Positions 1 to 64,000 are shown, counted from the first letter of the stretch. The stretch: DNA of 64,000 nt from an uncultured delta proteobacterium (GCA_963808235.1 CAWEEQ010000004.1:960001-1024000), one strand, 5' to 3'. The notes: generated by a model from the sequence alone, not told the origin. Translations and numbers: made by a program.

Positions 1-779
1 TTCATGTCGGTCATGATCCGTTCGAGCGATAGGCCCATAGGGAAGTAGCCGGCATAGATGATCTTGTCGGCGCCCCTCGTATTCGCATAACGAATGATCG
101 CTTCCGGATAGTGCTTGGGCGCGAATGCCGAAGTCGAGTAGTAGAGGTTGGGCCATTTCAGCATCAGCTTCACGGCCAGGTCTTCCCAAGGCTCGCATCC
201 ATGACGAGTCACGAAGACTAGTTCCGGGAAATCGTACATCACTTGGTCGATCAGGCGTACCTCCTGCGGCCACATCGGGAACCTCGGCCCCGGGACGCCG
301 GCGCACGCGAAGATCGGCACGCCCAGCTCAACGCACTTGGCGTAAATCGGATACATTAACGCGTCGCCGATACCGACTTGCGGATTGTAGCCCGCGTTGA
401 AGGCGCCGAAAGCGCGCACACCATATTTTTCGTACTGCCGGACCAAGTCGCGGACGCCATCCATGCCGCGGTTCGGGTCCACGCCGCCCATGGGGATGAA
501 CCGGTCAGGATGGTCCTTCAGCGCCTTCGTCGCGATTTCCCCGCCGGCGCCGATGAGTCCCTTCTCAACGCCGAACCGATCCATCTCGTGCAGGGTCACC
601 GCAATCGGATCCTTCGATGATCCGTACAACTCCTTAGGCACTTGCTTGAACATGTACTCGACCGGGAAATCGAACTTCGCCGAAGGGTCCTTTAGCTGCG
701 CGCGGATAAAGTCGTACGCTTTGAAATCCTCGGCCGGAAAGCCGATCATTGTATCGATTATCCCGATGTCGGTGGGCAT
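1..779 (-). CDS. amidohydrolase family 2 protein (3' end outside window)
   Basis: Manual translation from ATG at 779: MPTDIGIIDTMIGFP...LHEMDRFGVEKGLIG...; downstream IVTRHG-type and YYSTSAF segments typical of LigI/amidohydrolase_2; not in ORF track because truncated. Confidence 0.8.
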   Translation of the reverse strand, partial: MPTDIGIIDTMIGFPAEDFKAYDFIRAQLKDPSAKFDFPVEYMFKQVPKELYGSSKDPIAVTLHEMDRFGVEKGLIGAGGEIATKALKDHPDRFIPMGGVDPNRGMDGVRDLVRQYEKYGVRAFGAFNAGYNPQVGIGDALMYPIYAKCVELGVPIFACAGVPGPRFPMWPQEVRLIDQVMYDFPELVFVTRHGCEPWEDLAVKLMLKWPNLYYSTSAFAPKHYPEAIIRYANTRGADKIIYAGYFPMGLSLERIMTDM

Positions 780-788
780 CCCCACAGC

Positions 789-2009
789 TTACGACGCCTC
801 CGAAAGCGCGTCCCGGAATAGATAGCAGGCGCTATCGCGGGGAATTTGTTCGCGCGGCAATGGCGTTTCCACTTGCGCCGGCGTCGGGCCGATTTTCGCC
901 GCCCGAAGTTTCAATTCCTCCAGGTCGAAGTTGTAGAGCGCCGCGGCGTTCAGTCCCAGCACCTTGCGCCGCCGCGAGTCCGGCATGTCGCCGAACGTCA
1001 GTCGCAACGACTCGAGGTTGTACGGGAACGTGCCCTCATAGTGAGGGTAGTCGTTGCCCCATAGGACGTGATCCTCGCCGATCTCATCGATACCTGCTAA
1101 GTCGGCTTTGCTCGGGAAGCTCGCGCCGTAGTAGCAGTGACGCTTGGCATAAGCACTCGGCGGCTCTTTCAGCGGCATCTCCATTCCAGCGTAGTTCATC
1201 TCGCCAAGAGCACCTGACTTGATCGCGTAGTAAGCACGATCGAGCTGCTTCAGTATCGCCGGAACCCAGTAGCAGCCGGACTCGGTAAGGATATGCTTGA
1301 GGCGCGGGAACTTCTCGAACACCCCGGCCATCAGTAGGTGCCGGTAGCCGCATTGACCATAGTAGGCCACGTCCTGGATCCATATAGATGCGGCCACCAC
1401 GCTTTCGCCGTAGTCCGGCAGGCCCTGTCCCGTATGCTGATTCATGACGAGCCCATGGTCCTGGATAGCGGCAAACACGCGGTCCCATGCCGGGTCATAG
1501 AGCGGCTTCAGCCAGTGGGCGTCCGGCGGGATCAGCGGCAGGAGAACGCCGCCGCGCAGCCCCGACTTGGCGATAAACTCGATATCCTTGATCGCCTGGT
1601 CAAAGTCGTTCGGTAGGATGAGTCCAATCCCGGCGCGGCGAGTCGGGTCCTCGGCGCAGAAATCCTTCAGCCAGCGATTGTGCGCACGGATACCGGCCAG
1701 GCACTGTTGGAAATTTTCAGGCTTCGGTGGATGCGCCGTCACGATGCTCTTCCGATAGAACGGCGGCACGGTGTTGGGGAACACCACTTCGCCGACGACT
1801 CCCTGGCTATCCTGGTCTTTGTTGCGGATGCCGTAATCCCAGTTGCGCATCTTCTTGGAGCCGTAGTGCTCCTGCGAAGGGTTCTTGTACCCGCCCCGCC
1901 ATTCATCAAACGCCTCGCGCCACTGGGGATCGAGGTATTCGCGGTACTGCGCATGGCTGCCGCCCCCGTGCGTATCCGCAGTGATAAGTATGTAGGGCTC
2001 TTGGGACAT
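789..2009 (-). CDS. amidohydrolase family protein
   Basis: ITADTH metal-binding start, NQH, ILTESG and WGNDYPHYEG motifs. Confidence 0.88.
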   Translation of the reverse strand: MSQEPYILITADTHGGGSHAQYREYLDPQWREAFDEWRGGYKNPSQEHYGSKKMRNWDYGIRNKDQDSQGVVGEVVFPNTVPPFYRKSIVTAHPPKPENFQQCLAGIRAHNRWLKDFCAEDPTRRAGIGLILPNDFDQAIKDIEFIAKSGLRGGVLLPLIPPDAHWLKPLYDPAWDRVFAAIQDHGLVMNQHTGQGLPDYGESVVAASIWIQDVAYYGQCGYRHLLMAGVFEKFPRLKHILTESGCYWVPAILKQLDRAYYAIKSGALGEMNYAGMEMPLKEPPSAYAKRHCYYGASFPSKADLAGIDEIGEDHVLWGNDYPHYEGTFPYNLESLRLTFGDMPDSRRRKVLGLNAAALYNFDLEELKLRAAKIGPTPAQVETPLPREQIPRDSACYLFRDALSEAS

Positions 2010-2109
2010 ATAGACCTCCCGTGCCGCCCTATTACCACACCTTCCAGCCGCCAGTCACCAGCGATCCGTCTTTGTATGCGAGCCGTGTGTGGCGGGCTAT
2101 TATGCGCCG

Positions 2110-3585
2110 ATGAATCAGACCACTGCGCCCTGTAGAAACGAGCTCAGGAGCATCGCGCGACGAGCGATGCTTGAACGAAACCTGCTGCCCGAGTTTTCCG
2201 CCGCGGTCGTGGCGGAGACCGGCTCCATCGCGAGCGCGGCTGCCGCGACGGATTCATCGCTGAGAGACTTGAGGCACCTGCTCTGGGCGTCGATCGACAA
2301 CGATGATTCGCTCGACCTCGATCAGCTTTCGGTCGCGGAACAACTCCCGGCCGGAACCGTGAAGATTTTAGTTGCAGTGGCCAACGTCGACGCGATCGTA
2401 AAAAAAGGTTCGGCGATCGATGACCACGCGCGCACCAACACCACCTCGGTTTATACCGCGGCCGAAATTTTCCCGATGCTTCCCGAAAAGCTCTCGACCG
2501 ATCTCACCTCGCTCGCCGACCGCAGGGAACGGCTGGCTATCGTGATCGAGATGGAAGTCGGCGCCGACGGCGCGGTGGGGAAGTCCGACATCTATCGCGC
2601 CGTGGTCGTGAATCGCGCGAAGCTCGCCTACAACGGGGTCGCGTCATGGCTCGATGGAACCGCGCCCGCGCCGGCGCCGATATCCGCCGTTCCGGGCCTC
2701 GACCAGAATCTCCGCCTCCAGGATCGGGTCGCGCAGGCGATGAAAACGCGGCGGCATCAACAGGGCGCGCTGACGCTGGAGACTATCGAGCCCCGCCCGG
2801 TGTTCGAGGGCGATTCGCTAAGCGATCTGAAAGCAGACCGGAAAAATCGCGCTACCGAGCTGATCGAAGACTTCATGATCGGGGCGAACGGCGTGACGGC
2901 AAGATACCTCGAACAGAAAGGGTTCCCGGCGCTGCGACGGGTTCTGCGCTCGCCTGAGCGATGGGCGCGAATTGTCGAGCTGGCAAGGGACTTGGGCGAG
3001 CAGCTGCCGCCGCGTCCCGACTGCCAGGCACTCCAGGCGTTCCTCCAGAAGCGGCGGCAGGCCGAACCCGAGCGCTTTCCGGACCTGTCGCTTTCCGTGG
3101 TCAAGTTGTTGGGCCGCGGCGAATACGTGCTCGAGCTTCCCGGCCAGCCGGTGGAGGGACACTTTGGGCTCGCGGTGAAGGATTACACGCATTCGACGGC
3201 GCCGAATCGGCGCTTCCCGGATTTGCTCACGCAGCGCCTGCTCAAGGCAGCGCTTTCCGGGACGCCGACGCCGTACCGCAACGACGAGCTTGGCGAATTG
3301 GCGCGGCACTGCACCGAGCAGGAAGACAACGCGACCAAAGTGGAGCGTCAGGTGCGCAAGTCGGCTGCCGCATTGCTGCTCGAATCGCGCGTGGGCGAGC
3401 GGTTTGACGCGATCGTGACGGGAGCTTCGTCGAAGGGGACATGGGCACGAATCGATCATCCCGCCGCGGAGGGTAAAGTCGTGCAAGGGTACAAGGGCCT
3501 TGATGTTGGCGATCATGTCCTCGTCGAGTTGGTCGACACCGACGTCGAGCGCGGCTTTGTCGATTTTGCACGAGTGAGAAAGTGA
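2110..3585 (+). CDS. RNB domain ribonuclease (RNase II/R family, short form with C-terminal S1)
   Basis: SIDNDDSLDLDQ catalytic motif; HFGLA..YTHSTAPNRRFPDL signature. Confidence 0.92.
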   Translation: MNQTTAPCRNELRSIARRAMLERNLLPEFSAAVVAETGSIASAAAATDSSLRDLRHLLWASIDNDDSLDLDQLSVAEQLPAGTVKILVAVANVDAIVKKGSAIDDHARTNTTSVYTAAEIFPMLPEKLSTDLTSLADRRERLAIVIEMEVGADGAVGKSDIYRAVVVNRAKLAYNGVASWLDGTAPAPAPISAVPGLDQNLRLQDRVAQAMKTRRHQQGALTLETIEPRPVFEGDSLSDLKADRKNRATELIEDFMIGANGVTARYLEQKGFPALRRVLRSPERWARIVELARDLGEQLPPRPDCQALQAFLQKRRQAEPERFPDLSLSVVKLLGRGEYVLELPGQPVEGHFGLAVKDYTHSTAPNRRFPDLLTQRLLKAALSGTPTPYRNDELGELARHCTEQEDNATKVERQVRKSAAALLLESRVGERFDAIVTGASSKGTWARIDHPAAEGKVVQGYKGLDVGDHVLVELVDTDVERGFVDFARVRK

Positions 3586-3592
3586 GAAAATC

Positions 3593-4381
3593 ATGAAATC
3601 GCGCAAGCCGGATCCGCCGCCGACCAATCCACCGCTCGCATATAAAGACGAGAAGTTTCTCGATAGCGATGAAGCCCGTCCGATACGGATTCTTGCCGAA
3701 TATCTCGAGCCGCTTGAGATCCTTTGCCGCGAGCAGGTACACGAGACAATCGTGTTCTTCGGCTCGGCGAGGACTACTCCCGACGGTCCGCTCGGCCGTT
3801 ACTATCAGGAGGCCCGCGAGCTTGCGCGACTGATCACTGTCTGGTCGAAGAGTCTTCGCGCGCACTGTCACCGCTACGTGATCTGCTCGGGCGGCGGCCC
3901 CGGAATCATGGAGGCGGCCAACCGCGGCGCTTCCGACGCCGGCGGCAGGACGATCGGGCTGAACATCGGGCTGCCGCATGAGCAGCGGCCCAATCCTTAC
4001 ATCACCCGCGGGCTATCCTTCGAGTTTCACTACTTCTTCATGCGCAAGCTGTGGTTCGCGCATCTTGCGCGGGCGCTGGTGGTTTTTCCCGGAGGTTTCG
4101 GCACGCTCGACGAAATGATGGAGATACTGACGCTGAAGCAAACGGAGAAACTGGATCGCCCGATCATTGTGCTTCTCTACGGCTCGCAATACTGGAAAGA
4201 GATCATCAATTTCGACGCGCTGGTCCGGCATGGCATGATAAGCCCCGAAGATCTCAAGCTGTTCAAGTTTGCCGACTCTCCAGCCGCGGCGCTTGGCTTG
4301 CTGCAGAAGGGACTGAGCGCACAGCCTGAGGAAACCCCGCCAGCCTTCGCGCACTCGTGCACGCCTTCGGGTGAGCGTTGA
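3593..4381 (+). CDS. LOG family (TIGR00730-like) nucleotide phosphoribohydrolase
   Basis: FFGSAR, SGGGPGIMEAANRGA, FFMRK, PGGFGTLDE motifs. Confidence 0.92.
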   Translation: MKSRKPDPPPTNPPLAYKDEKFLDSDEARPIRILAEYLEPLEILCREQVHETIVFFGSARTTPDGPLGRYYQEARELARLITVWSKSLRAHCHRYVICSGGGPGIMEAANRGASDAGGRTIGLNIGLPHEQRPNPYITRGLSFEFHYFFMRKLWFAHLARALVVFPGGFGTLDEMMEILTLKQTEKLDRPIIVLLYGSQYWKEIINFDALVRHGMISPEDLKLFKFADSPAAALGLLQKGLSAQPEETPPAFAHSCTPSGER

Positions 4382-6278
4382 ACGGAGACCCTTCGAGCCT
4401 ACAAAAGCGTTCCATGCGTGCGATTCAACCTGTGCTCGGCTGCTCCGCGCCTCGCATGCGCTTGATCGCGTCTCATCGGCCAGATTAAAGAAGTCTGCAG
4501 GAGCTAGTCGCATAGACCTCAACGGGGAGAGGGCGCTTCCAACGTCAAACACCGGGCCCAGCACAGCGATCGACGCTCGCAATTCGGGAGCTACCCCGAT
4601 TGACGCGCCCATCCGCGCCGACGGCGAGCAATCCATATCTTGGGACGATCAGTGTGACGTGCTGGTCGTTGGATTTGGCGCCGCGGGAGCTTGCGCTGCT
4701 ATCGAAGCTGCCAACGCGGGCGCCGAGGTCATCGTGACCGACCGCTTTGGCGGCGGCGGCGCGAGCGCCAAGAGCGGCGGCGTCGTGTATGCCGGCGGCG
4801 GCACTCGATTTCAAAAGACCGCCGGCTACGACGATTCCCCTGACGCGATGTACGAATATCTGTGTCAGGAAGTCGGCGACGCGGTCTCTTCGGCGACGCT
4901 CCGCGACTTCTGCGATCGCAGCGTCGAGATGATCGAATGGCTCGAGGCACACGGCGTCGAGTTCGATTCCACCGTGCCTCCGTGCAAGACCTCGTATCCC
5001 GCCGACGGCTACTACCTTTATTTCTCCGGCAACGAGACCGTTAAGCAGTATGCGAGCAAATATCCGCCCGCCCCGCGCGGCCATCGCGTCAAAGGCGCGG
5101 GCCTCTCCGGTGCGATGCTCTTTCGCGCGCTGCGCAAAAGCGTCCATGCCAGTGGCGCCCGCGTGATGACCCAATCTTCCGTCCGCCGCCTGGTTGTCGA
5201 CACCAGCGGCGCAGTGCTCGGCGCCGAACTCTGGCAGTTTGGCAAGGACAGCCTTGCCACACACCGCCATCACCGTCTCAGCCGATGGGCCGAACGCCTG
5301 TACTATCCGGCCCCCGGCATTTCGGACATGCTGCGCCGCCGCGCGCTCGCGGTCGAACTCGCGCACGCTCGTCCAGCGATGGTCCGCGCGCGTGGAGGAG
5401 TGATCCTCAGCACCGGTGGATTCATCTTCAATCGCGAGATGGTTGCGCGCCACGCGCCGAACTATTTGCAAAACTTTCGCCTCGGAACCTCAGGATGCGA
5501 CGGCAGCGGCATCCGCCTCGGCCAATCCGTCGGCGGAGAATCCGCGCGCCTCGAGCGCGTCTCGGCGTGGCGCTTCATCAATCCACCGCTCGCGTGGGCG
5601 CGCGGCATGATCGTCGATACAACCGGCGCCCGCTTCTGCAACGAAGAGGTGTACGGCGCAAAACTCGGCTACGAAATGTGCGAGTATCACAACGGCAAGG
5701 CATGGCTCGTGATCGATTCGACAATCCGCCGCGACGCGATCCGCGAAGCCCTGTATGGCGGTCTCTGGGGATTCCAGAGCGTCCCCGCCCTCGTCCTGAG
5801 CTATGCGGGCGCGAAACGCGGCCCCTCGATCGAGGATCTCGCCCAACGGATCGGCGCCGATCCGGCGGTCTTTGTCCGAAACTTGCGATGCTACAATTAC
5901 GCCGCGCACACCGGCGATGATCCTCTCGGCAAGTCGCGCGATTTGCTCCATCCGCTCGAGACGTCGCCCTTCTACGCGCTCGACATCTCAGCCGACAAGC
6001 GCGTCTTCCCCTGCGCCGCGTTGACCCTCGGTGGCCTCCGCGTCGACGAGACCGACGGCGCTGTACGTACTCCCGCCGGCGCGACGATTCCCGGCCTCTA
6101 CGCCGCGGGCCGCTCGGCGGTGGGGATCGCATCGAATCATTACGTGAGCGGCCTCGCGCTCGCGGACTGCATATGGTCGGGCCGGCGCGCAGGCCGCGCC
6201 GCGGTGGCATCGATGATGCGCAAGCGCAAAGCGGGCGGGAGCAATGGCGTAGCCGGTCAAAAGTCTGGGGAAGACCTC
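4371..6278 (+). CDS. FAD-binding dehydrogenase, 3-ketosteroid dehydrogenase-like; true start probably near 4600; in frame with downstream SDR
   Basis: WDDQCDVLVVGFGAAGACAAIEA, GGASAKSGG, TLGGLRVD, IPGLYAAG, YVSGLALADC (FAD_binding_2 / Kst family). Confidence 0.8.
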
Positions 6279-7016
6279 ATGGAACGAGTTCAGGGAAAAG
6301 TTGTGATTGTTACCGGCGCCGCCAGCGGCATCGGAATGCAGGATGCTCTCCTGCTCGCGAGCGAAGGCGCTCGCATCGTGATCACCGACCTCAACGAGGA
6401 CGGCGGCCGCTCACTCGCGCGAGAGATTGGCGATGCCGCGATGTTCGTCCGTCACGACATCTCGAGCGAGGACAACTGGAAGACTGTGATGGCTGCCACG
6501 ATCGAAAAGTTTGGCCGCCTCGACGGGCTGGTCAACAACGCCGGCATCCTGGCGATGGGTTCGATTGAGGACGCGACGCTCGAGCAATGGCGCAATGTCC
6601 ATCGCGTCAACGCCGATGGCTACTTTCTCGGCTGCAAGTACGGTGTGGCTGCGATGAAATCGAGTGGCGGTGGCTCGATCGTGAACATGTCGTCGATCGC
6701 AGCGGAGGGCTTGCCGTTCGCCGTGTCCTACAGCGGCTCGAAAGGGTCGGTGGCCGCGCTTACTCACTCGGTCGCCGTCCACTGCAAGAGTTGCGGCTAT
6801 AGGATTCGCTGCAATTCGATTCATCCCGATGGCGTGCTGACGCCGATGACGCTGCCGCTGATGGGCAATCCCGACCCAGCAGCTGTTAGTTACGATGCGG
6901 ACCCGACGTCGCGCTTTTGCGATCCAAAGGACGTCGCGAACCTGGTGCTGTTTCTGATTTCCGATGAGTCGCGTTTCATCAGCGGAGCGCAACTCAAGAT
7001 CACCAACGCGCACTGA
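6279..7016 (+). CDS. SDR oxidoreductase, hydroxysteroid dehydrogenase-like
   Basis: Own ATG with upstream GGGGAAG; TGAASGIG, NNAG, YSGSK; no stop between it and the upstream ORF. Confidence 0.85.
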   Translation: MERVQGKVVIVTGAASGIGMQDALLLASEGARIVITDLNEDGGRSLAREIGDAAMFVRHDISSEDNWKTVMAATIEKFGRLDGLVNNAGILAMGSIEDATLEQWRNVHRVNADGYFLGCKYGVAAMKSSGGGSIVNMSSIAAEGLPFAVSYSGSKGSVAALTHSVAVHCKSCGYRIRCNSIHPDGVLTPMTLPLMGNPDPAAVSYDADPTSRFCDPKDVANLVLFLISDESRFISGAQLKITNAH

Positions 7017-7057
7017 GCCGTGCACCACTCAACAGGACGTCCGTGTCCAGCGTGCCG

Positions 7058-7885
7058 CTAGCCGTTGCGGAGAAAATCGAGGCAGGTGCGATTGAACAGG
7101 TCGCGGTGCTCGACCATCACCCAGTGACCGCATCGGTTCAGCAGAGTGAAGCGGGCTTGGGGGCATCGCTCGAGGATTTTCATCGCGCCGCCGACCGGGT
7201 TGAAGCGATCGTTGATTCCCCAGAAGCCCAGCACCGGGCATCGAATTTCACCAAGCCGCTCGGCCATGTTGGGCACGCGCATCGTCGATAGCACCGTACG
7301 CGGCTGCGTCGCGCACACTCCGACGCGCTCGGCTAGCAACTCCGCTGTGATATGAGAGGGATCGTGCAGCTGCAGGGTGAGCAGCCGGCGCATCGATTCG
7401 GTATCCATCGGGCCCGCCGAAAAGAGTTCGATCATTTTCCGAATGCCTTCCATCTCCAAGTAGGCGGGAAGCTCTTCGATTCCGCCGGGCGCCATCAGAA
7501 TCAACCTGCTTACAATGTTCGGATGATCCAACGTGTACTTGAGTGCGATCGCGCCGCCTAGCGAGTTGCCAAGCAGCGTGCATCGCTCGAGGCCAAGCTT
7601 GGTGAGCAGTCCGTGTATAGCTTCGACGAAGAAGTCCAGAACGTAGTTGGTGTCCGGCTTTGAGGACAGACCGAAGCCCGGCAGATCCGGCACGATCGCT
7701 CGATAGCCAGCCGTGGCGAACACCCGAAAGTTGCCCTTGAAGTTGCTATAGCCACTTGCGCCGGGTCCGCTCCCGTGAAGGAACACGATCGGCTCGCCGC
7801 TCCCGGCTTCGTGATAGTGGATCGATAGCCCGCCGTCAGTAAGAGCGTACTTGCCTTCGGGAATCGGACGGGCGCCAGTGGTCAT
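7058..7885 (-). CDS. alpha/beta hydrolase, meta-cleavage product hydrolase (HsaD/BphD-like)
   Basis: LHGSGPGASG, GNSLGG nucleophile motif, CGHWVMVE. Confidence 0.88.
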   Translation of the reverse strand: MTTGARPIPEGKYALTDGGLSIHYHEAGSGEPIVFLHGSGPGASGYSNFKGNFRVFATAGYRAIVPDLPGFGLSSKPDTNYVLDFFVEAIHGLLTKLGLERCTLLGNSLGGAIALKYTLDHPNIVSRLILMAPGGIEELPAYLEMEGIRKMIELFSAGPMDTESMRRLLTLQLHDPSHITAELLAERVGVCATQPRTVLSTMRVPNMAERLGEIRCPVLGFWGINDRFNPVGGAMKILERCPQARFTLLNRCGHWVMVEHRDLFNRTCLDFLRNG

Positions 7886-8077
7886 CGAATCCTCCGTGCG
7901 GAACGACGCAAGATGGCAAAGAGTTACAGGCGAAGATTTACAGATGTCGAGAGGGTCCGCAAAGGGATCGATACCGGAAATTCAGATTGAGATACTACGG
8001 TGAGCCAGTGAAACACGCCCCATTGTCTCGATGATCGAATCGTTGTAAATCCCATGCGGGACGGGGGTGACAAAACA

Positions 8078-8380
8078 ATGAAGACAAACGTGAAAGATGC
8101 AGATTTGTTGAGCCGGTGCGCACAGCGAGTTCTGACTCTGGTGGCTTTGGCTACGATGCTCGCGCTGTCGGGGTGTTATCTTTTTTCGCCATCGCAGCAG
8201 TCTGTAGATAAGCTGCAAACGCGACTGCATTTCGATTTATCGCAATGCCAGCAGACTGCTACCAACGTATACAAATGTCCGAACGTAGACAGGTCGATCT
8301 GCGGACCATTTTACGCGGGAGAGCAGGTCAATTGCCTCTACCTGGATAAAGACGGGAGCGTGATGGTGCAGAAGCAATAG
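8078..8380 (+). CDS. small Cys-containing lipoprotein
   Basis: Hydrophobic stretch then LSGC lipobox; four further Cys. Confidence 0.6.
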   Translation: MKTNVKDADLLSRCAQRVLTLVALATMLALSGCYLFSPSQQSVDKLQTRLHFDLSQCQQTATNVYKCPNVDRSICGPFYAGEQVNCLYLDKDGSVMVQKQ

Positions 8381-8475
8381 CGGTCGCACGCGATCGGTTT
8401 GCGATGGCCGAAAAGATCAAGCTCGCTCCGACTAGGGTGTCGGGCGAGAGTCCGGAGAATTTGAAGAGGGTGCGC

Positions 8476-8664
8476 CTAGATTCGTGGCTTTGATTTGGTC
8501 GCGGATTGCGGACGGCGATTGGCCATATCCAAAAGTCCGGCGAGCTCGACCTTAACGACCAGGCGCCCGGGAAAATGCTTTATCGCCAGATAGCGGGCGT
8601 CCGCAGCACGAAGTGCCTCGACTATCTCCGCGGTTCCATCGGCAAAACTTGCTTTGAAAATCAT
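8476..8664 (-). CDS. small hypothetical protein
   Basis: MIFKASFADGTAEIVEA... preceded by GGAGAATACGAGG purine-rich RBS. Confidence 0.5.
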   Translation of the reverse strand: MIFKASFADGTAEIVEALRAADARYLAIKHFPGRLVVKVELAGLLDMANRRPQSATKSKPRI

Positions 8665-8847
8665 CCTCGTATTCTCCGTGATGACTAACCCGCTTACGAT
8701 TCTACAACTTGCTATATTGGAGCCAAAGGATTTCGACACAAACCGCGCGCAATGACTTACGTTCGTGAAAGATGGGACCGCCGCAAATTATCCCAAATCC
8801 GTTTTCCGATTGTTCAAAAGTAAACGAACCCTGAAAAGGACGCGCAG

Positions 8848-9252
8848 ATGAACTACTTTCTTGCGAAGACCGACCCGGAGACCTACTCCATCGACGACCT
8901 CGAACGCGAAAAGCGCACAAGCTGGGACGGGGTGACGAATCCTCAGGCGGTTCGCGCGATACGATCGATGCATACCGGCGACCGCGTGTTCATTTATCAT
9001 AGCGGCCTTGGTGTCGTAGGGATTGCGCTGGTTCGATCGGAATCGCGCGACGATCCGAAGAACCCGAAGTCGGCAGTGGTGGATCTGGAGTTTGCCGGAC
9101 GCCTGGACGCGCCCGTAACGCTCACCGAAATCAAAGGGTCGCACCTGTTCGACGATTGGGCGCTGGTGCGCCAGGGGCGACTCTCGACGATGGCGGCGCC
9201 TGAAAAATTCGTAGCCTGGATGCGCAAGCGAAATCCGAAGGCGAAGATCTAG
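8848..9252 (+). CDS. EVE domain protein
   Basis: YFLAKTDPETYSIDDL, WDGVTNPQA, GDRVFIYHSG, RQGRLS. Confidence 0.92.
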   Translation: MNYFLAKTDPETYSIDDLEREKRTSWDGVTNPQAVRAIRSMHTGDRVFIYHSGLGVVGIALVRSESRDDPKNPKSAVVDLEFAGRLDAPVTLTEIKGSHLFDDWALVRQGRLSTMAAPEKFVAWMRKRNPKAKI

Positions 9253-9283
9253 AGTGATCGCGCGATCGCGCAAGAGCGATGAG

Positions 9284-10186
9284 TTAGCGGCTACTCTCCG
9301 CAGCGAAGAACGAGTTTAGTGCTGCGAGCGACTGTGCAGTGTCGTGGCCTTGTTCCCAATCGGTCGCTAGCTGCTCGTAGAGACGAGCCGCGCCCATGTA
9401 GATTGTGCCGCCGGTCCCGGCATCGCCGACAAATTCGGAAATTTGCTCCATCTCGTCCACCCATCGATAGGCTTTCGAGTACATAGCTGGAATCCTCGCC
9501 GTAAGCATCGCGAGCAACTGAGGCTGACTGCGCGCTAGTTCTTCGCGTAGCGCTGAAGCGAGTCCGGCCCGCGATGCGGCTCCAACCATCGCGGCACCAA
9601 TCGCGATCAACCCCTTCGTGAGTCCAGCATACGACATTTTCAGCGCCGAGGCGGCGCCGATACCACCGTCGACGACCGCGACGTCGAGTCCGAACGTGCG
9701 GATCGTGGTCAGTTGATGAGCGCGATCGCCCGAAGCGTAGAAGCGCGGCCCCCTGCCGGCGCCTCCAGCACGTGGCGGACCACCTATGATCCCCGCGTCG
9801 ATGAATCCGCAACCTGTTGTGGCCAATGAGTCGGCGATAAGACGCACCGTCGCGGGAGAGACCGCATTGCAATCCACAAAGATCGGTTTCACGGCCACTG
9901 CCGCTAGCGACGCGCGAAGACGCTGCGCAACCCTTATCGCTTCGCCTGGCGGGACGATGGACAAGATAAAGGCGCTCTCTCGCACGAGTAGGTCATCGTC
10001 GTCGAGTACTTCGAGATTCGCGCGCCGGACGCGGTCCACGCTGGCGGGGCTGCGGCCCTTAAGAGAGGTTACAACGCGCGCGCCCGACTCGCGTAGTCGT
10101 TGCCCTACCGCGGAACCCATCTCGCCTGCGCCGATTATCGCGATAGTTTGCGCAATCGTTTCAGCCCGACGATTTGAATCGCTCAT
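9284..10186 (-). CDS. NAD(P)-dependent oxidoreductase (6PGD-like, DUF1932 C-terminus)
   Basis: IIGAGEMG, DCNAVSP, ASALKMSYAGLTKG, KAYRWVDEMEQI. Confidence 0.85.
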   Translation of the reverse strand: MSDSNRRAETIAQTIAIIGAGEMGSAVGQRLRESGARVVTSLKGRSPASVDRVRRANLEVLDDDDLLVRESAFILSIVPPGEAIRVAQRLRASLAAVAVKPIFVDCNAVSPATVRLIADSLATTGCGFIDAGIIGGPPRAGGAGRGPRFYASGDRAHQLTTIRTFGLDVAVVDGGIGAASALKMSYAGLTKGLIAIGAAMVGAASRAGLASALREELARSQPQLLAMLTARIPAMYSKAYRWVDEMEQISEFVGDAGTGGTIYMGAARLYEQLATDWEQGHDTAQSLAALNSFFAAESSR

Positions 10187-10204
10187 CGTGCGCTCTCCAA
10201 CGAC

Positions 10205-11500
10205 CTACACGATTCCCGACTTGCCAGTCAGGTCTTGCGGCCTGGTCGACACCTTGCACTGACGATAACGGCTCTCCCTAAATGCCGCGACCGGGTCGAT
10301 TGCTCCGCCCATGCGCTTGCGCGCCATTTTGATCGCCGGCTCCACATCCATCCGCACCGCGTTTTGCAGCGTGCGATTAGCCATCAGGGCGTCGTTCGCG
10401 TCTTGCGCCGACTGCAACAGTTTGCGATCGACCGTCAAAGCCTGCGCGTAGGCGCGTTGCAAGGCGACCGCGCTCTCCAGGAGACTCTCGACAGGGTCAG
10501 TCACGTTGTGACTCTGATCGAGCATGTAGGCTGGCGCAAAGCCGGGAGCGCGACGCAACTCGGCGTCCACGAGTTCGTTGAAGACCAGGAAAATCTGGAA
10601 TGGGTTCACCGAGCCAGTGTCCAGGTCATCGTCGCCATATTTTGAATCGTTGAAATGAAAGCCGCCGAGGCGCTGAAACTGGATCAGCCGCGAGACGATC
10701 TGCTCGATATTGGTAGTTGGCGCGTGATGACCCAGGTCCACGAGGCACTGGACGTTGGCGCCAAGCTCGCTCGCGCAAATGTAACTGGTCCCCCAGTCTG
10801 CGATTACCGTCGAGTATAGCGCCGGCTCGTAGAGCTTATGCTCGATAAACGCGCGCCATCCATCCGGAATCGCCGCGACGATCACGCGCATGCTCTCGAG
10901 GTATCGCTCCAGCGCGCGGGTCATGTTGATCTGCCCGGGAAAATTTGAGCCGTCGCCAATCCAGACAGTGAGCGCTCGCGAACCGAGCTGCTTGCCGATC
11001 TCGATACACTCAAGGTTGTGCGCTATCGCCTGCTCGCGAACCGCTTTGTCAGTATGGGTCAGGCTGCCGAACTTGTAGGACAACTGGCCCGGCAGGTCCT
11101 CGAAGGTGTTCGAGTTGACGGCGTCGAAAACGATTCCATAGGAGCGCGCGAACTCCAGCAACTCGCCGAAATCGTTGACTCGATCCCACGGAAAGTGAGG
11201 CGACACTGTCGGCGTCGCGCGTCCCAGCTGTTGGATGACTGCGCAGTCCTCAAGCTTCTCGAAGACATTGCGCGGCTCGCCGGCGAGTGGAAACCGCGCA
11301 AAGCGAGTCCCTCCGGAGCCGACTCCCCAGCTCGGAATCGCGACCGCAAAGCGTTGGATACGCGCCGTGATCGCTTCGAGGTCAACTCCGCGCCGCGCCA
11401 GGACGTCGCCAAGATGCTCATAGTCGGCGGTCAAATCCTTCTCGAATCGCGCGTTGTGCTTCGCAATCAGGTCGGCATCGATTGGCATGCGTGGGGTCAT
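10205..11500 (-). CDS. rhaI: L-rhamnose isomerase (RhaI type)
   Basis: IPSWGVGSGGTRFARFP, EHKLYEP, DLGHH, HFNDSKYGDDDL, DQSHN. Confidence 0.93.
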   Translation of the reverse strand: MTPRMPIDADLIAKHNARFEKDLTADYEHLGDVLARRGVDLEAITARIQRFAVAIPSWGVGSGGTRFARFPLAGEPRNVFEKLEDCAVIQQLGRATPTVSPHFPWDRVNDFGELLEFARSYGIVFDAVNSNTFEDLPGQLSYKFGSLTHTDKAVREQAIAHNLECIEIGKQLGSRALTVWIGDGSNFPGQINMTRALERYLESMRVIVAAIPDGWRAFIEHKLYEPALYSTVIADWGTSYICASELGANVQCLVDLGHHAPTTNIEQIVSRLIQFQRLGGFHFNDSKYGDDDLDTGSVNPFQIFLVFNELVDAELRRAPGFAPAYMLDQSHNVTDPVESLLESAVALQRAYAQALTVDRKLLQSAQDANDALMANRTLQNAVRMDVEPAIKMARKRMGGAIDPVAAFRESRYRQCKVSTRPQDLTGKSGIV

Positions 11501-11518
11501 AAGAACCTCGTGAGAGCT

Positions 11519-13585
11519 TCAGCGCGTGAATGCCGCGGCGTTACCGGCGTCGACATTCAGGATATTGCCCGTGGACTTCGCAGATCGATCGGACGCGAAA
11601 AAATGCACCGCCTCGGCGACATCCGCGGGCGTGACGTTTTGTTTCAGCAGGCTTCGCTCCCGGTAAAATTTCTCCAACTCGGAAGGATCGATCCCGTAGG
11701 CACGCGCGCGTTCGGCCCGCCAACTGCTCGACCATATCCGCGAGCCTTGCAACACCGCGTCCGGATTTACGACGTTCACCCGAATTCCGTCTGGGGCCAG
11801 CTCGAGCGCCATGCATCGCGCGAGATGAAGCTCCGCCGCCTTGGCGGTGCTGTAGGCGGCCGCGCCTGACGACGCGACCAGCGCATTCTTGCTCGCGATG
11901 AATACGATCGATCCGCCCATGGCCTGCGTCTTCAAGAGCTGCGCCGCTTCACGTCCGACAATGAAATAGCCGGTCGCGAGTACATCCATATTGCGCCGCC
12001 AAGCCTCAAGCGTCGTCTGCTCGAAGCGAGCGGCAGACGCGATTCCCGCATTCGAGACCACGATGTCGACGCCGCCAAACTCCCGCGCCGCGAAAGCAAA
12101 TGAGCGCGCCACGCTGGCTTCGTCGGTAACGTCGCATCGAGTCGTGCGAGTCCGATCCTTGCCGAACTTGCGCTTGAGTTCGGCGCCGGTACGTTCCAGC
12201 GCGTCTTCATCATTGTCCAACAACACCACGCAGGCGTCGTCGGCCAGAAATCGCTCTGCAATCGCGCTGCCGATTCCGCCCGCACCGCCGGTCACTATCG
12301 CAATGCGCCCCGCGAGCGATTTGGGTAGCGGTTGTCGGCGCAGCTTGGCTTCCTCAAGCGACCAATACTCGATGTCAAATGCTTCCTGTTCGGGCAGTCC
12401 GAGGTATTCATCGACTGCCGACGCGTTTCGCATAACTCGTATCGCGTTGCGGTAGAACTCGGCCGCGATGCGTGCAGTCGTCTTGTCCTTTGCGAAGGTG
12501 AACATCCCGACCGATGGCATCAGGATGACAACGGGGCTCGCATCGCGCATCGGTGGAGCACCGGGTTTGGCACATCGTTCGTAGTACGCTTGATACTCAC
12601 CCCTGTAGCGCTCGATAGTTTCCGCCGCGGTCGCTCGTGCAGTGTTCGGATCGGCCGGAAGCACGAGCGGCCGAATCTTGGTACTAAGGAAATGATCGGG
12701 GCACGAGGTCCCGAGAGCCGCCAGCTCCTCAAACTGCCGCGCGCCGACGAACTCGAGCACTTCAGCATCGTCGCTGAAGTGGCCGATCTTGTGTTGGATC
12801 GCGCGAGACAGATGGCCGCGAAGTACCGGCATCAATGCCGACGCGATCGAGCTGCGCTCCTCAGCGGGTCGCGATGCGATCCGCTCACCACCGTAGGCAG
12901 TCACGTTTCGGATTCGCTCGGCGAAGAATGCTTCGGCGCGGCGGATCGTATCGATCGTGTTCTTATAACAGGCCTTCGACGTGTCGCCCCAGGTGACGAG
13001 TCCATGGCTCGCAAGCACCACTCCCCGAATCCGCGGATTCGCGCGGACCGTATCGCGCAACTTAAGCCCGAGATCGAAGCCAGGTCTTTGCCATGGAATC
13101 CAACCGAGTTCGCCGCCGAAAACCTCGCGGGTGATCTGCTCGCCGCGCCGCGATGCCGCAATGGCAATAACGGAATCAGGGTGGACGTGATCGACATGCG
13201 CGAATGGCAACAGCGCGTGCAGTGGCGTATCGATGCTGGCGGCGCGCGTGCTGCCGGCGAACGCACAATAGTCGAAGTAGGGGACTAGCGCATCTTCGTG
13301 CTCGCGCCCGCGAAAAAGATTCTCCAGCGCTGCGAGTTTGTCCTGATACAGTTTCGCGAAGCCGGACAGATCCATCGAGCCCAAGTCATCGCCGGATCCT
13401 TTGACCCAAAGGACCGTTACGCGTTCGTTGCTTAACGGATCATCGCACGCAATTTTTGCCGAGGTGTTGCCGCCGCCGAAGTTTGTCACCGCAAGATCGG
13501 CGCCCAGCAAGTGGGAGCGATACAAGAGAAGCTCGGGCTCTGACAGCGCCTTCGCGTCGGAGTCGTTCCATCGGTCGCTTATCAC
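11519..13585 (-). CDS. rhaD: bifunctional rhamnulose-1-phosphate aldolase / short-chain dehydrogenase
   Basis: NFGGGNTS, SIDTPLH, DHVHPD, CPDHFL, IEYWSLEEAKL, then SDR TGGAGGIG...YSTAK; adjacent to rhaI. Confidence 0.92.
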   Translation of the reverse strand: MISDRWNDSDAKALSEPELLLYRSHLLGADLAVTNFGGGNTSAKIACDDPLSNERVTVLWVKGSGDDLGSMDLSGFAKLYQDKLAALENLFRGREHEDALVPYFDYCAFAGSTRAASIDTPLHALLPFAHVDHVHPDSVIAIAASRRGEQITREVFGGELGWIPWQRPGFDLGLKLRDTVRANPRIRGVVLASHGLVTWGDTSKACYKNTIDTIRRAEAFFAERIRNVTAYGGERIASRPAEERSSIASALMPVLRGHLSRAIQHKIGHFSDDAEVLEFVGARQFEELAALGTSCPDHFLSTKIRPLVLPADPNTARATAAETIERYRGEYQAYYERCAKPGAPPMRDASPVVILMPSVGMFTFAKDKTTARIAAEFYRNAIRVMRNASAVDEYLGLPEQEAFDIEYWSLEEAKLRRQPLPKSLAGRIAIVTGGAGGIGSAIAERFLADDACVVLLDNDEDALERTGAELKRKFGKDRTRTTRCDVTDEASVARSFAFAAREFGGVDIVVSNAGIASAARFEQTTLEAWRRNMDVLATGYFIVGREAAQLLKTQAMGGSIVFIASKNALVASSGAAAYSTAKAAELHLARCMALELAPDGIRVNVVNPDAVLQGSRIWSSSWRAERARAYGIDPSELEKFYRERSLLKQNVTPADVAEAVHFFASDRSAKSTGNILNVDAGNAAAFTR

Positions 13586-13656
13586 GGCACGGATCGTAAC
13601 ACGACCGCATCGTAATTCAATTGAGGAAACCGCCTGACTTCTGTAGTGGTGCAGAG

Positions 13657-15048
13657 GTGAACAGAGCCCGGCCCGAAGCTGTCGTCGTTTTCGACGTCGG
13701 CAAGAGCAACGTGCGTCTATCCGCCGTCGACGATCGCGGAGTCGCGATGGCTACTCACGAGCGGCAGAACACCGTCGATAATGGGCCGCCATATCCGCAC
13801 TTCGACGCGGACAGTCTTTTTGAATGGCTGCTCGACGGAGTCGCGACGCTCGCGCGTGCTTTTGAAGTTCGTTCGGTAGTCCCCGTCAGCCATGGCGCGT
13901 GCGCCGCGCTGATCGACGACGACGGACTCGTGCTCCCGATCATGGACTACGAGTTTCGCGGCGTCGCCGAGGTGGATACCGACTACGACGCGATTGCCCG
14001 GGACTTTGCGCGCACCGCATCGCCCAAACTTCCCGCAGGACTGAACCTGGGCAGACAGCTTTTCTGGCAGCAGCGAAACTTTGCGCGCGAGTTCAGTCGC
14101 GCAACGATTCTGCCGTACCCGCAATATTGGGCCGCGCGCCTGTGCGGCATCCGCGCCTGGGAGCCGACCTCGCCGGGCTGCCATACCGATCTTTGGGAGC
14201 CGCGACGCAACGACTTCTCATCCTTCGCGAGGACGATGCGATGGGACTCGCGATTTGGCCGCTGGGTCAGCGCGTGGACGCCGCTCGGACCTCCGTTGCT
14301 CAAAGTTGCGTCTGCGACCGGCCTTTCCAATGATTGCGCGATCCTAGCCGGAATCCATGACAGCAACGCGTCGTACTTGGCGCATCGTGCGACTCGCGAA
14401 AAACCTTTCTGCGTCGTTTCGACGGGCACCTGGATCGTCGCGATGGCGCATGGCAGCTCGCTGGATTTGCTACGCGAGGAACTGGACATGCTCGCGAACG
14501 TCGATGCGTTCGGTAGTCCGGTGGCGACCGCGCGCTTCATGGGAGGACGGGAGTATGCCGCGATCTGCGGTACCGATGTCGGCCTTGTAGAGCCTTCCGT
14601 TCACGACCTGGAGACTGTGCTCGAATCGAACGGGTTGGCGATGCCGTCGTTTGCGGATCAAGGCGGGCCGTTTCGCGAGCACGCCGGCCGAATCGTCGGC
14701 AACATGCTCGAGGCCCCGCGCCATCGAGCCGCACTCGCGGCGCTCTATTGCGCGCTGATGACAGACCATTGCCTGACGATGCTCGATGCTCACGGCGATA
14801 TCATCCTCGAAGGAAAGTTTGCCGCCAACGACGCGTTCGCGTCGGCGCTTGCAGCGCTTCGCGCGCCGCAGCCGGTGTTTCGTTCTGCCGATGAAACCGG
14901 AACACTTCGCGGCGCCGTGGCGCTGTCGCTACTCGCGCGCGGAAAAAATCCGAAACCCGCCAGGCTCTATCTTTGTCCGATTGGTCCGATCGCTGAATTG
15001 AGATCAACTCGCCTCAGATGGCGAAGTCTTCTACACTCGACTGACTGA
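13657..15048 (+). CDS. FGGY-family carbohydrate kinase (rhamnulokinase-like)
   Basis: FDVGKSNV, GCHTDLW, GIHDSNAS, STGTW, ARFMGGRE; divergent from rhamnose operon; start approximate. Confidence 0.85.
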   Translation: MNRARPEAVVVFDVGKSNVRLSAVDDRGVAMATHERQNTVDNGPPYPHFDADSLFEWLLDGVATLARAFEVRSVVPVSHGACAALIDDDGLVLPIMDYEFRGVAEVDTDYDAIARDFARTASPKLPAGLNLGRQLFWQQRNFAREFSRATILPYPQYWAARLCGIRAWEPTSPGCHTDLWEPRRNDFSSFARTMRWDSRFGRWVSAWTPLGPPLLKVASATGLSNDCAILAGIHDSNASYLAHRATREKPFCVVSTGTWIVAMAHGSSLDLLREELDMLANVDAFGSPVATARFMGGREYAAICGTDVGLVEPSVHDLETVLESNGLAMPSFADQGGPFREHAGRIVGNMLEAPRHRAALAALYCALMTDHCLTMLDAHGDIILEGKFAANDAFASALAALRAPQPVFRSADETGTLRGAVALSLLARGKNPKPARLYLCPIGPIAELRSTRLRWRSLLHSTD

Positions 15049-15060
15049 ACGGAGGAAATC

Positions 15061-16011
15061 GTGGACAAGTATCCAATTCGCTTTGGAGTTCAGACCGGAC
15101 AGCAGAACGTTGAATGGGAGCAATTGCGCACCCTCTGGGGCAACGCCGATAGCTGGGGCTACGACTCGCTCTGGGTGTTCGATCACTTCTATCCAATCTT
15201 CGTGGAACCAACTGGCGCTTGCCTGGAAAGCTGGACGCTCCTTTCGGCGCTCAGCCAGAACACCAAACGCGCGCGGATCGGGGCCCTGGTCAACGGCAAC
15301 ACCTACCGCAATCCGTGCCTCCTGGCGAAGATGGCCGCGACGCTCGATCAAGTATGCGGTGGCAGGCTCAACCTGGGGATCGGTGCCGGATGGTTCGAGC
15401 TGGAGCACCGCAACTTCGGCTTCGATTTCAAGACCGTTGGCGGACGGCTCCAGGCGCTCGACGAATCATGCCAGATCATCAAGGAGATGTTCACCAATGA
15501 AAAGACCACGCTCAAGGGCAAGCATTACAACGTGGTCGATGCGATTTGTAATCCGAAGCCGGTGCAGAAACATCTGCCGCTGATGATCGGCGGGCATGGA
15601 GAGAAGGTGCTGCTCAAGCTCGTCGCGAAGCACGCTGACATGTGGAACATGGGCAATGCCGATGCGGACGAGATGAAACGGTTGATCGGAGTGATCGAGC
15701 GCCACGGCGATACGGTCGGGCGCAACACCGACGAAATCGAAAAGACCCTGATGCTCTCGATGTGCTACAAGGCGCCCAAACAGCGCGAGGAAACGCTCGC
15801 CGGGATCATCGCGATGATCGCGCAGACCACTCCCGACAAGGCGCGGGAGCGGATGATCGTCGGCAGCAAAGATGAGTGCGTCGGAAAAATCGAGCGCTTC
15901 ATCAAGGCCGGCGTCACCCACTTCATTTTCATGCACGTCTCCGCCGATGACCGCCGAAGACGATATCCAGGCATTCGCGGAGGACATCATCCCGCAGTTC
16001 CGCTCCGTTGA
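15061..16011 (+). CDS. LLM-class F420-dependent oxidoreductase (C-terminal frameshift near 15935)
   Basis: WVFDHFYP, YRNPCLLAKMAATLD, LGIGAGWF; natural C-terminus AEDDIQAFAEDIIPQF lies in another frame. Confidence 0.85.
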   Translation: MDKYPIRFGVQTGQQNVEWEQLRTLWGNADSWGYDSLWVFDHFYPIFVEPTGACLESWTLLSALSQNTKRARIGALVNGNTYRNPCLLAKMAATLDQVCGGRLNLGIGAGWFELEHRNFGFDFKTVGGRLQALDESCQIIKEMFTNEKTTLKGKHYNVVDAICNPKPVQKHLPLMIGGHGEKVLLKLVAKHADMWNMGNADADEMKRLIGVIERHGDTVGRNTDEIEKTLMLSMCYKAPKQREETLAGIIAMIAQTTPDKARERMIVGSKDECVGKIERFIKAGVTHFIFMHVSADDRRRRYPGIRGGHHPAVPLR

Positions 16012-17053
16012 GCTTGACGCGATAGACCTCTGCCGCGGTCTGGCTGAACAGGCGCGCTTTTTCCGCGTCGTTGAAACGCGCGGCGATCTTTTTGAACGCG
16101 TTCCAGAGCACCGCGTAGGAGCAGGAGATTTTATCGACCGGGAAGTTGCTCTCGAACATGCAGCGGCTCGGGGCCGAACCGATCGATCATATGAAGATAG
16201 TAGTCGCGGGTCGCCGCCGACGAGTTCGTCCGAGCTTGGCGGTGACGGCCGCTTGTGCCATCCGAATCCATTGACCGGCATGTTGATTCCGCCGAGCTTG
16301 GCCACGACGTTCGGGCATTTCGCGAGTTCCGCGATGTCTATTTTCCAGTGCTCGAAGATTTCTGCACGCCGCCCTTCGTAGGGGCCGATGCCGAGCGGTC
16401 CGCCGAAGTGATCGAGCACGATCGTCGTATCCGGGAAAGCTCGCGCGAGTGCGGTCAGACTCCGGATCTGCGGATGGTAATTCCACGCATCGAAGCTGAG
16501 GCCGAGCGGCTTCAATTTTCCAAAGCCCTCGCGAAACTTTTTCGATTCGTACAAATCGGCCGGCGGATTGGTGTGAGAATTTCTTATCGCGGGGTCCGCG
16601 TCGAAGCCCGCCGCGTGCCTGATTCCACGAAAACGATTCGGCGCCGCATCGATATGCGTCCGCAATACTTCTTCGACTTCGGCGCCGATCGACAAATCCG
16701 CGAACCCCACGATTCCCGCCGCAACTCGAGTCTCTCCATATTGGCCGCTCGCGCTTTGCGCCGCGATGCCGTTGACGAACTCCGTCTCGCCGACTGGTTT
16801 CATCGCCTCGGGACCGTCCGCGCGATACATCGACATGCACTCGACGAAGATGGTCGCGAGCACTCGATGACCCGACCCGGTGTCATCCACAATCTCGTCG
16901 AGCATGTAGCGACTGTCCGGATGGTCCCAAAGATGGTGATGCGGATCCACGATCGGCACGGTCCGGATCGATCGGCGCTTCCTTGGTTTGATCGAGCCAT
17001 GCGGCCCGCTTCAGATTTTGCTCGGATAGCCGTTCACTTTCGTTGCTTGCCAT
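16010..17053 (-). CDS. amidohydrolase family protein (frameshifts near 16960, 16215, 16170)
   Basis: MASNE...WLDQTKEAPIDP / PIVDPHHHLW / RGIRH / LDHFGG / AKLGG / MFESNFPVDK spread over different frames; end approximate. Confidence 0.8.
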
Positions 17054-17154
17054 CGTGGATGTCCTTGTAAAGAGAATCGCGCGCAGCCTAATTCAAGTAG
17101 CACTGGTATGCAAACCGCGACAATCGCTTATGCAGATTACAAAGGAGCAGCGAC

Positions 17155-17935
17155 ATGGATGCGATAAAAAAACTCGACCGCTCGGTGAAAGGTCGCGCCG
17201 TGTTGATCACAGGCGCCGCGAGCGGAATGGGACGCGCCACAGCGCACGTGTTCGCGGGTGAAGGCGCGTCGGTCGCCGTCACGGATATAAATGAAGCCGG
17301 CGTGGCGCGCGTCGTCGAGGAAATCAAGGCAGGAGGCGGAAGCGCCGAGGGCTGGCGTCTCGACGTGTGCGACGCCGCCGATATCAAACGAGTTGTCGCG
17401 GAAGTCGCCGGCCGTTTTGGCAGGCTCGATATCCTGATCAACAACGCTGGCTTCGGCGCTTTTCGCCCGCTCGGCGACAAGGATTACGACCAGGTTTGGG
17501 ATCGTGCGTTATTGGGATTGGTGACTGCGCAACAGCGCTTGGTGCGCGCCGCACTTCCGCATCTGAGGAAGTCGGACGCGGCTCGAATCGTTAACATCGC
17601 CTCGACTGAGGGACTCGGCGCAACTCCGGGCGACAGTCCTTACGTGGCGGCCAAGACCGCGGTGATTGGGCTCACGCGCGCGCTGGCCGTGGACCTCGGA
17701 CCGGAGGGGATCACAGTCAATTGCATTTGTCCGGGGCCGATTCGGACTGCGTTGACGGACGCGATTCCCGAAGAACACAAGACGATTTTCGGGAAACGCC
17801 GCACCGCGCTAAAGCGTTATGGCTATCCCGGAGGAAGTCGCGCACATCACGCTCAGCCTGTGTCTTCCGGCCGCTTCGTATCTCACCGGCGCAGTAATTC
17901 CCGTCGATGGAGGCCTGACGATCAGGAACGCATAA
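17155..17935 (+). CDS. SDR oxidoreductase (frameshift near 17830)
   Basis: TGAASGMG, NNAG, YVAAK; natural end PEEVAH...LTGAVIPVDGGLTIRNA* in shifted frame (TAA 17933-17935). Confidence 0.85.
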
Positions 17936-17970
17936 CGAATAGAAATTCGATATCCATACGGAGAGAGAAG

Positions 17971-18747
17971 ATGGCGGAAGGCAGATTGGCGAATCGCGTA
18001 GCAATAATCACCGGCGGAGCCTCAGGCATCGGCAAGGCGACCGCGGAACTATTTGCCGAGCACAGCGCAAAGATCGTGATCGGCGACTTACCGAACAGCG
18101 AGGGCGAGCAGGTAGCCAAGTCGATCGGCGGAATCTTCGTCGCCACCGACGTGCGCGACGCGAAAGCGGTCGAGAAGCTGGTCGCCACGGCGTGCGAGAA
18201 ATTTGGCGGCCTCGACATCATGTTCAACAATGCGGGAATCGGCATCGTCACGCCGCTCCTCGACACGTCCGAAGAGCTTTACTCGAACACTATTCGCATC
18301 GATCTCGACGGCGTTTTCTGGGGACTGAAGTACGCCGGCAAAGTGATGGTCGCGCAGAAACGTGGCGCGATAGTGAATACCGCGTCAGTGGCGGGCATTC
18401 GCGGCAGCGTCGGACTCTCCGCATACAACGCGGCGAAGCATGGCGTCGTCGGCCTGACGCGAAATGCGGCCCTCGAGTTTGCACCCGCTGGCGTAAGGGT
18501 AAACTGCATCTGCCCGGGAATAATCGACACGCCGCTGGTCGCGCGCGCTTTCGGCGCCACTGAGGAAATCCGCGAAACGATGCATCGATTTCATCCGCTC
18601 GGCAGGATGGGCAAGCCGCGCGAGATCGCGAACTGCGTGCTGTTCCTCGCCTCCGACGACGCTTCATTCGTAACCGGTCACGCATTGGTCGTGGACGGCG
18701 GAGTTTGCGCCGGCACTGGAAGCACCGAAGGGATCACCACCAATTAA
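17971..18747 (+). CDS. SDR oxidoreductase
   Basis: ATG after GGAGAGAGAAG; TGGASGIG, NNAG, YNAAKHG, VTGHALVVDGG. Confidence 0.9.
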   Translation: MAEGRLANRVAIITGGASGIGKATAELFAEHSAKIVIGDLPNSEGEQVAKSIGGIFVATDVRDAKAVEKLVATACEKFGGLDIMFNNAGIGIVTPLLDTSEELYSNTIRIDLDGVFWGLKYAGKVMVAQKRGAIVNTASVAGIRGSVGLSAYNAAKHGVVGLTRNAALEFAPAGVRVNCICPGIIDTPLVARAFGATEEIRETMHRFHPLGRMGKPREIANCVLFLASDDASFVTGHALVVDGGVCAGTGSTEGITTN

Positions 18748-18776
18748 ACAGGCGCGGATTCGCGCGTGGCTCGAGA

Positions 18777-19598
18777 CTAGCTCGAACGATCGCTTCGGAC
18801 CTCGGCAAAGCCGAGCCCATGATGCATCTTGTAGCCGACCAGCTCGCGCAGCTCTCGCGAAAGAGTTCGCGCGAGTTCCGGAGGAACGTCGAGGTATTGG
18901 TTCTCTTCCTGGCGCAGCCATCCGAGCGAATAGGAGAGAAAGATACCGTAGCGCCACGCGTCCGAACGGTTCGCGCCCGCGCCATGTAGAGTCCCACTCA
19001 TCCAGATCAGTACCGATCCCGCCGGCATCTCGCCCGATGCGATCTCCTCGGCGCGAGCCTCGCGTCCAGCCGGCCAGCGATGGCTTCCCGGGACGAGATT
19101 GGTGGCGCCATTCGCCGCGGTGAAATCGCTGATTGCCCACATGCTCGCGAGAACCAGGTTGGGACGCGGCACTTTGAAAAATTGATACGCGTCATCCTCG
19201 CGATGAAGCATCTGCATCGTTGCGCCCGGTCCGACCACCAGCGCCGATCCCACGTGCAGCTGGTAGGACTCGCAATTGGGTTTCAGGAAGGCATCGCACG
19301 CCGCGAGCATCATCGGATGGGTAACAAAACTTCGAAACGTCTCCGACTTCGCAATCAGCCCGGTAATGCGTTTGGTGTGGCCGGGATAGAAACCCCCGCT
19401 GTTCGAAAAATATTTGTTGTTGCGATCGGTCGCGGCGTTCTCGTCAGCCGCCTCGACGTGAGGCGCGAGCTCACGCGCAATCGCGTCTCTGGTCGATTGA
19501 TCGGTTACTCCGGTCACTACCGCGCATCCGTCATTTTGCAGAGCCGCAAGAAGCGCGGCTGCCGGTTCGTTCGACGATACTACCGGGATTGAAGCCAT
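18777..19598 (-). CDS. phytanoyl-CoA dioxygenase family (Fe/2OG) protein
   Basis: QMLHRED, FTAANGAT..VPGSHRW, LHGAGAN, WLRQEEN. Confidence 0.9.
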   Translation of the reverse strand: MASIPVVSSNEPAAALLAALQNDGCAVVTGVTDQSTRDAIARELAPHVEAADENAATDRNNKYFSNSGGFYPGHTKRITGLIAKSETFRSFVTHPMMLAACDAFLKPNCESYQLHVGSALVVGPGATMQMLHREDDAYQFFKVPRPNLVLASMWAISDFTAANGATNLVPGSHRWPAGREARAEEIASGEMPAGSVLIWMSGTLHGAGANRSDAWRYGIFLSYSLGWLRQEENQYLDVPPELARTLSRELRELVGYKMHHGLGFAEVRSDRSS

Positions 19599-19875
19599 CG
19601 AATTCCTCGACGCGTTTCAGATTTTCACCGCGACTCTACAACATCTGAATAGATTTGCAGCTATGACAAGAAAACACGTTCTAGCTCTACTACAAGAACT
19701 ATGTCGTGGCTGCACGCGGTATAAGATTCACTACCACTCTCGCCAGATCGTGTCACTTTTAATTTTCTGTCTTGACGTCCAGACGTCGCGAATCAACCAT
19801 AAGTCCCGCGAAATCAGTCGATGCCGTCTGGTCGACAAGTTGATAACGCACAAATCAGTTCACGGAGGAAAACAC

Positions 19876-21048
19876 ATGAAACTCAACAGGAGCATAAGAC
19901 TCACCAGGGGACTAGTTACTGCGATCGCCTGTCTTGGGTTCGCGATTGCGATAGCCGGTCCCGCTCACGCCAAGGGTATGAAGAAAGGAATGGGCTACGT
20001 ACAAACCAATCTGATTTCAAACATCTCGGGACTGGCCCAGGTCACCGATCCAAATCTGCTCAATCCGTGGGGTCTCGCCTTCTTCCCCGGTCTAAGTCCG
20101 TTCTGGATCAATGAGAATAACTCCGGCTTTTCGGCTCTCTACTTCGCCGATGCGGTGCCCTTTCCCGGGCTTCCAAGTGTAACTATTCCGCCTCCGCCGC
20201 CCAGCACCAGCTCCGGAACTCCAACTGGAATAATCGCTAACTTCGCGGTCGGCGCAGGCGCGTTTCAAATCGTGCCCGCCTCTGATCACACCATGAACTT
20301 CGGTCCCTCGCTCTTCATCTTTGATACCGAGGATGGCACCGTCGAGGCGTGGAACGAGACGGTACCTGATATCACCACCGCGGTGATCGTGGTCGATAAC
20401 TCCCAGGGCGGCGCTGCCACCGGCGCTGTGTACAAGGGACTCGCGCTCGGCTCGAACACTGCGAATGGACCACTTCTCTACGCAACCAATTTCCGCAGCG
20501 GGAAGGTCGACGTCTTCGACACCAACTTTCATCCGCCGTCGCCGGCGCTTAGTGGCTCATTCACCGATCCCAATGTGCAGCATGGATACGCCCCGTTCGG
20601 CATTCAGAACATCAACAATCAGATCTGGGTTACCTACGCGAAGCAGGACAAGCCCAAGCACGATCCGGTCAACAAGCCGGGGCATGGCTTCGTCTCGGTA
20701 TTCGATACCGACGGCAATCTGCTTCAGCACTTTGCGCAGCACGGCCATCTCGACTCTCCCTGGGGCCTCGCAATGGCGCCGGCCACTTTCGGCCAGTTCT
20801 CCAATGACCTCCTGGTTGGCAACTTCGGCGACGGTGTGATCAACGTGTTCGATCCGAACACGATGCATTGGCTCGCCGCGCTGCCAGGCCCGCACGGCCG
20901 TCCGCTGGTGAATGACGGACTCTGGTCGTTGACGTTTGGCGGTGCTTTGAATTCGGACGGAAGTACCTCGTCAGCGGACACGCTGTTCTTTAGCGCGGGT
21001 CTCAATGACGAGGCGGACGGACTGTTCGGTTCGATTGTGGCGCAATAG
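19876..21048 (+). CDS. TIGR03118 family secreted protein
   Basis: Signal peptide; YVQTNLIS, DPNLLNPWG, AVYKGLA, YAPFGIQ, LLVGNFGDG, DGLW, GLFG. Confidence 0.88.
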   Translation: MKLNRSIRLTRGLVTAIACLGFAIAIAGPAHAKGMKKGMGYVQTNLISNISGLAQVTDPNLLNPWGLAFFPGLSPFWINENNSGFSALYFADAVPFPGLPSVTIPPPPPSTSSGTPTGIIANFAVGAGAFQIVPASDHTMNFGPSLFIFDTEDGTVEAWNETVPDITTAVIVVDNSQGGAATGAVYKGLALGSNTANGPLLYATNFRSGKVDVFDTNFHPPSPALSGSFTDPNVQHGYAPFGIQNINNQIWVTYAKQDKPKHDPVNKPGHGFVSVFDTDGNLLQHFAQHGHLDSPWGLAMAPATFGQFSNDLLVGNFGDGVINVFDPNTMHWLAALPGPHGRPLVNDGLWSLTFGGALNSDGSTSSADTLFFSAGLNDEADGLFGSIVAQ

Positions 21049-21124
21049 TCCGAGCGCTGTCGCCTGTTACGAAGAGCCGGCGCGAGGCGGCGAACCGCCT
21101 CGCGCCGGAGTGCACGCGCAGTTC

Positions 21125-21367
21125 TTAGTAACCCGGAGTGACGGTCGTGGTCCGCTGTCTTTCGACCATGCCGTTGTTATCGGTGGTGGTAGTCGTGGTT
21201 GACGACATCGGAGCCGGCGCAGGAGCGGTCTCGACGACCGGGGCCGGCGCGCTTTCGACAACCGGTGACGGCGTCGTGTTGTCTACCGTTTTGTGATACG
21301 AGCATGCGGAAACCAGTCCGCATGCTGCGATTGCCGCCGGAATGATTACGAGCCGTTTGAAACGCAT
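21125..21367 (-). CDS. small Pro/Thr-rich lipoprotein (paralog 1)
   Basis: MRFKRLVII...VSAC lipobox; SYHKT...VERQRTTT. Confidence 0.7.
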   Translation of the reverse strand: MRFKRLVIIPAAIAACGLVSACSYHKTVDNTTPSPVVESAPAPVVETAPAPAPMSSTTTTTTDNNGMVERQRTTTVTPGY

Positions 21368-21466
21368 AGTTGTCGTGCCTCCAAATTTGCTGAGTTTTCT
21401 AATCAGCGTTGATTTCACGTTCGCACGTGATTCCTTTCGCACGTGATTCCCAATGACGCGCTGTTT

Positions 21467-21760
21467 TTAGTACGGAGCCGTGTAGGTCGTAGTACGCTGC
21501 CTTTCCACGACCCCGTTGTCATTGGTGGTAGTAGTCGTGGTCGAGCTCGAAGTCGCCGGCACCGGCACGGTTTGTACTACCGTCGGCGCTGGAACGGTCT
21601 GAACTACTGTCGGCGGCGGAACGGTCTCAACCACCGGTGGCGGAACGTTCTGAACGACCGCAGGCGGCGTGTTTTCGATCGTCTTGTGATAGGAACATCC
21701 AGTGGCGATCCCGCAGGCCAGGATTGCGGCCGGGACTATCGTAAGGCCTTTGTATTTCAT
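21467..21760 (-). CDS. small Pro/Thr-rich lipoprotein (paralog 2)
   Basis: MKYKGLTIV...ATGC lipobox; SYHKT, VVxTVP repeats, VERQRTTT. Confidence 0.7.
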   Translation of the reverse strand: MKYKGLTIVPAAILACGIATGCSYHKTIENTPPAVVQNVPPPVVETVPPPTVVQTVPAPTVVQTVPVPATSSSTTTTTTNDNGVVERQRTTTYTAPY

Positions 21761-22031
21761 GCTTAGCCTCCAAGCGCTGAATTCGTTGTTGATGCGAATC
21801 CAATTCGCGCTTGAAAGACTATTCAGCAAGAATCCGGCCAAAAGATGCCACCCATTTCGCTTGGTTTGATGTGGCTGCCGATGCCGCGCTCAACGCCGCA
21901 TTCGATGCCCCGCCGGTAAAACTTTCTGCGGACAATTCCGCGGTGCGCGCGACCGCGCGAATGAAGAATGCGCCTGCACAGGAGAGGACGCGTCAGTGCA
22001 TGTCGATATAAACTTTTGAAAGAAAGGAAAA

Positions 22032-22613
22032 CTACCGAAGCGGCGGGTAGCAGGGCAATTCTGTCTTCAGTGCGTAAGCGTAGGTTCTTCCTCTCCACAC
22101 GAACTTGCCTTGCGTGCCGCCAAAGACTTCGTTGAGCGTGTCCATCATATGAGTGTAATTTGCGACATCGATTGGCGCATAGGCGAGGAATTGGTCCGAT
22201 CCTTTTGCAAGCGCCGTTTGAAGCGGCGGATCAAAATTGAGCTTCGCGATGCCCGGTTTCGCTGTCCACCCGCCTGCCGGCTGATTCTGCGCGCGCACGA
22301 CCGCCCATCGCGGCTCCGAGTCATTCTCAGTGAGAGTCCATTGGCGGCTCTCGATCGTGCCATCGCTGTTTACCCGTAGTTCTTCAATTCCGGGAGTCGC
22401 GCGTGCGAGCTGGTCGCAATGTGCCTGCAATTCGTCGGTCGGTCCGGTCGCGCCGCTCGGAATCTGCTCGGCGCTCTCGGCTGGCATAGCAGGAGGCGTG
22501 GCGGCCGGCGTCGATTTGTTTCGCCAATTGAAGCATCCCGCGGTCGCCACGATCGCGAATATCACTGCGTAGAAAAGCGGGCCGGACGCCGATCGGATGG
22601 AACCCTTCACGAC
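22032..22613 (-). CDS. hypothetical lipoprotein
   Basis: Hydrophobic segment with TAGC lipobox; start approximate (overlaps upstream stop). Confidence 0.55.
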   Translation of the reverse strand, partial: VVKGSIRSASGPLFYAVIFAIVATAGCFNWRNKSTPAATPPAMPAESAEQIPSGATGPTDELQAHCDQLARATPGIEELRVNSDGTIESRQWTLTENDSEPRWAVVRAQNQPAGGWTAKPGIAKLNFDPPLQTALAKGSDQFLAYAPIDVANYTHMMDTLNEVFGGTQGKFVWRGRTYAYALKTELPCYPPLR

Positions 22614-23284
22614 GCGGGAACCACTCCGCTGGCCACGTACACCATTCCGCCAAGCATTTCCTCCACCTTGAGCTCGGCAACCAAATCCTCCAGATGGCTC
22701 CAGGGGCGGGCAAGGCCTTCGAGCGTGGTCGTCGATCTGAGCGCAGCGCCCCACACCAGGACATTCAGCGGCATCGCCCGAATCGGCGCCCACTTAAGTC
22801 CGGCCGCAACCACTCTTGCGCCCGGCTTGAGATGACGGCGAACATTGGCGAGCGCACCCGGCGTACGCATGATGTCGTGCGTAAAATGAAACAGTGCGGC
22901 GTCCGCCGCTATCGGGATATCGGCATCCTCGACCGACGCCGAAATCAAGGCGACATTCGTCCACCCATTCTCTTTGGCCCGCGCGCGCGCCAGCTCGAGC
23001 ATCTCGGGACTCTGTTCGACTCCGACGATCGAGCCCGCGGGACCGACCGATCGCTCGATCGCGGGGAAACTGAGCCCCGTGCCGCAACCGATATCCACAA
23101 CCCCATCGCCGCTCTTTAGGCGCAGCAGTTCGACCGCGCGCTCGCGCACTGGCTCGAACAACGCCAGCTCGAGGTCGTAAATTCGTGCCCGCGACCGATA
23201 CTGGGAGAGCGCAACGGTGCGGCTGGGCGTGAGGAATCGCGCCAGTCTCTGCAAGGTTTCCGAGCGGTGATCTCGAGCGTCCAA
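22607..23284 (-). CDS. class I SAM-dependent methyltransferase
   Basis: VDIGCGTG motif I, GVEQSPEML. Confidence 0.88.
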   Translation of the reverse strand: MDARDHRSETLQRLARFLTPSRTVALSQYRSRARIYDLELALFEPVRERAVELLRLKSGDGVVDIGCGTGLSFPAIERSVGPAGSIVGVEQSPEMLELARARAKENGWTNVALISASVEDADIPIAADAALFHFTHDIMRTPGALANVRRHLKPGARVVAAGLKWAPIRAMPLNVLVWGAALRSTTTLEGLARPWSHLEDLVAELKVEEMLGGMVYVASGVVPAS

Positions 23285-23489
23285 GGCATTAATTCTTAGC
23301 CGCGCCGTCCGCGGAAGGAAAGCGGGTGGGGCGCGTCCGTTTGAAAAAGAGGGTCGAGAGCCTCGAATTTGGCTTTGCCTTTATGTCGTCTTGATGGTAC
23401 TAACTGTAAGTGTCGAATCCAACCAGTTTGGTTGGGAAACTGTTTTCTTCCCTGACGACAGGCAAAAACTTCACAAGGGGTACGAATCA

Positions 23490-23918
23490 ATGGCACGATC
23501 GAAGGAACGTAATTTTGGCCAGATCATCCGCGAACGCAGGCGGCAACTCGACCTCACCCAGGAGGAAGTTGCTCACCGCATCAAAACTTCGACGCCCTAC
23601 GTCGGGCACCTCGAATCGGCCAAGCGCCATCCCTCGGACAAAATCCTGACGCGGCTGGCAGAAGTGCTCGGTCTTGATCGTCGCGAACTTTTCTTTCTCG
23701 CCAATCCCCGCGCCCAAGCGTTGCTCAGTGATGAGACGGCGTCCACGGCCGATTCGGCATGGGAAGATTTCCGGAAGAACGAACAGTTGCGGCGCGTCCA
23801 CAGCATCTCGAACGAAGAGATGGAGATGCTCTCGCGAGTGGCGCTGCTCGGCGAGGTACGCTCGGCGCGCGACTTCATTTACATACTCAATACGGTCCGT
23901 CACGCAGTCGGCAGGTAA
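23490..23918 (+). CDS. XRE-family HTH transcriptional regulator
   Basis: IRERRRQLDLTQEEVA...YVGHLESAKRHPS...LAEVLG. Confidence 0.9.
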   Translation: MARSKERNFGQIIRERRRQLDLTQEEVAHRIKTSTPYVGHLESAKRHPSDKILTRLAEVLGLDRRELFFLANPRAQALLSDETASTADSAWEDFRKNEQLRRVHSISNEEMEMLSRVALLGEVRSARDFIYILNTVRHAVGR

Positions 23919-24037
23919 CCTTACGCCTCGCAGGGGCGTCGGCTTCGTCCCAATCGGGATTCGACAGCGCCGGAGTGCCAACTCCGGCGTTTCCTTATTT
24001 TTCGGCAGGAACGATGCCGGTTCAGAACGACACCGGT

Positions 24038-25198
24038 CTAGATCGTTTTCCGAAACGCGTCCGCCGGCGTTACCCGCATTGCGCCGAGCACCGGCAGCGC
24101 GGCGCTCAGGATGCTGATGAAGACCGCGGCGACCAGGGCCTCGACCGCGGCGCTGTAAGTAACGGTCAGGTAGCCCGCGCTTTCAAGCACCGATTTCAGC
24201 GTGGTCCCGCTGCCGAATTGCCATAGCGCCAGAACGCATCCGAGCGTTCCGCCCGCGGCTCCGATCAGCGCGCATTCGCCGAACAGCAGACGCGCGATAT
24301 ACAGCGGATTGAATCCGAGCGCGCGCAGCACCGCCACGTCGCGCAACCGTTCGCGAACCATCATCGACATCGAGTTCGCCGCGATCAGCAAAATCGTGAG
24401 CGCGATCGCCACCGAGACGCCATCCACGATGCTGCGGATGTCGCCGACGCTGGACATGAGTCCGGAGACCGCTTCGCTTTCGGTCATCGTCGCGGTCTCG
24501 AAGTCCGAGTTGTGGAAGGTCCGGTCGATTTCGCGAATCACCGACGGAACCCGCTCCGGAGACTCGATTCGGCTGACCAGGAATCCGGCGGGATGCTTCT
24601 CTTCGGGAATTCCGATCGCTTTTTCCGCTTCGACCAGGTAGTCGCGCCGGAACATGAAAAAATTGGGGTAGTTGCTCGACGGGATCTCGCCGGCAAGCAC
24701 AAAGCGAATCTTGAGCCGATTGGAATCGCCGCGAAGCGTGATCACGTCGCCGATTTTCCATCCATGGTTCCGCATCAGCAGCCTGCCCACGATCGCCGCG
24801 GTCCGATCATGCGAGAACTTCTCCAACACCGACGCCGGCAGATCGTAGTCGGGATACAGGACGGCGACTTTGTCCGCATCGAGTGCGAAGGCCTGGATCG
24901 TTTCGCCCTCGCGCTGGTAGGTGGCTCGCAGCACGACCATCGGCATGCATCCGACCACGCCGGGAATTTCCTCGATCCCCCTGCAATCGCGCGCCGGCAA
25001 GCCGAGGTAGCGGCCGTCCGCATTGTACGAGTAGACCCGCAAAGTCTGCGCGGTCTTCTCGAGAATCATGTCGATCGATGAGGGTATCGCCGCCAACACG
25101 GTGAAGATGAACGTCGCGACTGCGAACGTGAGCATGGTCAGAACCGCGCGCCTCGGTTCCCGGATGAGATTGCGCAACACGAGCCGGAGCGCCTGCAT
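24038..25198 (-). CDS. ABC transporter permease (MacB/FtsX family)
   Basis: N-terminal TM, periplasmic domain, ANSMSMMVRERLRDVAVLRALGF. Confidence 0.9.
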   Translation of the reverse strand: MQALRLVLRNLIREPRRAVLTMLTFAVATFIFTVLAAIPSSIDMILEKTAQTLRVYSYNADGRYLGLPARDCRGIEEIPGVVGCMPMVVLRATYQREGETIQAFALDADKVAVLYPDYDLPASVLEKFSHDRTAAIVGRLLMRNHGWKIGDVITLRGDSNRLKIRFVLAGEIPSSNYPNFFMFRRDYLVEAEKAIGIPEEKHPAGFLVSRIESPERVPSVIREIDRTFHNSDFETATMTESEAVSGLMSSVGDIRSIVDGVSVAIALTILLIAANSMSMMVRERLRDVAVLRALGFNPLYIARLLFGECALIGAAGGTLGCVLALWQFGSGTTLKSVLESAGYLTVTYSAAVEALVAAVFISILSAALPVLGAMRVTPADAFRKTI

Positions 25199-25203
25199 TC
25201 CTC

Positions 25204-26373
25204 TCACGCCTCGCGCAGCGACTCTACTATCGGCAGACGAGACGCTCGCCAGGCAGGCGGCACGCCGCCGGCGACTCCGATCAAAATTGCCGCGAGAATT
25301 CCCCCTCCCAGCGCGCTGAGGGTGAACGCCGACGAAAAAACCAGCGCCCCCACACTCATCAGATGATGGTTGAGGCCGCTCCCGATGCTGAGCACCATCG
25401 CGAGCACATCGCCAATCGCGCCGCCCACCGCTCCCAGGATGACGCTCTCCGCCAGAAAACTTGTCAGCACCGCGCCCTTGCCGAAGCCCAGCGTTCTCAG
25501 CACCCCGACTTCGCGAGTGCGCCGCGCCACTGCCGCGTACATCGTGTTCATGCCGCCGAATGCGGCGCCGGTCCCCACTATGATGCCCACCAGCAGGACC
25601 ATCGCGCGCAGCCGATCCGCCACCTTCGCCTGCTCCGCGAAGAACTGCCGCTCGCTCATCGCATCGACGGTCAGCCGCGAATCATTGCTGAGCGCGCTTA
25701 GAAAGCTGTCCGCAGTCCCCGGCTTCAGCACCACGTGAAATGACGAGAACCCATTCTCGAACCTGGCGTCCTGCTGGATCACGTCGAGGTCGGCCCAGAA
25801 TTCCGATTCAAGCGCGCTGCCTCGATCGGCGAAGATTCCTACCACCGTCCAGTTCCGCCGTCCGTACTTGAACGTCGAGCCCACCGAAAGCTCCGGGAAA
25901 CGCGCCGCCTGCTTTCGTCCGATCGCCATTTCCTCCCGGCCGGGATCTGGCCATCGTCCCGCGACCAGCTTGAGGCCGCGATGCATCTCGTATGCGACCG
26001 GAGTGACTCCGCGCAGCGACGCCGGCTGAAAGTGGTTCGCCGCCCGCTTGATTCCGGCATTGAACGGTACCACCATCTCCGGCGAGAACAGCGCTTTTCC
26101 TGAAGCGTCAGTCGCGATCTCGGGCCGGGTGCGAAGGATATCGGACTCCTCGCGCGGGATGTAACTCTCGCCCTCGGAAACCGTGCCGCGGCTCAGGATG
26201 ATCCAGTTGCCCGCCTCCCCCGCGAGTTCCAGGCTCGCGCGCATCCCGCTGACGAAGCTCAGCAGGATCACCACGACCATCACCACCAGCGCCACTCCCA
26301 GCGCGGTCATGAGCGAGGTGGTCCGCCGCACCATCAGGCTGCGCAAATTGTAGGTTATCGGAATAGCGGCCAT
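25204..26373 (-). CDS. ABC transporter permease (MacB/FtsX family)
   Basis: YNLRSLMVRR, MNTMYAAVARRTREVGVLRTLGF. Confidence 0.9.
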   Translation of the reverse strand: MAAIPITYNLRSLMVRRTTSLMTALGVALVVMVVVILLSFVSGMRASLELAGEAGNWIILSRGTVSEGESYIPREESDILRTRPEIATDASGKALFSPEMVVPFNAGIKRAANHFQPASLRGVTPVAYEMHRGLKLVAGRWPDPGREEMAIGRKQAARFPELSVGSTFKYGRRNWTVVGIFADRGSALESEFWADLDVIQQDARFENGFSSFHVVLKPGTADSFLSALSNDSRLTVDAMSERQFFAEQAKVADRLRAMVLLVGIIVGTGAAFGGMNTMYAAVARRTREVGVLRTLGFGKGAVLTSFLAESVILGAVGGAIGDVLAMVLSIGSGLNHHLMSVGALVFSSAFTLSALGGGILAAILIGVAGGVPPAWRASRLPIVESLREA

Positions 26374-27402
26374 TCCAGCTCCCGAATCGCAAACCGTTTG
26401 CCGAACCGTCGCTCAATAGTCGCCTCTTGCGATTTGCCCGCGACGCTCTCTTGCATCACTCCCCAGTACGATTCCGTCCAATGAGCCGCCTCGCTGAATC
26501 CCGGCTTTGAGAGCAGCAGCGCGTGCAACTTCGGCAGCCGATAAAACGGCACGCTCGGAAAGAAGTGATGTTCGAGATGGTAGTTCACGTTTTTCGGAGC
26601 CAGAAAAATCTTCTCGAGCAACGCCGCATGTGTGGAGCGGGTCTGCGCGTATACGCCGTCGCCTTTTTCGATCGCGGAATGCTCGGCGATACTTCGCACT
26701 CGCATGATCATAACCAGCCATGTGAATAGCGGAATCAACCAGTAGATAGCAAAGCCTTTGAGCGCGCCCCAGGTAAATAATGAGTGTCGAGCGAGCGGCG
26801 TAAAAGCCATAGCGCGCAAGCAGGAACGTCGTGTTCACAGTGTCACGCGGCCAACCATCGGTCGCCGCCACCTTGATCAGAGCGAACGCGTTCAGACCCG
26901 ATACGTCGCGAAACAGCAGCCGCCCGAGATCGCTGGCGGGTTTCGGAAAAATCCACGCTGGATCGTTCTGCTTGCGCTTCCAGTCCGGATCTTTTTCGCT
27001 GTTCAAATATCGATGATGTGCGATGTGATTCTTGCGGTACGGTCCCGCCGCGACCAGATGCGGCCACGCGAGCACCACTTCGGACACGAAGTCGTTGAGC
27101 CGGCGGTTGCGGAACAGCCGGTAGTGGACGCCGTCGTGCATCAAAATCAACAGCGCATGCTGACGCGCGCCGATAATCGCGACCGCCAGGATGTAGAGCA
27201 GGGGGCTCCAGTACCGCTCGCACAAGTAGATCGTCGCGACGATCGCTCCCCACTCGGCCGCGATATGTAGCCAGCTGAGGAATGGGTTGAGCTTCGAAAG
27301 CTCGGTCAGTTCTTCTTTGGTCAGCTTGACCGGTATGTTGCCCGAGAAATCGCCGATCGAATTGATTCCCGTCGGCGCCGCTGCTTCAGATCTGGGATTC
27401 AT
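26355..27402 (-). CDS. membrane fatty acid desaturase (frameshift near 26780)
   Basis: His boxes HDGVH, HIAHH and, in the second frame, AEH and NYHLEHHFFPSVPFYRLP. Confidence 0.88.
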
Positions 27403-27518
27403 GTTCTTCCTCGTAGATTTGCGGCTTCAGAAAATCCGAAGTCCGCAAGCCGAAGCCAGTTAACAGTCAACAATTGAGTTCCTCGAGAATTTGCGCGAGT
27501 TCTCGCAATGCCTTCGCC

Positions 27519-28238
27519 TCAGAGCTGCATCGCCATGCTGGCGTGCGCGCCGCTTGCGCCCGGAGCCGGCGGCGGAACGAAAAAACCGTCGCGCGCTGTA
27601 ACTCGAAGTCCGGTTTCAGGTTTTCGCCCCAGGAAATTGCTGAAGCGAAGAACTCGATTGCCGTCGCGAGTCTCCGTCACCAGGCTCGCGAATGCCTGCG
27701 TAAGTTTGTTGAGAGCGTCCCCTTCCATGATCATCGGTTGCGCCCAAATCGGCTGCCCCGAGAGCGTTTCGAGAAACGGATACTCCAGCGGCTCACCGAC
27801 ATTGACGAAGCCCACGCCGCGATAGAACGGAGTCCCGTCGACCGGCTTGACGCTCAAATAAGCAAGCAGCGCGCGCGCATCGAGCAGGCCCGCGAGAATC
27901 GCCGCGCCTGCGCGCGCCAGCGTCCCCGCCCCGAACGAGCATGACCACAGGTCGCTGACTTCAAGCACCGATCGCGCCGGAAGATGCGACAGGTCGGGCT
28001 TCGAGCAGGTTTGCGGAAACATTTCCAGATCGTGCATCACCATGCCGGCGATCATCTGCTCGGCTGGATCATCGTCATGTTTGAAAAGTGCGTAGAGATT
28101 CCCGAAGGTGAGCTGTATCTCGCCCAGTCGCGAGCGCGGCCGTTCCCTGAAACCGCCCCCATGCCTGGCGCGAATCTGTTCGACCCGATCGGCAAAAATT
28201 TTTCGGTCTTTATCTTTGGATAGTAATCGCAGTTCCAT
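27519..28238 (-). CDS. hypothetical protein, possible GNAT-fold acyl-transferase/synthase
   Basis: Good RBS (GGGAGG); VLEVSDLWS...GAGTLAR and FYRGVGF segments resemble GNAT motifs A/B; family assignment is inference. Confidence 0.55.
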   Translation of the reverse strand: MELRLLSKDKDRKIFADRVEQIRARHGGGFRERPRSRLGEIQLTFGNLYALFKHDDDPAEQMIAGMVMHDLEMFPQTCSKPDLSHLPARSVLEVSDLWSCSFGAGTLARAGAAILAGLLDARALLAYLSVKPVDGTPFYRGVGFVNVGEPLEYPFLETLSGQPIWAQPMIMEGDALNKLTQAFASLVTETRDGNRVLRFSNFLGRKPETGLRVTARDGFFVPPPAPGASGAHASMAMQL

Positions 28239-28605
28239 CGAGTGAGATCCTCCCCAAGTTGGCTGAATGTATAAGCCGCGATCGAAGTTCACTGTTGGAG
28301 CGTCCGCAGTGAATACTGGGAGGAGCACGCGGCGCACCGCGCGGAATGGACGGCGACCCAAGGCCGGTGGCCTTGGCGCCAAAACACTGTGAATGTGTGG
28401 ACAACCCGTCAGCAAGATACAGCAAGTGCACGAGAAATGCGCCCACAAACAGTACAGTTATGTTACTGCCAGGCGTAAAATATTCTCGAAGACGTAATAA
28501 TATTCGCCTCACGATACGCCCGGCTGACGTATTGCCTGTTTTGCAACAATACTGTACTTTTGGTTATAGTGACTTATGAGTCGCTGAAGGGGTTCGCAAC
28601 CGTTC

Positions 28606-29412
28606 ATGCCTATCGGCAGCCGCATCTCGAATATCGACAGCCTGGCGAGTGACGTTCTCGCTACCGTCACTCAGAGCCGCCGCCCCCGGACGCCCGCCCT
28701 GGCGGCCGCGCGAGACGAGATCACCCGGCTCGAGCACCGTGAATACGGCCGCTCGCTGCGTGGCCGTTTCGCTCGTTCCGAGGTCCTCGAGGTCGTTCGC
28801 GAGGCGCGCGCCAAGGCCTGGCCGGACCTCAACCGGCAGCCGGTCCGGCTCGGCTCGATGAAGGAATTTGCCGATCGTGCCTCGAGTCTGGGCGCCGATT
28901 TCCAGATTGCCAAGATGGCGTGGCCGTCCGGGCTCGCCCTGTTCGGCTTCTATTTGGGCCGTGGCACTGGATCGCAAAAGCGTCCCCTCATCTGCGTCAA
29001 TGCCGCCCATCATCGCGCCGCGGTCGGTATGGCTTTTGCTCACGAGGTCGGCCACCACGTCACCGCCAGCCTGTTCGCGATGCGCTCGCAGCCGCCCCTG
29101 CCTTCGCTCTATACCGGTTACGAGTCGCATTTCGACGATCCGCTCGAGCTGGCCGCCGACATTGCCGTCAGCCTGGGGATGTACCCGCGGAATATTGCCC
29201 GGAAGTTGTTCCGTGAGAGCGAGCGGGAGGTGATTCTGACCGCCGAACAGCCTAAAAAATCAGCCACCCGCGCGACCGCCCTGGGCTATGTCCGGCACCG
29301 TTATGGACTCGATCTCGCGAGTCTACCCACTCAGAAACAGATTCAGTATCAGGCCGCCTTGATCCATTTCACCAAGCTGCGCCAGGCTCTGCTTCAGCAA
29401 TACGACATCTGA
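28606..29412 (+). CDS. ImmA/IrrE-like zinc metallopeptidase
   Basis: ICVNAAHH...AFAHEVGHH (HExxH) followed by LELAADIAVSLGMYP. Confidence 0.7.
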   Translation: MPIGSRISNIDSLASDVLATVTQSRRPRTPALAAARDEITRLEHREYGRSLRGRFARSEVLEVVREARAKAWPDLNRQPVRLGSMKEFADRASSLGADFQIAKMAWPSGLALFGFYLGRGTGSQKRPLICVNAAHHRAAVGMAFAHEVGHHVTASLFAMRSQPPLPSLYTGYESHFDDPLELAADIAVSLGMYPRNIARKLFRESEREVILTAEQPKKSATRATALGYVRHRYGLDLASLPTQKQIQYQAALIHFTKLRQALLQQYDI

Positions 29413-29418
29413 AATCTT

Positions 29419-29763
29419 TCAGGTTCGCAATCGCGACGTCAGTCCGAGCGCCGCGCGCAGCTTGGGCTTGAGCAGATGCACCAGCTTCGCCTCGAAGCAC
29501 ACGTAGTTGTCGGGAACGTCGAGCACCACGACTTTCCTGGCATGCGAATCGCCGAAGCGCTCGTGGATGAAGCGTCGATGCGCGTCTTCCATCACGCAAA
29601 TCACGTCCGCCTCTTCGACCAGCTCCAGGCTGACCTGGTTCTTCGCCCACGACTCCGTGCCGGCCGAGGTCACCCACATCGGCGCGCACATCTCCGCCAG
29701 CAGCATCGCGGCGGTCGGACTGCGATCCAGGTTGCCCGTGCAGACCATCAAAACTTTCTTCAT
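29419..29763 (-). CDS. low-molecular-weight protein-tyrosine phosphatase-like protein
   Basis: VCTGNLDRSPTA (CX5R), SAGT, LDVPD. Confidence 0.85.
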   Translation of the reverse strand: MKKVLMVCTGNLDRSPTAAMLLAEMCAPMWVTSAGTESWAKNQVSLELVEEADVICVMEDAHRRFIHERFGDSHARKVVVLDVPDNYVCFEAKLVHLLKPKLRAALGLTSRLRT

Positions 29764-29785
29764 CTCGATTTTTCTTTTGTGCCGG

Positions 29786-31214
29786 CTAGAGCATCGGCGC
29801 GATCATTCTGCCGAACAGTTCCTCGCTCCGTTCCACCGGCCCCCTGGCTTCCCATTGTTGCGGATCGATCCGGCTCCGATCGCTCGATATCGCTGTTGAA
29901 CATCAATTCCATCTGCTGCGCAAATCCATACCCCAGGATTACCGCGTTGATTTCGTAGTTGCGCACGATACTCCACCAGTCCAGGTTCGCCGATCCCACC
30001 GTCGACCACACGCTGTCTATCGTCGCCGTCTTCGCGTGTATCATCTTCCCCTGCCATTCATATATTTGAACGCCCGCGCCGAGCAATTCTGAATACTCGG
30101 ATCGGGTCGCAAGCATCATCACCGGTTCGTCATTTCGTCCCGGCACCAGCAAACGCACATCGACTCCGCGCCCCGCCGCCGTCTCCAACGCCTCGACCAT
30201 TTCGCGTCCCGGCGCGAAGTAAGGATCGGTGATGTATATCTTGGTCTCCGCGTTGTTGATCGCCGAGATCAGAGTCACGTAGATCAAGCTGTTTTCCTTC
30301 GGAACGCTGCCGATCACGCGAACGATGTCGTTGCCCTGCTTTTCGAGCGGCGGAAAATAGTTTCTGCCCGCGAGCGGCGGCCCATTCTGACGAAGCCAGA
30401 TGTCTACAAATAGACGTTGAAATTCCGCCACCGCCGGCCCTTCGACTTCAAGATCGGTGTCGCGCCACGATTGCAATTCGTTCGCCGCATATTTGCGTTG
30501 CCTGCGGCTCCCGCTCGTGTAGACACCCGAAATATTGATCCCGCCGGTAAACGCAACCTTCCCGTCGACGATCAGCAATTTGCGGTGATCGCGTTCATCC
30601 GGCGACCAGCGAACTCCTGCCGCCAGCGGATTGACCGGGTTGAACTCGAGCACCTGGATCCCGCTCTCCTTCATGTCCTGGAAAAATTTCCGCGGCGTCT
30701 GCCGCGATCCGAAGCTGTCGTAAATCAGGTTCACCTGGACCCCGGCGCGCTCCTTCGCGACCAGTGCGTCCGCGAATTTCTGTCCGATCGGCTTATCTTC
30801 GAAGATATATACTTCAACGTTGATACTGTCCTTCGCACCGGCGATCGCATCGAACATCGCCCGGTACGTGTCGGGCCCATCCTGCAGCAAGGTCGCTTTG
30901 TTCCCAAGCGATAGCGGAATCCCGCTGATCGCCTGTTCGAACGCCAGGTGCCGGGTAAGGACGTCGGTCTTGCCCGCGCGACGCTCGAGCGCGGCAACTA
31001 TCGCCTTCCCGTCGCTGGTCGAGATCGGACGTCCCTTGGTGTCGACGAATTTCGGCTGGCGATAAAAAAATCGGGAGCTGGTTAATGCTGTCGCATTGGG
31101 TAGGGAGCCACAGCCGGAGATCCAGATCGCGCCTACAAGAAGGAATAGGAGTCGCAATGTCGGCCATGCCTGACGCGCCGACCCCTGCGGCCGCGTCAGA
31201 CCACTTACCTGCAA
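29786..31214 (-). CDS. cls: cardiolipin synthase (PLD family; frameshift near 29872)
   Basis: Two HKD motifs DHRKLLIVD and IHAKTATID; natural end ...FGRMIAPML* (TAG at 29786) in shifted frame. Confidence 0.88.
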
Positions 31215-32537
31215 TTATGCCAGACCTAGCTCCTTCAGTGGACCTCGATCCGAGACCGGGATTCGGCTGACCCCGCCGCGCAACTTGATCGATCCCGGCG
31301 CGCGCTCCAATGCATCGGGAAGATCGATCGCTTTCGCATGCTCGCGAAGCGCCGGGATCACCTCCTGCGCGATCAGTTTCATGCTGATCTGCCGATCCGC
31401 ATTTGGCACCGGCCCCTGCACGCTGAAAATGATCAGCGCGCCCGGCCGCAACACGCTCAAAATAGCCTTCAGCTTCGGGATAACGTTCTTCGGACTTCCG
31501 ATTATGAGCTGCAGCGCTTTCTGCGCCTTCTGATATCCGGGAATAAGTTTCCGTCGGATCGCTTCCGGATCGATTTCCACTTCCTCGCTATGCCCGCGCA
31601 ATTTGTCGCCGCTCACTCCGAGCCAGCTTCCCTGCGGCTGCTTGGCCATTCGCCGAATCGCGTCTTTCGAGTTGTAGCCCGGCGGCAGCGTATGCTCCAC
31701 GCGCGCGAAAGAATTCTGTCCGCCGCCAAACAAAAATCCCTTGCCAAGTTCCTGCGCTCGTTCTTCGGTCTCGGCCACAAAGGTCGGCATCACGTAACCG
31801 AAATTCTCCGGCCCCGCCTGGAAGCCATGCTTCGCCGCCTCATCGGCGTAGTATTCCCACAAATCGCAAGTCGGCCCCAGCGAGGTACCAAGTCCAAAAT
31901 ACGGATAGTTATGCTCCGCGCACCACTTCACCGTTTCCGGACTAATCACGCCGGGTATCCACATCGGCGGATGCGGTTTCTGATATGGCAGCGCCCACGG
32001 ATTCACATGCCGGTAGTGAAAATGCTTCCCCTCGTATCGCCACGGCCCGGGCCGGGTCCACGCCTGCACGATAAAATCGTGAGCCTCTTCGAAGAGCTCG
32101 CGGTTGTAAGCGGGATTGGCGTTATTGAAAAACTGCTCGCTGCCCGCGCCGCGCACCCATCCCGTGATAAGCCGTCCCCGCGAGATCAGATCGATCTCCG
32201 CAAGCTCCTCAGCCATTCGCAGCGGATGCTTGATCACCGGCAGCGGGTTCCCGATCAGCAGTATGCGCGCCTTCTTCGTCAGTCGCGCGAGAATCCCAGC
32301 CTCCACGTTCATCACGCTGCCCATGCAGAACGGGTTGCCATGATGCTCATTCAGCGCGACGATATCGAATCCCAGTTCCTCCGCGTACAGATTCTCGTCG
32401 ATAAAATAGTTGTAATCTTCCGCCGCCCGCTCCCGATCGAAGTAGCTATTCGATACACCGAAGTGTCCGCCATTGCGCAAAATAACTTCTTCCGGAACCC
32501 ACCGCGCCGGCCGCTCCGTAAAATATCCAATTTTCAT
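31215..32537 (-). CDS. LLM-class flavin-dependent oxidoreductase
   Basis: AEELGFD...NEHH, PLRMAEELAEIDLISRGR, PYQKPHPP. Confidence 0.9.
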   Translation of the reverse strand: MKIGYFTERPARWVPEEVILRNGGHFGVSNSYFDRERAAEDYNYFIDENLYAEELGFDIVALNEHHGNPFCMGSVMNVEAGILARLTKKARILLIGNPLPVIKHPLRMAEELAEIDLISRGRLITGWVRGAGSEQFFNNANPAYNRELFEEAHDFIVQAWTRPGPWRYEGKHFHYRHVNPWALPYQKPHPPMWIPGVISPETVKWCAEHNYPYFGLGTSLGPTCDLWEYYADEAAKHGFQAGPENFGYVMPTFVAETEERAQELGKGFLFGGGQNSFARVEHTLPPGYNSKDAIRRMAKQPQGSWLGVSGDKLRGHSEEVEIDPEAIRRKLIPGYQKAQKALQLIIGSPKNVIPKLKAILSVLRPGALIIFSVQGPVPNADRQISMKLIAQEVIPALREHAKAIDLPDALERAPGSIKLRGGVSRIPVSDRGPLKELGLA

Positions 32538-32573
32538 CGAACCACTCCTCCGTTCTCGCGACTCTCAATAATT

Positions 32574-32747
32574 TTGTTCCCCTTCCACTAGGGGAAGGGG
32601 TTAGGGGTTAGGTCTGCACGCATCGTTCGCAAAGCACGGGCACGCGCTTTTCTTTGTATTTATCCTCTTGAGTTTTTCGCCCTACAACACCCCCTTCTTT
32701 CTCTTTTTTGTGTCATTCTGAGCGCAGCGAAGAATCCCGGTGTCCAG
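32574..32747. repeat. composite intergenic repeat: hairpin CCCCTTCC-ACTAG-GGGAAGGGG plus GGGGTTAGGGGTTAGG, then REP-like TGTCATTCTGAGCGCAGCGAAGAA
   Basis: First about 64 nt nearly identical to 59877-59941; REP-like part recurs at 42099, 42382, 42665, 52410 and 59966. Confidence 0.85.
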
Positions 32748-32871
32748 CCGGCGCGCGCAGCACGACTCGAAGCCATCGCCTTGACCAGTCGCGCGCAAAC
32801 CAGCGTCGGCCCACCAACGCATTCCAAATTCCGAATTCCGCGCATAACCGAGGTCCTACAAATCTCTCTGA

Positions 32872-33657
32872 CTACTCACTAAGAAACCGACTGACTACAC
32901 GCTCAAACTCACTTGAGTTCTCAATCTCAGGCCGATGCCCCACATTATCAATCTCCGCAACCTGCGCCCCGACGATCGCCTGCTTGTACGCATCGATACA
33001 CCCGCGCGGAACCACTGTGTCACTGGAGCCCCACACCAGAATCGTCGGCGTCTTGTTCCCGCGCAAAAGATGGGGCAGGGCAGGGTCATGCATATACGGC
33101 TCCCACCCGATCCGCGCCGTCTCCGCCCGCGCATCCTCGAACGCCTCGAATTGCGCCGGCGTCATCTCCCCGCCATAGAGCTTCGCAAACTCCGGCGTCC
33201 CCGCCGGATCCGCAACCGTCGCCCGCAGATGCGTCCGAATCGTGATCGGGAAAATATCCTTGATCTCACCCTCAGCCGGCTTGATACCCATCGGCGCGAC
33301 CAGCACCATCTTCGAGAAAATCCGCGGGTCAGCCGCCGCCATTTCAGCCGCGACAAACCCGCCCGCCGAAAATCCAATCACATCGACCGGGTCGAGCTTC
33401 AGCTCGCGCACCACCTGCGAATAGAACCCGCCAAGATCTCGATACGTCCGGATCCAATCCAGCTTCGCCGTCTTCCCAAACCCCGGCTGCAGCGGAATGT
33501 ACAGCGTTCGATCATGCGCAAGACTCTCATTCCAGGTCATCCACCCCGGATACCCAAGCTCATCGTGAAAAATCAAAAGCGGCTTCCCCGACCCGCCCTT
33601 GACCATGACAAGCGGCACCCCCGCAACATTGATCGTTTCCTCAGCCCATCTGATCAC
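32872..33657 (-). CDS. alpha/beta hydrolase
   Basis: PGFG, IGFSAGG nucleophile motif, VGHRPEIE. Confidence 0.85.
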   Translation of the reverse strand: MIRWAEETINVAGVPLVMVKGGSGKPLLIFHDELGYPGWMTWNESLAHDRTLYIPLQPGFGKTAKLDWIRTYRDLGGFYSQVVRELKLDPVDVIGFSAGGFVAAEMAAADPRIFSKMVLVAPMGIKPAEGEIKDIFPITIRTHLRATVADPAGTPEFAKLYGGEMTPAQFEAFEDARAETARIGWEPYMHDPALPHLLRGNKTPTILVWGSSDTVVPRGCIDAYKQAIVGAQVAEIDNVGHRPEIENSSEFERVVSRFLSE

Positions 33658-33704
33658 GTCATCTCTCCTTGCGCGGTCTCCTACTGATTATCACCGGCAA
33701 ATGC

Positions 33705-35279
33705 TCACCAGCTATCGATGTAACTATGCTTCTTTCCCTCGCGCGGCTCCGGCGCCGGCGCCGATCGTAAACCCGTCATGATCCATCGCCGCGATTCAGC
33801 CGGATCGATCACATCGTCGATTCCGAATTGCGACGCACTGTTCAGCGCCTTCCCGCGCTGATACATAGTCGCGACCATCTCGTCGAATCGCTTTTTCCGT
33901 TCCGCCGGATCGTCGATCGCCGCCAACTCGTTGCGATAGCCGAGCTTCACCGCGCCCTCCAGTCCCATCGGCCCGAATTCTCCCGTCGGCCACGCTATCG
34001 TGAACATCGGCGCGTCGTAACTCCCGCCAGCCATCGCGATTCCACCGAGCCCATACGCCTTGCGCAGCACGATCGTAAAAAACGGCACCGTCGCATTCGC
34101 CGCGGTCAGGAACATCCGCGAGGAATGCCGCACCAGCGCGCTCTTCTCGATCTCCGGCCCCACCATGATTCCCGGCGTGTCGCACAAAAATAAAATCGGG
34201 ATGTCAAACGCGTCGCACAATTTTATAAATCGCGCGCCCTTGTCCGATCCGTCGCTGTCGATCGCGCCCGCCAGATGCTTCGGGTTGTTGGCCACCACTC
34301 CAAGAGTCCGCCCCTCGATTCGCATGAACGCCGCGATCATCGTGTGCCCGAAATCCTTCCGGATCTCCAGCACCGACCCCGTATCCGCCATCGTCTCGAT
34401 CACAGTTCTGACGTCGTAAACGCGCAGCCGATTCTCCGGGATGATATTCCGCAGCAGCCGCTGATCCGCGCACTCCCACTTGCTCACCGTTCCCTGGAAG
34501 TACGACAAATATTTTTTCGCCGCCTGCACCGCCGCCGATTCATCCGCCACCGCGATATCCACCACGCCGTTCGGCACCTGCACCTCCATCGGCCCAATTT
34601 CGTCGGGCCTGAAGATGCCCAGTCCGCCGCCTTCGATCATCGCCGGCCCGCCCATCCCGATATTCGAGCGACTCGTCGCGATCACCACGTCGCAGCATCC
34701 GAGCAGCGACGCGTTTCCCGCAAAGCATCGTCCCGACGTGATTCCGACCAGCGGCACCAGCCCGCTCAGCTTCGGGAAATCGTGAAACGATCGCGAGTGA
34801 TGAAATCCGCCGTCGGTGTCTCCGGGCCGCCCGCCGCCGCCTTCCGCGAACAGCACCAGCGGCAGCCGCGACTCGCGCGCGATCTGAAACATCCGATCTT
34901 TCTTGCGATGGTTCTGATGCCCCTGCGTCCCGGCCAGCACCGTGTAGTCGTACGACATGATGATGCATCGCGATTTCGCCGGCTCGAAAAGACTACCGTT
35001 GATGCTCCCGAGTCCAGTGACGAGTCCGTCCGCGGGAGTGTTCTTGATCAGGTCGTCGATCGCGCGCCGCCGCCGCTGTGCCGCCACCACGATCGGCCCG
35101 TACTCGACGAACGTGCCCGGATCGCATAGCTCCTCGATATTCTCCCGCGCCGTGCGCTGCCCGGTTTTTCTCCGCCGCGCCACCGCGTCCGGCCGCGCCG
35201 CATCGAGTCCGATCTCGTGCCGCTCATGCACCTCGGCCAGGTCGGCCCGCACGCTCTCCAGGTCAGTGTCCTTAGCCAT
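33705..35279 (-). CDS. acyl-CoA carboxylase carboxyltransferase subunit
   Basis: YDYTVLAGTQG, EGGGGRPGD, GMGGP, LCDTPGIMVG, RKAYGLG. Confidence 0.92.
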   Translation of the reverse strand: MAKDTDLESVRADLAEVHERHEIGLDAARPDAVARRRKTGQRTARENIEELCDPGTFVEYGPIVVAAQRRRRAIDDLIKNTPADGLVTGLGSINGSLFEPAKSRCIIMSYDYTVLAGTQGHQNHRKKDRMFQIARESRLPLVLFAEGGGGRPGDTDGGFHHSRSFHDFPKLSGLVPLVGITSGRCFAGNASLLGCCDVVIATSRSNIGMGGPAMIEGGGLGIFRPDEIGPMEVQVPNGVVDIAVADESAAVQAAKKYLSYFQGTVSKWECADQRLLRNIIPENRLRVYDVRTVIETMADTGSVLEIRKDFGHTMIAAFMRIEGRTLGVVANNPKHLAGAIDSDGSDKGARFIKLCDAFDIPILFLCDTPGIMVGPEIEKSALVRHSSRMFLTAANATVPFFTIVLRKAYGLGGIAMAGGSYDAPMFTIAWPTGEFGPMGLEGAVKLGYRNELAAIDDPAERKKRFDEMVATMYQRGKALNSASQFGIDDVIDPAESRRWIMTGLRSAPAPEPREGKKHSYIDSW

Positions 35280-35871
35280 TGTCCTTCGCTGCGCCACGAA
35301 TATAAGCGGGCCGCGCCGTCAGCCGCGCGACGTAATCGTCGTAGCATTTGCGCGCCGGAAAGATATTGCCCTTGAAAAACTGGCACGCCGATCCGTACAG
35401 AACGTCCGCTGCCGAGAATTTCTCGCCGAGAATGTACGGCCCCGCTTCGAGCGCGCCCGCGATCGTCTCCTCGACAGTTTCGAACTTCCCGAATCCCGTG
35501 ATCTGCTCCTTGTCCCAGCCACGAAAACGAGCCGCCGCCACCGGTTCCAGTATCGACGGATAGAAAAACAGCCAACGCAAGTAATCGGCGCGCTTCTTGT
35601 CGCCGACCGTCGGCCCGATGCCCGCCTTCGGGAACGCGTCCGTCAGGTACAGCGCGATACCCGCCGACTCGTACACGATTCCGCCGTCGTGCTCGATCGC
35701 CGGAACTTTCTTCAGCGGATGTATCCGCGCGTAGCTGTCCGGCGCCGGCGCGCCTTGCCCGTCAGCGCGCACGATCGACGTAAGCTCGATTTTGTACGGC
35801 TCTCCCAACTCCTCGAGCAGCCAGATGATCCGCGACGAGCGCGATCGCGGCGCATGATACAGCGTGATCAT
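35272..35871 (-). CDS. glutathione S-transferase family protein
   Basis: LYHAPRSRSSRIIWLLEELG, KVPAI, ESAGI, FSAAD. Confidence 0.92.
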   Translation of the reverse strand: MITLYHAPRSRSSRIIWLLEELGEPYKIELTSIVRADGQGAPAPDSYARIHPLKKVPAIEHDGGIVYESAGIALYLTDAFPKAGIGPTVGDKKRADYLRWLFFYPSILEPVAAARFRGWDKEQITGFGKFETVEETIAGALEAGPYILGEKFSAADVLYGSACQFFKGNIFPARKCYDDYVARLTARPAYIRGAAKDNG

Positions 35872-35987
35872 TTTTGCGTTCTCCTCGCTCGCAGCATAGT
35901 CCGGAACCGCGAAAAGAGAAAAACTCTTCGCAGTGTTCGCAAAAGCATCCGGTTGACGCCGATGCCGCCGGCGGCTACGAGAATGCC

Positions 35988-36419
35988 ATGGAAACTGCCC
36001 ACGACGATCTGCTCATCCAGAGTCCCGCCATCGGGATCATCGCCCGCATTCTCTTCACCCTGATCTTCGTGCTCTCCGGCATCACCCACTTCACCGCGAT
36101 GCGCAGTTACATCGACCTGATGCCGCCCGCGATTCCGTGGCGCGCGTTCTGGGTGACGATCTCCGCCGTCGTCGAACTCGCTGGCGCCGCGCTGATTCTC
36201 TTCAACTATCGCCCGCGTCTCGGCGCATGGCTCATCGTGCTGTTCCTGATTCCGGTGACGATCGTCGTGCATGGCACCGCGATGCTCACGCTTCCCGATC
36301 CCGTGATGCGCGCGGTTAACGTCTCGATGTTCCTCAAAGGCCTCGCAATGATCGCGTGCGCCCTCTTCATCACCCAACTCGGCGTCGCGAGCAACTCGCA
36401 GGAAAGTAGAAGGGGTTAG
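35988..36419 (+). CDS. DoxX family membrane protein
   Basis: IARILFTLIFVLSGITHF, VELAGA, four TM helices. Confidence 0.85.
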   Translation: METAHDDLLIQSPAIGIIARILFTLIFVLSGITHFTAMRSYIDLMPPAIPWRAFWVTISAVVELAGAALILFNYRPRLGAWLIVLFLIPVTIVVHGTAMLTLPDPVMRAVNVSMFLKGLAMIACALFITQLGVASNSQESRRG

Positions 36420-36427
36420 GGATCGGC

Positions 36428-37091
36428 TTACACCCGGCCGCCGATCCAGATCACTCGCCCGATAACCTTCACCATCGGAACCACCATCGGCTTCGTATTT
36501 CGGATTGTCGCTGCGCACCAGCAGCTTGCCGTCGGGTCGCCGCTGGATCCTCTTTACCGTCAACCCGCCGTCATGCCGCAGCAGGTAGATCCCGTCCTGC
36601 TTGAAACGCGGCTCGGCCAGGTTGGCGAGGATCAAGTCCGAATCCTTCACCGTCGGCGCCATCGAATCGCCATCCACTTCGATCAGGAGCAAATCGCGCG
36701 GCTCAGTGTTGAGGCTGCGCTTCACCCACGCGGCGCGAAACGCGACCGAGTCGACCACCTGGTCGCTGCTCAACACTCCCTCGCGCCCGCTCGAAAATCG
36801 AATCCGGTTGCGCGGCATGAAGATATAGTCGCCGTGCTCCATCGCATGCGTGATCGCCGCCGCCGTCTGCTTCGACTCCTCACCCGTCGCCAGCCACTCG
36901 ATCGATACCCGCGCCGCCCGCGCCAGCGAGACCAGGTTGTTCACGCTCGGCTGCCCGCGCCCGGATAGCCATTTGTAAATTGCGTTGTCCGATACTCCGA
37001 CCGCTTTCGCGACCGCCACCACGGAGTCGAATGTGTGAATCACCTGGGTCAGCCGCGCCCGGAATTCTGCCTCAACTATAGTGGTTGACAT
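36428..37091 (-). CDS. phage-type repressor, XRE-HTH plus S24 peptidase (1-nt insertion near 36492)
   Basis: RBS AGGAG; AVAKAVGVSDNAIYKW HTH; GDSM Ser and TVKR Lys dyad; SDNPKY; natural end KVIGRVIWIGGRV* in shifted frame. Confidence 0.88.
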
Positions 37092-37403
37092 ATAACTCCT
37101 TGTGTGAAATAAAGTTCTTAAAGCGCATGTCGTCTCCACAAGCAAATCACCGTCAACTCTCGCCGAAGCTTTTGCTCCCCACGCAGGTCCCCCGCGAATC
37201 TGCTCTCAACCCCATGCATCCTCCCATTCACCCGCCTCGCCGCCTCGATCGCCGATTCTCCCGCCCACACACTTCTAGCCTAGATCGCAGCCGCGCGCGC
37301 GTGGTTTCGTTCACAGTTTTCCACCAACCTCAAGTCCCACCGATCAAATCCGCACTCTTCCCGCTACTCACACTGCTCGATTCTGTTTGTCCGCGGAGGA
37401 TTT

Positions 37404-37625
37404 ATGGAAGCCGCGACCATTCTCGTTCGCACTCGCGTTTCTAATCGCGTCGTTGGATGCCTCTGGTGTCACCAGCCATCCAGTCATTCGGATGTGATTC
37501 GCAATCATGGACTCTGCGCTTCATGCGCCCAGCAGTGCGCGGAGATTTCATGGCGGCTCATCTATGATCGCGATCGCAAAATCGGATCGATTCCCGTAAA
37601 CCTTCGCCTCGCCTACGGCCTATGA
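37404..37625 (+). CDS. small zinc-finger protein
   Basis: Strong RBS GGAGGA; CLWC...CASC; stop overlaps next start (ATGA). Confidence 0.6.
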   Translation: MEAATILVRTRVSNRVVGCLWCHQPSSHSDVIRNHGLCASCAQQCAEISWRLIYDRDRKIGSIPVNLRLAYGL

Positions 37626-38107
37626 ACGCATCGCCCAACTTAAGAGCGGCTGCGAATCGCGTGCACTCGATGCCGCCGAGCGATCCTTTCACTGACGCGG
37701 CGCACTCGTCGCTTTACGATCAGATCGGTCGCTCGATCGGCGCCGATAAGGCGCACAAGCTCATCGCGGATTTCGGCGGCCGGCGTTTGTACATCCCGGT
37801 CGCGCCGGCGCCTGGCGATCGAGTGACGAGTTCGATCGGTCTGGTCGCGGCGCTCGCGATGGCGCGAGTGTTCGGCGGGGATCGCCTGGTGATTCCGGTC
37901 ACGATCGATCATGCGCGCCGCCGCAAGCGAATCTTTGCGCTGCGCGCCAACCACCTGAGCGTCGCGCGCATCGCGCGGCAGCTCCGATGCAGTGAGCGCC
38001 ACGTGTACAAGGTCCTGGCCGAGGGCCGCGATGGCCGTCTCGATTCGACAACGCCCGCGCCGTCCGCGGAGCACTTCAAACGTGGAAGCATCACCGGCCG
38101 TTCATGA
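37622..38107 (+). CDS. Mor/C-family transcription activator (Mu-like)
   Basis: LIADFGGRRLYIP, second FGGDRLVIP, C-terminal HTH IARQLRCSERHVYKVL. Confidence 0.8.
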   Translation: MNASPNLRAAANRVHSMPPSDPFTDAAHSSLYDQIGRSIGADKAHKLIADFGGRRLYIPVAPAPGDRVTSSIGLVAALAMARVFGGDRLVIPVTIDHARRRKRIFALRANHLSVARIARQLRCSERHVYKVLAEGRDGRLDSTTPAPSAEHFKRGSITGRS

Positions 38108-38612
38108 CAAGTACACGCCTGAATTTTTGATCGCCGTCGATCGGGTTCTGTCTAACGAGGGCGGCTACACCTTGGACCCGGCCGACCCGGGCGGCGCGAC
38201 CAAGTTTGGAATCTCCGCGCGCGAGCATCCCGGAGTCGACATCGCGGCGCTGACGCGCGACGCGGCCGTGAACATTTACTGGCGCGATTGGTGGCTCAAG
38301 TTCGGATTCGCGCGCCTGCCGAGCGGCGCGGCGGCCAAGACCTTCGACCTCGCAGTCAATATCGGACCGGCGCACGCGATCGAATGTCTTCAGCGCGCGC
38401 TGCGCGCCTGCGGGCATCGAGTCTCCGAAGATGGCGTCCTCGGCGAAGGGACGGCGCTCGCGGCGGCGCACGCCGATTCTGCGTCTCTGATCGTTGCGCT
38501 TCGATCCGAGGCCGCCGGCTACTACCGGGTCAGCGCCGCGCTCGCACGCGGCCCGCGCGCCAACGCCGACCGCGAATTTCTCGACGGATGGTTAAACAGG
38601 GCCTACGAATGA
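38082..38612 (+). CDS. endolysin, glycosyl hydrolase family 108
   Basis: EGGY..DPADPGGATKFGI, FDLAVNIG, LQRAL..EDGVLG, FLDGWLNRA. Confidence 0.92.
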   Translation: MEASPAVHDKYTPEFLIAVDRVLSNEGGYTLDPADPGGATKFGISAREHPGVDIAALTRDAAVNIYWRDWWLKFGFARLPSGAAAKTFDLAVNIGPAHAIECLQRALRACGHRVSEDGVLGEGTALAAAHADSASLIVALRSEAAGYYRVSAALARGPRANADREFLDGWLNRAYE

Positions 38613-38908
38613 AAACCCGTAAGGAAACTGCCGGTGAGCGCGCCCGCATCAAGCTCGGCCTCTCGCCTCTTCAGCCGGGAGAGGCCGACGCTGCGTCGGG
38701 TGAGGGCGCCGGCATCAACCTGAACGCGCAAGTTGTGCATGATGTCTCGCTTCCTGCACGTTCACTGAAAAAATGCTGCCAGAATCCGAATCTGCCGGCC
38801 GCGCTGGTGCCGGGATTTTGCGCTCTCAAATTCTGCGAACGTCCCCAACTACTGACAAAACGCCGGCTACGGCGCAGGCGCGAGAACGTCGAGCGAGTAC
38901 GAATCTGA
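38609..38908 (+). CDS. small hypothetical protein containing a palindromic repeat
   Basis: ATGA overlap with lysin stop; contains CCTCTC...GGGAGAGG...GGGTGAGGG element. Confidence 0.3.
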   Translation: MKTRKETAGERARIKLGLSPLQPGEADAASGEGAGINLNAQVVHDVSLPARSLKKCCQNPNLPAALVPGFCALKFCERPQLLTKRRLRRRRENVERVRI

Positions 38909-38942
38909 AACGCACGAAACACTGAACCAAGAGGTGAATGAG

Positions 38943-39233
38943 ATGAGCGTAACGGAAATTATCGCCGCGGGTGCGTACCCGCTCGTAGGCCTGGCCGGTT
39001 TTATTTTGGGCTCGCTGTTCGGACAAAAGCTGGTCGCCGATATCGAGGCGATGCTGCACGCGATCGAAGCGCGGCTCACGTCGGTTGAGAGTTCGGTGGC
39101 GACCAGTTCCGCAACCAGCGCGATCATGACTCACGCCGCCGCGACCGAAAAACTCGCGGTCGCCGTCGCCAAGCATTCGGCGGCGCAGGCGCAAGCCGCG
39201 GCCGCATCGAGTGCGCCCGCGGCGAAGAGCTGA
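38943..39233 (+). CDS. small single-TM phage membrane protein
   Basis: RBS GAGGTG; one N-terminal TM then coiled coil; within lysis module. Confidence 0.6.
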   Translation: MSVTEIIAAGAYPLVGLAGFILGSLFGQKLVADIEAMLHAIEARLTSVESSVATSSATSAIMTHAAATEKLAVAVAKHSAAQAQAAAASSAPAAKS

Positions 39234-39238
39234 CCGCG

Positions 39239-39640
39239 ATGCCGGCTCTGTTGATTGCGAACTACTGGAAGCCGATCGCGATCGCGGTCGCGATCGCCGC
39301 GATCTTCGCCTATCGCGCGGTGATTGTTCATCAACGCGACGCGGCGATCGCGTCGGCTGCCGCGCTGACTGCGCAGGTGGCCGACTTGCAAAGCGCGGAA
39401 GCGGCCTGCGAGGCCGCGGTGGCGCGGCAGAACGCGGCGGTCAACGCACTCGCGGATTCGGCCGCGCGCGAATCGGCGGCGGCGCAAACCCGCGAGGCCA
39501 ACGTCGCCGCCGCCGCGGCGAGCACGGCAACGGCCGAAGCGCGCCGCGCGGCCGCGCTCGAGACCGCGCCGATCGCATCGGATTGCGCAGGCGCAATCAA
39601 ATGGGCCAACGCGCAAGCGGCGGACTTGGGCAAATGGTGA
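39239..39640 (+). CDS. i-spanin (Rz-like)
   Basis: N-terminal TM, Ala-rich coiled coil, C-terminal Cys; lysis-module position. Confidence 0.65.
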   Translation: MPALLIANYWKPIAIAVAIAAIFAYRAVIVHQRDAAIASAAALTAQVADLQSAEAACEAAVARQNAAVNALADSAARESAAAQTREANVAAAAASTATAEARRAAALETAPIASDCAGAIKWANAQAADLGKW

Positions 39641-39936
39641 AGGGCGAACGGATGAAAACACAAAATGACATTAGACGATCTGCTTCGCCCTCCCATTGTT
39701 CCGGTTCACCTCTACCGCTGATGGCGACTGCGTCGCCATCAGCGGACCGGGAGAGGTCGTCCGACGACATTAATGTCGTCGGCCGGGTGAGCGCGCCGGT
39801 ATCGAGCGCTCCCGATGGGAGAGGATCGCCTCTTCCCCTCTCCCGATGGGAGAGGATTGAAGGTGAGGGACCTTATTCAGCGCGCGCTTCGCGCGCCATT
39901 CAAGATTCTGCTCTGCTCCGAAGCCTCGCTAAAGTT

Positions 39937-40377
39937 ATGCAAAGCCCTCACGCAGGGAGGGGCAAGACCTGCGGCGATATCTGCGCGCTGCTGCTCGCCT
40001 TTGCACTCACTGGATGCGCGCAAGTTGTGCCGGCGCCGGCGCCGCGCCCCGTGATGGTCGAAGTTCCGGTCGCGACTCCAATCTACTGCCAGGTGCCAAC
40101 CCTGACGCCGCCGGCACTCGCAATCGCGACGCTCAGTCCTGACTCGCCGCCTGCCGATACCGTCCGCTCCTACGCGGCGACAGTGGACATACTGAAAAGC
40201 GCGGTCCACGAACGCGACTCGATTTTGCAAGCCTGCGCCCCTCCATCAGGAACCACCAACCCACCTCCACCCCCAATCCCGCAAGCGAGTATCGCAACAC
40301 CGCCCGCAAAACCAGCGCAAGTGAGTATATCCAGTCGAATACTAACTACGATGCGGAAACTAGTCACATGCTGGTAA
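39937..40377 (+). CDS. o-spanin-like lipoprotein (Rz1-like)
   Basis: LLLAFALTGC lipobox, Pro-rich VEVPVATPIYC..P, later LQAC; longer upstream frame consists of repeat DNA. Confidence 0.65.
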   Translation: MQSPHAGRGKTCGDICALLLAFALTGCAQVVPAPAPRPVMVEVPVATPIYCQVPTLTPPALAIATLSPDSPPADTVRSYAATVDILKSAVHERDSILQACAPPSGTTNPPPPPIPQASIATPPAKPAQVSISSRILTTMRKLVTCW

Positions 40378-40557
40378 CACTCCTCTCCAATAGCCTCTCC
40401 CTGACAGGGAGAGGTCGGCGCGTCGTCTTCGACGCGGCGGGTGAGGGTACTTATTCAAAAGTCGGCATACTCAGATGACATACTCACTAACTATCTCACT
40501 CCTCCCATACGTTTTCTTCGCACTAGGCATAATCGGAGGTTACTACATATTCCGGTC

Positions 40558-40842
40558 ATGAAATTGCTCAATGACATGCTGACCGGGAAAGACAACCTCA
40601 CTTTCGACGCGGCCCGCGTAGTCGGTGTGATCGGCGCGTTTGCCTATATCGCATTCTGGTGCGTGCAGGTCTGGCATATGCGCCGCTTCGAGCCGGCCGA
40701 CGCCGATGCGTACGGCAAGGGCCTCGGGATGGTGCTGCTCGCGATGGCGGGGGCGGTGCTGTTGAAAAAATCGACCGAACCGGAAGTGCGCGCCGAAGAA
40801 GATCGGATGCGCGATCACGACCACGACGGTGCGATGCGATGA
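40558..40842 (+). CDS. holin-like two-TM protein
   Basis: Two hydrophobic helices, charged C-terminus. Confidence 0.55.
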   Translation: MKLLNDMLTGKDNLTFDAARVVGVIGAFAYIAFWCVQVWHMRRFEPADADAYGKGLGMVLLAMAGAVLLKKSTEPEVRAEEDRMRDHDHDGAMR

Positions 40843-41141
40843 GCTGGGAAGCGATCGCATCGTTTTTGCTGGTGCTGGTGACCCTGGTCGGAATCAATAT
40901 CGGAACGATCCGATCGATGCTCGAGCGGCATCGCAGCGCCACCCTGCGCGATTCCGAGAGATGGCAGGAGATTGAGCGCTCGGTGTTCGAATTGCGCGCG
41001 TCGATGCCGCTGGAATACGTGCGGCGCGAGGACTGGATCAGATTCAGCGGCTCGCTCGACGCGAAGCTCGATGCGATGCGGGAAGAAATGCGTGAAGAGA
41101 TCGCAGAGGTAAAGGACAGGTTGTATGCCGGAAGGAATTGA
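40839..41141 (+). CDS. Mu-like gp25-position protein (TM plus coiled coil)
   Basis: MSWEAIASFLLVLV..., PLEYVRREDWIR...LDAKLD typical of Mu-like phages upstream of terminase. Confidence 0.7.
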   Translation: MSWEAIASFLLVLVTLVGINIGTIRSMLERHRSATLRDSERWQEIERSVFELRASMPLEYVRREDWIRFSGSLDAKLDAMREEMREEIAEVKDRLYAGRN

Positions 41142-41439
41142 CCTCGAACAGAAGCGTCGCGAAGAAGCGCGCTGGCGCGTTTTGCGCGTCATCGATGCGG
41201 GGCGGCCGATCGCGGTCTCGGAGCAGATAATCTGGCGTGTGCTGGTGGATATCAAGCTCTCGCTCTCGATCAACGGCATCCGCCGCGAGCTCGCCTATCT
41301 GCGCGACTTGGGCCTGGTCGAACTCGAAGGCGAAGACGGGGAGACCTGGTTCGCCAAACTGACCGCCAGCGGGGTTGACGTGGTCGAGTACAACTTCCCC
41401 GCCCCGGCGGGGGTGGCGCGCCCGCGGAAATACTGGTGA
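41125..41439 (+). CDS. Mu-like gp26 winged-helix protein
   Basis: RWRVL..., IRRELAYL.DLGLV, AKLTASGVDVVEY...GVARP. Confidence 0.8.
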   Translation: MPEGIDLEQKRREEARWRVLRVIDAGRPIAVSEQIIWRVLVDIKLSLSINGIRRELAYLRDLGLVELEGEDGETWFAKLTASGVDVVEYNFPAPAGVARPRKYW

Positions 41440-42062
41440 GGAGTCGCAGGTCCGAGAAAAAAGATCTTGCGCCGGGAGGCAACGGCGAAAAGCTGACGCG
41501 GATTGAGACGCCGGGAAAGATTCGGAGGCTCCCTGAACATATCAAGATCGAGCTGGACCGCCGTCTATCGGCCGGAACTTTTCGCAGTTGGCGGATCTTG
41601 TCGGAATGGCTCGCCGAGAAGGGATACGAGATTTCGCACGCGGCGTTGCACAAGTACGGGAAGAAATTCGATCGGCGGCTGGAATCGATTCGGCTGGCGA
41701 CCGAGCAGGCGCGAATCGTCTGCGAACAGTTCAAGGACGATGACGTGCAGATGCAAAGCGCATTGTTGCGCCTGGTGCAAACGCGGCTGTTCGAGGTGCT
41801 TGCCGCGGTCAACGAAAAGCCAAAGAGAGTGCGTGGCAAGAAGGGCGGCGTCGAGAGCATCGAGAAGGTCGCACCGGTGAATCTCACCGCGCTCGCGCGC
41901 AGCGTGTCGGGACTGGTGAAGGCGGAGACGGAAAATCGGAAGTGGGCGGAGCACGCGCGCGGGGCAGTCGACGAGGCAAAAAAGAAACTCGAAGATGCGC
42001 GCGGCAAGGGGCTGAGCCCCAACACAGCGGATCAAATCAGGGCCGTGTTGATGGAGATTTAG
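41436..42062 (+). CDS. Mu-like gp27 / DUF3486 (terminase small subunit)
   Basis: KIRRLP...ELDRRL, L.EKGYEISHAALHKYG, C-terminal GLS..TADQIR..LMEI. Confidence 0.85.
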   Translation: MRSRRSEKKDLAPGGNGEKLTRIETPGKIRRLPEHIKIELDRRLSAGTFRSWRILSEWLAEKGYEISHAALHKYGKKFDRRLESIRLATEQARIVCEQFKDDDVQMQSALLRLVQTRLFEVLAAVNEKPKRVRGKKGGVESIEKVAPVNLTALARSVSGLVKAETENRKWAEHARGAVDEAKKKLEDARGKGLSPNTADQIRAVLMEI

Positions 42063-42870
42063 TGGTGAGCAGTTTCTTCAGCCGGCACTTCTTTCCTTGT
42101 GTCATTCTGAGCGCAGCGAAGAAACCCGGTGTCCAGGAGAGCGTCGGCATCGAGCTGAATGTGCGCGCCCTTCGGAGCAGCTCGGCTCCGCGTGCCCTAA
42201 GCGAAGTCGAAGTGTATTGCACCGAGAAAGATCCGGGGTTCTTCGCTGCGCTCAGAATGACACAAAAAAAGAGCGCTCCGGGGGTGGGGCTCAGCACGGA
42301 CGTGGCAAATCCGATCAGAGCGGTGTTGATGGAGGTTTAGATTGAATACTCAGTTCATTCAACTTCGCGCTTCTTCTCCTTGTGTCATTCTGAGCGCAGC
42401 GAAGAAACCCGCTGTCCAGGAGAGCGTCGGCATCGAGCTGAATGTGCGCGCCCTTCGGAGCAGCTCGGCTCCGCGTGCCCTAAGCGAAGTCGAAGTGTAT
42501 TGCACCGAGAAAGATCCGGGGTTCTTCGCTGCGCTCAGAATGACACAAAAAAAGAGCGCTCCGGGGGTGGGGCTCAGCACGGACGTGGCAAATCCGATCA
42601 GAGCGGTGTTGATGGAGGTTTAGATTGAATACTCAGTTCATTCAACTTCGCGCTTCTTCTCCTTGTGTCATTCTGAGCGCAGCGAAGAAACCCGGTGTCC
42701 AGGAGAGCGCCGGCATCGAGCTGAATGTACGCGCCCTTCGGAGCAGCTCGGCTCCGCGTGCCCTAAGCGAAGTCGAAGTGTATTGCACCGAGAAAGATCC
42801 GGGGTTCTTCGCTGCGCTCAGAATGAAACAAAAAAAAGGGTGCATCTCGAGCACAGAGGGCGCCAATTGA
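42060..42870. repeat. three tandem 283-bp units, each with an about 165-bp inverted-repeat element
   Basis: TTGTGTCATTCTGAGCGCAGCGAAG recurs with period 283 (matching ORFs start at 42097, 42380, 42663); each copy closes with TTCTTCGCTGCGCTCAGAATGA. Confidence 0.95.
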
Positions 42871-43010
42871 GGAACCTGCGTTCATTTGCGGAGTTGCTGT
42901 TGGCGCGCAACCGGATGCGCGTCGCTTCCACGTCAAGCCGAGCGCACAGCTCGGCGGCCTCGCCGCAAGGCCTGCGGCATCAAACTCGGACCGAAGAGGT
43001 GAAAAAACTC

Positions 43011-43295
43011 ATGAGCGCAATTTCAGACCTTCAGGCAGCGGAGACGGCGATCGCATCGGCAGTCGCGGGCGCGGTCGCCGCGATGAACTCGGCGGCGACG
43101 TTGATCGCGAATCTGCAGAGCGGCGCGGTCAATGCCGACGACGCGCAAGTCGAAGCGGTGGTCTCTCAGTTAAACACGCAGGCGGCGAGTCTGAGCGGTG
43201 CGGCGACCTCGCTGACCGTCGAAGTCACACCAGCGCCAGTTGCTGTTGCTCCCGCGAGCGCGCCAACCACCGGCAGCTCGACGGCGAGTTCCTAG
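43011..43295 (+). CDS. small Ala-rich coiled-coil protein
   Basis: RBS GAGGTG; MSAISDLQAAETAIASAV... Confidence 0.65.
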   Translation: MSAISDLQAAETAIASAVAGAVAAMNSAATLIANLQSGAVNADDAQVEAVVSQLNTQAASLSGAATSLTVEVTPAPVAVAPASAPTTGSSTASS

Positions 43296-43324
43296 AGCGG
43301 TGAGCACGCCGGTATCGATTGAAG

Positions 43325-44860
43325 ATGAGTGAACCACTTTCAATACTCCTGCCCTATCAGCGGCGATGGATCGCCGACCAGGCGCAGGTCAAGGTCAGCG
43401 AAAAATCGCGGCGCATCGGGATCACCTGGACCGAAGCTGCCGATCGCGCGCTCGGGGCGGCGACTAACGGGCGGGCCGGAATCGATGGATGGTATATCGG
43501 CTACAACAAGGACATGGCGCTCGAATTCGTGGAAGCGGCGGCGAGTTGGGCGCGGCGCTTCAACCGGGCGGCGAATACGATCGAGGAAATCGCGCTGGAA
43601 GACGAACGCGCGAATATTCTCGCCTACCGGATTCGCTTCGCGTCGGGGCACAAGATAGTCGCGCTGTCGTCGCGGCCGTCGAATCTGCGCGGCAAAGACG
43701 GATGCGCCGTTATCGACGAGGCGGCCTTTCATGAAGACCTGCCCGGGCTTCTGAAAGCGGCGCTCGCGTTCACGATGTGGGGCGGCCTGGTGCGGATCAT
43801 CTCGACCCATAACGGCGCCGACAATCCATTCAACGAACTGATCAGCGAGATTCGCGCCGGCCGGCGCCCGTATTCATTGCATCGCACGACCCTCGATGAC
43901 GCGATCGGCGACGGCCTCTACCGGAAAATCTGCGAACAGGGCGGACTGGAATGGAACGAGGCGGGGCAGCGCGATTGGCGTCAGCAGATCGTGGATTTCT
44001 ACGGCGACAACGTCGGCGAGGAATTGTTCTGCATCCCGCGCGCGTCGTCGGGCGCGTACCTGAGTTCGGTATTGATCGAAGCGCGGATGCGCGCGGGCAT
44101 ACCGATCGTCCGATGGCAACTGCCGCAGGAGTTTTCCGGCCGCGCGGAGAATGTGCGCCATTCGGAAACCCGCGACTGGTGCGAGGACAACCTGGCGCCG
44201 GTGCTGGACGCGCTCGAGCCGAAGCTGGCGACTTTTTTCGGCGAGGACTTCGGCCGCTCAGGCGATCTGACCGTCATCTGGCTGCTGCAAATCGCCGCGG
44301 ACCTGGTGCGCCGCACGCCGCTGGTGGTCGAGCTGCGCAACGTCCCGTTTCGCAACCAGGAGCAGATCCTCTTCTATATAGTGGACCGGCTCCCGCGCTT
44401 CGCTGCGGGCGCGATGGACGCGCGCGGCAACGGGCAATATCTGGCCGAGACCGCAGCGCAGCGCTACGGATCGAAAATCGTGCAGGTCATGCTCTCCGAG
44501 TCTTGGTACCGGGAAAACATGCCGCGCTACAAAGCGGCGTTCGAAGACGGGACGATCGAAATTCCCAAGGACGCGGACATCCTGTCGGACCATCGCGCCT
44601 TCGTGCTGGAGCGCGGAGTTGCGAAGATTTCCGAGCGGCGGTCGGGAATCGACGGCAAGGGACGGCATGGTGACGCGGCGATGGCGGCGGCGCTCGCATA
44701 CTTCGCGTCGCGGGTCGACGGCGGCAAGTTCGGATACATCGCGGCGCCGTCGTCGCGATCGCGGCGCGGCCTCGCGGAGTTGGGTAGTGGTGGAAATCCT
44801 TTCGGTGCGCCGCCGGAAGAAGACGCGGCGACGTCGGTGCATCACGCGAGAGGATTCTGA
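43325..44860 (+). CDS. terminase large subunit (Mu gp28-like)
   Basis: LLPYQRRW, EKSRRIGITW, NLRG, Walker B VIDEAAF, ISTHNG, GEDFGRSGD, HGDAAMA. Confidence 0.93.
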   Translation: MSEPLSILLPYQRRWIADQAQVKVSEKSRRIGITWTEAADRALGAATNGRAGIDGWYIGYNKDMALEFVEAAASWARRFNRAANTIEEIALEDERANILAYRIRFASGHKIVALSSRPSNLRGKDGCAVIDEAAFHEDLPGLLKAALAFTMWGGLVRIISTHNGADNPFNELISEIRAGRRPYSLHRTTLDDAIGDGLYRKICEQGGLEWNEAGQRDWRQQIVDFYGDNVGEELFCIPRASSGAYLSSVLIEARMRAGIPIVRWQLPQEFSGRAENVRHSETRDWCEDNLAPVLDALEPKLATFFGEDFGRSGDLTVIWLLQIAADLVRRTPLVVELRNVPFRNQEQILFYIVDRLPRFAAGAMDARGNGQYLAETAAQRYGSKIVQVMLSESWYRENMPRYKAAFEDGTIEIPKDADILSDHRAFVLERGVAKISERRSGIDGKGRHGDAAMAAALAYFASRVDGGKFGYIAAPSSRSRRGLAELGSGGNPFGAPPEEDAATSVHHARGF

Positions 44861-44874
44861 CCGGGTTCATCAAT

Positions 44875-45030
44875 ATGCAGATGAATAGCTACTGGAAGTG
44901 GAAATGCGAAGGGTGCGGGTTTGAGTTTCTTCTGACGCTGGTGCGCATTCCCGAACCGTGCCATCGATGCGGCGGCGAATGGTTTCTGAAAATCGGCGAA
45001 GCAGCGAGCAAGGAACATCGCTCAGACTAG
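44875..45030 (+). CDS. 51-aa zinc-ribbon protein (below ORF-track cutoff)
   Basis: Manual translation: MQMNSYWKWKCEGCGFEFLLTLVRIPEPCHRCGGEWFLKIGEAASKEHRSD*. Confidence 0.6.
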   Translation: MQMNSYWKWKCEGCGFEFLLTLVRIPEPCHRCGGEWFLKIGEAASKEHRSD

Positions 45031-45044
45031 ATAATGGAGTGACT

Positions 45045-46430
45045 ATGACCCTCTATGATGCCTACGGGCGCGAAGTAGATACCGGGATGCTAAGCCAGGA
45101 GCAGGCGGCACCGACCATGGCCGGAGTGCGGAATATATATTCGGTGATGCATCCGTCGGCCGGCCTTACGCCTCATCGCCTGTCCCAGATCCTGCAAGCG
45201 GCGGAAATCGGCGACCCGTACCTTTACCTGGAGCTCGCCGAGGAGATGGAGGAGAAGGATCTGCATTACCTGGCGGTGCTCGGCACGCGGAAGAACGCGG
45301 TCTCGCAACTCGACTTGGTGGTGCGTGCGGCCTCGGCTGGGGCCGAGGATCAACGAGCCGCCGCGTTGGTGCGCGAGATGATCGTCAACGGCCCGACGCA
45401 ACTCGACGCGGTGCTGTTCGATATTCTGGATGCAGTCGGAAAGGGCTTCTCTGCGACCGAGATCATGTGGGACAGGTCGGGGCGAGAGTGGTTACCGGTG
45501 GAGCTCAAATGGCGCGATCCACGCTGGTTCGCGTTCGACTGGATTTCCGGGGAGCAGGTGCTGGTGCGGACGCTCAAGGGCGAGATGGAAGCGGCGCCGG
45601 CGCGCGTCGAGAGGGGTCCGCGGCATTTCGGGGCCGACGCTGGACTCGTTCCAAGCTGGACGAAAGCGGGGATCGGCTTGCAACCGATGACTGCGCCGCT
45701 GGCTCCGTTCAAGTTCATCGTGCATTTCGCCAAGGCGAAAACCGGCCTGCCGATCAGAGGCGGCCTTGCGCGGGCGGCAGGCTGGTCATACCTATTCAAG
45801 AACTATGTACTAAAGGACTGGGTAACCTTCACCGAAGTATTCGGACAGCCTTTGAGAGTAGGCAAATACCATCCGGGCGCGTCGGAGCAGGACAAGCAAG
45901 CACTATTGCAGGCAGTATCGAATATAGGTACCGATGCGGCGGCGATAATCCCGGAATCGATGCTGATCGAGTTCACCGAGGCGCATCAGACGGCGAGCGC
46001 CGAACTATATCAGCGCTTTTGTGAGTATCTTGATGCGCAAGTGAGTAAGGCGGTACTGGGGCAGACACTGACTACCGAGATGCCGCGCTCGGGCGGATCG
46101 CGGGCGGCGGCGCAAGTTCACGAATCGGTGCGACGCGACATCCTGAATGCGGATGCAAGGCGACTTGCGGCGACGCTCCGGCGTGACCTGATTAGGCCGG
46201 TGGTCGATTTGAACATGGGGCCGCAAGCGCATTACCCGACGATCGAGCTGGGACTGCCCGACGACAGCGACGTGAAAGTATTTGCGGAGATCGTCGCGAT
46301 GCTCGCGGATCGTGGACTGCGGGTGAGTCAGAAGACGGTGCTGGACAGACTTGGGATCGCGCAAGCGGAGGGGAGTGAGGCAGTGCTCGCGCCGGTGGCG
46401 AGTGGGCGGAGTGGGGAACCTAACCCCTAA
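45045..46430 (+). CDS. portal protein (Mu gp29 / DUF935)
   Basis: GLTP.RL..IL, EEMEEKDLHY, DAVGKGFS..EI.W, FKNYVLKDW..F.EVFGQP.RVGKY, SKAVLGQTLT. Confidence 0.93.
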   Translation: MTLYDAYGREVDTGMLSQEQAAPTMAGVRNIYSVMHPSAGLTPHRLSQILQAAEIGDPYLYLELAEEMEEKDLHYLAVLGTRKNAVSQLDLVVRAASAGAEDQRAAALVREMIVNGPTQLDAVLFDILDAVGKGFSATEIMWDRSGREWLPVELKWRDPRWFAFDWISGEQVLVRTLKGEMEAAPARVERGPRHFGADAGLVPSWTKAGIGLQPMTAPLAPFKFIVHFAKAKTGLPIRGGLARAAGWSYLFKNYVLKDWVTFTEVFGQPLRVGKYHPGASEQDKQALLQAVSNIGTDAAAIIPESMLIEFTEAHQTASAELYQRFCEYLDAQVSKAVLGQTLTTEMPRSGGSRAAAQVHESVRRDILNADARRLAATLRRDLIRPVVDLNMGPQAHYPTIELGLPDDSDVKVFAEIVAMLADRGLRVSQKTVLDRLGIAQAEGSEAVLAPVASGRSGEPNP

Positions 46431-46457
46431 CCCCTTCCCTCGAGGGAAGGGGAACAA
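46417..46457. repeat. inverted copy of the GGGGTTAGGGGTTAGG hairpin repeat
   Basis: AACCTAACCCCTAACCCCTTCCCTCGAGGGAAGGGGAACAA; supplies the portal stop codon. Confidence 0.85.
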
Positions 46458-46486
46458 TCGTATTGGGGGGGCGGAGGATGGATGTG

Positions 46487-47293
46487 CTATTTGTTTTGGC
46501 GGAGGCGGGCTTTTATTTTTTGGCGGAGGGCGCGGCGGCTGTGTTTCATTTCCAGGAAGATGTCGTCGTAAATGAATTTTCGGATCGCATGGCCGAACGT
46601 CGGGAGGCGGAGCGGATCGCTCTTGACGGGGCGGCGATAGCGATAGAGCTGAATGCCGTTCCACCATGTGGGAGAATGGTTTCCGGGGGTGCGGAGATCG
46701 AGGACGAGCTCGAAGCCGGGGACGGCGCGCGCGATCAGATTGTTGGCGGAGCGGGCGGCGCGTTTGTTGGTATCGTCGATGATGACGACGCTGTCGTCGG
46801 CGAGATGGGGAAGGCTGAGGGCGACGCCGTCGTACTGATCGCGAAAACTGTGGCCGCCGTCGTAGAAGTAAGCGCCGATGCGGCGCGGGCGCCATGGGGC
46901 GTCGGCAAAAAAATCTCGGAAGTCGAGATCGTCGAAAACGACCTGGCCGGGCGCGGTGCGAGCGTCGAGGGTGTCGCGAAGCTCGGCGGCCGCGCCGTCG
47001 AACTGCACGAAATTGTCGCAGGCAAAAATGCGCGCGTCGGGATTGCCGGTGGCGGCGCCGACGAGGCTGGCGCCTTTGTAGCATCCCACTTCAACATAGA
47101 CTTCGTTCTCGGCGAGCGATGCGACCGCGGCGTTTAAGAGCGCGAGCTTGTTCTCGGTAGCCATCCCGTGAATTTCGCGGAGGATGTTCGCGAGCGAGCG
47201 ATCAGCGGGCTTGAGCGAGCGAGCGAGGCGACTGCGGTCGTCGAACTCGGGCCACAGGAGGCGGCATCGCGCGACGAAGGCGTCAAAGTACAT
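46487..47293 (-). CDS. class I SAM-dependent methyltransferase (Methyltransf_24-like)
   Basis: YVEVGCYKGAS, FYDGGHS, IIDDTN, WWNG. Confidence 0.85.
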   Translation of the reverse strand: MYFDAFVARCRLLWPEFDDRSRLARSLKPADRSLANILREIHGMATENKLALLNAAVASLAENEVYVEVGCYKGASLVGAATGNPDARIFACDNFVQFDGAAAELRDTLDARTAPGQVVFDDLDFRDFFADAPWRPRRIGAYFYDGGHSFRDQYDGVALSLPHLADDSVVIIDDTNKRAARSANNLIARAVPGFELVLDLRTPGNHSPTWWNGIQLYRYRRPVKSDPLRLPTFGHAIRKFIYDDIFLEMKHSRRALRQKIKARLRQNK

Positions 47294-47335
47294 ATGAAGT
47301 GACTATTAACAACCGGAGATAGTGAGTAATCGCGG

Positions 47336-47372
47336 AACCTAACCCCTAACCCCTTCCCCTAGTGGAAGGGGG
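47336..47372. repeat. second inverted copy of the hairpin repeat
   Basis: AACCTAACCCCTAACCCCTTCCCCTAGTGGAAGGGGG. Confidence 0.85.
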
Positions 47373-47384
47373 ACCGGACTTAAG

Positions 47385-47879
47385 TCACCAGTACATTGCG
47401 GGGCCCATCGGGCCGACGAGGCCCATTCCGTAGGGATTGAAGGCGTCTTCCTGCATATCCATTTCTTCCATCTGGCGCGCTTCGAGGTTCTCGCGGGAAA
47501 TCTCGCCTTCCTGTTCCTGGAACTGCTGGTTGAGCTTCTCCTTTTCGTACTGTTGATAGGCTTGCTCGCTGCCCAAGTACATACATTTACAATAGTAAGG
47601 ATCCGCCATCCAATAATGTAGTTTGCCTTTCTTGCCGATGTAGTACTGGACCTGAAGGGGAAGCAGGGTGCCGAGTTTTTCCTGGCGTTCGGGAGTGTCG
47701 GCGGGGAGCATCGTGAAGCCGGCCGCGGAGAGCATCGGTTCGAGTTGCGCGGCCTGCTGCTCGGGGGTCGGAGGGGGCGGATTGAGATCGTTCTTAATCG
47801 AGCCGCATCCGCCGAGTGCGAGCGAAAACGCGGCGGCGGAGAGCATCGTAACTATTGGGATGAAGCGGCGTAGGTGCAT
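47385..47879 (-). CDS. hypothetical lipoprotein
   Basis: LGGC lipobox; LSAAGF, YWMADP..CKCMY.G. Confidence 0.75.
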   Translation of the reverse strand: MHLRRFIPIVTMLSAAAFSLALGGCGSIKNDLNPPPPTPEQQAAQLEPMLSAAGFTMLPADTPERQEKLGTLLPLQVQYYIGKKGKLHYWMADPYYCKCMYLGSEQAYQQYEKEKLNQQFQEQEGEISRENLEARQMEEMDMQEDAFNPYGMGLVGPMGPAMYW

Positions 47880-48036
47880 TGGTTCCTTGAGTGCAGTGAT
47901 CGACGAAAAGTCGCCATCGTGGAGGTGGTGGCTATTGTGAATGGCACGGGCTTGATAGGCAAGGGAAAAGGAAGAGGCGGCCAGCGCTGGCCGCCTCGAC
48001 GCGGAAGGATTGGCGCGAAAGATTTTGCGCGCGCGA

Positions 48037-48699
48037 TCAGGGGACGGAGCTGCCCGGGTTGCCGCTCGCGTCGAAGAGAGTCAGAGCGCCGGCGCCGTCA
48101 GCATTGAGGGTCAGCGCGGCGCGGGTTTTGCCGTCGGCGCTGAGCAACGCGAGCCCGGGCAATCCTTCGGGGGTGACGTCGAGGCCGACGCGGCCGCGAT
48201 TCTGATCGGCGAGACGAATTGTCGGCGAACCGTCGGGGGCGACGATGAAGGTGGCGCGCGGATTGCCGTCCTTGTCCATCATGGCGAGGCCGGACTGTCC
48301 GTCGGGCGCGACGCCCATCGAGGCTCTGCTCCTGCCGTCAGGAGAGAAGAGGACGATGCGCGAGACGCTGCCGTTGAGTCCGACTTCGACGCGGGCTTTG
48401 CCGTTCGCGCCGAAGATGCCGAGTGCGGGTGCTCCATTGGAGGCGACGCCGAGTCCGGCGCGCAGCGTGCCGGCGCCGTCGAAGACTGCGACTTGCGCGA
48501 CACCTCTGCTGGTGACGTTAAACTCGCCGCGAGTTTTTCCGCGCGCGTCGACGAGCATGAACTTTTGCGCGGTAATCATTCTGGGAGCAGACGCGGCACC
48601 GACAGCCGAGGCGGCAAACATATGGCCCGACACGGCGCCGCCGACGAATGCGGCTGCGACAGTCAAGGTGATGAATCCGACGCGCTCTTTGATGGTCAT
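48037..48699 (-). CDS. secreted beta-repeat hypothetical protein
   Basis: Signal peptide; repeated DxxGxxRAxLxVxxxGxxxL units. Confidence 0.75.
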   Translation of the reverse strand: MTIKERVGFITLTVAAAFVGGAVSGHMFAASAVGAASAPRMITAQKFMLVDARGKTRGEFNVTSRGVAQVAVFDGAGTLRAGLGVASNGAPALGIFGANGKARVEVGLNGSVSRIVLFSPDGRSRASMGVAPDGQSGLAMMDKDGNPRATFIVAPDGSPTIRLADQNRGRVGLDVTPEGLPGLALLSADGKTRAALTLNADGAGALTLFDASGNPGSSVP

Positions 48700-48769
48700 G
48701 GTCGCGGCTCCTTTTCCGGTACCGGCGGTTATGAATTTCGGGCAGAGATTAGCAGGGTTTGAGGGGCGC

Positions 48770-49153
48770 TTACAAAGCGGCGTCGGGCGAGCCGCTACGG
48801 TGCAGGGGCCGGCCGCTCCCGCAGTCTCTTATCGAAGGCTCCGTCGCCCAGGTATCAGTGGCCGGGTTGTAAGCCTCAACCGTGGCCAGAGGAGAACCAT
48901 CGGCGCCGCGGCCGCCGATCGCGTAGAGCAATCCATTGAACGCTACGACCGCGAGGTCGGCGCGCGCCGTGGGCATCGCCGCCTTTGTCGCCCAAGTGTT
49001 GGATCCGGGGTCGTAAGCTTCGAGAGTGGCGAGCGCGGGGAAGGCGCTGGCTGGATTCAGTTGGACGATCAGGAGCAACGCTGCGCTCAGGCGCACTCGG
49101 ACAATGAAGGGTGCCGTGATTGCGCCTTGGAATTGCCGGCGAATCTTGTCCAT
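48770..49153 (-). pseudogene. Kelch-repeat fragment
   Basis: EAYDPGSNTWATKAAMPTAR...LYAIGG...VEAYNPATDTW; only about 1.5 blades. Confidence 0.55.
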
Positions 49154-49376
49154 GAGAATCCCCCGCTGTGCGGCGCCGAAGCTGCGTGGTCACTATAACG
49201 CGCGTGAGGCATAATTGGTCAAATTGTTATCTTCGCGTTGCGAGGAAGGGAAGAGTGCGAAGGTCAGCGATGACGCTCGAGGGCATGATTCGCAACCGGC
49301 GCGCATCGATGCAGCGGGGAAGAATATTGCTGCGTTGGGGGTTTGGAGCTATTGTTGGTCTGTAGGAGGAAAGAAG

Positions 49377-49553
49377 ATGGATGCGAAGTTCGACGAAGAA
49401 CTTGTTCAATTGATGAACGACCCGTTTTATCGGGATCAATACGACAAGCAGCAGCGCGAAGCGATTGTCAGCCGTGTACCTATCATTCTGAAAGATCGCG
49501 ATGGCAATATTATAAAGACGCTGAAGATCGTACCCGCGTATGCATCGCGCTAG
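49377..49553 (+). CDS. small hypothetical protein
   Basis: Strong RBS AGGAGG before MDAKFDEELVQLMNDP... Confidence 0.5.
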   Translation: MDAKFDEELVQLMNDPFYRDQYDKQQREAIVSRVPIILKDRDGNIIKTLKIVPAYASR

Positions 49554-49630
49554 GCGGGCGTCCGCTTTCTGACCGGGAACTTCACTACCGCACATAAAGC
49601 TTCGAGAGAAATCACGACTCGCCCGGACAG

Positions 49631-50455
49631 ATGACGATCGCGTTCCAGGCATTTGTCGTCGTTCTATTTATTCTTCCGGGCGCGCTGTTTTTTTCAGCGC
49701 TGACTGGACGCCTCTCGGCCGAGCGCGAATTGCCGCTGATCTCGGCTTCGATCACGTGGGCAGCGGTCGTTTCATTAATCGTCGCGGTGATCTTTCACCT
49801 GGTATGGCAGGGAGCAATCGTCACGCTCGCGAAGGTTGCTTCGCTCAACGTCGAGTCGGGCGTCGCTGTCGTTTTCACTCTCCTGTCGTTCAGCGAGCAG
49901 AGCAAAGAGTACGCTGCAGCGCTTCGTATTTTTCGCGACAACCTTGGATACATGACGGTCTATTTTTTGTCTATTTGCCTGACCGCTCTTGCGAGCGGAC
50001 GGTTACTTAACTACCTGGTCGGCCTGTACAGACTCGAAAGAACTTACCGGTGGCTGAGATTTCGCCCGCGCTGGCATTACCTGTTGGCTGGCGACGACTA
50101 CGAAGGTGCGGGAGATGGAAATGTGACAGTGGTTGTCGACTTGCTTACCGAGATTGATGGCAAACCCCTGCTATACAGCGGCTTCGTGACCAAGTATTGG
50201 TTCGACCAGGCGACCGACGCGCTCGACATCATTCTTATCGCGGGAGCGAAGCGACAATGGATGAAGTCTCTTAGTATGGAAGATGCTGAGCGGCTGTGGA
50301 TGAAGCTATATGTGAAGAGTTCTGAGCCTGCCGAGCCTGCAACTGATAAGGAATCTGGCCAGGAATCAGTGACGTCTCTGCCGAGTCATACCTTCGCGGT
50401 AAAATTCAGCGAAGTAAAGAACATCAACATCAAGTACATCGTTACCGAACGCTGA
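49631..50455 (+). CDS. membrane protein (DUF6338-like)
   Basis: N-terminal LFILPG plus TMs, W.Y, LYSG in soluble C-terminal domain; less GC-biased codons. Confidence 0.6.
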   Translation: MTIAFQAFVVVLFILPGALFFSALTGRLSAERELPLISASITWAAVVSLIVAVIFHLVWQGAIVTLAKVASLNVESGVAVVFTLLSFSEQSKEYAAALRIFRDNLGYMTVYFLSICLTALASGRLLNYLVGLYRLERTYRWLRFRPRWHYLLAGDDYEGAGDGNVTVVVDLLTEIDGKPLLYSGFVTKYWFDQATDALDIILIAGAKRQWMKSLSMEDAERLWMKLYVKSSEPAEPATDKESGQESVTSLPSHTFAVKFSEVKNINIKYIVTER

Positions 50456-50475
50456 GGGTGGGGAGCTCTCGACTC

Positions 50476-50646
50476 CTACAAGACTACGCCGACGGCGCTC
50501 AGGAACGCGGTGATCGTCGAACCCATCGTCTGGTAGCTCACGATCAGCACGACCGCTACGGTCGCCATGATCAGCGCGTATTCCGCCATTGTCTGGCCGG
50601 GGCGATACTCGCGGACCTTCACGAGCATTGCTGTGAATTTGTGCAT
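50476..50646 (-). CDS. Flp/Fap type IVb pilin
   Basis: G/QTMAEYALIMATVAVVLI prepilin cleavage and Flp motif, 56 aa. Confidence 0.85.
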   Translation of the reverse strand: MHKFTAMLVKVREYRPGQTMAEYALIMATVAVVLIVSYQTMGSTITAFLSAVGVVL

Positions 50647-50761
50647 TGCTAAACCTGCGGTGCGATTTATTGATCGTGGACATACCAACATGGCATCAGT
50701 GCGGCAAACTTTACAACCCGGCAAATGCGGGTCGATCGGCAGTCCTCGCGCAACGTCGGAG

Positions 50762-50878
50762 TGACGCAAATTGGGCGCGGCGACTCGGAACCGGAACCGG
50801 CTTCGCTCGCGCGAAGCTGTCCGGAGGCCAGAAGCCAGTTCCGCTGCGCGAGCGTCGCGAGCTTCGGTCAGGATGACA
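50762..50878. repeat. about 115-bp direct repeat (copy 1)
   Basis: TTGGGCGCGGCGA...GAAGCTGTCCGGAGGCCAGAAGCCAGTTCC...GGTCAGGATGACA repeated at 52429-52546. Confidence 0.88.
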
Positions 50879-51054
50879 AGCATGCCGGGAGTGCGGGGGC
50901 GTTTTTTAGAAAGTACAGCTGCGCTGCCTTGTTGCGCCATTAGCACAGAGTCTTCGAACGCAGACACGATCTCATTCTCTGCCTTGTCTTTCGGTAGGCG
51001 CGAGTGGTATTGCGATTGCGCGGTTCAGCGTACTGAAAAGGGAGGGTCGAGACG

Positions 51055-52386
51055 TTGGGCATACACAACCTCGTTGTCGCCGACCGGCGGACCACCGCTC
51101 AGAAACATCGGTTTCCGCGACCGTCGCGGCTCTCGAGGCAGGTGGTTATTGCCCTGTTCGCGCTGACCGCGACGGTGGTTTGTACGGGGTGCGTACCGCC
51201 TCAGTTGTTGACGCTGAGCCCGATCCTTTTGCCGCTGCTAGTCTTCCCGCTTCTTCTCTCCGGCCTATTCTACGGGTTTCTGGTCGGGGATGGATCGGGA
51301 TTTTCTCAAGTCGAAGCCCTGTTCGTATATGGCCTCTTCGGAGTTTACCTGGCGCCTTTCCTGAAGTACGTTACGCTGCTTACACGACGGGGACGCGCTA
51401 GTGTGGAGAAAGGGAAGAACCCTCTGTGGGAACACGCATACGCGGTTTCCGTGATAGACGCGGCGCTGAGTAGCTTGATCGTCCTGGGCTGCGCGAGTCT
51501 GGCCAGTTTGTACGACCAAAGTCTTCCTCCGGCGACTTACTGCGCGCTGGTAGCTTTCATTGGATTTTTCATTCTCAATTTGGGTTACAACTTTACGCGC
51601 GACGAGAAGCAGGCATTGGTCCGGGATTTTGGGAGCGATGATGCGGATCGCGAAAGTCGATTAGCTGAAGAAGGGACATTGCCGGCAGAACGGCTCGGCG
51701 GCGGAGCAAACCAGGAGGTATCGCCAGAAGTCACTCGTGCGATTAAGGAAGCGACCCCGCCGTTGCTTCTCTGGAAGACTGGACAAATTCACTACGTTCA
51801 CTTCATCCTTGCGCCCTTTATAACGGTTATGATTTGGCTGTTCGCAAAGCCTCATCTCGATATTCTGGTTTTGAACCTGGTTGTATTGTTTTCTCTGTTG
51901 GGCGTGTCAATTTTTATTCATGCCATGGTCAAAGCGTTCATTATGGCGTCGGGCAAGGTTCCGCGATTGGACGGCGCGAGTACCAGCGAATACACCCGGC
52001 TGTATCTATACCTCAGCAGAGTCCGCCTTCTCTTTCTGTACGACAATTGTCACGACCTCGCGATTGTCGCGATCCTGGGGTTCTGCGGTGGCGAGCTCCT
52101 GGGACAGCGTGACCTCGTATCAATCGTAAGACCGCTGGTCATGATAGTTCTGTGCCTTGGTGTTTTCTCGGCTTTTCTTCCTTTTTACTGGGGACAGAAG
52201 GTGGCCCTGGAGTCGGTCGTTGATGCAGCTGCTTCCGACTACAACGCCCGGGAGGCATTGCGCCGCGCTTTGTTGAAACGGGCGCCTCTTTATCCAAAAG
52301 CTCTGCCGCTGACACCTCTTCTTACCGCACTTGGTGCGGGCGGTTGTCTGACCTTCTTCGTAAAGCAGTTTCTTGGGACGAGCTAG
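51055..52386 (+). CDS. multi-pass membrane hypothetical protein
   Basis: About 9-10 hydrophobic segments; T-rich atypical codon use; start uncertain. Confidence 0.7.
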   Translation: MGIHNLVVADRRTTAQKHRFPRPSRLSRQVVIALFALTATVVCTGCVPPQLLTLSPILLPLLVFPLLLSGLFYGFLVGDGSGFSQVEALFVYGLFGVYLAPFLKYVTLLTRRGRASVEKGKNPLWEHAYAVSVIDAALSSLIVLGCASLASLYDQSLPPATYCALVAFIGFFILNLGYNFTRDEKQALVRDFGSDDADRESRLAEEGTLPAERLGGGANQEVSPEVTRAIKEATPPLLLWKTGQIHYVHFILAPFITVMIWLFAKPHLDILVLNLVVLFSLLGVSIFIHAMVKAFIMASGKVPRLDGASTSEYTRLYLYLSRVRLLFLYDNCHDLAIVAILGFCGGELLGQRDLVSIVRPLVMIVLCLGVFSAFLPFYWGQKVALESVVDAAASDYNAREALRRALLKRAPLYPKALPLTPLLTALGAGGCLTFFVKQFLGTS

Positions 52387-52409
52387 TGCCGGAATAAAGA
52401 TTCGGTGGT

Positions 52410-52608
52410 TTCTTCACTGCGCTCAGAATGACGCGAAATTGGGCGCGGCGATTCGAAACCGGAACCGGCTTCGATTGCGCGAAGCTGTCCGGAGGCCAGA
52501 AGCCAGTTCCATTGCGCGAGCGTCGCGAGCTTCGGTCAGGAGGACACATCGGCGCGAAGTCCGAGGTCCTTCCGTTGCGCGAGCGTCGCTCGCTTCGGTC
52601 GGGGTGAC
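52410..52608. repeat. REP-like end plus direct repeat copy 2 plus partial copy
   Basis: TTCTTCACTGCGCTCAGAATGAC, then near-identical copy of 50762-50878, then TCCGTTGCGCGAGCGTCG...GTGACA. Confidence 0.85.
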
Positions 52609-52838
52609 ACGAGCAAGGGAGCGCATTTGTTCGGGAGATGGTGCTGGGAAACATTTTGATTGGGTGTTGTACACAAAAAGCGTGCATACTGTGCCTTGGG
52701 GAACATGGGGCTCGTTCGGTAACGATGCTGGTGAGTCTATGCTCGTCTTAACACGCTGCGTGGCTGCTTCGTCCGTTTGCCATTGAGGATGCCTAGTATG
52801 GGCGGATGCTACGGGTTCGCGCGCGTCGAGGGGAACCA

Positions 52839-55757
52839 ATGCGCCCAGCTTTGCGGGCTCGCGCGATCATATCGAGTGTGCTTCTTGGCGCTGCGATCGC
52901 GCTCGGTACAGTTTGGGGAGTCTTGCGCGCGGGCGACGGCGACGTCATCGCCGACCGGGTGCTCGGGCAGATCGATTTTACCAAGACGGCGGTGAATTTC
53001 GTCGATTCGACCGGATTCGACGCACCGGCCGGAGTTGCGATCGACAAAGCCGCGAACCACGTCCTGGTCGCCGACACGCAGAACAACCGGGTACTCGGCT
53101 GGAAGAGCGAGTCGGCGTTCGCCTCGGGGGGGCCCGCCGACCTGGTGATTGGGCAGCCGGATTTCAATTCGTCGCGATGCAATCAGAGCGCGACGCCGAG
53201 CGCGGCGACGTTGTGCGGGCCGGTCAGCGTGGCCGTCGACTCGGCGCATCGCGTGTACATAAGCGATACCCAGAACAATCGTTTGTTAGTATTCAGCGAT
53301 CCGTTCGCGTCGTCAGTGAGTAGTGGATTTGCGGCCGGATGGGTATTCGGGCAGGGCGGGAACTTTGCGGCCAATTCGGCGAACGCGGGCGGTATCGGCG
53401 CGAACGGCCTTAACAGTCCGCAGGGTGTTGCGGTCGACGCGAATGGAAATCTGTTCGTCCTCGACGCGGGCAACAATCGGGCGCTGATATATTTCTCGCC
53501 GTTTCCGATGACGGCGATCGCCGGGCCGCCGGGGAATTTTGGCGACGCGACCGCGGACCTGGTGTTTGGGCAGGCGGGCTTTACCGGCAGTGCGTGCAAT
53601 GGCGGCGGCTCGATGACGCTCACCTCGCTGTGCATGTCGCCATTCACCGGGGCAGGACTCGCGCTCGACGGCGCGGACAATCTTTATATTGCCGATACGG
53701 AAAATAATCGCGCGCTCGAAATCAACGGGCCGTTCGGATTAGGCCAGCCCAACAACCTGACCGCGGACCTGGTGTTCTCGGGCAACAGTCTCGCGTTGCC
53801 GTCGGGCGTCGCGGTCGATTCGGTGGGCAATTTTTACGTGTCGTCGGAGCAGCACAACCAGGTTTATGAGTACACGCAGCCGGTCCCGCTCAACAGATCG
53901 GACCTGCTCAATATCAAGATTGGTCCGGGGGCGAATAATCCGAGTGCGTCGACGCTGCAATTTCCGATGGGACTTGCGCTCGATGCGACCGACAATCTCT
54001 ACGTCGCCGACCAGGCCAACAATCGCGTGCTCAAGTACATCGAGGGCAGCTCGCCGAGCAACGAGAACGCCGACGGCGCGGGCGGGCAGCGCGACACCAG
54101 CCATAACGCGCCCAACTACGTGGAGGCGATTGGAAACGACCTGCCGGCTGGTATCGCGATCGACCCTTCGTCGGCGCCGCCGCATCTGCATTTGTACGCG
54201 GCTGACACGTCGAACAATCGAGTACTGGGATGGGACGACGCGTTGTCGTTCACGGCGGCCAGGCCGGCCGATATCGCGATCGGACAGCCCGACGTTTTTT
54301 CCAATAAGTGCAACAACGGGATCGCGGCTATCGACGTGTCCGGGCTTGGCGCGGACAGCCTGTGCGGGCCGCGCGGGGTGAGCGTCGATGCAGCCGGAAA
54401 TCTCTACGTCGCGGACGCGGAGAACAATCGCGTGCTGGTCTACAACACGCCGTTCGACCCGAGCAGCGGCGAGCCGGGCGCCGGCGACGGAATCGCTGAC
54501 TTCGTTTATGGGCAGGCGGGAAGCTTCACCAGCCGGACCTGCAATCTCAAATCGGTCGGTGCGACGACGCTATGCAATCCGTTGGCGGTCGCGGTCGACA
54601 TTGGGCGCAACATCTATATAGCCGACGGAGACAACAGCCGGGTGCTCGAATTCGCGCCGCCGCATAATCCGCCGGTCAATTCAGATGCGATCGCGAACCG
54701 CGCATACGGGCAAAGTGGAGTGTCGGATTTTACTGACGCGATCTGCGCCAATGGGCAGGGCGGGAATCCGGCGCCGAGCGATCATGGAATGTGCAATCCG
54801 GGCGGTCTCGCGCTCGACGCGAGCGGCGATCTGTTCGTCGCTGATTCCGGCAACAGCCGCCTGCTGGAAATCGACGCGCCGCTGACCGGCTCGCAGAGTG
54901 CCGTGCGGGTGTTCGGGCAGGGTGACGATTTCACTGCTTCGGGATGCAATCGCGGTGCGCCGGAACCGGGCGCGGCGACATTGTGCGCGCCGGCGGGACT
55001 CACGCTCGACGTGCTCGGCGATCTGTATGTCGCCGACGTGAACAACGATCGGGTGCTCGAGTACGCGGCGCCATTCGGATCGGATCCGGCCGCCGCGATG
55101 GCGATAGGGCAGGGCGATGCGGGCAGTTTCACGACTTCGGGATGCAATCGAGGAATCGAGCCGGCTGACGTGCTCGGACTCGGCGCGGACAGCCTCTGCA
55201 TGCCCGCCGCAGTGGCCGTCGACGCGTCGATCGATCTCTATGTCGCCGACTCCGCGAACAACCGGATCCTCGAGTACGACCAAGTCGTCCCGCTGCCGAC
55301 TCCCACGGCCACCGCGACTGCGACTGCGACCGCGACGCCGACCGCATCGGTATCGCCGACTGCGACCGCCACTCCGACCGCGACCGCATCCGCCACGCTG
55401 ACTGCGACCGAGACACCCACCGCCACGCAGACACCGCGCATCGGGGGAAAACTCAAGCTCAAGCCCAAGTCGATCAATTTCGGAAAGGTGCGCGTCGGCA
55501 GTACGTCGACGAAGCATACGGTGCAAATCAAAAATGCGGGCACCGTCGCGCTGACCGGCGCGGTCGCGATGCCCGGGGCGCCATTCCCGGTCAGTAGCGG
55601 GGGCGGAATGTTCAGCGTCGCTCCGAAGGGTTCGCAAGCGGTGACGATTCAATTTGTGCCTATTTCAGCGGGATTGGTGAAGGCTACGGTCAATATAACC
55701 AGCAGCGACCCGAAGCATCGGACGGTGGTAGTGAAGCTCAAGGGTACCGGGCAGTAA
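52839..55757 (+). CDS. secreted NHL-repeat protein with Pro/Thr stalk and C-terminal Ig-like (choice-of-anchor D type) domain
   Basis: Many P.GVAVD..GNLYVAD..NNRVL repeats, AD.V.GQ motifs, TATATPT linker, INFGKV...IKNAG...SSDP. Confidence 0.88.
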   Translation: MRPALRARAIISSVLLGAAIALGTVWGVLRAGDGDVIADRVLGQIDFTKTAVNFVDSTGFDAPAGVAIDKAANHVLVADTQNNRVLGWKSESAFASGGPADLVIGQPDFNSSRCNQSATPSAATLCGPVSVAVDSAHRVYISDTQNNRLLVFSDPFASSVSSGFAAGWVFGQGGNFAANSANAGGIGANGLNSPQGVAVDANGNLFVLDAGNNRALIYFSPFPMTAIAGPPGNFGDATADLVFGQAGFTGSACNGGGSMTLTSLCMSPFTGAGLALDGADNLYIADTENNRALEINGPFGLGQPNNLTADLVFSGNSLALPSGVAVDSVGNFYVSSEQHNQVYEYTQPVPLNRSDLLNIKIGPGANNPSASTLQFPMGLALDATDNLYVADQANNRVLKYIEGSSPSNENADGAGGQRDTSHNAPNYVEAIGNDLPAGIAIDPSSAPPHLHLYAADTSNNRVLGWDDALSFTAARPADIAIGQPDVFSNKCNNGIAAIDVSGLGADSLCGPRGVSVDAAGNLYVADAENNRVLVYNTPFDPSSGEPGAGDGIADFVYGQAGSFTSRTCNLKSVGATTLCNPLAVAVDIGRNIYIADGDNSRVLEFAPPHNPPVNSDAIANRAYGQSGVSDFTDAICANGQGGNPAPSDHGMCNPGGLALDASGDLFVADSGNSRLLEIDAPLTGSQSAVRVFGQGDDFTASGCNRGAPEPGAATLCAPAGLTLDVLGDLYVADVNNDRVLEYAAPFGSDPAAAMAIGQGDAGSFTTSGCNRGIEPADVLGLGADSLCMPAAVAVDASIDLYVADSANNRILEYDQVVPLPTPTATATATATATPTASVSPTATATPTATASATLTATETPTATQTPRIGGKLKLKPKSINFGKVRVGSTSTKHTVQIKNAGTVALTGAVAMPGAPFPVSSGGGMFSVAPKGSQAVTIQFVPISAGLVKATVNITSSDPKHRTVVVKLKGTGQ

Positions 55758-55958
55758 GAAGCGCGTGGATGTGATTCTATTTGCTACAGTGTTTTTCCTT
55801 GCGCCAAAACGCGCATGATGGTACTCATTCCCCTGTCCGCGATCATCTGACCACATACCTGATTTGGGGGAATCCCGGCGCCCGCCGCGCCACTTTCGGC
55901 GTCTTCGCTATGAGGTCATAGACGGTCGAGGCGTTTTTCTCGAGGGGAGGATCGTTTC

Positions 55959-58900
55959 ATGGCCAGGGGGACTTCTTCGGTTTCGCGCCACGCGCGGATC
56001 ACGCTCGGGTCGATGGTTGTCGCGGCGACTGCGGTGGTCGCAATCGTAGTTGCTTCATCGAGTCCGGCGAAATTCAAATCACAAATCGCAGCCGCGAACG
56101 TGCAAAGCGCGGCTTCCGATTCGGCTGCCGATAGCGCTGCGATCCAGGCCGAGGAGATCGCGAAGGCCAAGGGCATGATTGCCTCGATGCCGACTTACTT
56201 CGAGGCGAATCGCGGCCAGACCGATCCCAGCGTCCGCTATCTCTCACGCTCGGGACGATACTCGATGTACCTCACCGACGATGCGACGGTCATCTCGATG
56301 GTCGGCGGGACGATTCACAAAAGCCCGCTGCTCGCGAGCTCGAAACTGCAGGCTGAGAAGCTGGTCGAATCGGCGGTGCGAATCCGGATGGTCGGCGCGA
56401 ATCCTCATCCGAAGGTCACAGGCCTGGAACCGCTGCCGGGGCGAATCAACTATCTGATCGGCGATCAGTCGCACTGGCATAGGAACATTCCAACTTACTC
56501 GCGGGTGAAATTCGCGGGCGTCTATCCGGGCGTTGACGTGATCCATTATGGAGTCGGCGACACGCTCGAGGACGACATCGTGGCGGCGCCGCACGCGGAC
56601 GCGTCGCGAATCAAACTTGGGATCGAAGGTAACGCTGATACGTTGATCGACAAGGACGGCAATCTGCAAATTTTGACGCCGGCCGGCGTGGTGGCGATGC
56701 GCAAGCCGAGCATCTATCAGCGCAACCACGACGGCAGCCGCACTTCCGTCGCGGGCTCGTTCGCGCTGTCGAAGGCATCCACGATCGAAAAGGGCGTGCG
56801 ACGACGCGAGGTCGCGATTCAGCTCGCCGCGTACGACCATTCGCGCGAGCTGGTGATCGATCCGGTGGCATCGATCCTGATTTACTCGACCTTCCTGGGC
56901 GGCGGCGCGCAGAACCAGGGCCCGGTGAACCTCGAGCAATTCGGCGGAGTGACCGGCGGGAATGCGATCACGGTTGCGGACACTGGATTGGACGTCGCGC
57001 TCGACTCGACCAATCATGCCTACGTAACCGGCACCGTATACTCGACTAATTTTCCGACTTCCGCGGGCGCGTTCCAGACCACGCTCGGCAGCGCGGGCGT
57101 GGGCTCGACGCCGAATCAGAATCCCAACGCCTATGTCTCGAAATTTGACACCACCGCGGCAGGCGCGGCGTCGCTTGCCTACTCGACCTATATCGGCGCC
57201 GAGGGTAACACCACCGCGCAGGGCACCGGAGACGGCGACCTGGCATTCGGTATCGCGGTGGACGCCAGCGGACAGGCGTTCATCGTCGGGCAGACCTACT
57301 CGGGCAACGCAAATTCGAGCGGGCCGGATTTTCCCGGGGTCGCCTCGTGCGGAACGTTCGGCACCACCGGAAAGAATAACGGCGGCGCCGCGAGCACCAA
57401 CGTCGGCTTCGTAAGCAAAGTGGCGTCGAACGGCGACTCGCTGATTTTTTCCTGCTATATCCCCGGTTCCGAAAACGCCACCGAGTCCCGCGTCGTCCTG
57501 TACCCGGCCGGATGCGGGACCACTACCTGCCAGGCCTACATATCGGGCTCGACCCAAAGCACGGCCGCCCAGGGATGGCCGGTCACCGCTGCGACTGCAT
57601 TCCAAACGGATCTGCTGGCCACCGGCGGCAAGAGCAACGCGACTTTTATCGTGTTGCATCCTGACGCTTCGAAACTCGACTACGCTACCTACTATGGCGG
57701 GAGCGGCAACGGCACGAACGCGGATGCCGGGATCGCCGTCGCGGTTGACGGGAGCGGTAACGGCTACATCACCGGCGCGACATTCTCGAGCGACTTGACG
57801 ACCAAGAACGCCGCATTCACTACCTATGACGGCAATGTGCAATCTCCGCCGACCAGCAACGCCTTCGTCGCTGAATTCAACCCGAACAATACGGGAGCCG
57901 CTTCGCTGATCTACGCCACCTACCTTGGCGGCACCGGCGCGAGCGGCACCATCACCATCACTTCCCCGATATCGCAAAAGATTACGATCAACGTCGGCGA
58001 CATCGGCGATGGAATCATCGTCGATCCTACTACCGGCATCTGGGTGAGCGGTCTGACCGCATCGCTCGACTTTCGCGGCATCCCCGGCAACACCGGCACT
58101 TCCTTCCAATCTCACAACGAAGCCGGAAGCCATACCGATTGCTCCCCCGATAACACCGCGAATCCTCCGGCCACGGCTGTCTTCGCGATGCAACTAAAGA
58201 CGGCCAACGCCGGTTCGGCTCAGGTTCAATATGCCACCTATTTCGGTGGATGCGGCGTCAGGGTGACCGTGCCACCGCCGTTTACCGCAACCGGTTCGCT
58301 CGGATTCGGAGACGCAGGCATCGATCTGAAAGTGCTCGGCAGTAAGATCTACCTTACCGGCGCCACCACCAGCGGCACCAGCGCGGGACATGATTTCCCG
58401 CTCAGCAACAACGCGAAAGCCTGCAACACCCCGTTCCGTCTCGATGACAATCAGAGCGCCGGCCTCGGCATCGGCAATTTCTCCAATATCGTCCCGCTGG
58501 TGGCCTTCGCCAGCGAGCTCGATACCTCGCAGAGTACGCTTGCGAACGAGCTGGTTTTTTCGACCCTGTTAGGCGGGTCCGGGTTAGCCGATATCGGTGG
58601 AGGTCTCGCGGTCGACTCGAACGGGAACATCGTGGTGGCGGGACTCACCTATTCAACTGACTTTCCGATCACGCCCAATGCGTTCCAGTTCAAAAACAAG
58701 GGCAACAATCATAGCTCGACCAACGCATTCCTGACCGTGATCGATCCGACCGGGAGCACCTGTCCGACCCCGTTCCCAACCCCGACTGCATCTCCGACCT
58801 CGACCGGCGTGACGCCGACGCCAACCCCGACCGCGACTGTAACGGCGACCGCATCTGCAACGGCGACCGCGTCCAGGACGGCGACAGCAACCGCGACCTC

Positions 58901-59744
58901 GACTGCAACCGCAAGCAGGACGGCGACAGCAACTGCGACATCGACTGGATCAGCAACGCCGACGGCTACTGCAACCGCAACCAAGACGGCGACAGCAACC
59001 GCGACATCGACCGGATCGGCGACGCCGACCGCAACTGCGACTGCAACCAGGAGTGCGACCGCAACCGCGACGTCGACCGGATCGGCAACGCCGACGGCGA
59101 CTGCAACCGCAAGCAGGACGGCGACAGCAACCGCGACATCGACTGGATCGGCAACGCCGACGGCGACTGCAACTGCGTCCAGAACGGCGACAGCAACTGC
59201 AACGTCGACTGGATCGGTCACGCCGACTGCAACCGCAACTGCGTCCAGGACGGCGACTGCGACCGCGACATCAACTGGATCGGTTACGCCGACCGCGACT
59301 GCAACGGCGACCAGAACGGCGACGGCAACTGCAACGTCGACTGGATCGGTAACACCGACCGCAACCGCGACTGCGACCGCAACGGCAACTCACACGGCGA
59401 CGGCGACTCCAACCATGACTCCAACCGGAGTGCCGCCGCATATCACGGTTGAGCCGCGCAAACTAAAGCTGAAGACCACCGGCGACGCGGCAGTGGACGG
59501 AGAATTCGTGGTCGGCAATACCGGCTCGAGTCCGCTCAATGTGACCATAACCGGGCCCAAGCATAATCCGCCATTCTCGATCTTTAGCGGCAGCGCTTTC
59601 ACGGTCGAGCCGAGCGCGCAAAGCACCGTGATAATCACCTTCGCGCCGAGCAAAAAGGGCACCACGGATGACAAGCTCAATTTCAAGAGCAACGATAAGA
59701 AACATCCGAAGATAAGGGTGAGCCTGATCGGAATATCGAAATGA
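55959..59744 (+). CDS. secreted SBBP-repeat beta-propeller protein with long Thr/Ala stalk and C-terminal Ig-like domain
   Basis: FEANRGQTD, YPGVD, LVIDP..IYSTFLGG, IAVD..G.AY.TG.T.S..FP repeats. Confidence 0.88.
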   Translation: MARGTSSVSRHARITLGSMVVAATAVVAIVVASSSPAKFKSQIAAANVQSAASDSAADSAAIQAEEIAKAKGMIASMPTYFEANRGQTDPSVRYLSRSGRYSMYLTDDATVISMVGGTIHKSPLLASSKLQAEKLVESAVRIRMVGANPHPKVTGLEPLPGRINYLIGDQSHWHRNIPTYSRVKFAGVYPGVDVIHYGVGDTLEDDIVAAPHADASRIKLGIEGNADTLIDKDGNLQILTPAGVVAMRKPSIYQRNHDGSRTSVAGSFALSKASTIEKGVRRREVAIQLAAYDHSRELVIDPVASILIYSTFLGGGAQNQGPVNLEQFGGVTGGNAITVADTGLDVALDSTNHAYVTGTVYSTNFPTSAGAFQTTLGSAGVGSTPNQNPNAYVSKFDTTAAGAASLAYSTYIGAEGNTTAQGTGDGDLAFGIAVDASGQAFIVGQTYSGNANSSGPDFPGVASCGTFGTTGKNNGGAASTNVGFVSKVASNGDSLIFSCYIPGSENATESRVVLYPAGCGTTTCQAYISGSTQSTAAQGWPVTAATAFQTDLLATGGKSNATFIVLHPDASKLDYATYYGGSGNGTNADAGIAVAVDGSGNGYITGATFSSDLTTKNAAFTTYDGNVQSPPTSNAFVAEFNPNNTGAASLIYATYLGGTGASGTITITSPISQKITINVGDIGDGIIVDPTTGIWVSGLTASLDFRGIPGNTGTSFQSHNEAGSHTDCSPDNTANPPATAVFAMQLKTANAGSAQVQYATYFGGCGVRVTVPPPFTATGSLGFGDAGIDLKVLGSKIYLTGATTSGTSAGHDFPLSNNAKACNTPFRLDDNQSAGLGIGNFSNIVPLVAFASELDTSQSTLANELVFSTLLGGSGLADIGGGLAVDSNGNIVVAGLTYSTDFPITPNAFQFKNKGNNHSSTNAFLTVIDPTGSTCPTPFPTPTASPTSTGVTPTPTPTATVTATASATATASRTATATATSTATASRTATATATSTGSATPTATATATKTATATATSTGSATPTATATATRSATATATSTGSATPTATATASRTATATATSTGSATPTATATASRTATATATSTGSVTPTATATASRTATATATSTGSVTPTATATATRTATATATSTGSVTPTATATATATATHTATATPTMTPTGVPPHITVEPRKLKLKTTGDAAVDGEFVVGNTGSSPLNVTITGPKHNPPFSIFSGSAFTVEPSAQSTVIITFAPSKKGTTDDKLNFKSNDKKHPKIRVSLIGISK
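58770..59430 (+). repeat. coding tandem repeat encoding (TATATATSTGS[A/V]TPTATATA[S/T]R)n
   Basis: About 7 units of about 20 aa with synonymous divergence. Confidence 0.9.
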
Positions 59745-59876
59745 TCGTTGCCGGGCAGGCGCGCTAAGCGCGCGCCGAATCAAATCGCGCGCAAAGAGGG
59801 GCGGCCGAACAGCCGCCTCTCTTTTTTCGCTTGTGAGTTTTTCAGTCCCTAACAGACTCCGCGCCCTCTCTTACGA

Positions 59877-59997
59877 TTGTTCCCCTTCCACTAGGGGAAG
59901 GGGTTAGGGGTTAGGTTTGCACGCGTCGTTCGCAAAGCACGCATCGCACGCGTGCGCTTTCCTTATGTCATTCTGAGCGCAGCGAAGAACCCGGATC
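59877..59997. repeat. composite intergenic repeat (as at 32574)
   Basis: TTGTTCCCCTTCCACTAGGGGAAGGGGTTAGGGGTTAGG...CGTTCGCAAAGCACG...TGTCATTCTGAGCGCAGCGAAGAA. Confidence 0.88.
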
Positions 59998-60120
59998 TTT
60001 TTCGACGCTCGCCATCACCACGCCCTGCTGACATTCAGTCAACACGCGCATCGATTCTCCCTCTCCGCGTAGGCCCGCGGCGTCCCATTAGCAACGTTAA
60101 TCTTCCGGATCGCCACGAAA

Positions 60121-60180
60121 GTTCAGGGATGAACTGTTCAGCCTTATGGCTTCCGCGATCGCGGCGCACAATGCCCCTCG
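60121..60180 (+). promoter_or_regulatory. putative activator-dependent late promoter
   Basis: Dyad TGAAC-T-GTTCA (60130-60140) and CACAAT -10-like box (60167-60172) just before protease ATG. Confidence 0.35.
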
Positions 60181-61332
60181 ATGGAAGACCTCATTACACG
60201 CACCGGCGGTGAGCGCGATACGCGGGCGGGCAAACTGATTCCTTCGTTCGTGATCGATACCGCCGGTGCGCCCGCCTCTCAAAAGAATCCCGGAGCCGAC
60301 CAATCCGATCCGTCGGCGCCGGAATGGATCGAGCTGCTCCCGGCCGGGATCTTTTTCGGACGCGACGGCCGCGGACCATTTCGGCTCGACGATCCGGACG
60401 CGGTTATCGAATCCACCGAGGCGCTGCAGATGAATGCGGGCCTGCCGATCGACTACGACCATGCGACCGATTTCGGCGCGCCCGAAGGCCGCCCGGCGCC
60501 GGCCGCGGGATGGATTCGCGAGCTTGCGGTGCGCGACGGAGCGCTCTGGGGGCGGGTCGAATGGACCGCGCGCGCGGCCGATTCGATCGTCGCGCGCGAG
60601 TATCGCTACGTGTCGCCGGTATTCCAGTTCGATCCAAAAAATGGCGCGGTTACCCGTCTCTTGCGGGCCGGTCTGACCAACAATCCAAATTTGCATTTGA
60701 CCGCAATTGCGGCCGCTGAAACGGCGGCCGTCAAGGAAGTGACGATGGAAGTTCCAAGCAATGAAATTCAGGAACTGCGCGAGTTGCTCGGTCTCGACGC
60801 GGACGCGTCGGGCGCCGCCATGATCGCGAGAGTTCGCGAAATATGCGCGGCGTCACGAGCCCCGCAGCTCGCGGCCGGAGCGCATGCGCACGACCCGGCG
60901 CATTACGTGGCGATCGCGGAATTCGAGCGCGCCCTTACCGAGCTCAACGCGCTCAAACTGGAGCGCGCGCGTGAGCGCGCGGCGCACACCGTCGAAGACG
61001 CGATTCGCGCCGGAAAAATCGTGCCCGCACAGCGCGAGTGGGCAATCAGCTACTGCGCCGCGGACCCGCGCGCCTTCGCCGCGTTCGCGAAACGGCAGCC
61101 GTCGATCCTGGGCGGCGATTTGGGACTGGGCGGCGAGCCTCCCGTCGAACGACGGCTCGGGATGCTCAGCGCGGCCGAACTGGTCATTTGCGCGCAGCTC
61201 GGACTCAAGCATTCGGAATTTATTCAACGCAAACGCGGACGCGCCGATTTTCTCAAGCTCGAGCGCGCCGATGCCGATGGCCGCAGCGCGGAATTCCGCA
61301 ACCCCGATTCCCTGAACGACAATCAGGACTAA
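60181..61332 (+). CDS. Mu-like prohead protease I (gp32) with scaffold C-terminus
   Basis: PEWIELLPAG.F.GRDGRG, IDYDH, APAAGWI, VEWT..A, EYRYVSPVF, AGLTNNPNL, GKIVPAQREWA. Confidence 0.93.
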   Translation: MEDLITRTGGERDTRAGKLIPSFVIDTAGAPASQKNPGADQSDPSAPEWIELLPAGIFFGRDGRGPFRLDDPDAVIESTEALQMNAGLPIDYDHATDFGAPEGRPAPAAGWIRELAVRDGALWGRVEWTARAADSIVAREYRYVSPVFQFDPKNGAVTRLLRAGLTNNPNLHLTAIAAAETAAVKEVTMEVPSNEIQELRELLGLDADASGAAMIARVREICAASRAPQLAAGAHAHDPAHYVAIAEFERALTELNALKLERARERAAHTVEDAIRAGKIVPAQREWAISYCAADPRAFAAFAKRQPSILGGDLGLGGEPPVERRLGMLSAAELVICAQLGLKHSEFIQRKRGRADFLKLERADADGRSAEFRNPDSLNDNQD

Positions 61333-61359
61333 TCGAATCGAAATCGACAAGGTGAAAAG

Positions 61360-61842
61360 ATGGCGGCTCTAACCAATTCCCGTAACACGCCCGAGATGGC
61401 CGATGGCGGCAGGATGCGCGTGTATCCGGTCGAGGCCAACACCAACGTTTACTTAGGCAGCATCGTCGCGCTCAACAGTGCGGGCAACGCCGTTCCGGCC
61501 TCCGCGACTACCACCACGGCCAACGCGCTCAAGGTGATCGGCCGCGCCGAGTATGTGAAGAGCGGCATCCCCGGCCAGAACGCGATCAACAACCCGGGCG
61601 CCGCCGGCGCGATTTCGATCACCGCGCGCAAGGGCGTCTTCATGTACTCGACCGACGGATCGGTCGGCGCTGCGCAGGTCGGACTCACCTGCTTTGCGCT
61701 CGACGACAACACCGTCACCGCGGCCGATCGCGCAAGCGGCGCATCGGTGCAGCAATACGCGGCCGCCGGACAGGTGGTTGCGATCGATCCGAGCGGGCAG
61801 GTGTGGGTCGATTTCTGGCATCAGGCAACCGTGACCGCGTAA
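61360..61842 (+). CDS. capsid cement/decoration protein
   Basis: MAALT..RNTP, YPV.A, G.AVPA, VG..CFALDDNTV, AG.VV..D..G.VWV; located between protease and major head. Confidence 0.8.
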   Translation: MAALTNSRNTPEMADGGRMRVYPVEANTNVYLGSIVALNSAGNAVPASATTTTANALKVIGRAEYVKSGIPGQNAINNPGAAGAISITARKGVFMYSTDGSVGAAQVGLTCFALDDNTVTAADRASGASVQQYAAAGQVVAIDPSGQVWVDFWHQATVTA

Positions 61843-61878
61843 CGAATCACGATGACTTCATTTAGAGGATCAAATTAG

Positions 61879-62823
61879 ATGGAAATCAGTGCTGCGAATC
61901 TGACCGCGTTGTTCACCGGCTTCGACGTAGTTTTCCAGCGTGGATTCGAGAAGCCACCGTCGTACTACGAACAGATAACCTCAGTGGTGCGCTCCGCCTC
62001 GCGCCAGACTACCTATCCATGGCTCGGGCGGACGACCAAGTTCCGCGAATGGCTCGGCGATCGCGTCGTGCAGGCGCTCGAGACCCACGCATACACGATC
62101 GTCAATAAAAATTTCGAAGACACCGTGGCGATCGATCGCAACGATATCGAAGACGATACCTACGGCGCCTACGAGCCGATCATCGAGCAGCTCGGATGGG
62201 ACACCAAGGTTCATCCCGACATGCTGCTCTTCGCGATGATCAAAGACGCGGTCGTAAATCCCACCGATGTCGTCGGCTTCGACGGGGTGCCGTTCTTTTC
62301 CGCCAGCCATCCGGTCGGCCTGATGGGCCAGGCGGGGACCACGGCGGCCAATATCAACACCACCGGCTCGGGACCTTACTGGTACTTGCTCGACGCGTCG
62401 CGGGTGATCCGCCCGTTCATCTTTCAGCTCCGCCGCGAATACGCCGTCACCCGGATGAACACGGTGACCGACGAAGCGGTCTTCAACCGGCGCGAGTTCC
62501 GTTACGGCGTCGACGGGCGCGCAAACACCGGAGTCGGGCTCTGGCAGCTCGCGTACGCAAGCAACACCGATCTCAGCAATCCCGCGAACTACGGTGCGGT
62601 GCGCGCCGCGATGCGCGCGTTCAAGACCGACGCCGGACAGCCCTTCGGCGCATTGTCGAGCCGCACCGGCGTCTACCTGCTGGTCCCGCCCGCGCTCGAA
62701 GAAGTCGCGCGCCAACTTCTGAATTCGGAGTTCATGGCCGGAACCGGCGCCAGCGCATCGGTCTCAACCTCGAACATCTGGCGCAACAGCGCGGACCTCA
62801 TAGTCAGCGAGTTCCTGGCCTAA
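61879..62823 (+). CDS. Mu-like major head subunit gpT
   Basis: YPWLG...FREWLGDR, NKNFEDTVAIDRNDIEDD, FDG.PFF...HP, WYLLD...P.IFQ.R, YGVDGR. Confidence 0.95.
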   Translation: MEISAANLTALFTGFDVVFQRGFEKPPSYYEQITSVVRSASRQTTYPWLGRTTKFREWLGDRVVQALETHAYTIVNKNFEDTVAIDRNDIEDDTYGAYEPIIEQLGWDTKVHPDMLLFAMIKDAVVNPTDVVGFDGVPFFSASHPVGLMGQAGTTAANINTTGSGPYWYLLDASRVIRPFIFQLRREYAVTRMNTVTDEAVFNRREFRYGVDGRANTGVGLWQLAYASNTDLSNPANYGAVRAAMRAFKTDAGQPFGALSSRTGVYLLVPPALEEVARQLLNSEFMAGTGASASVSTSNIWRNSADLIVSEFLA

Positions 62824-62907
62824 AGGGGCATGGCGATGAAACCCGTCTCTATGATCCGGCTTGCCGCGGGTCCCCCTCCTGCTCGCGGCGCCGGAGTTCG
62901 GACCGAC

Positions 62908-62949
62908 TCTTCGCGGGTGCAGACAACCAGTCTCGCACCCGCGGAGAGA
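62908..62949 (+). other. long GC-rich stem-loop between major head and gp36
   Basis: CTCTTCGCGGGTGCAGAC...GTCTCGCACCCGCGGAGAG imperfect inverted repeat; no U-tract. Confidence 0.45.
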
Positions 62950-62985
62950 CCTCTCAGCATCAAGTGAGTATATGAGGCCAATCCA

Positions 62986-63420
62986 GTGAGTTACGCGACC
63001 GCCCAGGATGTGATTAATCGATACCCTAATCGCGATCTCGTCCAACTGACTAATGAAGATCCAACCGCAACTACCGTAAATACAGCGCCGATCACGCAAG
63101 CGCTCGGCGACGCATCTGCGGAAATCGACGGATATATCGAAGGGCGCTTCACGCTCCCGCTGACCGATCCGCCCGCGGTGCTCAACCGGCTCGCGACCGA
63201 TATCGCGATGTACCGGATGCAGTCGCTGCGGCCGCTGCACGACCTCGAAGACGCGCGCAAGCGTTACGAAGACGCGATCGCGATGCTCGCGAAGGTTGCG
63301 TCGGGCGACCTCACCCTCGGCCTCTCCGCCGACGGTCAGGAACCGGCGAATGCCAAAGCGGTCGAAACCGTCGATGGACCCAAACGCGTGTTCAATCGCC
63401 GCAAACTGAAGGGCTACTGA
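62986..63420 (+). CDS. Mu gp36 / DUF1320 head-tail adaptor
   Basis: YAT..D, L.QLT, AL.DASAEIDGY...RF.LPL, DIAMYR, RYEDA...L..VA.G...LG. Confidence 0.92.
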   Translation: MSYATAQDVINRYPNRDLVQLTNEDPTATTVNTAPITQALGDASAEIDGYIEGRFTLPLTDPPAVLNRLATDIAMYRMQSLRPLHDLEDARKRYEDAIAMLAKVASGDLTLGLSADGQEPANAKAVETVDGPKRVFNRRKLKGY

Positions 63421-63421
63421 G

Positions 63422-64000
63422 ATGGGTGTCATGCTCGACTCGCCATGGGCCGGCACTACCTTCGCGCCGCCGACCCCGCTCGACATCGCGACTATCGAAG
63501 CCGCAATCGTCGCGCAACTGCGATCGCAAATTACCGCGATCGAAATCGCGCACTATCCCGACCGTCCCGAGACCTGGCGCATGACCCATCGCGTCGGCGC
63601 GGCGCTCGTGATCTACAAGGGCGCGCAATACGGCGACCTGCTCGACACCGCCGCCGTCATCCAGGAACGCAAGCTCGAGTTCGAAGTGGCGGTGATGATG
63701 CGCGATCTCGGATGGGCGGTGGGTGGCGATGCGTCCGGGCCGAGCCCCGGCGCCTACTCGATCATCGAAAGCATCCGCACCGCTCTGACCGGATTTCAAA
63801 TCGCGGGATGCCGCAAGATGTACCCGCTGCGCGAGAAATTCCTGAAGCGCGACAAGCAAGGCGGCGTCTGGACTTACGCATCGACGTTCGCGCTCACCAC
63901 GATGGCGGTCGAAGGCTCGCCGCCGGAAAATTTCCCGCTCTTCATCAAAGGCATCGCGTTGGAAGAAGGCGGCCTGACCTCGATCGCAGTCGGCGCGGCC
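63422..64000 (+). CDS. Mu gp37-like tail terminator (runs off window)
   Basis: Manual translation: IEAAIVAQLR...HYPDRPE...HRVGAALV.Y.G...QER.LEF.V...GAY..IE.IR.ALTGF....C. Confidence 0.8.
   Translation, partial: MGVMLDSPWAGTTFAPPTPLDIATIEAAIVAQLRSQITAIEIAHYPDRPETWRMTHRVGAALVIYKGAQYGDLLDTAAVIQERKLEFEVAVMMRDLGWAVGGDASGPSPGAYSIIESIRTALTGFQIAGCRKMYPLREKFLKRDKQGGVWTYASTFALTTMAVEGSPPENFPLFIKGIALEEGGLTSIAVGAA

Follow-up and report, generated by a model that had tools for sequence, protein, structure and literature searches.

An immobile Mu-like head, tail and lysis gene cluster inherited with its Binataceae hosts: a strong candidate for a novel type of gene transfer agent

The window analysed here, a stretch of 64,000 nucleotides (GCA_963808235.1 CAWEEQ010000004.1:960001-1024000), comes from a Candidatus Binatus genome of the Binataceae (4.59-Mb assembly, 93% complete). 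From position 36428 onward it carries a Mu-like gene cluster that extends 10.5 kb beyond the window, to C4:1034494 (window-equivalent 74494), in the order repressor, Zn-finger protein, Mor, lysis genes, small and large terminase (TerS/TerL), portal, cargo insert, protease, capsid and contractile tail. Host genes lie very close on both sides, with DoxX 8 nt from the outermost gene on the left and a Mur ligase 7 nt from that on the right. All genomes used for comparison are metagenome bins, many of them from long reads with indel errors. The left flank, left half and insert comprise the following features.

35874..36419, plus strand: host DoxX gene, left flank of the cluster (PF07681)
36428..37091, minus strand: CI/LexA-type repressor, HTH and S24 peptidase (HTH_3 4.7e-9, Peptidase_S24 3.5e-15); dN/dS 0.17-0.22
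37092..37403, no strand: divergent control region between repressor and left operon, assigned from position alone
37404..37625, plus strand: 73-aa Cys-rich (CxxC...CxxC) small protein, first in the left operon, read from the sequence; dN/dS 0.14-0.26
37622..38107, plus strand: Mor/C-family transcription activator (PF08765 2.1e-11); dN/dS 0.29-0.49
37992..38612, plus strand: endolysin, GH108 and PG_binding_3 (PF05838 1.3e-20, PF09374); dN/dS 0.18-0.30
38613..41141, plus strand: variable lysis-associated region (phrog_462 1.1e-13)
41125..41439, plus strand: conserved phage protein, phrog_436 (PHROG match); dN/dS 0.09-0.11
41436..42062, plus strand: Mu gp27 family protein, candidate small terminase (PF11985 6.9e-32); dN/dS 0.19-0.35
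42094..42942, no strand: 283-nt tandem repeat, three copies (repeat families D3, D5, D8, D10)
43319..44860, plus strand: large terminase, TerL (phrog_2 1.4e-32); dN/dS 0.11-0.17
44958..46430, plus strand: Mu-type portal (PF06074 3.7e-105); dN/dS 0.10-0.15
46417..59917, no strand: 13.4-kb cargo insert (inverted pair I2 and Pfam results)
46487-47293, minus strand: methyltransferase in the insert
47385-47879, minus strand: lipoprotein in the insert
48037-48699, minus strand: membrane protein in the insert
52806-55757, plus strand: NHL-repeat protein in the insert
55959-59744, plus strand: DUF7948 protein in the insert

A sequence-only reading of the window had noted that the repressor abuts host DoxX and that no space is left before Mor for the ner, MuA and MuB early genes. 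Both observations hold: the stop codons of repressor and DoxX are 8 nt apart, and the roughly 530 nt from the repressor start to Mor contain a single ORF, that of the 73-aa Cys-rich protein, which is kept in relatives and has no significant match in Pfam or PHROG. CT and/or DoxX are found upstream of the repressor in 15 of the 21 same-genus loci that reach that far, and likewise in the genome G062. The window copy of the repressor contains a 1-nt frameshift near 36488, which is probably an assembly indel; an independent short-read contig (X1) lacks the extra letter, and a full frame of 205-235 aa is present in 44 of 50 related loci. The serine of the repressor dyad is kept in 38 of the 44 full-length copies, as is the lysine (38/44).

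The true start of the endolysin probably lies near 38.1 kb. Further into the lysis region, two overlapping ORFs (40441-40842 and 40659-41141; phrog_462 lipoprotein) likely represent a spanin pair, and the ORFs 38934-39233 and 39239-39640 have matches in other genera and in G062 and are absent from most same-genus loci. The phrog_436 protein is covered to at least 85% in all 68 loci with a match. The gp27 protein is a candidate small terminase, a role assigned from an annotated phage record and from general background. The adjacent tandem repeat carries the host dispersed repeat REP1 (39 copies across the genome) together with copies of the gp27 3' end. Palindromic repeats of host intergenic DNA had also been reported inside the cluster, and both types present at 32.6-32.7 kb were indeed found there again. 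TerL has no match among Pfam families or PDB sequences and has matches in 124 of 165 family genomes. The portal has 237 relatives in species genomes and is 39-43% identical to the nearest cultured Mu-like phages.

The right half begins in the window and continues into the stretch that follows it (L001, C4:1023001-1043000).

60095..60180, plus strand: promoter-like sequence of the right operon, conserved in an alignment of 16 genomes (4 genera)
60181..61332, plus strand: Mu gpI-type head protease/scaffold (PF10123 4.5e-69); dN/dS 0.19-0.22
61360..61842, plus strand: virion structural protein, phrog_1731 (PHROG match); dN/dS 0.09-0.17
61879..62823, plus strand: Mu gpT-type major head protein (PF10124 1.7e-92); dN/dS 0.05-0.07
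62986..63420, plus strand: Mu gp36 family protein (PF07030 6.2e-35); dN/dS 0.10-0.15
63422..64000, plus strand, continuing past the window: gp37 / tail terminator (Pfam, PHROG)
L001 1276-2817: tail sheath (Pfam/PHROG, as for all named tail genes below)
L001 2843-3361: tail tube
L001 3387-3767: tail chaperone
L001 4244-5278: tape-measure candidate
L001 5295-5873: gpU
L001 5870-6112: hub
L001 6113-7126: gpD
L001 7272-7964: V
L001 7968-8384: W
L001 8419-9591: J
L001 9593-10456: I
L001 10458-10922: tail-module gene without a name
L001 10931-11494: fibre
L001 11502-12944, minus strand: host Mur ligase, right flank, 7 nt past the cluster end

The lysin, gp27, portal, TerL, Mu-like protease, gpT, gp36 and gp37 genes have open frames, as the sequence-only reading had stated for its morphogenesis genes, and the tail genes it proposed to look for in the next window form an intact contractile tail module. 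The phrog_1731 protein is the one it had called cement. An 8-1-8 dyad at 60127-60143, upstream of the protease, is the sole such site within the cluster. The exact 17-mer occurs as a single genomic copy, about 1.75 kb upstream of gpT, in many same-genus genomes, and one genome (G000) has six additional exact copies before host genes. Mor may bind this dyad. Apart from the lesions described below, gene order is colinear in 20/20 fetched genomes. Among the tail proteins the fibre diverges most (median identity 55% vs 84% for its neighbour; dN/dS up to 0.38). The tape-measure slot ranges from about 0.07 to 2.5 kb among genomes, and is empty in G069 (g20), G075 (g25), G174 and G176 (g44) and G068 (g19).

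The insert that separates the two halves is bounded by inverted copies of the host repeat REP2 and encodes further envelope-type ORFs (Pfam, N-terminal sequences). Its trio of methyltransferase (MT), o47385 and o48037 adjoins the portal in several genera, with dN/dS of 0.15-0.32. The TerL-gpT distance is approximately 3.5-3.9 kb in g29, g31, g33, g43 and g46 and 6.7-38 kb in g1, g20, g26, g30, g34, g40 and g44. In G075 the halves are inverted with 41 kb between them, in G006 the inverted halves are separated by 1.25 Mb, and in the near-complete genomes G174 and G148 they occupy separate contigs. Insert length varies in a graded way among clades. The split reported in the earlier reading is confirmed, and since graded forms recur in many independent assemblies, it is not a misassembly.

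Analysis of the cluster (window plus right extension) detected no transposase, MuB or att end. The rve family has zero matches in the whole genome, and zero matches to PF04233 (Mu F) and PF05069 (gpG) in the entire 4.59-Mb assembly bear out the statement that these two proteins are missing; gp30(F) and gpG are absent from every lineage seen. In 6 distant loci the repressor has no transposase next to it, and none lies near the divergent elements of G068, G155 and G114. Because host genes stand 7-8 nt from each end of the cluster, there are no ends on which a transposase could act. The earlier proposal to search for MuA, MuB and Mu ends gave a divided answer, with none at the cluster locus and a MuA/MuB pair elsewhere. 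Contig C2, to which DDE_2 and MuB matches are confined in this genome, carries genuine, intact MuA (DDE_2 1.9e-47) and MuB (Phage-MuB_C 6e-17) ORFs with their own repressor, which is 36% identical to that of the cluster. No head genes were found in the C2 element. MuA relatives were detected in 15 of 165 genomes of the family and in 6 of 46 species of the genus, at 35-44% identity, and judged by these sequences the C2 pair is a separate, unrelated and patchily distributed remnant.

Syntenic orthologs of the cluster are present throughout the genus and widespread in the family, with identical flanks in many of the species compared. The gpT gene was found, mostly in single copy, in 121 of 165 Binataceae species genomes (22 of 30 genera), including 46/46 other species of the genus, and was not found in the remaining 44 genomes and 8 genera; outside the family its identity is at most 45%. 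The gpT tree is consistent with taxonomy: it requires 19 genus-label changes, the minimum possible for 70 genomes of 20 genera, against a mean of 46.1 with shuffled labels (0/200 shuffles as low as 19). Identity of gpT correlates with that of RecA (Spearman 0.84, 96 genomes), and the dS of the cluster matches that of flanking host genes. Right-half genes have dN/dS values of 0.04-0.39 and left-half genes of 0.09-0.49, compared with 0.09-0.25 in host neighbours (0.32-0.39 in DoxX). Within the genus dS reaches 0.5-1.8, and beyond it dS saturates. Regulatory, lysis, packaging, head and tail genes are all under purifying selection, even where the halves are far apart. Genes for transposition or replication are absent from the cluster, as are ends; it keeps a fixed chromosomal place and has diverged together with its hosts. 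Every genomic test proposed in the sequence-only reading (orthology, gene tree, dN/dS and the others) supports its conclusion of domestication. Damaged copies do occur, with a deletion from mid-tube to mid-J in G017, an absent portal and many broken frames in G062, and gpT split at an identical position in G003 and G062.

Comparison with Shewanella phage vB_SspM_MuM16-2 (MZ568828.1), an active Mu-like transposable myophage, illustrates what has been retained and what has been lost. Both share the order repressor (minus strand), Mor, lysozyme, small and large terminase, portal, protease I, major capsid, gp36, gp37, sheath, tube, assembly protein, tape measure, baseplate and fibre. The cluster lacks the phage's Ner, DDE transposase and AAA+ transposition protein, the small early genes that fill roughly 5 kb from its MuB to its Mor, and its gp30 (virion morphogenesis) and gpG; where the phage has a Mu-type DNA circulation protein, the cluster has P2 gpU, hub and gpD types. 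The tape measure is 344 aa long in the cluster versus about 580 aa in the phage, and the cluster fibre has 187 aa. Active Mu-like phages have MuA and MuB beside the repressor, att sites at their termini and insertion sites that vary; the cluster has none of these and occupies a fixed locus without ends. Of the Mu-type genes it retains those of late regulation and the head (Mor/C, gp27, gp28, gp29, gpI, gpT, gp36). R-type tailocins (pyocin R2 type) resemble the cluster in their domesticated contractile tail, variable fibre and SOS-type control. An R-type tailocin was rejected as an explanation, as tailocins are without capsid and packaging genes whereas the terminase, portal, protease and capsid of the cluster are present, constrained and among its best conserved genes.

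The criteria for gene transfer agents (GTAs) were taken from the Introduction of PMC9662315, where the particles are described as mostly encapsidating random pieces of host DNA, as delivering it to other cells and as having a head too small for their whole own genome. The particle proteins of the cluster, known from their genes, derive from tailed phages (Pfam/PHROG; Mu- and P2-type), and the cluster is fully endogenised, with fixed flanks, no ends and halves 6.7 kb to 1.25 Mb apart. Vertical inheritance and co-diversification are evident from the gpT tree, RecA correlation and dS, in comparisons short of a full species-tree reconciliation. With halves 1.25 Mb apart, as in G006, both cannot fit one head; a Mu-size head, whose capacity is about 39 kb, could hold the whole of a contiguous cluster of approximately 24 kb. 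The RcGTA, BaGTA and BhGTA viriforms, as introduced in PMC9662315, share with the cluster tailed-phage proteins, endogenisation and lack of a replication module, and passages of that paper give BaGTA and BhGTA particles non-contractile tails or none. GTAs and the cluster are further alike in vertical inheritance with co-diversification, purifying selection, genes possibly in more than one locus and release by lysis, which for the cluster is implied. The ancestor of the cluster differed from those of GTAs in having a Mu-like head and a contractile tail of P2/Mu type. The RcGTA tail is non-contractile. The host belongs to an uncultured soil lineage that is not among the taxa named in the portions of PMC9662315 and PMC12946183 consulted, and no Mu-derived GTA was found in the literature searched.

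Several other explanations were weighed against domestication. It is barely credible that assembly or binning produced the split and the absence of the early region. In favour are the metagenomic origin of the genome bins, at least one indel error in the window and some contigs that stop within the insert (G004). Against it, dozens of independent assemblies share the repressor-to-Mor junction and the portal-insert-protease arrangement, insert length follows clade, and contigs assembled from short reads (4 runs, 2 studies) map to the left half (short pieces, 199-1048 nt among those listed, none bridging the insert). It is also highly improbable that the cluster is a still-mobile phage or satellite moved in trans by a helper MuA/MuB such as the intact C2 pair with its own repressor, given the constant flanks in many species, the 7-8 nt to host genes that leave no transposable ends, the scarcity and low identity of MuA within the genus, and a C2 element that has a dissimilar repressor and is without head genes. 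A cryptic prophage remnant, retained by chance or for one gene (e.g. repressor immunity) while its structural genes decay, would account for the damaged copies in G017, G062 and perhaps G003, the genera without gpT, the missing tape-measure gene in several genera and the loss of F and G. This is nevertheless very unlikely, as about 30 genes remain open at the dN/dS and within-genus dS given above, gene order is retained in all fetched genomes, and both halves persist after separation.

PBSX is a defective prophage of Bacillus, contractile-tailed, head-bearing, at a single locus and repressor-controlled, and PBSX-like prophages package about 13 kb of host DNA in small heads and kill without injecting DNA. 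A domesticated killer of this type, whose contractile tails kill competing strains with DNA-filled, non-transferring particles and in which transfer is not selected, is an explanation that we regard as unlikely. It is consistent with the contractile tail and full baseplate, the fast-evolving fibre, the SOS-type repressor control and the head and contractile-tail cluster (known from its genes) at one conserved locus across related species. The cluster resembles PBSX in its contractile tail, its head genes, its conserved locus and its repressor control. The gene families of the cluster are Mu-type and appear unrelated to those of PBSX, the phylum differs, and several lineages have the cluster split and dispersed, unlike PBSX. 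Strong purifying selection on terminase, portal and capsid (dN/dS 0.05-0.17) shows that filled heads matter; they matter in PBSX too, so sequence cannot separate the killer from the GTA reading. PBSX is itself cited, in a passage of PMC12946183, as a GTA-like element packaging 13.4-kb chromosomal fragments.

We favour the explanation that the cluster descends from a Mu-like myophage, is immobile and passed on vertically, and is kept as a candidate GTA or PBSX-like viriform, at a probability of roughly 0.6 for this statement complete with the working model below. That the cluster is a domesticated, selected system appears very probable, and that its particles transfer DNA is a tentative proposition to which we give somewhat less than even odds. 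Several findings weigh against the favoured explanation: control by a phage-type repressor, the lack in all lineages seen of gp30(F) and gpG, proteins that active relatives possess, the varying and sometimes empty tape-measure slot, the damaged copies, the genomes and genera in which gpT was not found, the metagenomic origin of all the genomes, the extra dyad copies in G000, and a Mu-size head that could hold the cluster where it is contiguous. No RNA run was found to contain the stretch, a result counted neither for nor against. The best reading of the comparative data is that domestication is ancient, the head, tail, packaging and lysis genes having been inherited under selection for a long time. 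Loss of all means of copying and moving, combined with selected inheritance, makes the cluster of these uncultured Binataceae soil bacteria a strong candidate for a new kind of GTA. In the working model, the CI/LexA-like repressor would silence the left operon (Zn-finger protein, Mor, lysis, small and large terminase, portal) until its loss, most likely through RecA-stimulated self-cleavage in a few cells, allows Mor to be made. Mor would then act in trans on the dyad promoter ahead of the protease-capsid-tail operon, and because of this activation in trans the halves need not adjoin. As the cluster has no means of self-copying and no Mu ends, the terminase would fill heads with chromosomal DNA, packaged by headful. 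Lysis would free short-tailed contractile particles, and the fast-evolving fibre may select the target cells to which they would deliver DNA. Control in the cluster apparently depends on a phage-type (CI/LexA-type) repressor with Mor and not on known host regulators, in which it differs from GTAs.

The Mu-like particle genes beginning at 36428 had been assigned by the sequence-only reading to 36428-64000. The genes placed there stand, but the end at 64000 does not, as the cluster continues to C4:1034494 in the source assembly (G000; 4.59 Mb, four contigs, 93% complete). The full extent is C4:996428-1034494, 38 kb, of which ~24 kb is phage-derived. The tail genes that were to be sought in the next stretch (L001, C4:1023001-1043000) are present, sheath through fibre, on the basis of Pfam and PHROG matches; 7 nt past the fibre lies a host Mur-ligase gene, followed by purine and amino-acid genes. 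The left half of the cluster runs from repressor to portal and the right half from protease to fibre.

Layout of the cluster
Left of the cluster: host genes for carboxyltransferase, glutathione transferase and DoxX
From 36428, minus strand: repressor with HTH_3 and Peptidase_S24 domains
After the repressor: control region, 313 nt
Plus strand: 73-aa Cys-rich protein, then Mor (PF08765), then GH108 lysin
Next: variable 2-kb stretch, closing with two overlapping genes (one a phrog_462 lipoprotein), then phrog_436
In this order: Mu gp27, 283-nt triple tandem repeat, large terminase (TerL, phrog_2), Mu portal
After a 13.4-kb insert: Mu-type protease, virion protein (phrog_1731), gpT major head protein, gp36, gp37
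L001, past the window: sheath, tube, assembly chaperone, 344-aa tape-measure candidate
L001: P2 gpU, small hub protein, gpD, V, W (gp25-like), J, I
L001, end of tail module: 154-aa protein, 187-aa fibre with Gp53-like C-terminus

The repressor abuts DoxX as described from the sequence, with a stop-to-stop distance of 8 nt, and its start lies 530 nt from Mor. The palindromic repeats noticed in host intergenic DNA (32.6-32.7 kb) do recur inside the cluster, as the dispersed repeats REP1 (39 genome copies at up to 2 mismatches) and REP2 (11 copies). The insert is flanked by two REP2 copies in inverted orientation (46417-46462 and 59872-59917). The interval 42094-42942, which lies between gp27 and the terminase, holds the 283-nt unit three times in tandem. 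Every unit contains a REP1 palindrome pair as well as a duplicate of the final 55 nt of gp27, and the small ORFs of this interval are products of the repeat.

The reported lack of gp30 (F) and gpG extends to the whole assembly, which has no Phage_Mu_F and no PF05069 match, and the rve family is likewise without a match in it. A genome-wide search for MuA and MuB, proposed by the same reading, did find a pair on contig C2, but we regard it as what is left of another Mu-like phage and not as the part that the cluster lacks. The pair (C2:3928-6916) consists of a 717-aa protein with DDE_2, HTH_Tnp_Mu_2 and Mu-transpos_C domains and a 281-aa AAA_22 and Phage-MuB_C protein, both intact, and the remnant (C2:2989-16182, fetched as L113 and L003) lies between a sigma-54 activator and an amidase. 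It also carries a repressor-like gene whose product is 36% identical to the cluster repressor, an 878-aa lectin/pectate-lyase-like protein, a Kelch protein and a 652-aa PhageMin_Tail (tape-measure-type) protein. The stretch has no head genes and no other relatives of cluster proteins, and host genes stand on both sides. Proteins related to the C2 MuA were found in only 15 of 165 family genomes, among them 6 of the 46 other species of the genus (Candidatus Binatus), at 35-44% identity. This distribution is patchy, as in ordinary prophages, and contrasts with that of the cluster.

Shewanella phage MuM16-2, an active relative with 39% portal identity to the cluster, has Ner, a transposase, a transposition ATPase and ~5 kb of small early genes together with gp30, gpG and the Mu DNA-circulation protein, whereas all of these are absent from the cluster. 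Lineages in which the halves are contiguous, with ~200 nt from portal to protease, also lack gp30 and gpG, and the loss of both is therefore older than the split. At six distant loci host genes again adjoin the repressor and no transposase lies between repressor and Mor; two of the six have a DnaA_C-type HTH protein in place of the Zn-finger protein. Such a protein replaces the Cys-rich gene between repressor and Mor in distant Binataceae at L059:2724-3119 and L091:1355-1795.

Analysis of the family demonstrated gpT in 121 of 165 Binataceae species genomes and 22 of 30 genera, including all 46 other species of the genus and 77 of the 96 high-quality genomes, and TerL in 124 of 165. Outside the family, gpT was found in 15 of 297 genomes from an even draw of the phylum, at no more than 45% identity. 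The gene is mainly single copy at 75-95% identity, and five genomes have far more divergent copies (55-66%). Four TerL matches in genus g18 are partial and 31-32% identical, and thus belong to other phages. The possibility that gpT matches in IMG/VR represent free phages was rejected, as the 110 fragments (76-95% identity) are short and come from elements like this one. In family f20 of the same phylum, 7 of 8 genomes hold a Mu-type gpT with 41-45% identity to that of the cluster, which may belong to ordinary prophages or to a second conserved element.

A gpT protein tree was built by a quick search with SH-aLRT support only, from 70 genomes of 20 genera (at least two species per genus where possible); flagged unpublished genomes were left out, as were genes that are split or incomplete and any second copy. 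Each genus occupies one side of a branch, and the 19 changes of genus label equal the minimum possible (shuffled mean 46.1; 0 of 200 shuffles as low), so the tree, whose comparison with the species tree had been suggested, agrees with taxonomy by genus. Identity to the window is correlated between gpT and RecA across 96 genomes (Spearman 0.84), a descriptive value given that related genomes are non-independent.

Orthologs at a syntenic locus, which a resident module should have in related genomes, were recovered in the genus with shared host flanks on both sides. Among the 21 loci reaching the repressor, 15 have carboxyltransferase and/or DoxX just upstream at coverage >50%, and the other six have no match to either at that threshold; G062 has the same left flank as the window. 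On the right, the Mur ligase directly follows the fibre in G019, G008, G011, G059, G061 and G004 and lies 2.6-4 kb beyond it in G017, G006 and G062, as well as in G174 and G176 (genus g44); the stretches fetched for six other genomes do not extend to it.

To evaluate selection, pairwise Nei-Gojobori dN/dS was calculated with the window as reference, using eight same-genus genomes for the right half (12 fetched, four left out of the table for width) and, for the left half, nine loci picked for carrying host flank.

Pairwise dN/dS of cluster genes and neighbouring host genes
gpT: 0.05-0.07
tube: 0.04-0.08
sheath: 0.09-0.16
J: 0.09-0.15
portal: 0.10-0.15
TerL: 0.11-0.17
repressor: 0.17-0.22
protease: 0.19-0.22
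lysin: 0.18-0.30
gp27: 0.19-0.35
Mor: 0.29-0.49
fibre: 0.14-0.38
tape measure: 0.39 (one comparison)
host carboxyltransferase: 0.09-0.16
host AIR carboxylase: 0.14-0.20
host Mur ligase: 0.19-0.25
host DoxX: 0.32-0.39

Values for the cluster genes (0.04-0.49) are below 1; a patchy distribution with values near 1 is what the sequence-only reading would have taken against domestication. Against the closest species, dS is 0.35-0.79 for cluster genes and 0.33 and 0.63 for host genes; against the remaining genomes it is ~0.5-1.8 and ~0.6-1.0, respectively. Since dS falls within the range of the host neighbours and dN/dS is low, the cluster has diverged under constraint for as long as the surrounding chromosome.

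The spacing of the halves differs among genera. TerL and gpT are ~3.5-3.9 kb apart, with the protease directly after the portal, in g29, g31, g33, g43 and g46, and 6.7-38 kb apart in g1, g20, g26, g30, g34, g40 and g44. G075 and G006 have them on opposite strands, separated by 41 kb in the former and by 1.25 Mb of its single contig in the latter, and the near-complete assemblies G174 and G148 have them on separate contigs. Genera with contiguous halves group in a single clade of the gpT tree (12 rows), and those bearing an insert fall in its sister clade (53 rows), a pattern that fits one original insertion, later enlarged and rearranged. This series, from contiguous through insert-bearing and inverted to megabase-separated, would be a natural record of cluster dispersal with co-regulation kept. 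A methyltransferase, a lipoprotein and a membrane protein of the insert adjoin the portal in several genera (dN/dS 0.15-0.32); the remainder is variable envelope-type cargo, and no insert gene is one for phage replication or integration. At G095:C43:10909-13920 the terminase and gpT matches are only ~640 nt apart, so portal and protease may be deleted there; that genome also has, on contig C16, a genuine Mu-like prophage that includes MuA and a terminase of 34% identity.

An alignment of 16 genomes from four genera shows conservation of the 85 nt that precede the protease start. They hold a perfect 8-1-8 dyad at 60127-60143 (one mismatch in G000), GGCTGAAC-N-GTTCAGCC, followed by TTAT and a CACAAT-like box. 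Elsewhere in the cluster, at up to four mismatches, the dyad was found only as one chance-like site inside the insert. The exact 17-mer is present in 46 of 165 family genomes and in 33 of 46 within the genus; in at least 24 of those 33 a copy lies ~1.75 kb upstream of gpT and is frequently the sole one in the genome. It occurs in one of three g42 genomes and in all 11 of g44, the latter with 12-39 copies each. Six extra exact copies in G000 (C2:78205, C3:43415, C4:1106969, C4:1563796, C4:2511344 and C4:3809134) precede unrelated host genes, and four of them share ~70 nt of context, on account of which the segment acts as a dispersed repeat as well. These copies may mark the site of a host regulator, or the promoter segment itself may be dispersing in the form of a small repeat. 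Neither an SOS box, as none of the six is at recA (C4:3337997), nor a sigma-54 site, whose spacing does not fit by eye, was retained as an identity for the dyad.

In phage Mu, a C-dependent promoter precedes gene I. We infer that the conserved dyad region is a predicted activator-dependent late promoter of the right operon. One operon would comprise repressor, Mor, lysis and packaging, and the other the dyad promoter with the head and tail genes, the two being coupled by a Mor-family activator that is made by the left operon and acts in trans on the putative dyad site. Tolerance of separated halves would follow from such trans coupling, which would let the genome part them. In some lineages the promoter segment would have multiplied before host genes (six extra copies in G000, 12-39 in g44), and these copies would tie host genes to the switch for particle production.

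The inheritance, constraint and gene content of the cluster agree with one ancient exaptation event in which a Mu-like myophage became a particle-producing system that selection has retained, and we consider the cluster to be a domesticated, selected system with a probability of about 0.8. What the particles would be selected for is a separate matter. Tailocins differ in that terminase, portal and capsid are constrained here, which argues that filled heads matter, and rapid evolution of the fibre argues for encounters between particles and target cells. The selected effect could be killing, as with PBSX, or gene transfer, as with a GTA, and the sequence fits either. Three of the six features in the GTA definition, as given in the portion of PMC9662315 available to us, are found here, namely phage-derived parts, endogenisation across loci and vertical co-diversification. 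The other three concern self-packaging, random packaging and delivery; for the first, a Mu-size head could take the contiguous ~24-kb form, and one head could not hold halves 1.25 Mb apart (G006). Transfer of DNA by the particles is graded as possible, at odds somewhat short of even. About as tentative is the joint proposal of an undescribed Binataceae GTA family, exapted once from a transposable Mu-like myophage before most genera diverged, with trans-coupled operons and a dyad wiring host genes.

Transposable phages have no way of replicating other than transposition, and host DNA is packaged at their ends. A Mu-derived GTA would show that they, too, can be exapted. Among GTAs it would be the first to descend from a transposable phage and, among those genetically defined, the first with a contractile tail, a new design in the known set. 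To these abundant uncultured soil and peat bacteria it would offer a means of exchanging genes or of fighting rival strains. Few independent phage-to-GTA domestications are known and the best-studied are mostly from Alphaproteobacteria, according to the available portions of PMC9662315 and PMC12946183. Literature searches (GTA, Mu-like or domesticated prophage, contractile tail, Binatia, Binatota and Binatus) returned, in the excerpts available, no Mu-derived GTA and no such Binatia element, and neither is described in the available portions of PMC12724379, PMC9662315, PMC12142844 and PMC12946183.

Some copies are irregular. G017 has lost the stretch from mid-tube to mid-J. G062 lacks a portal gene in the space from TerL to the methyltransferase, and its TerL, gpT, sheath, gpD, J and I frames are broken; cargo genes are broken as well, so some breaks may be long-read errors. 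A split gpT is common to G003 and G062, and the G004 contig stops within the insert, with the left half missing from that assembly. The tape-measure slot (L001:3767-5295 in G000) ranges from ~0.07 to 2.5 kb across genomes. It is empty in G069, G075, G174, G176 and G068 (g20, g25, g44 and g19), where the rest of the tail module is kept, which makes tail assembly in these lineages hard to account for.

The window repressor frame shifts near 36488. A 365-nt contig of short-read run X1 equals the window over 36252-36617 except for one letter missing there (depth 3.7, one contig), and the frame is full, with the expected S24 C-terminus, in 44 of 50 related loci; for these reasons we read the shift as an assembly indel. 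The short-read check used short Logan contigs from four DNA runs and was informative for this single base. The catalytic Ser and Lys are each substituted in 6 of the 44 full-length relatives. No Pfam family (even at E 0.1) and no PDB sequence matches TerL, whose probable identity rests on the PHROG terminase match and the constraint on the gene. Neither Pfam nor PHROG matched the tape-measure candidate, the 94-aa ORF preceding it or the ORFs at 47385-47879, 48037-48699 and 42663-43295. The region from lysin to spanin-like pair (38613-40658) is a swap cassette, of which the window version matches G062 and other genera and not most loci of its own genus. The DUF7948 and NHL cargo genes contain, near their 3' ends, 18- and 24-nt periodic runs (58753-59478 and 55305-55450) that precede Ig-like domains and look like repetitive linkers common to both proteins.
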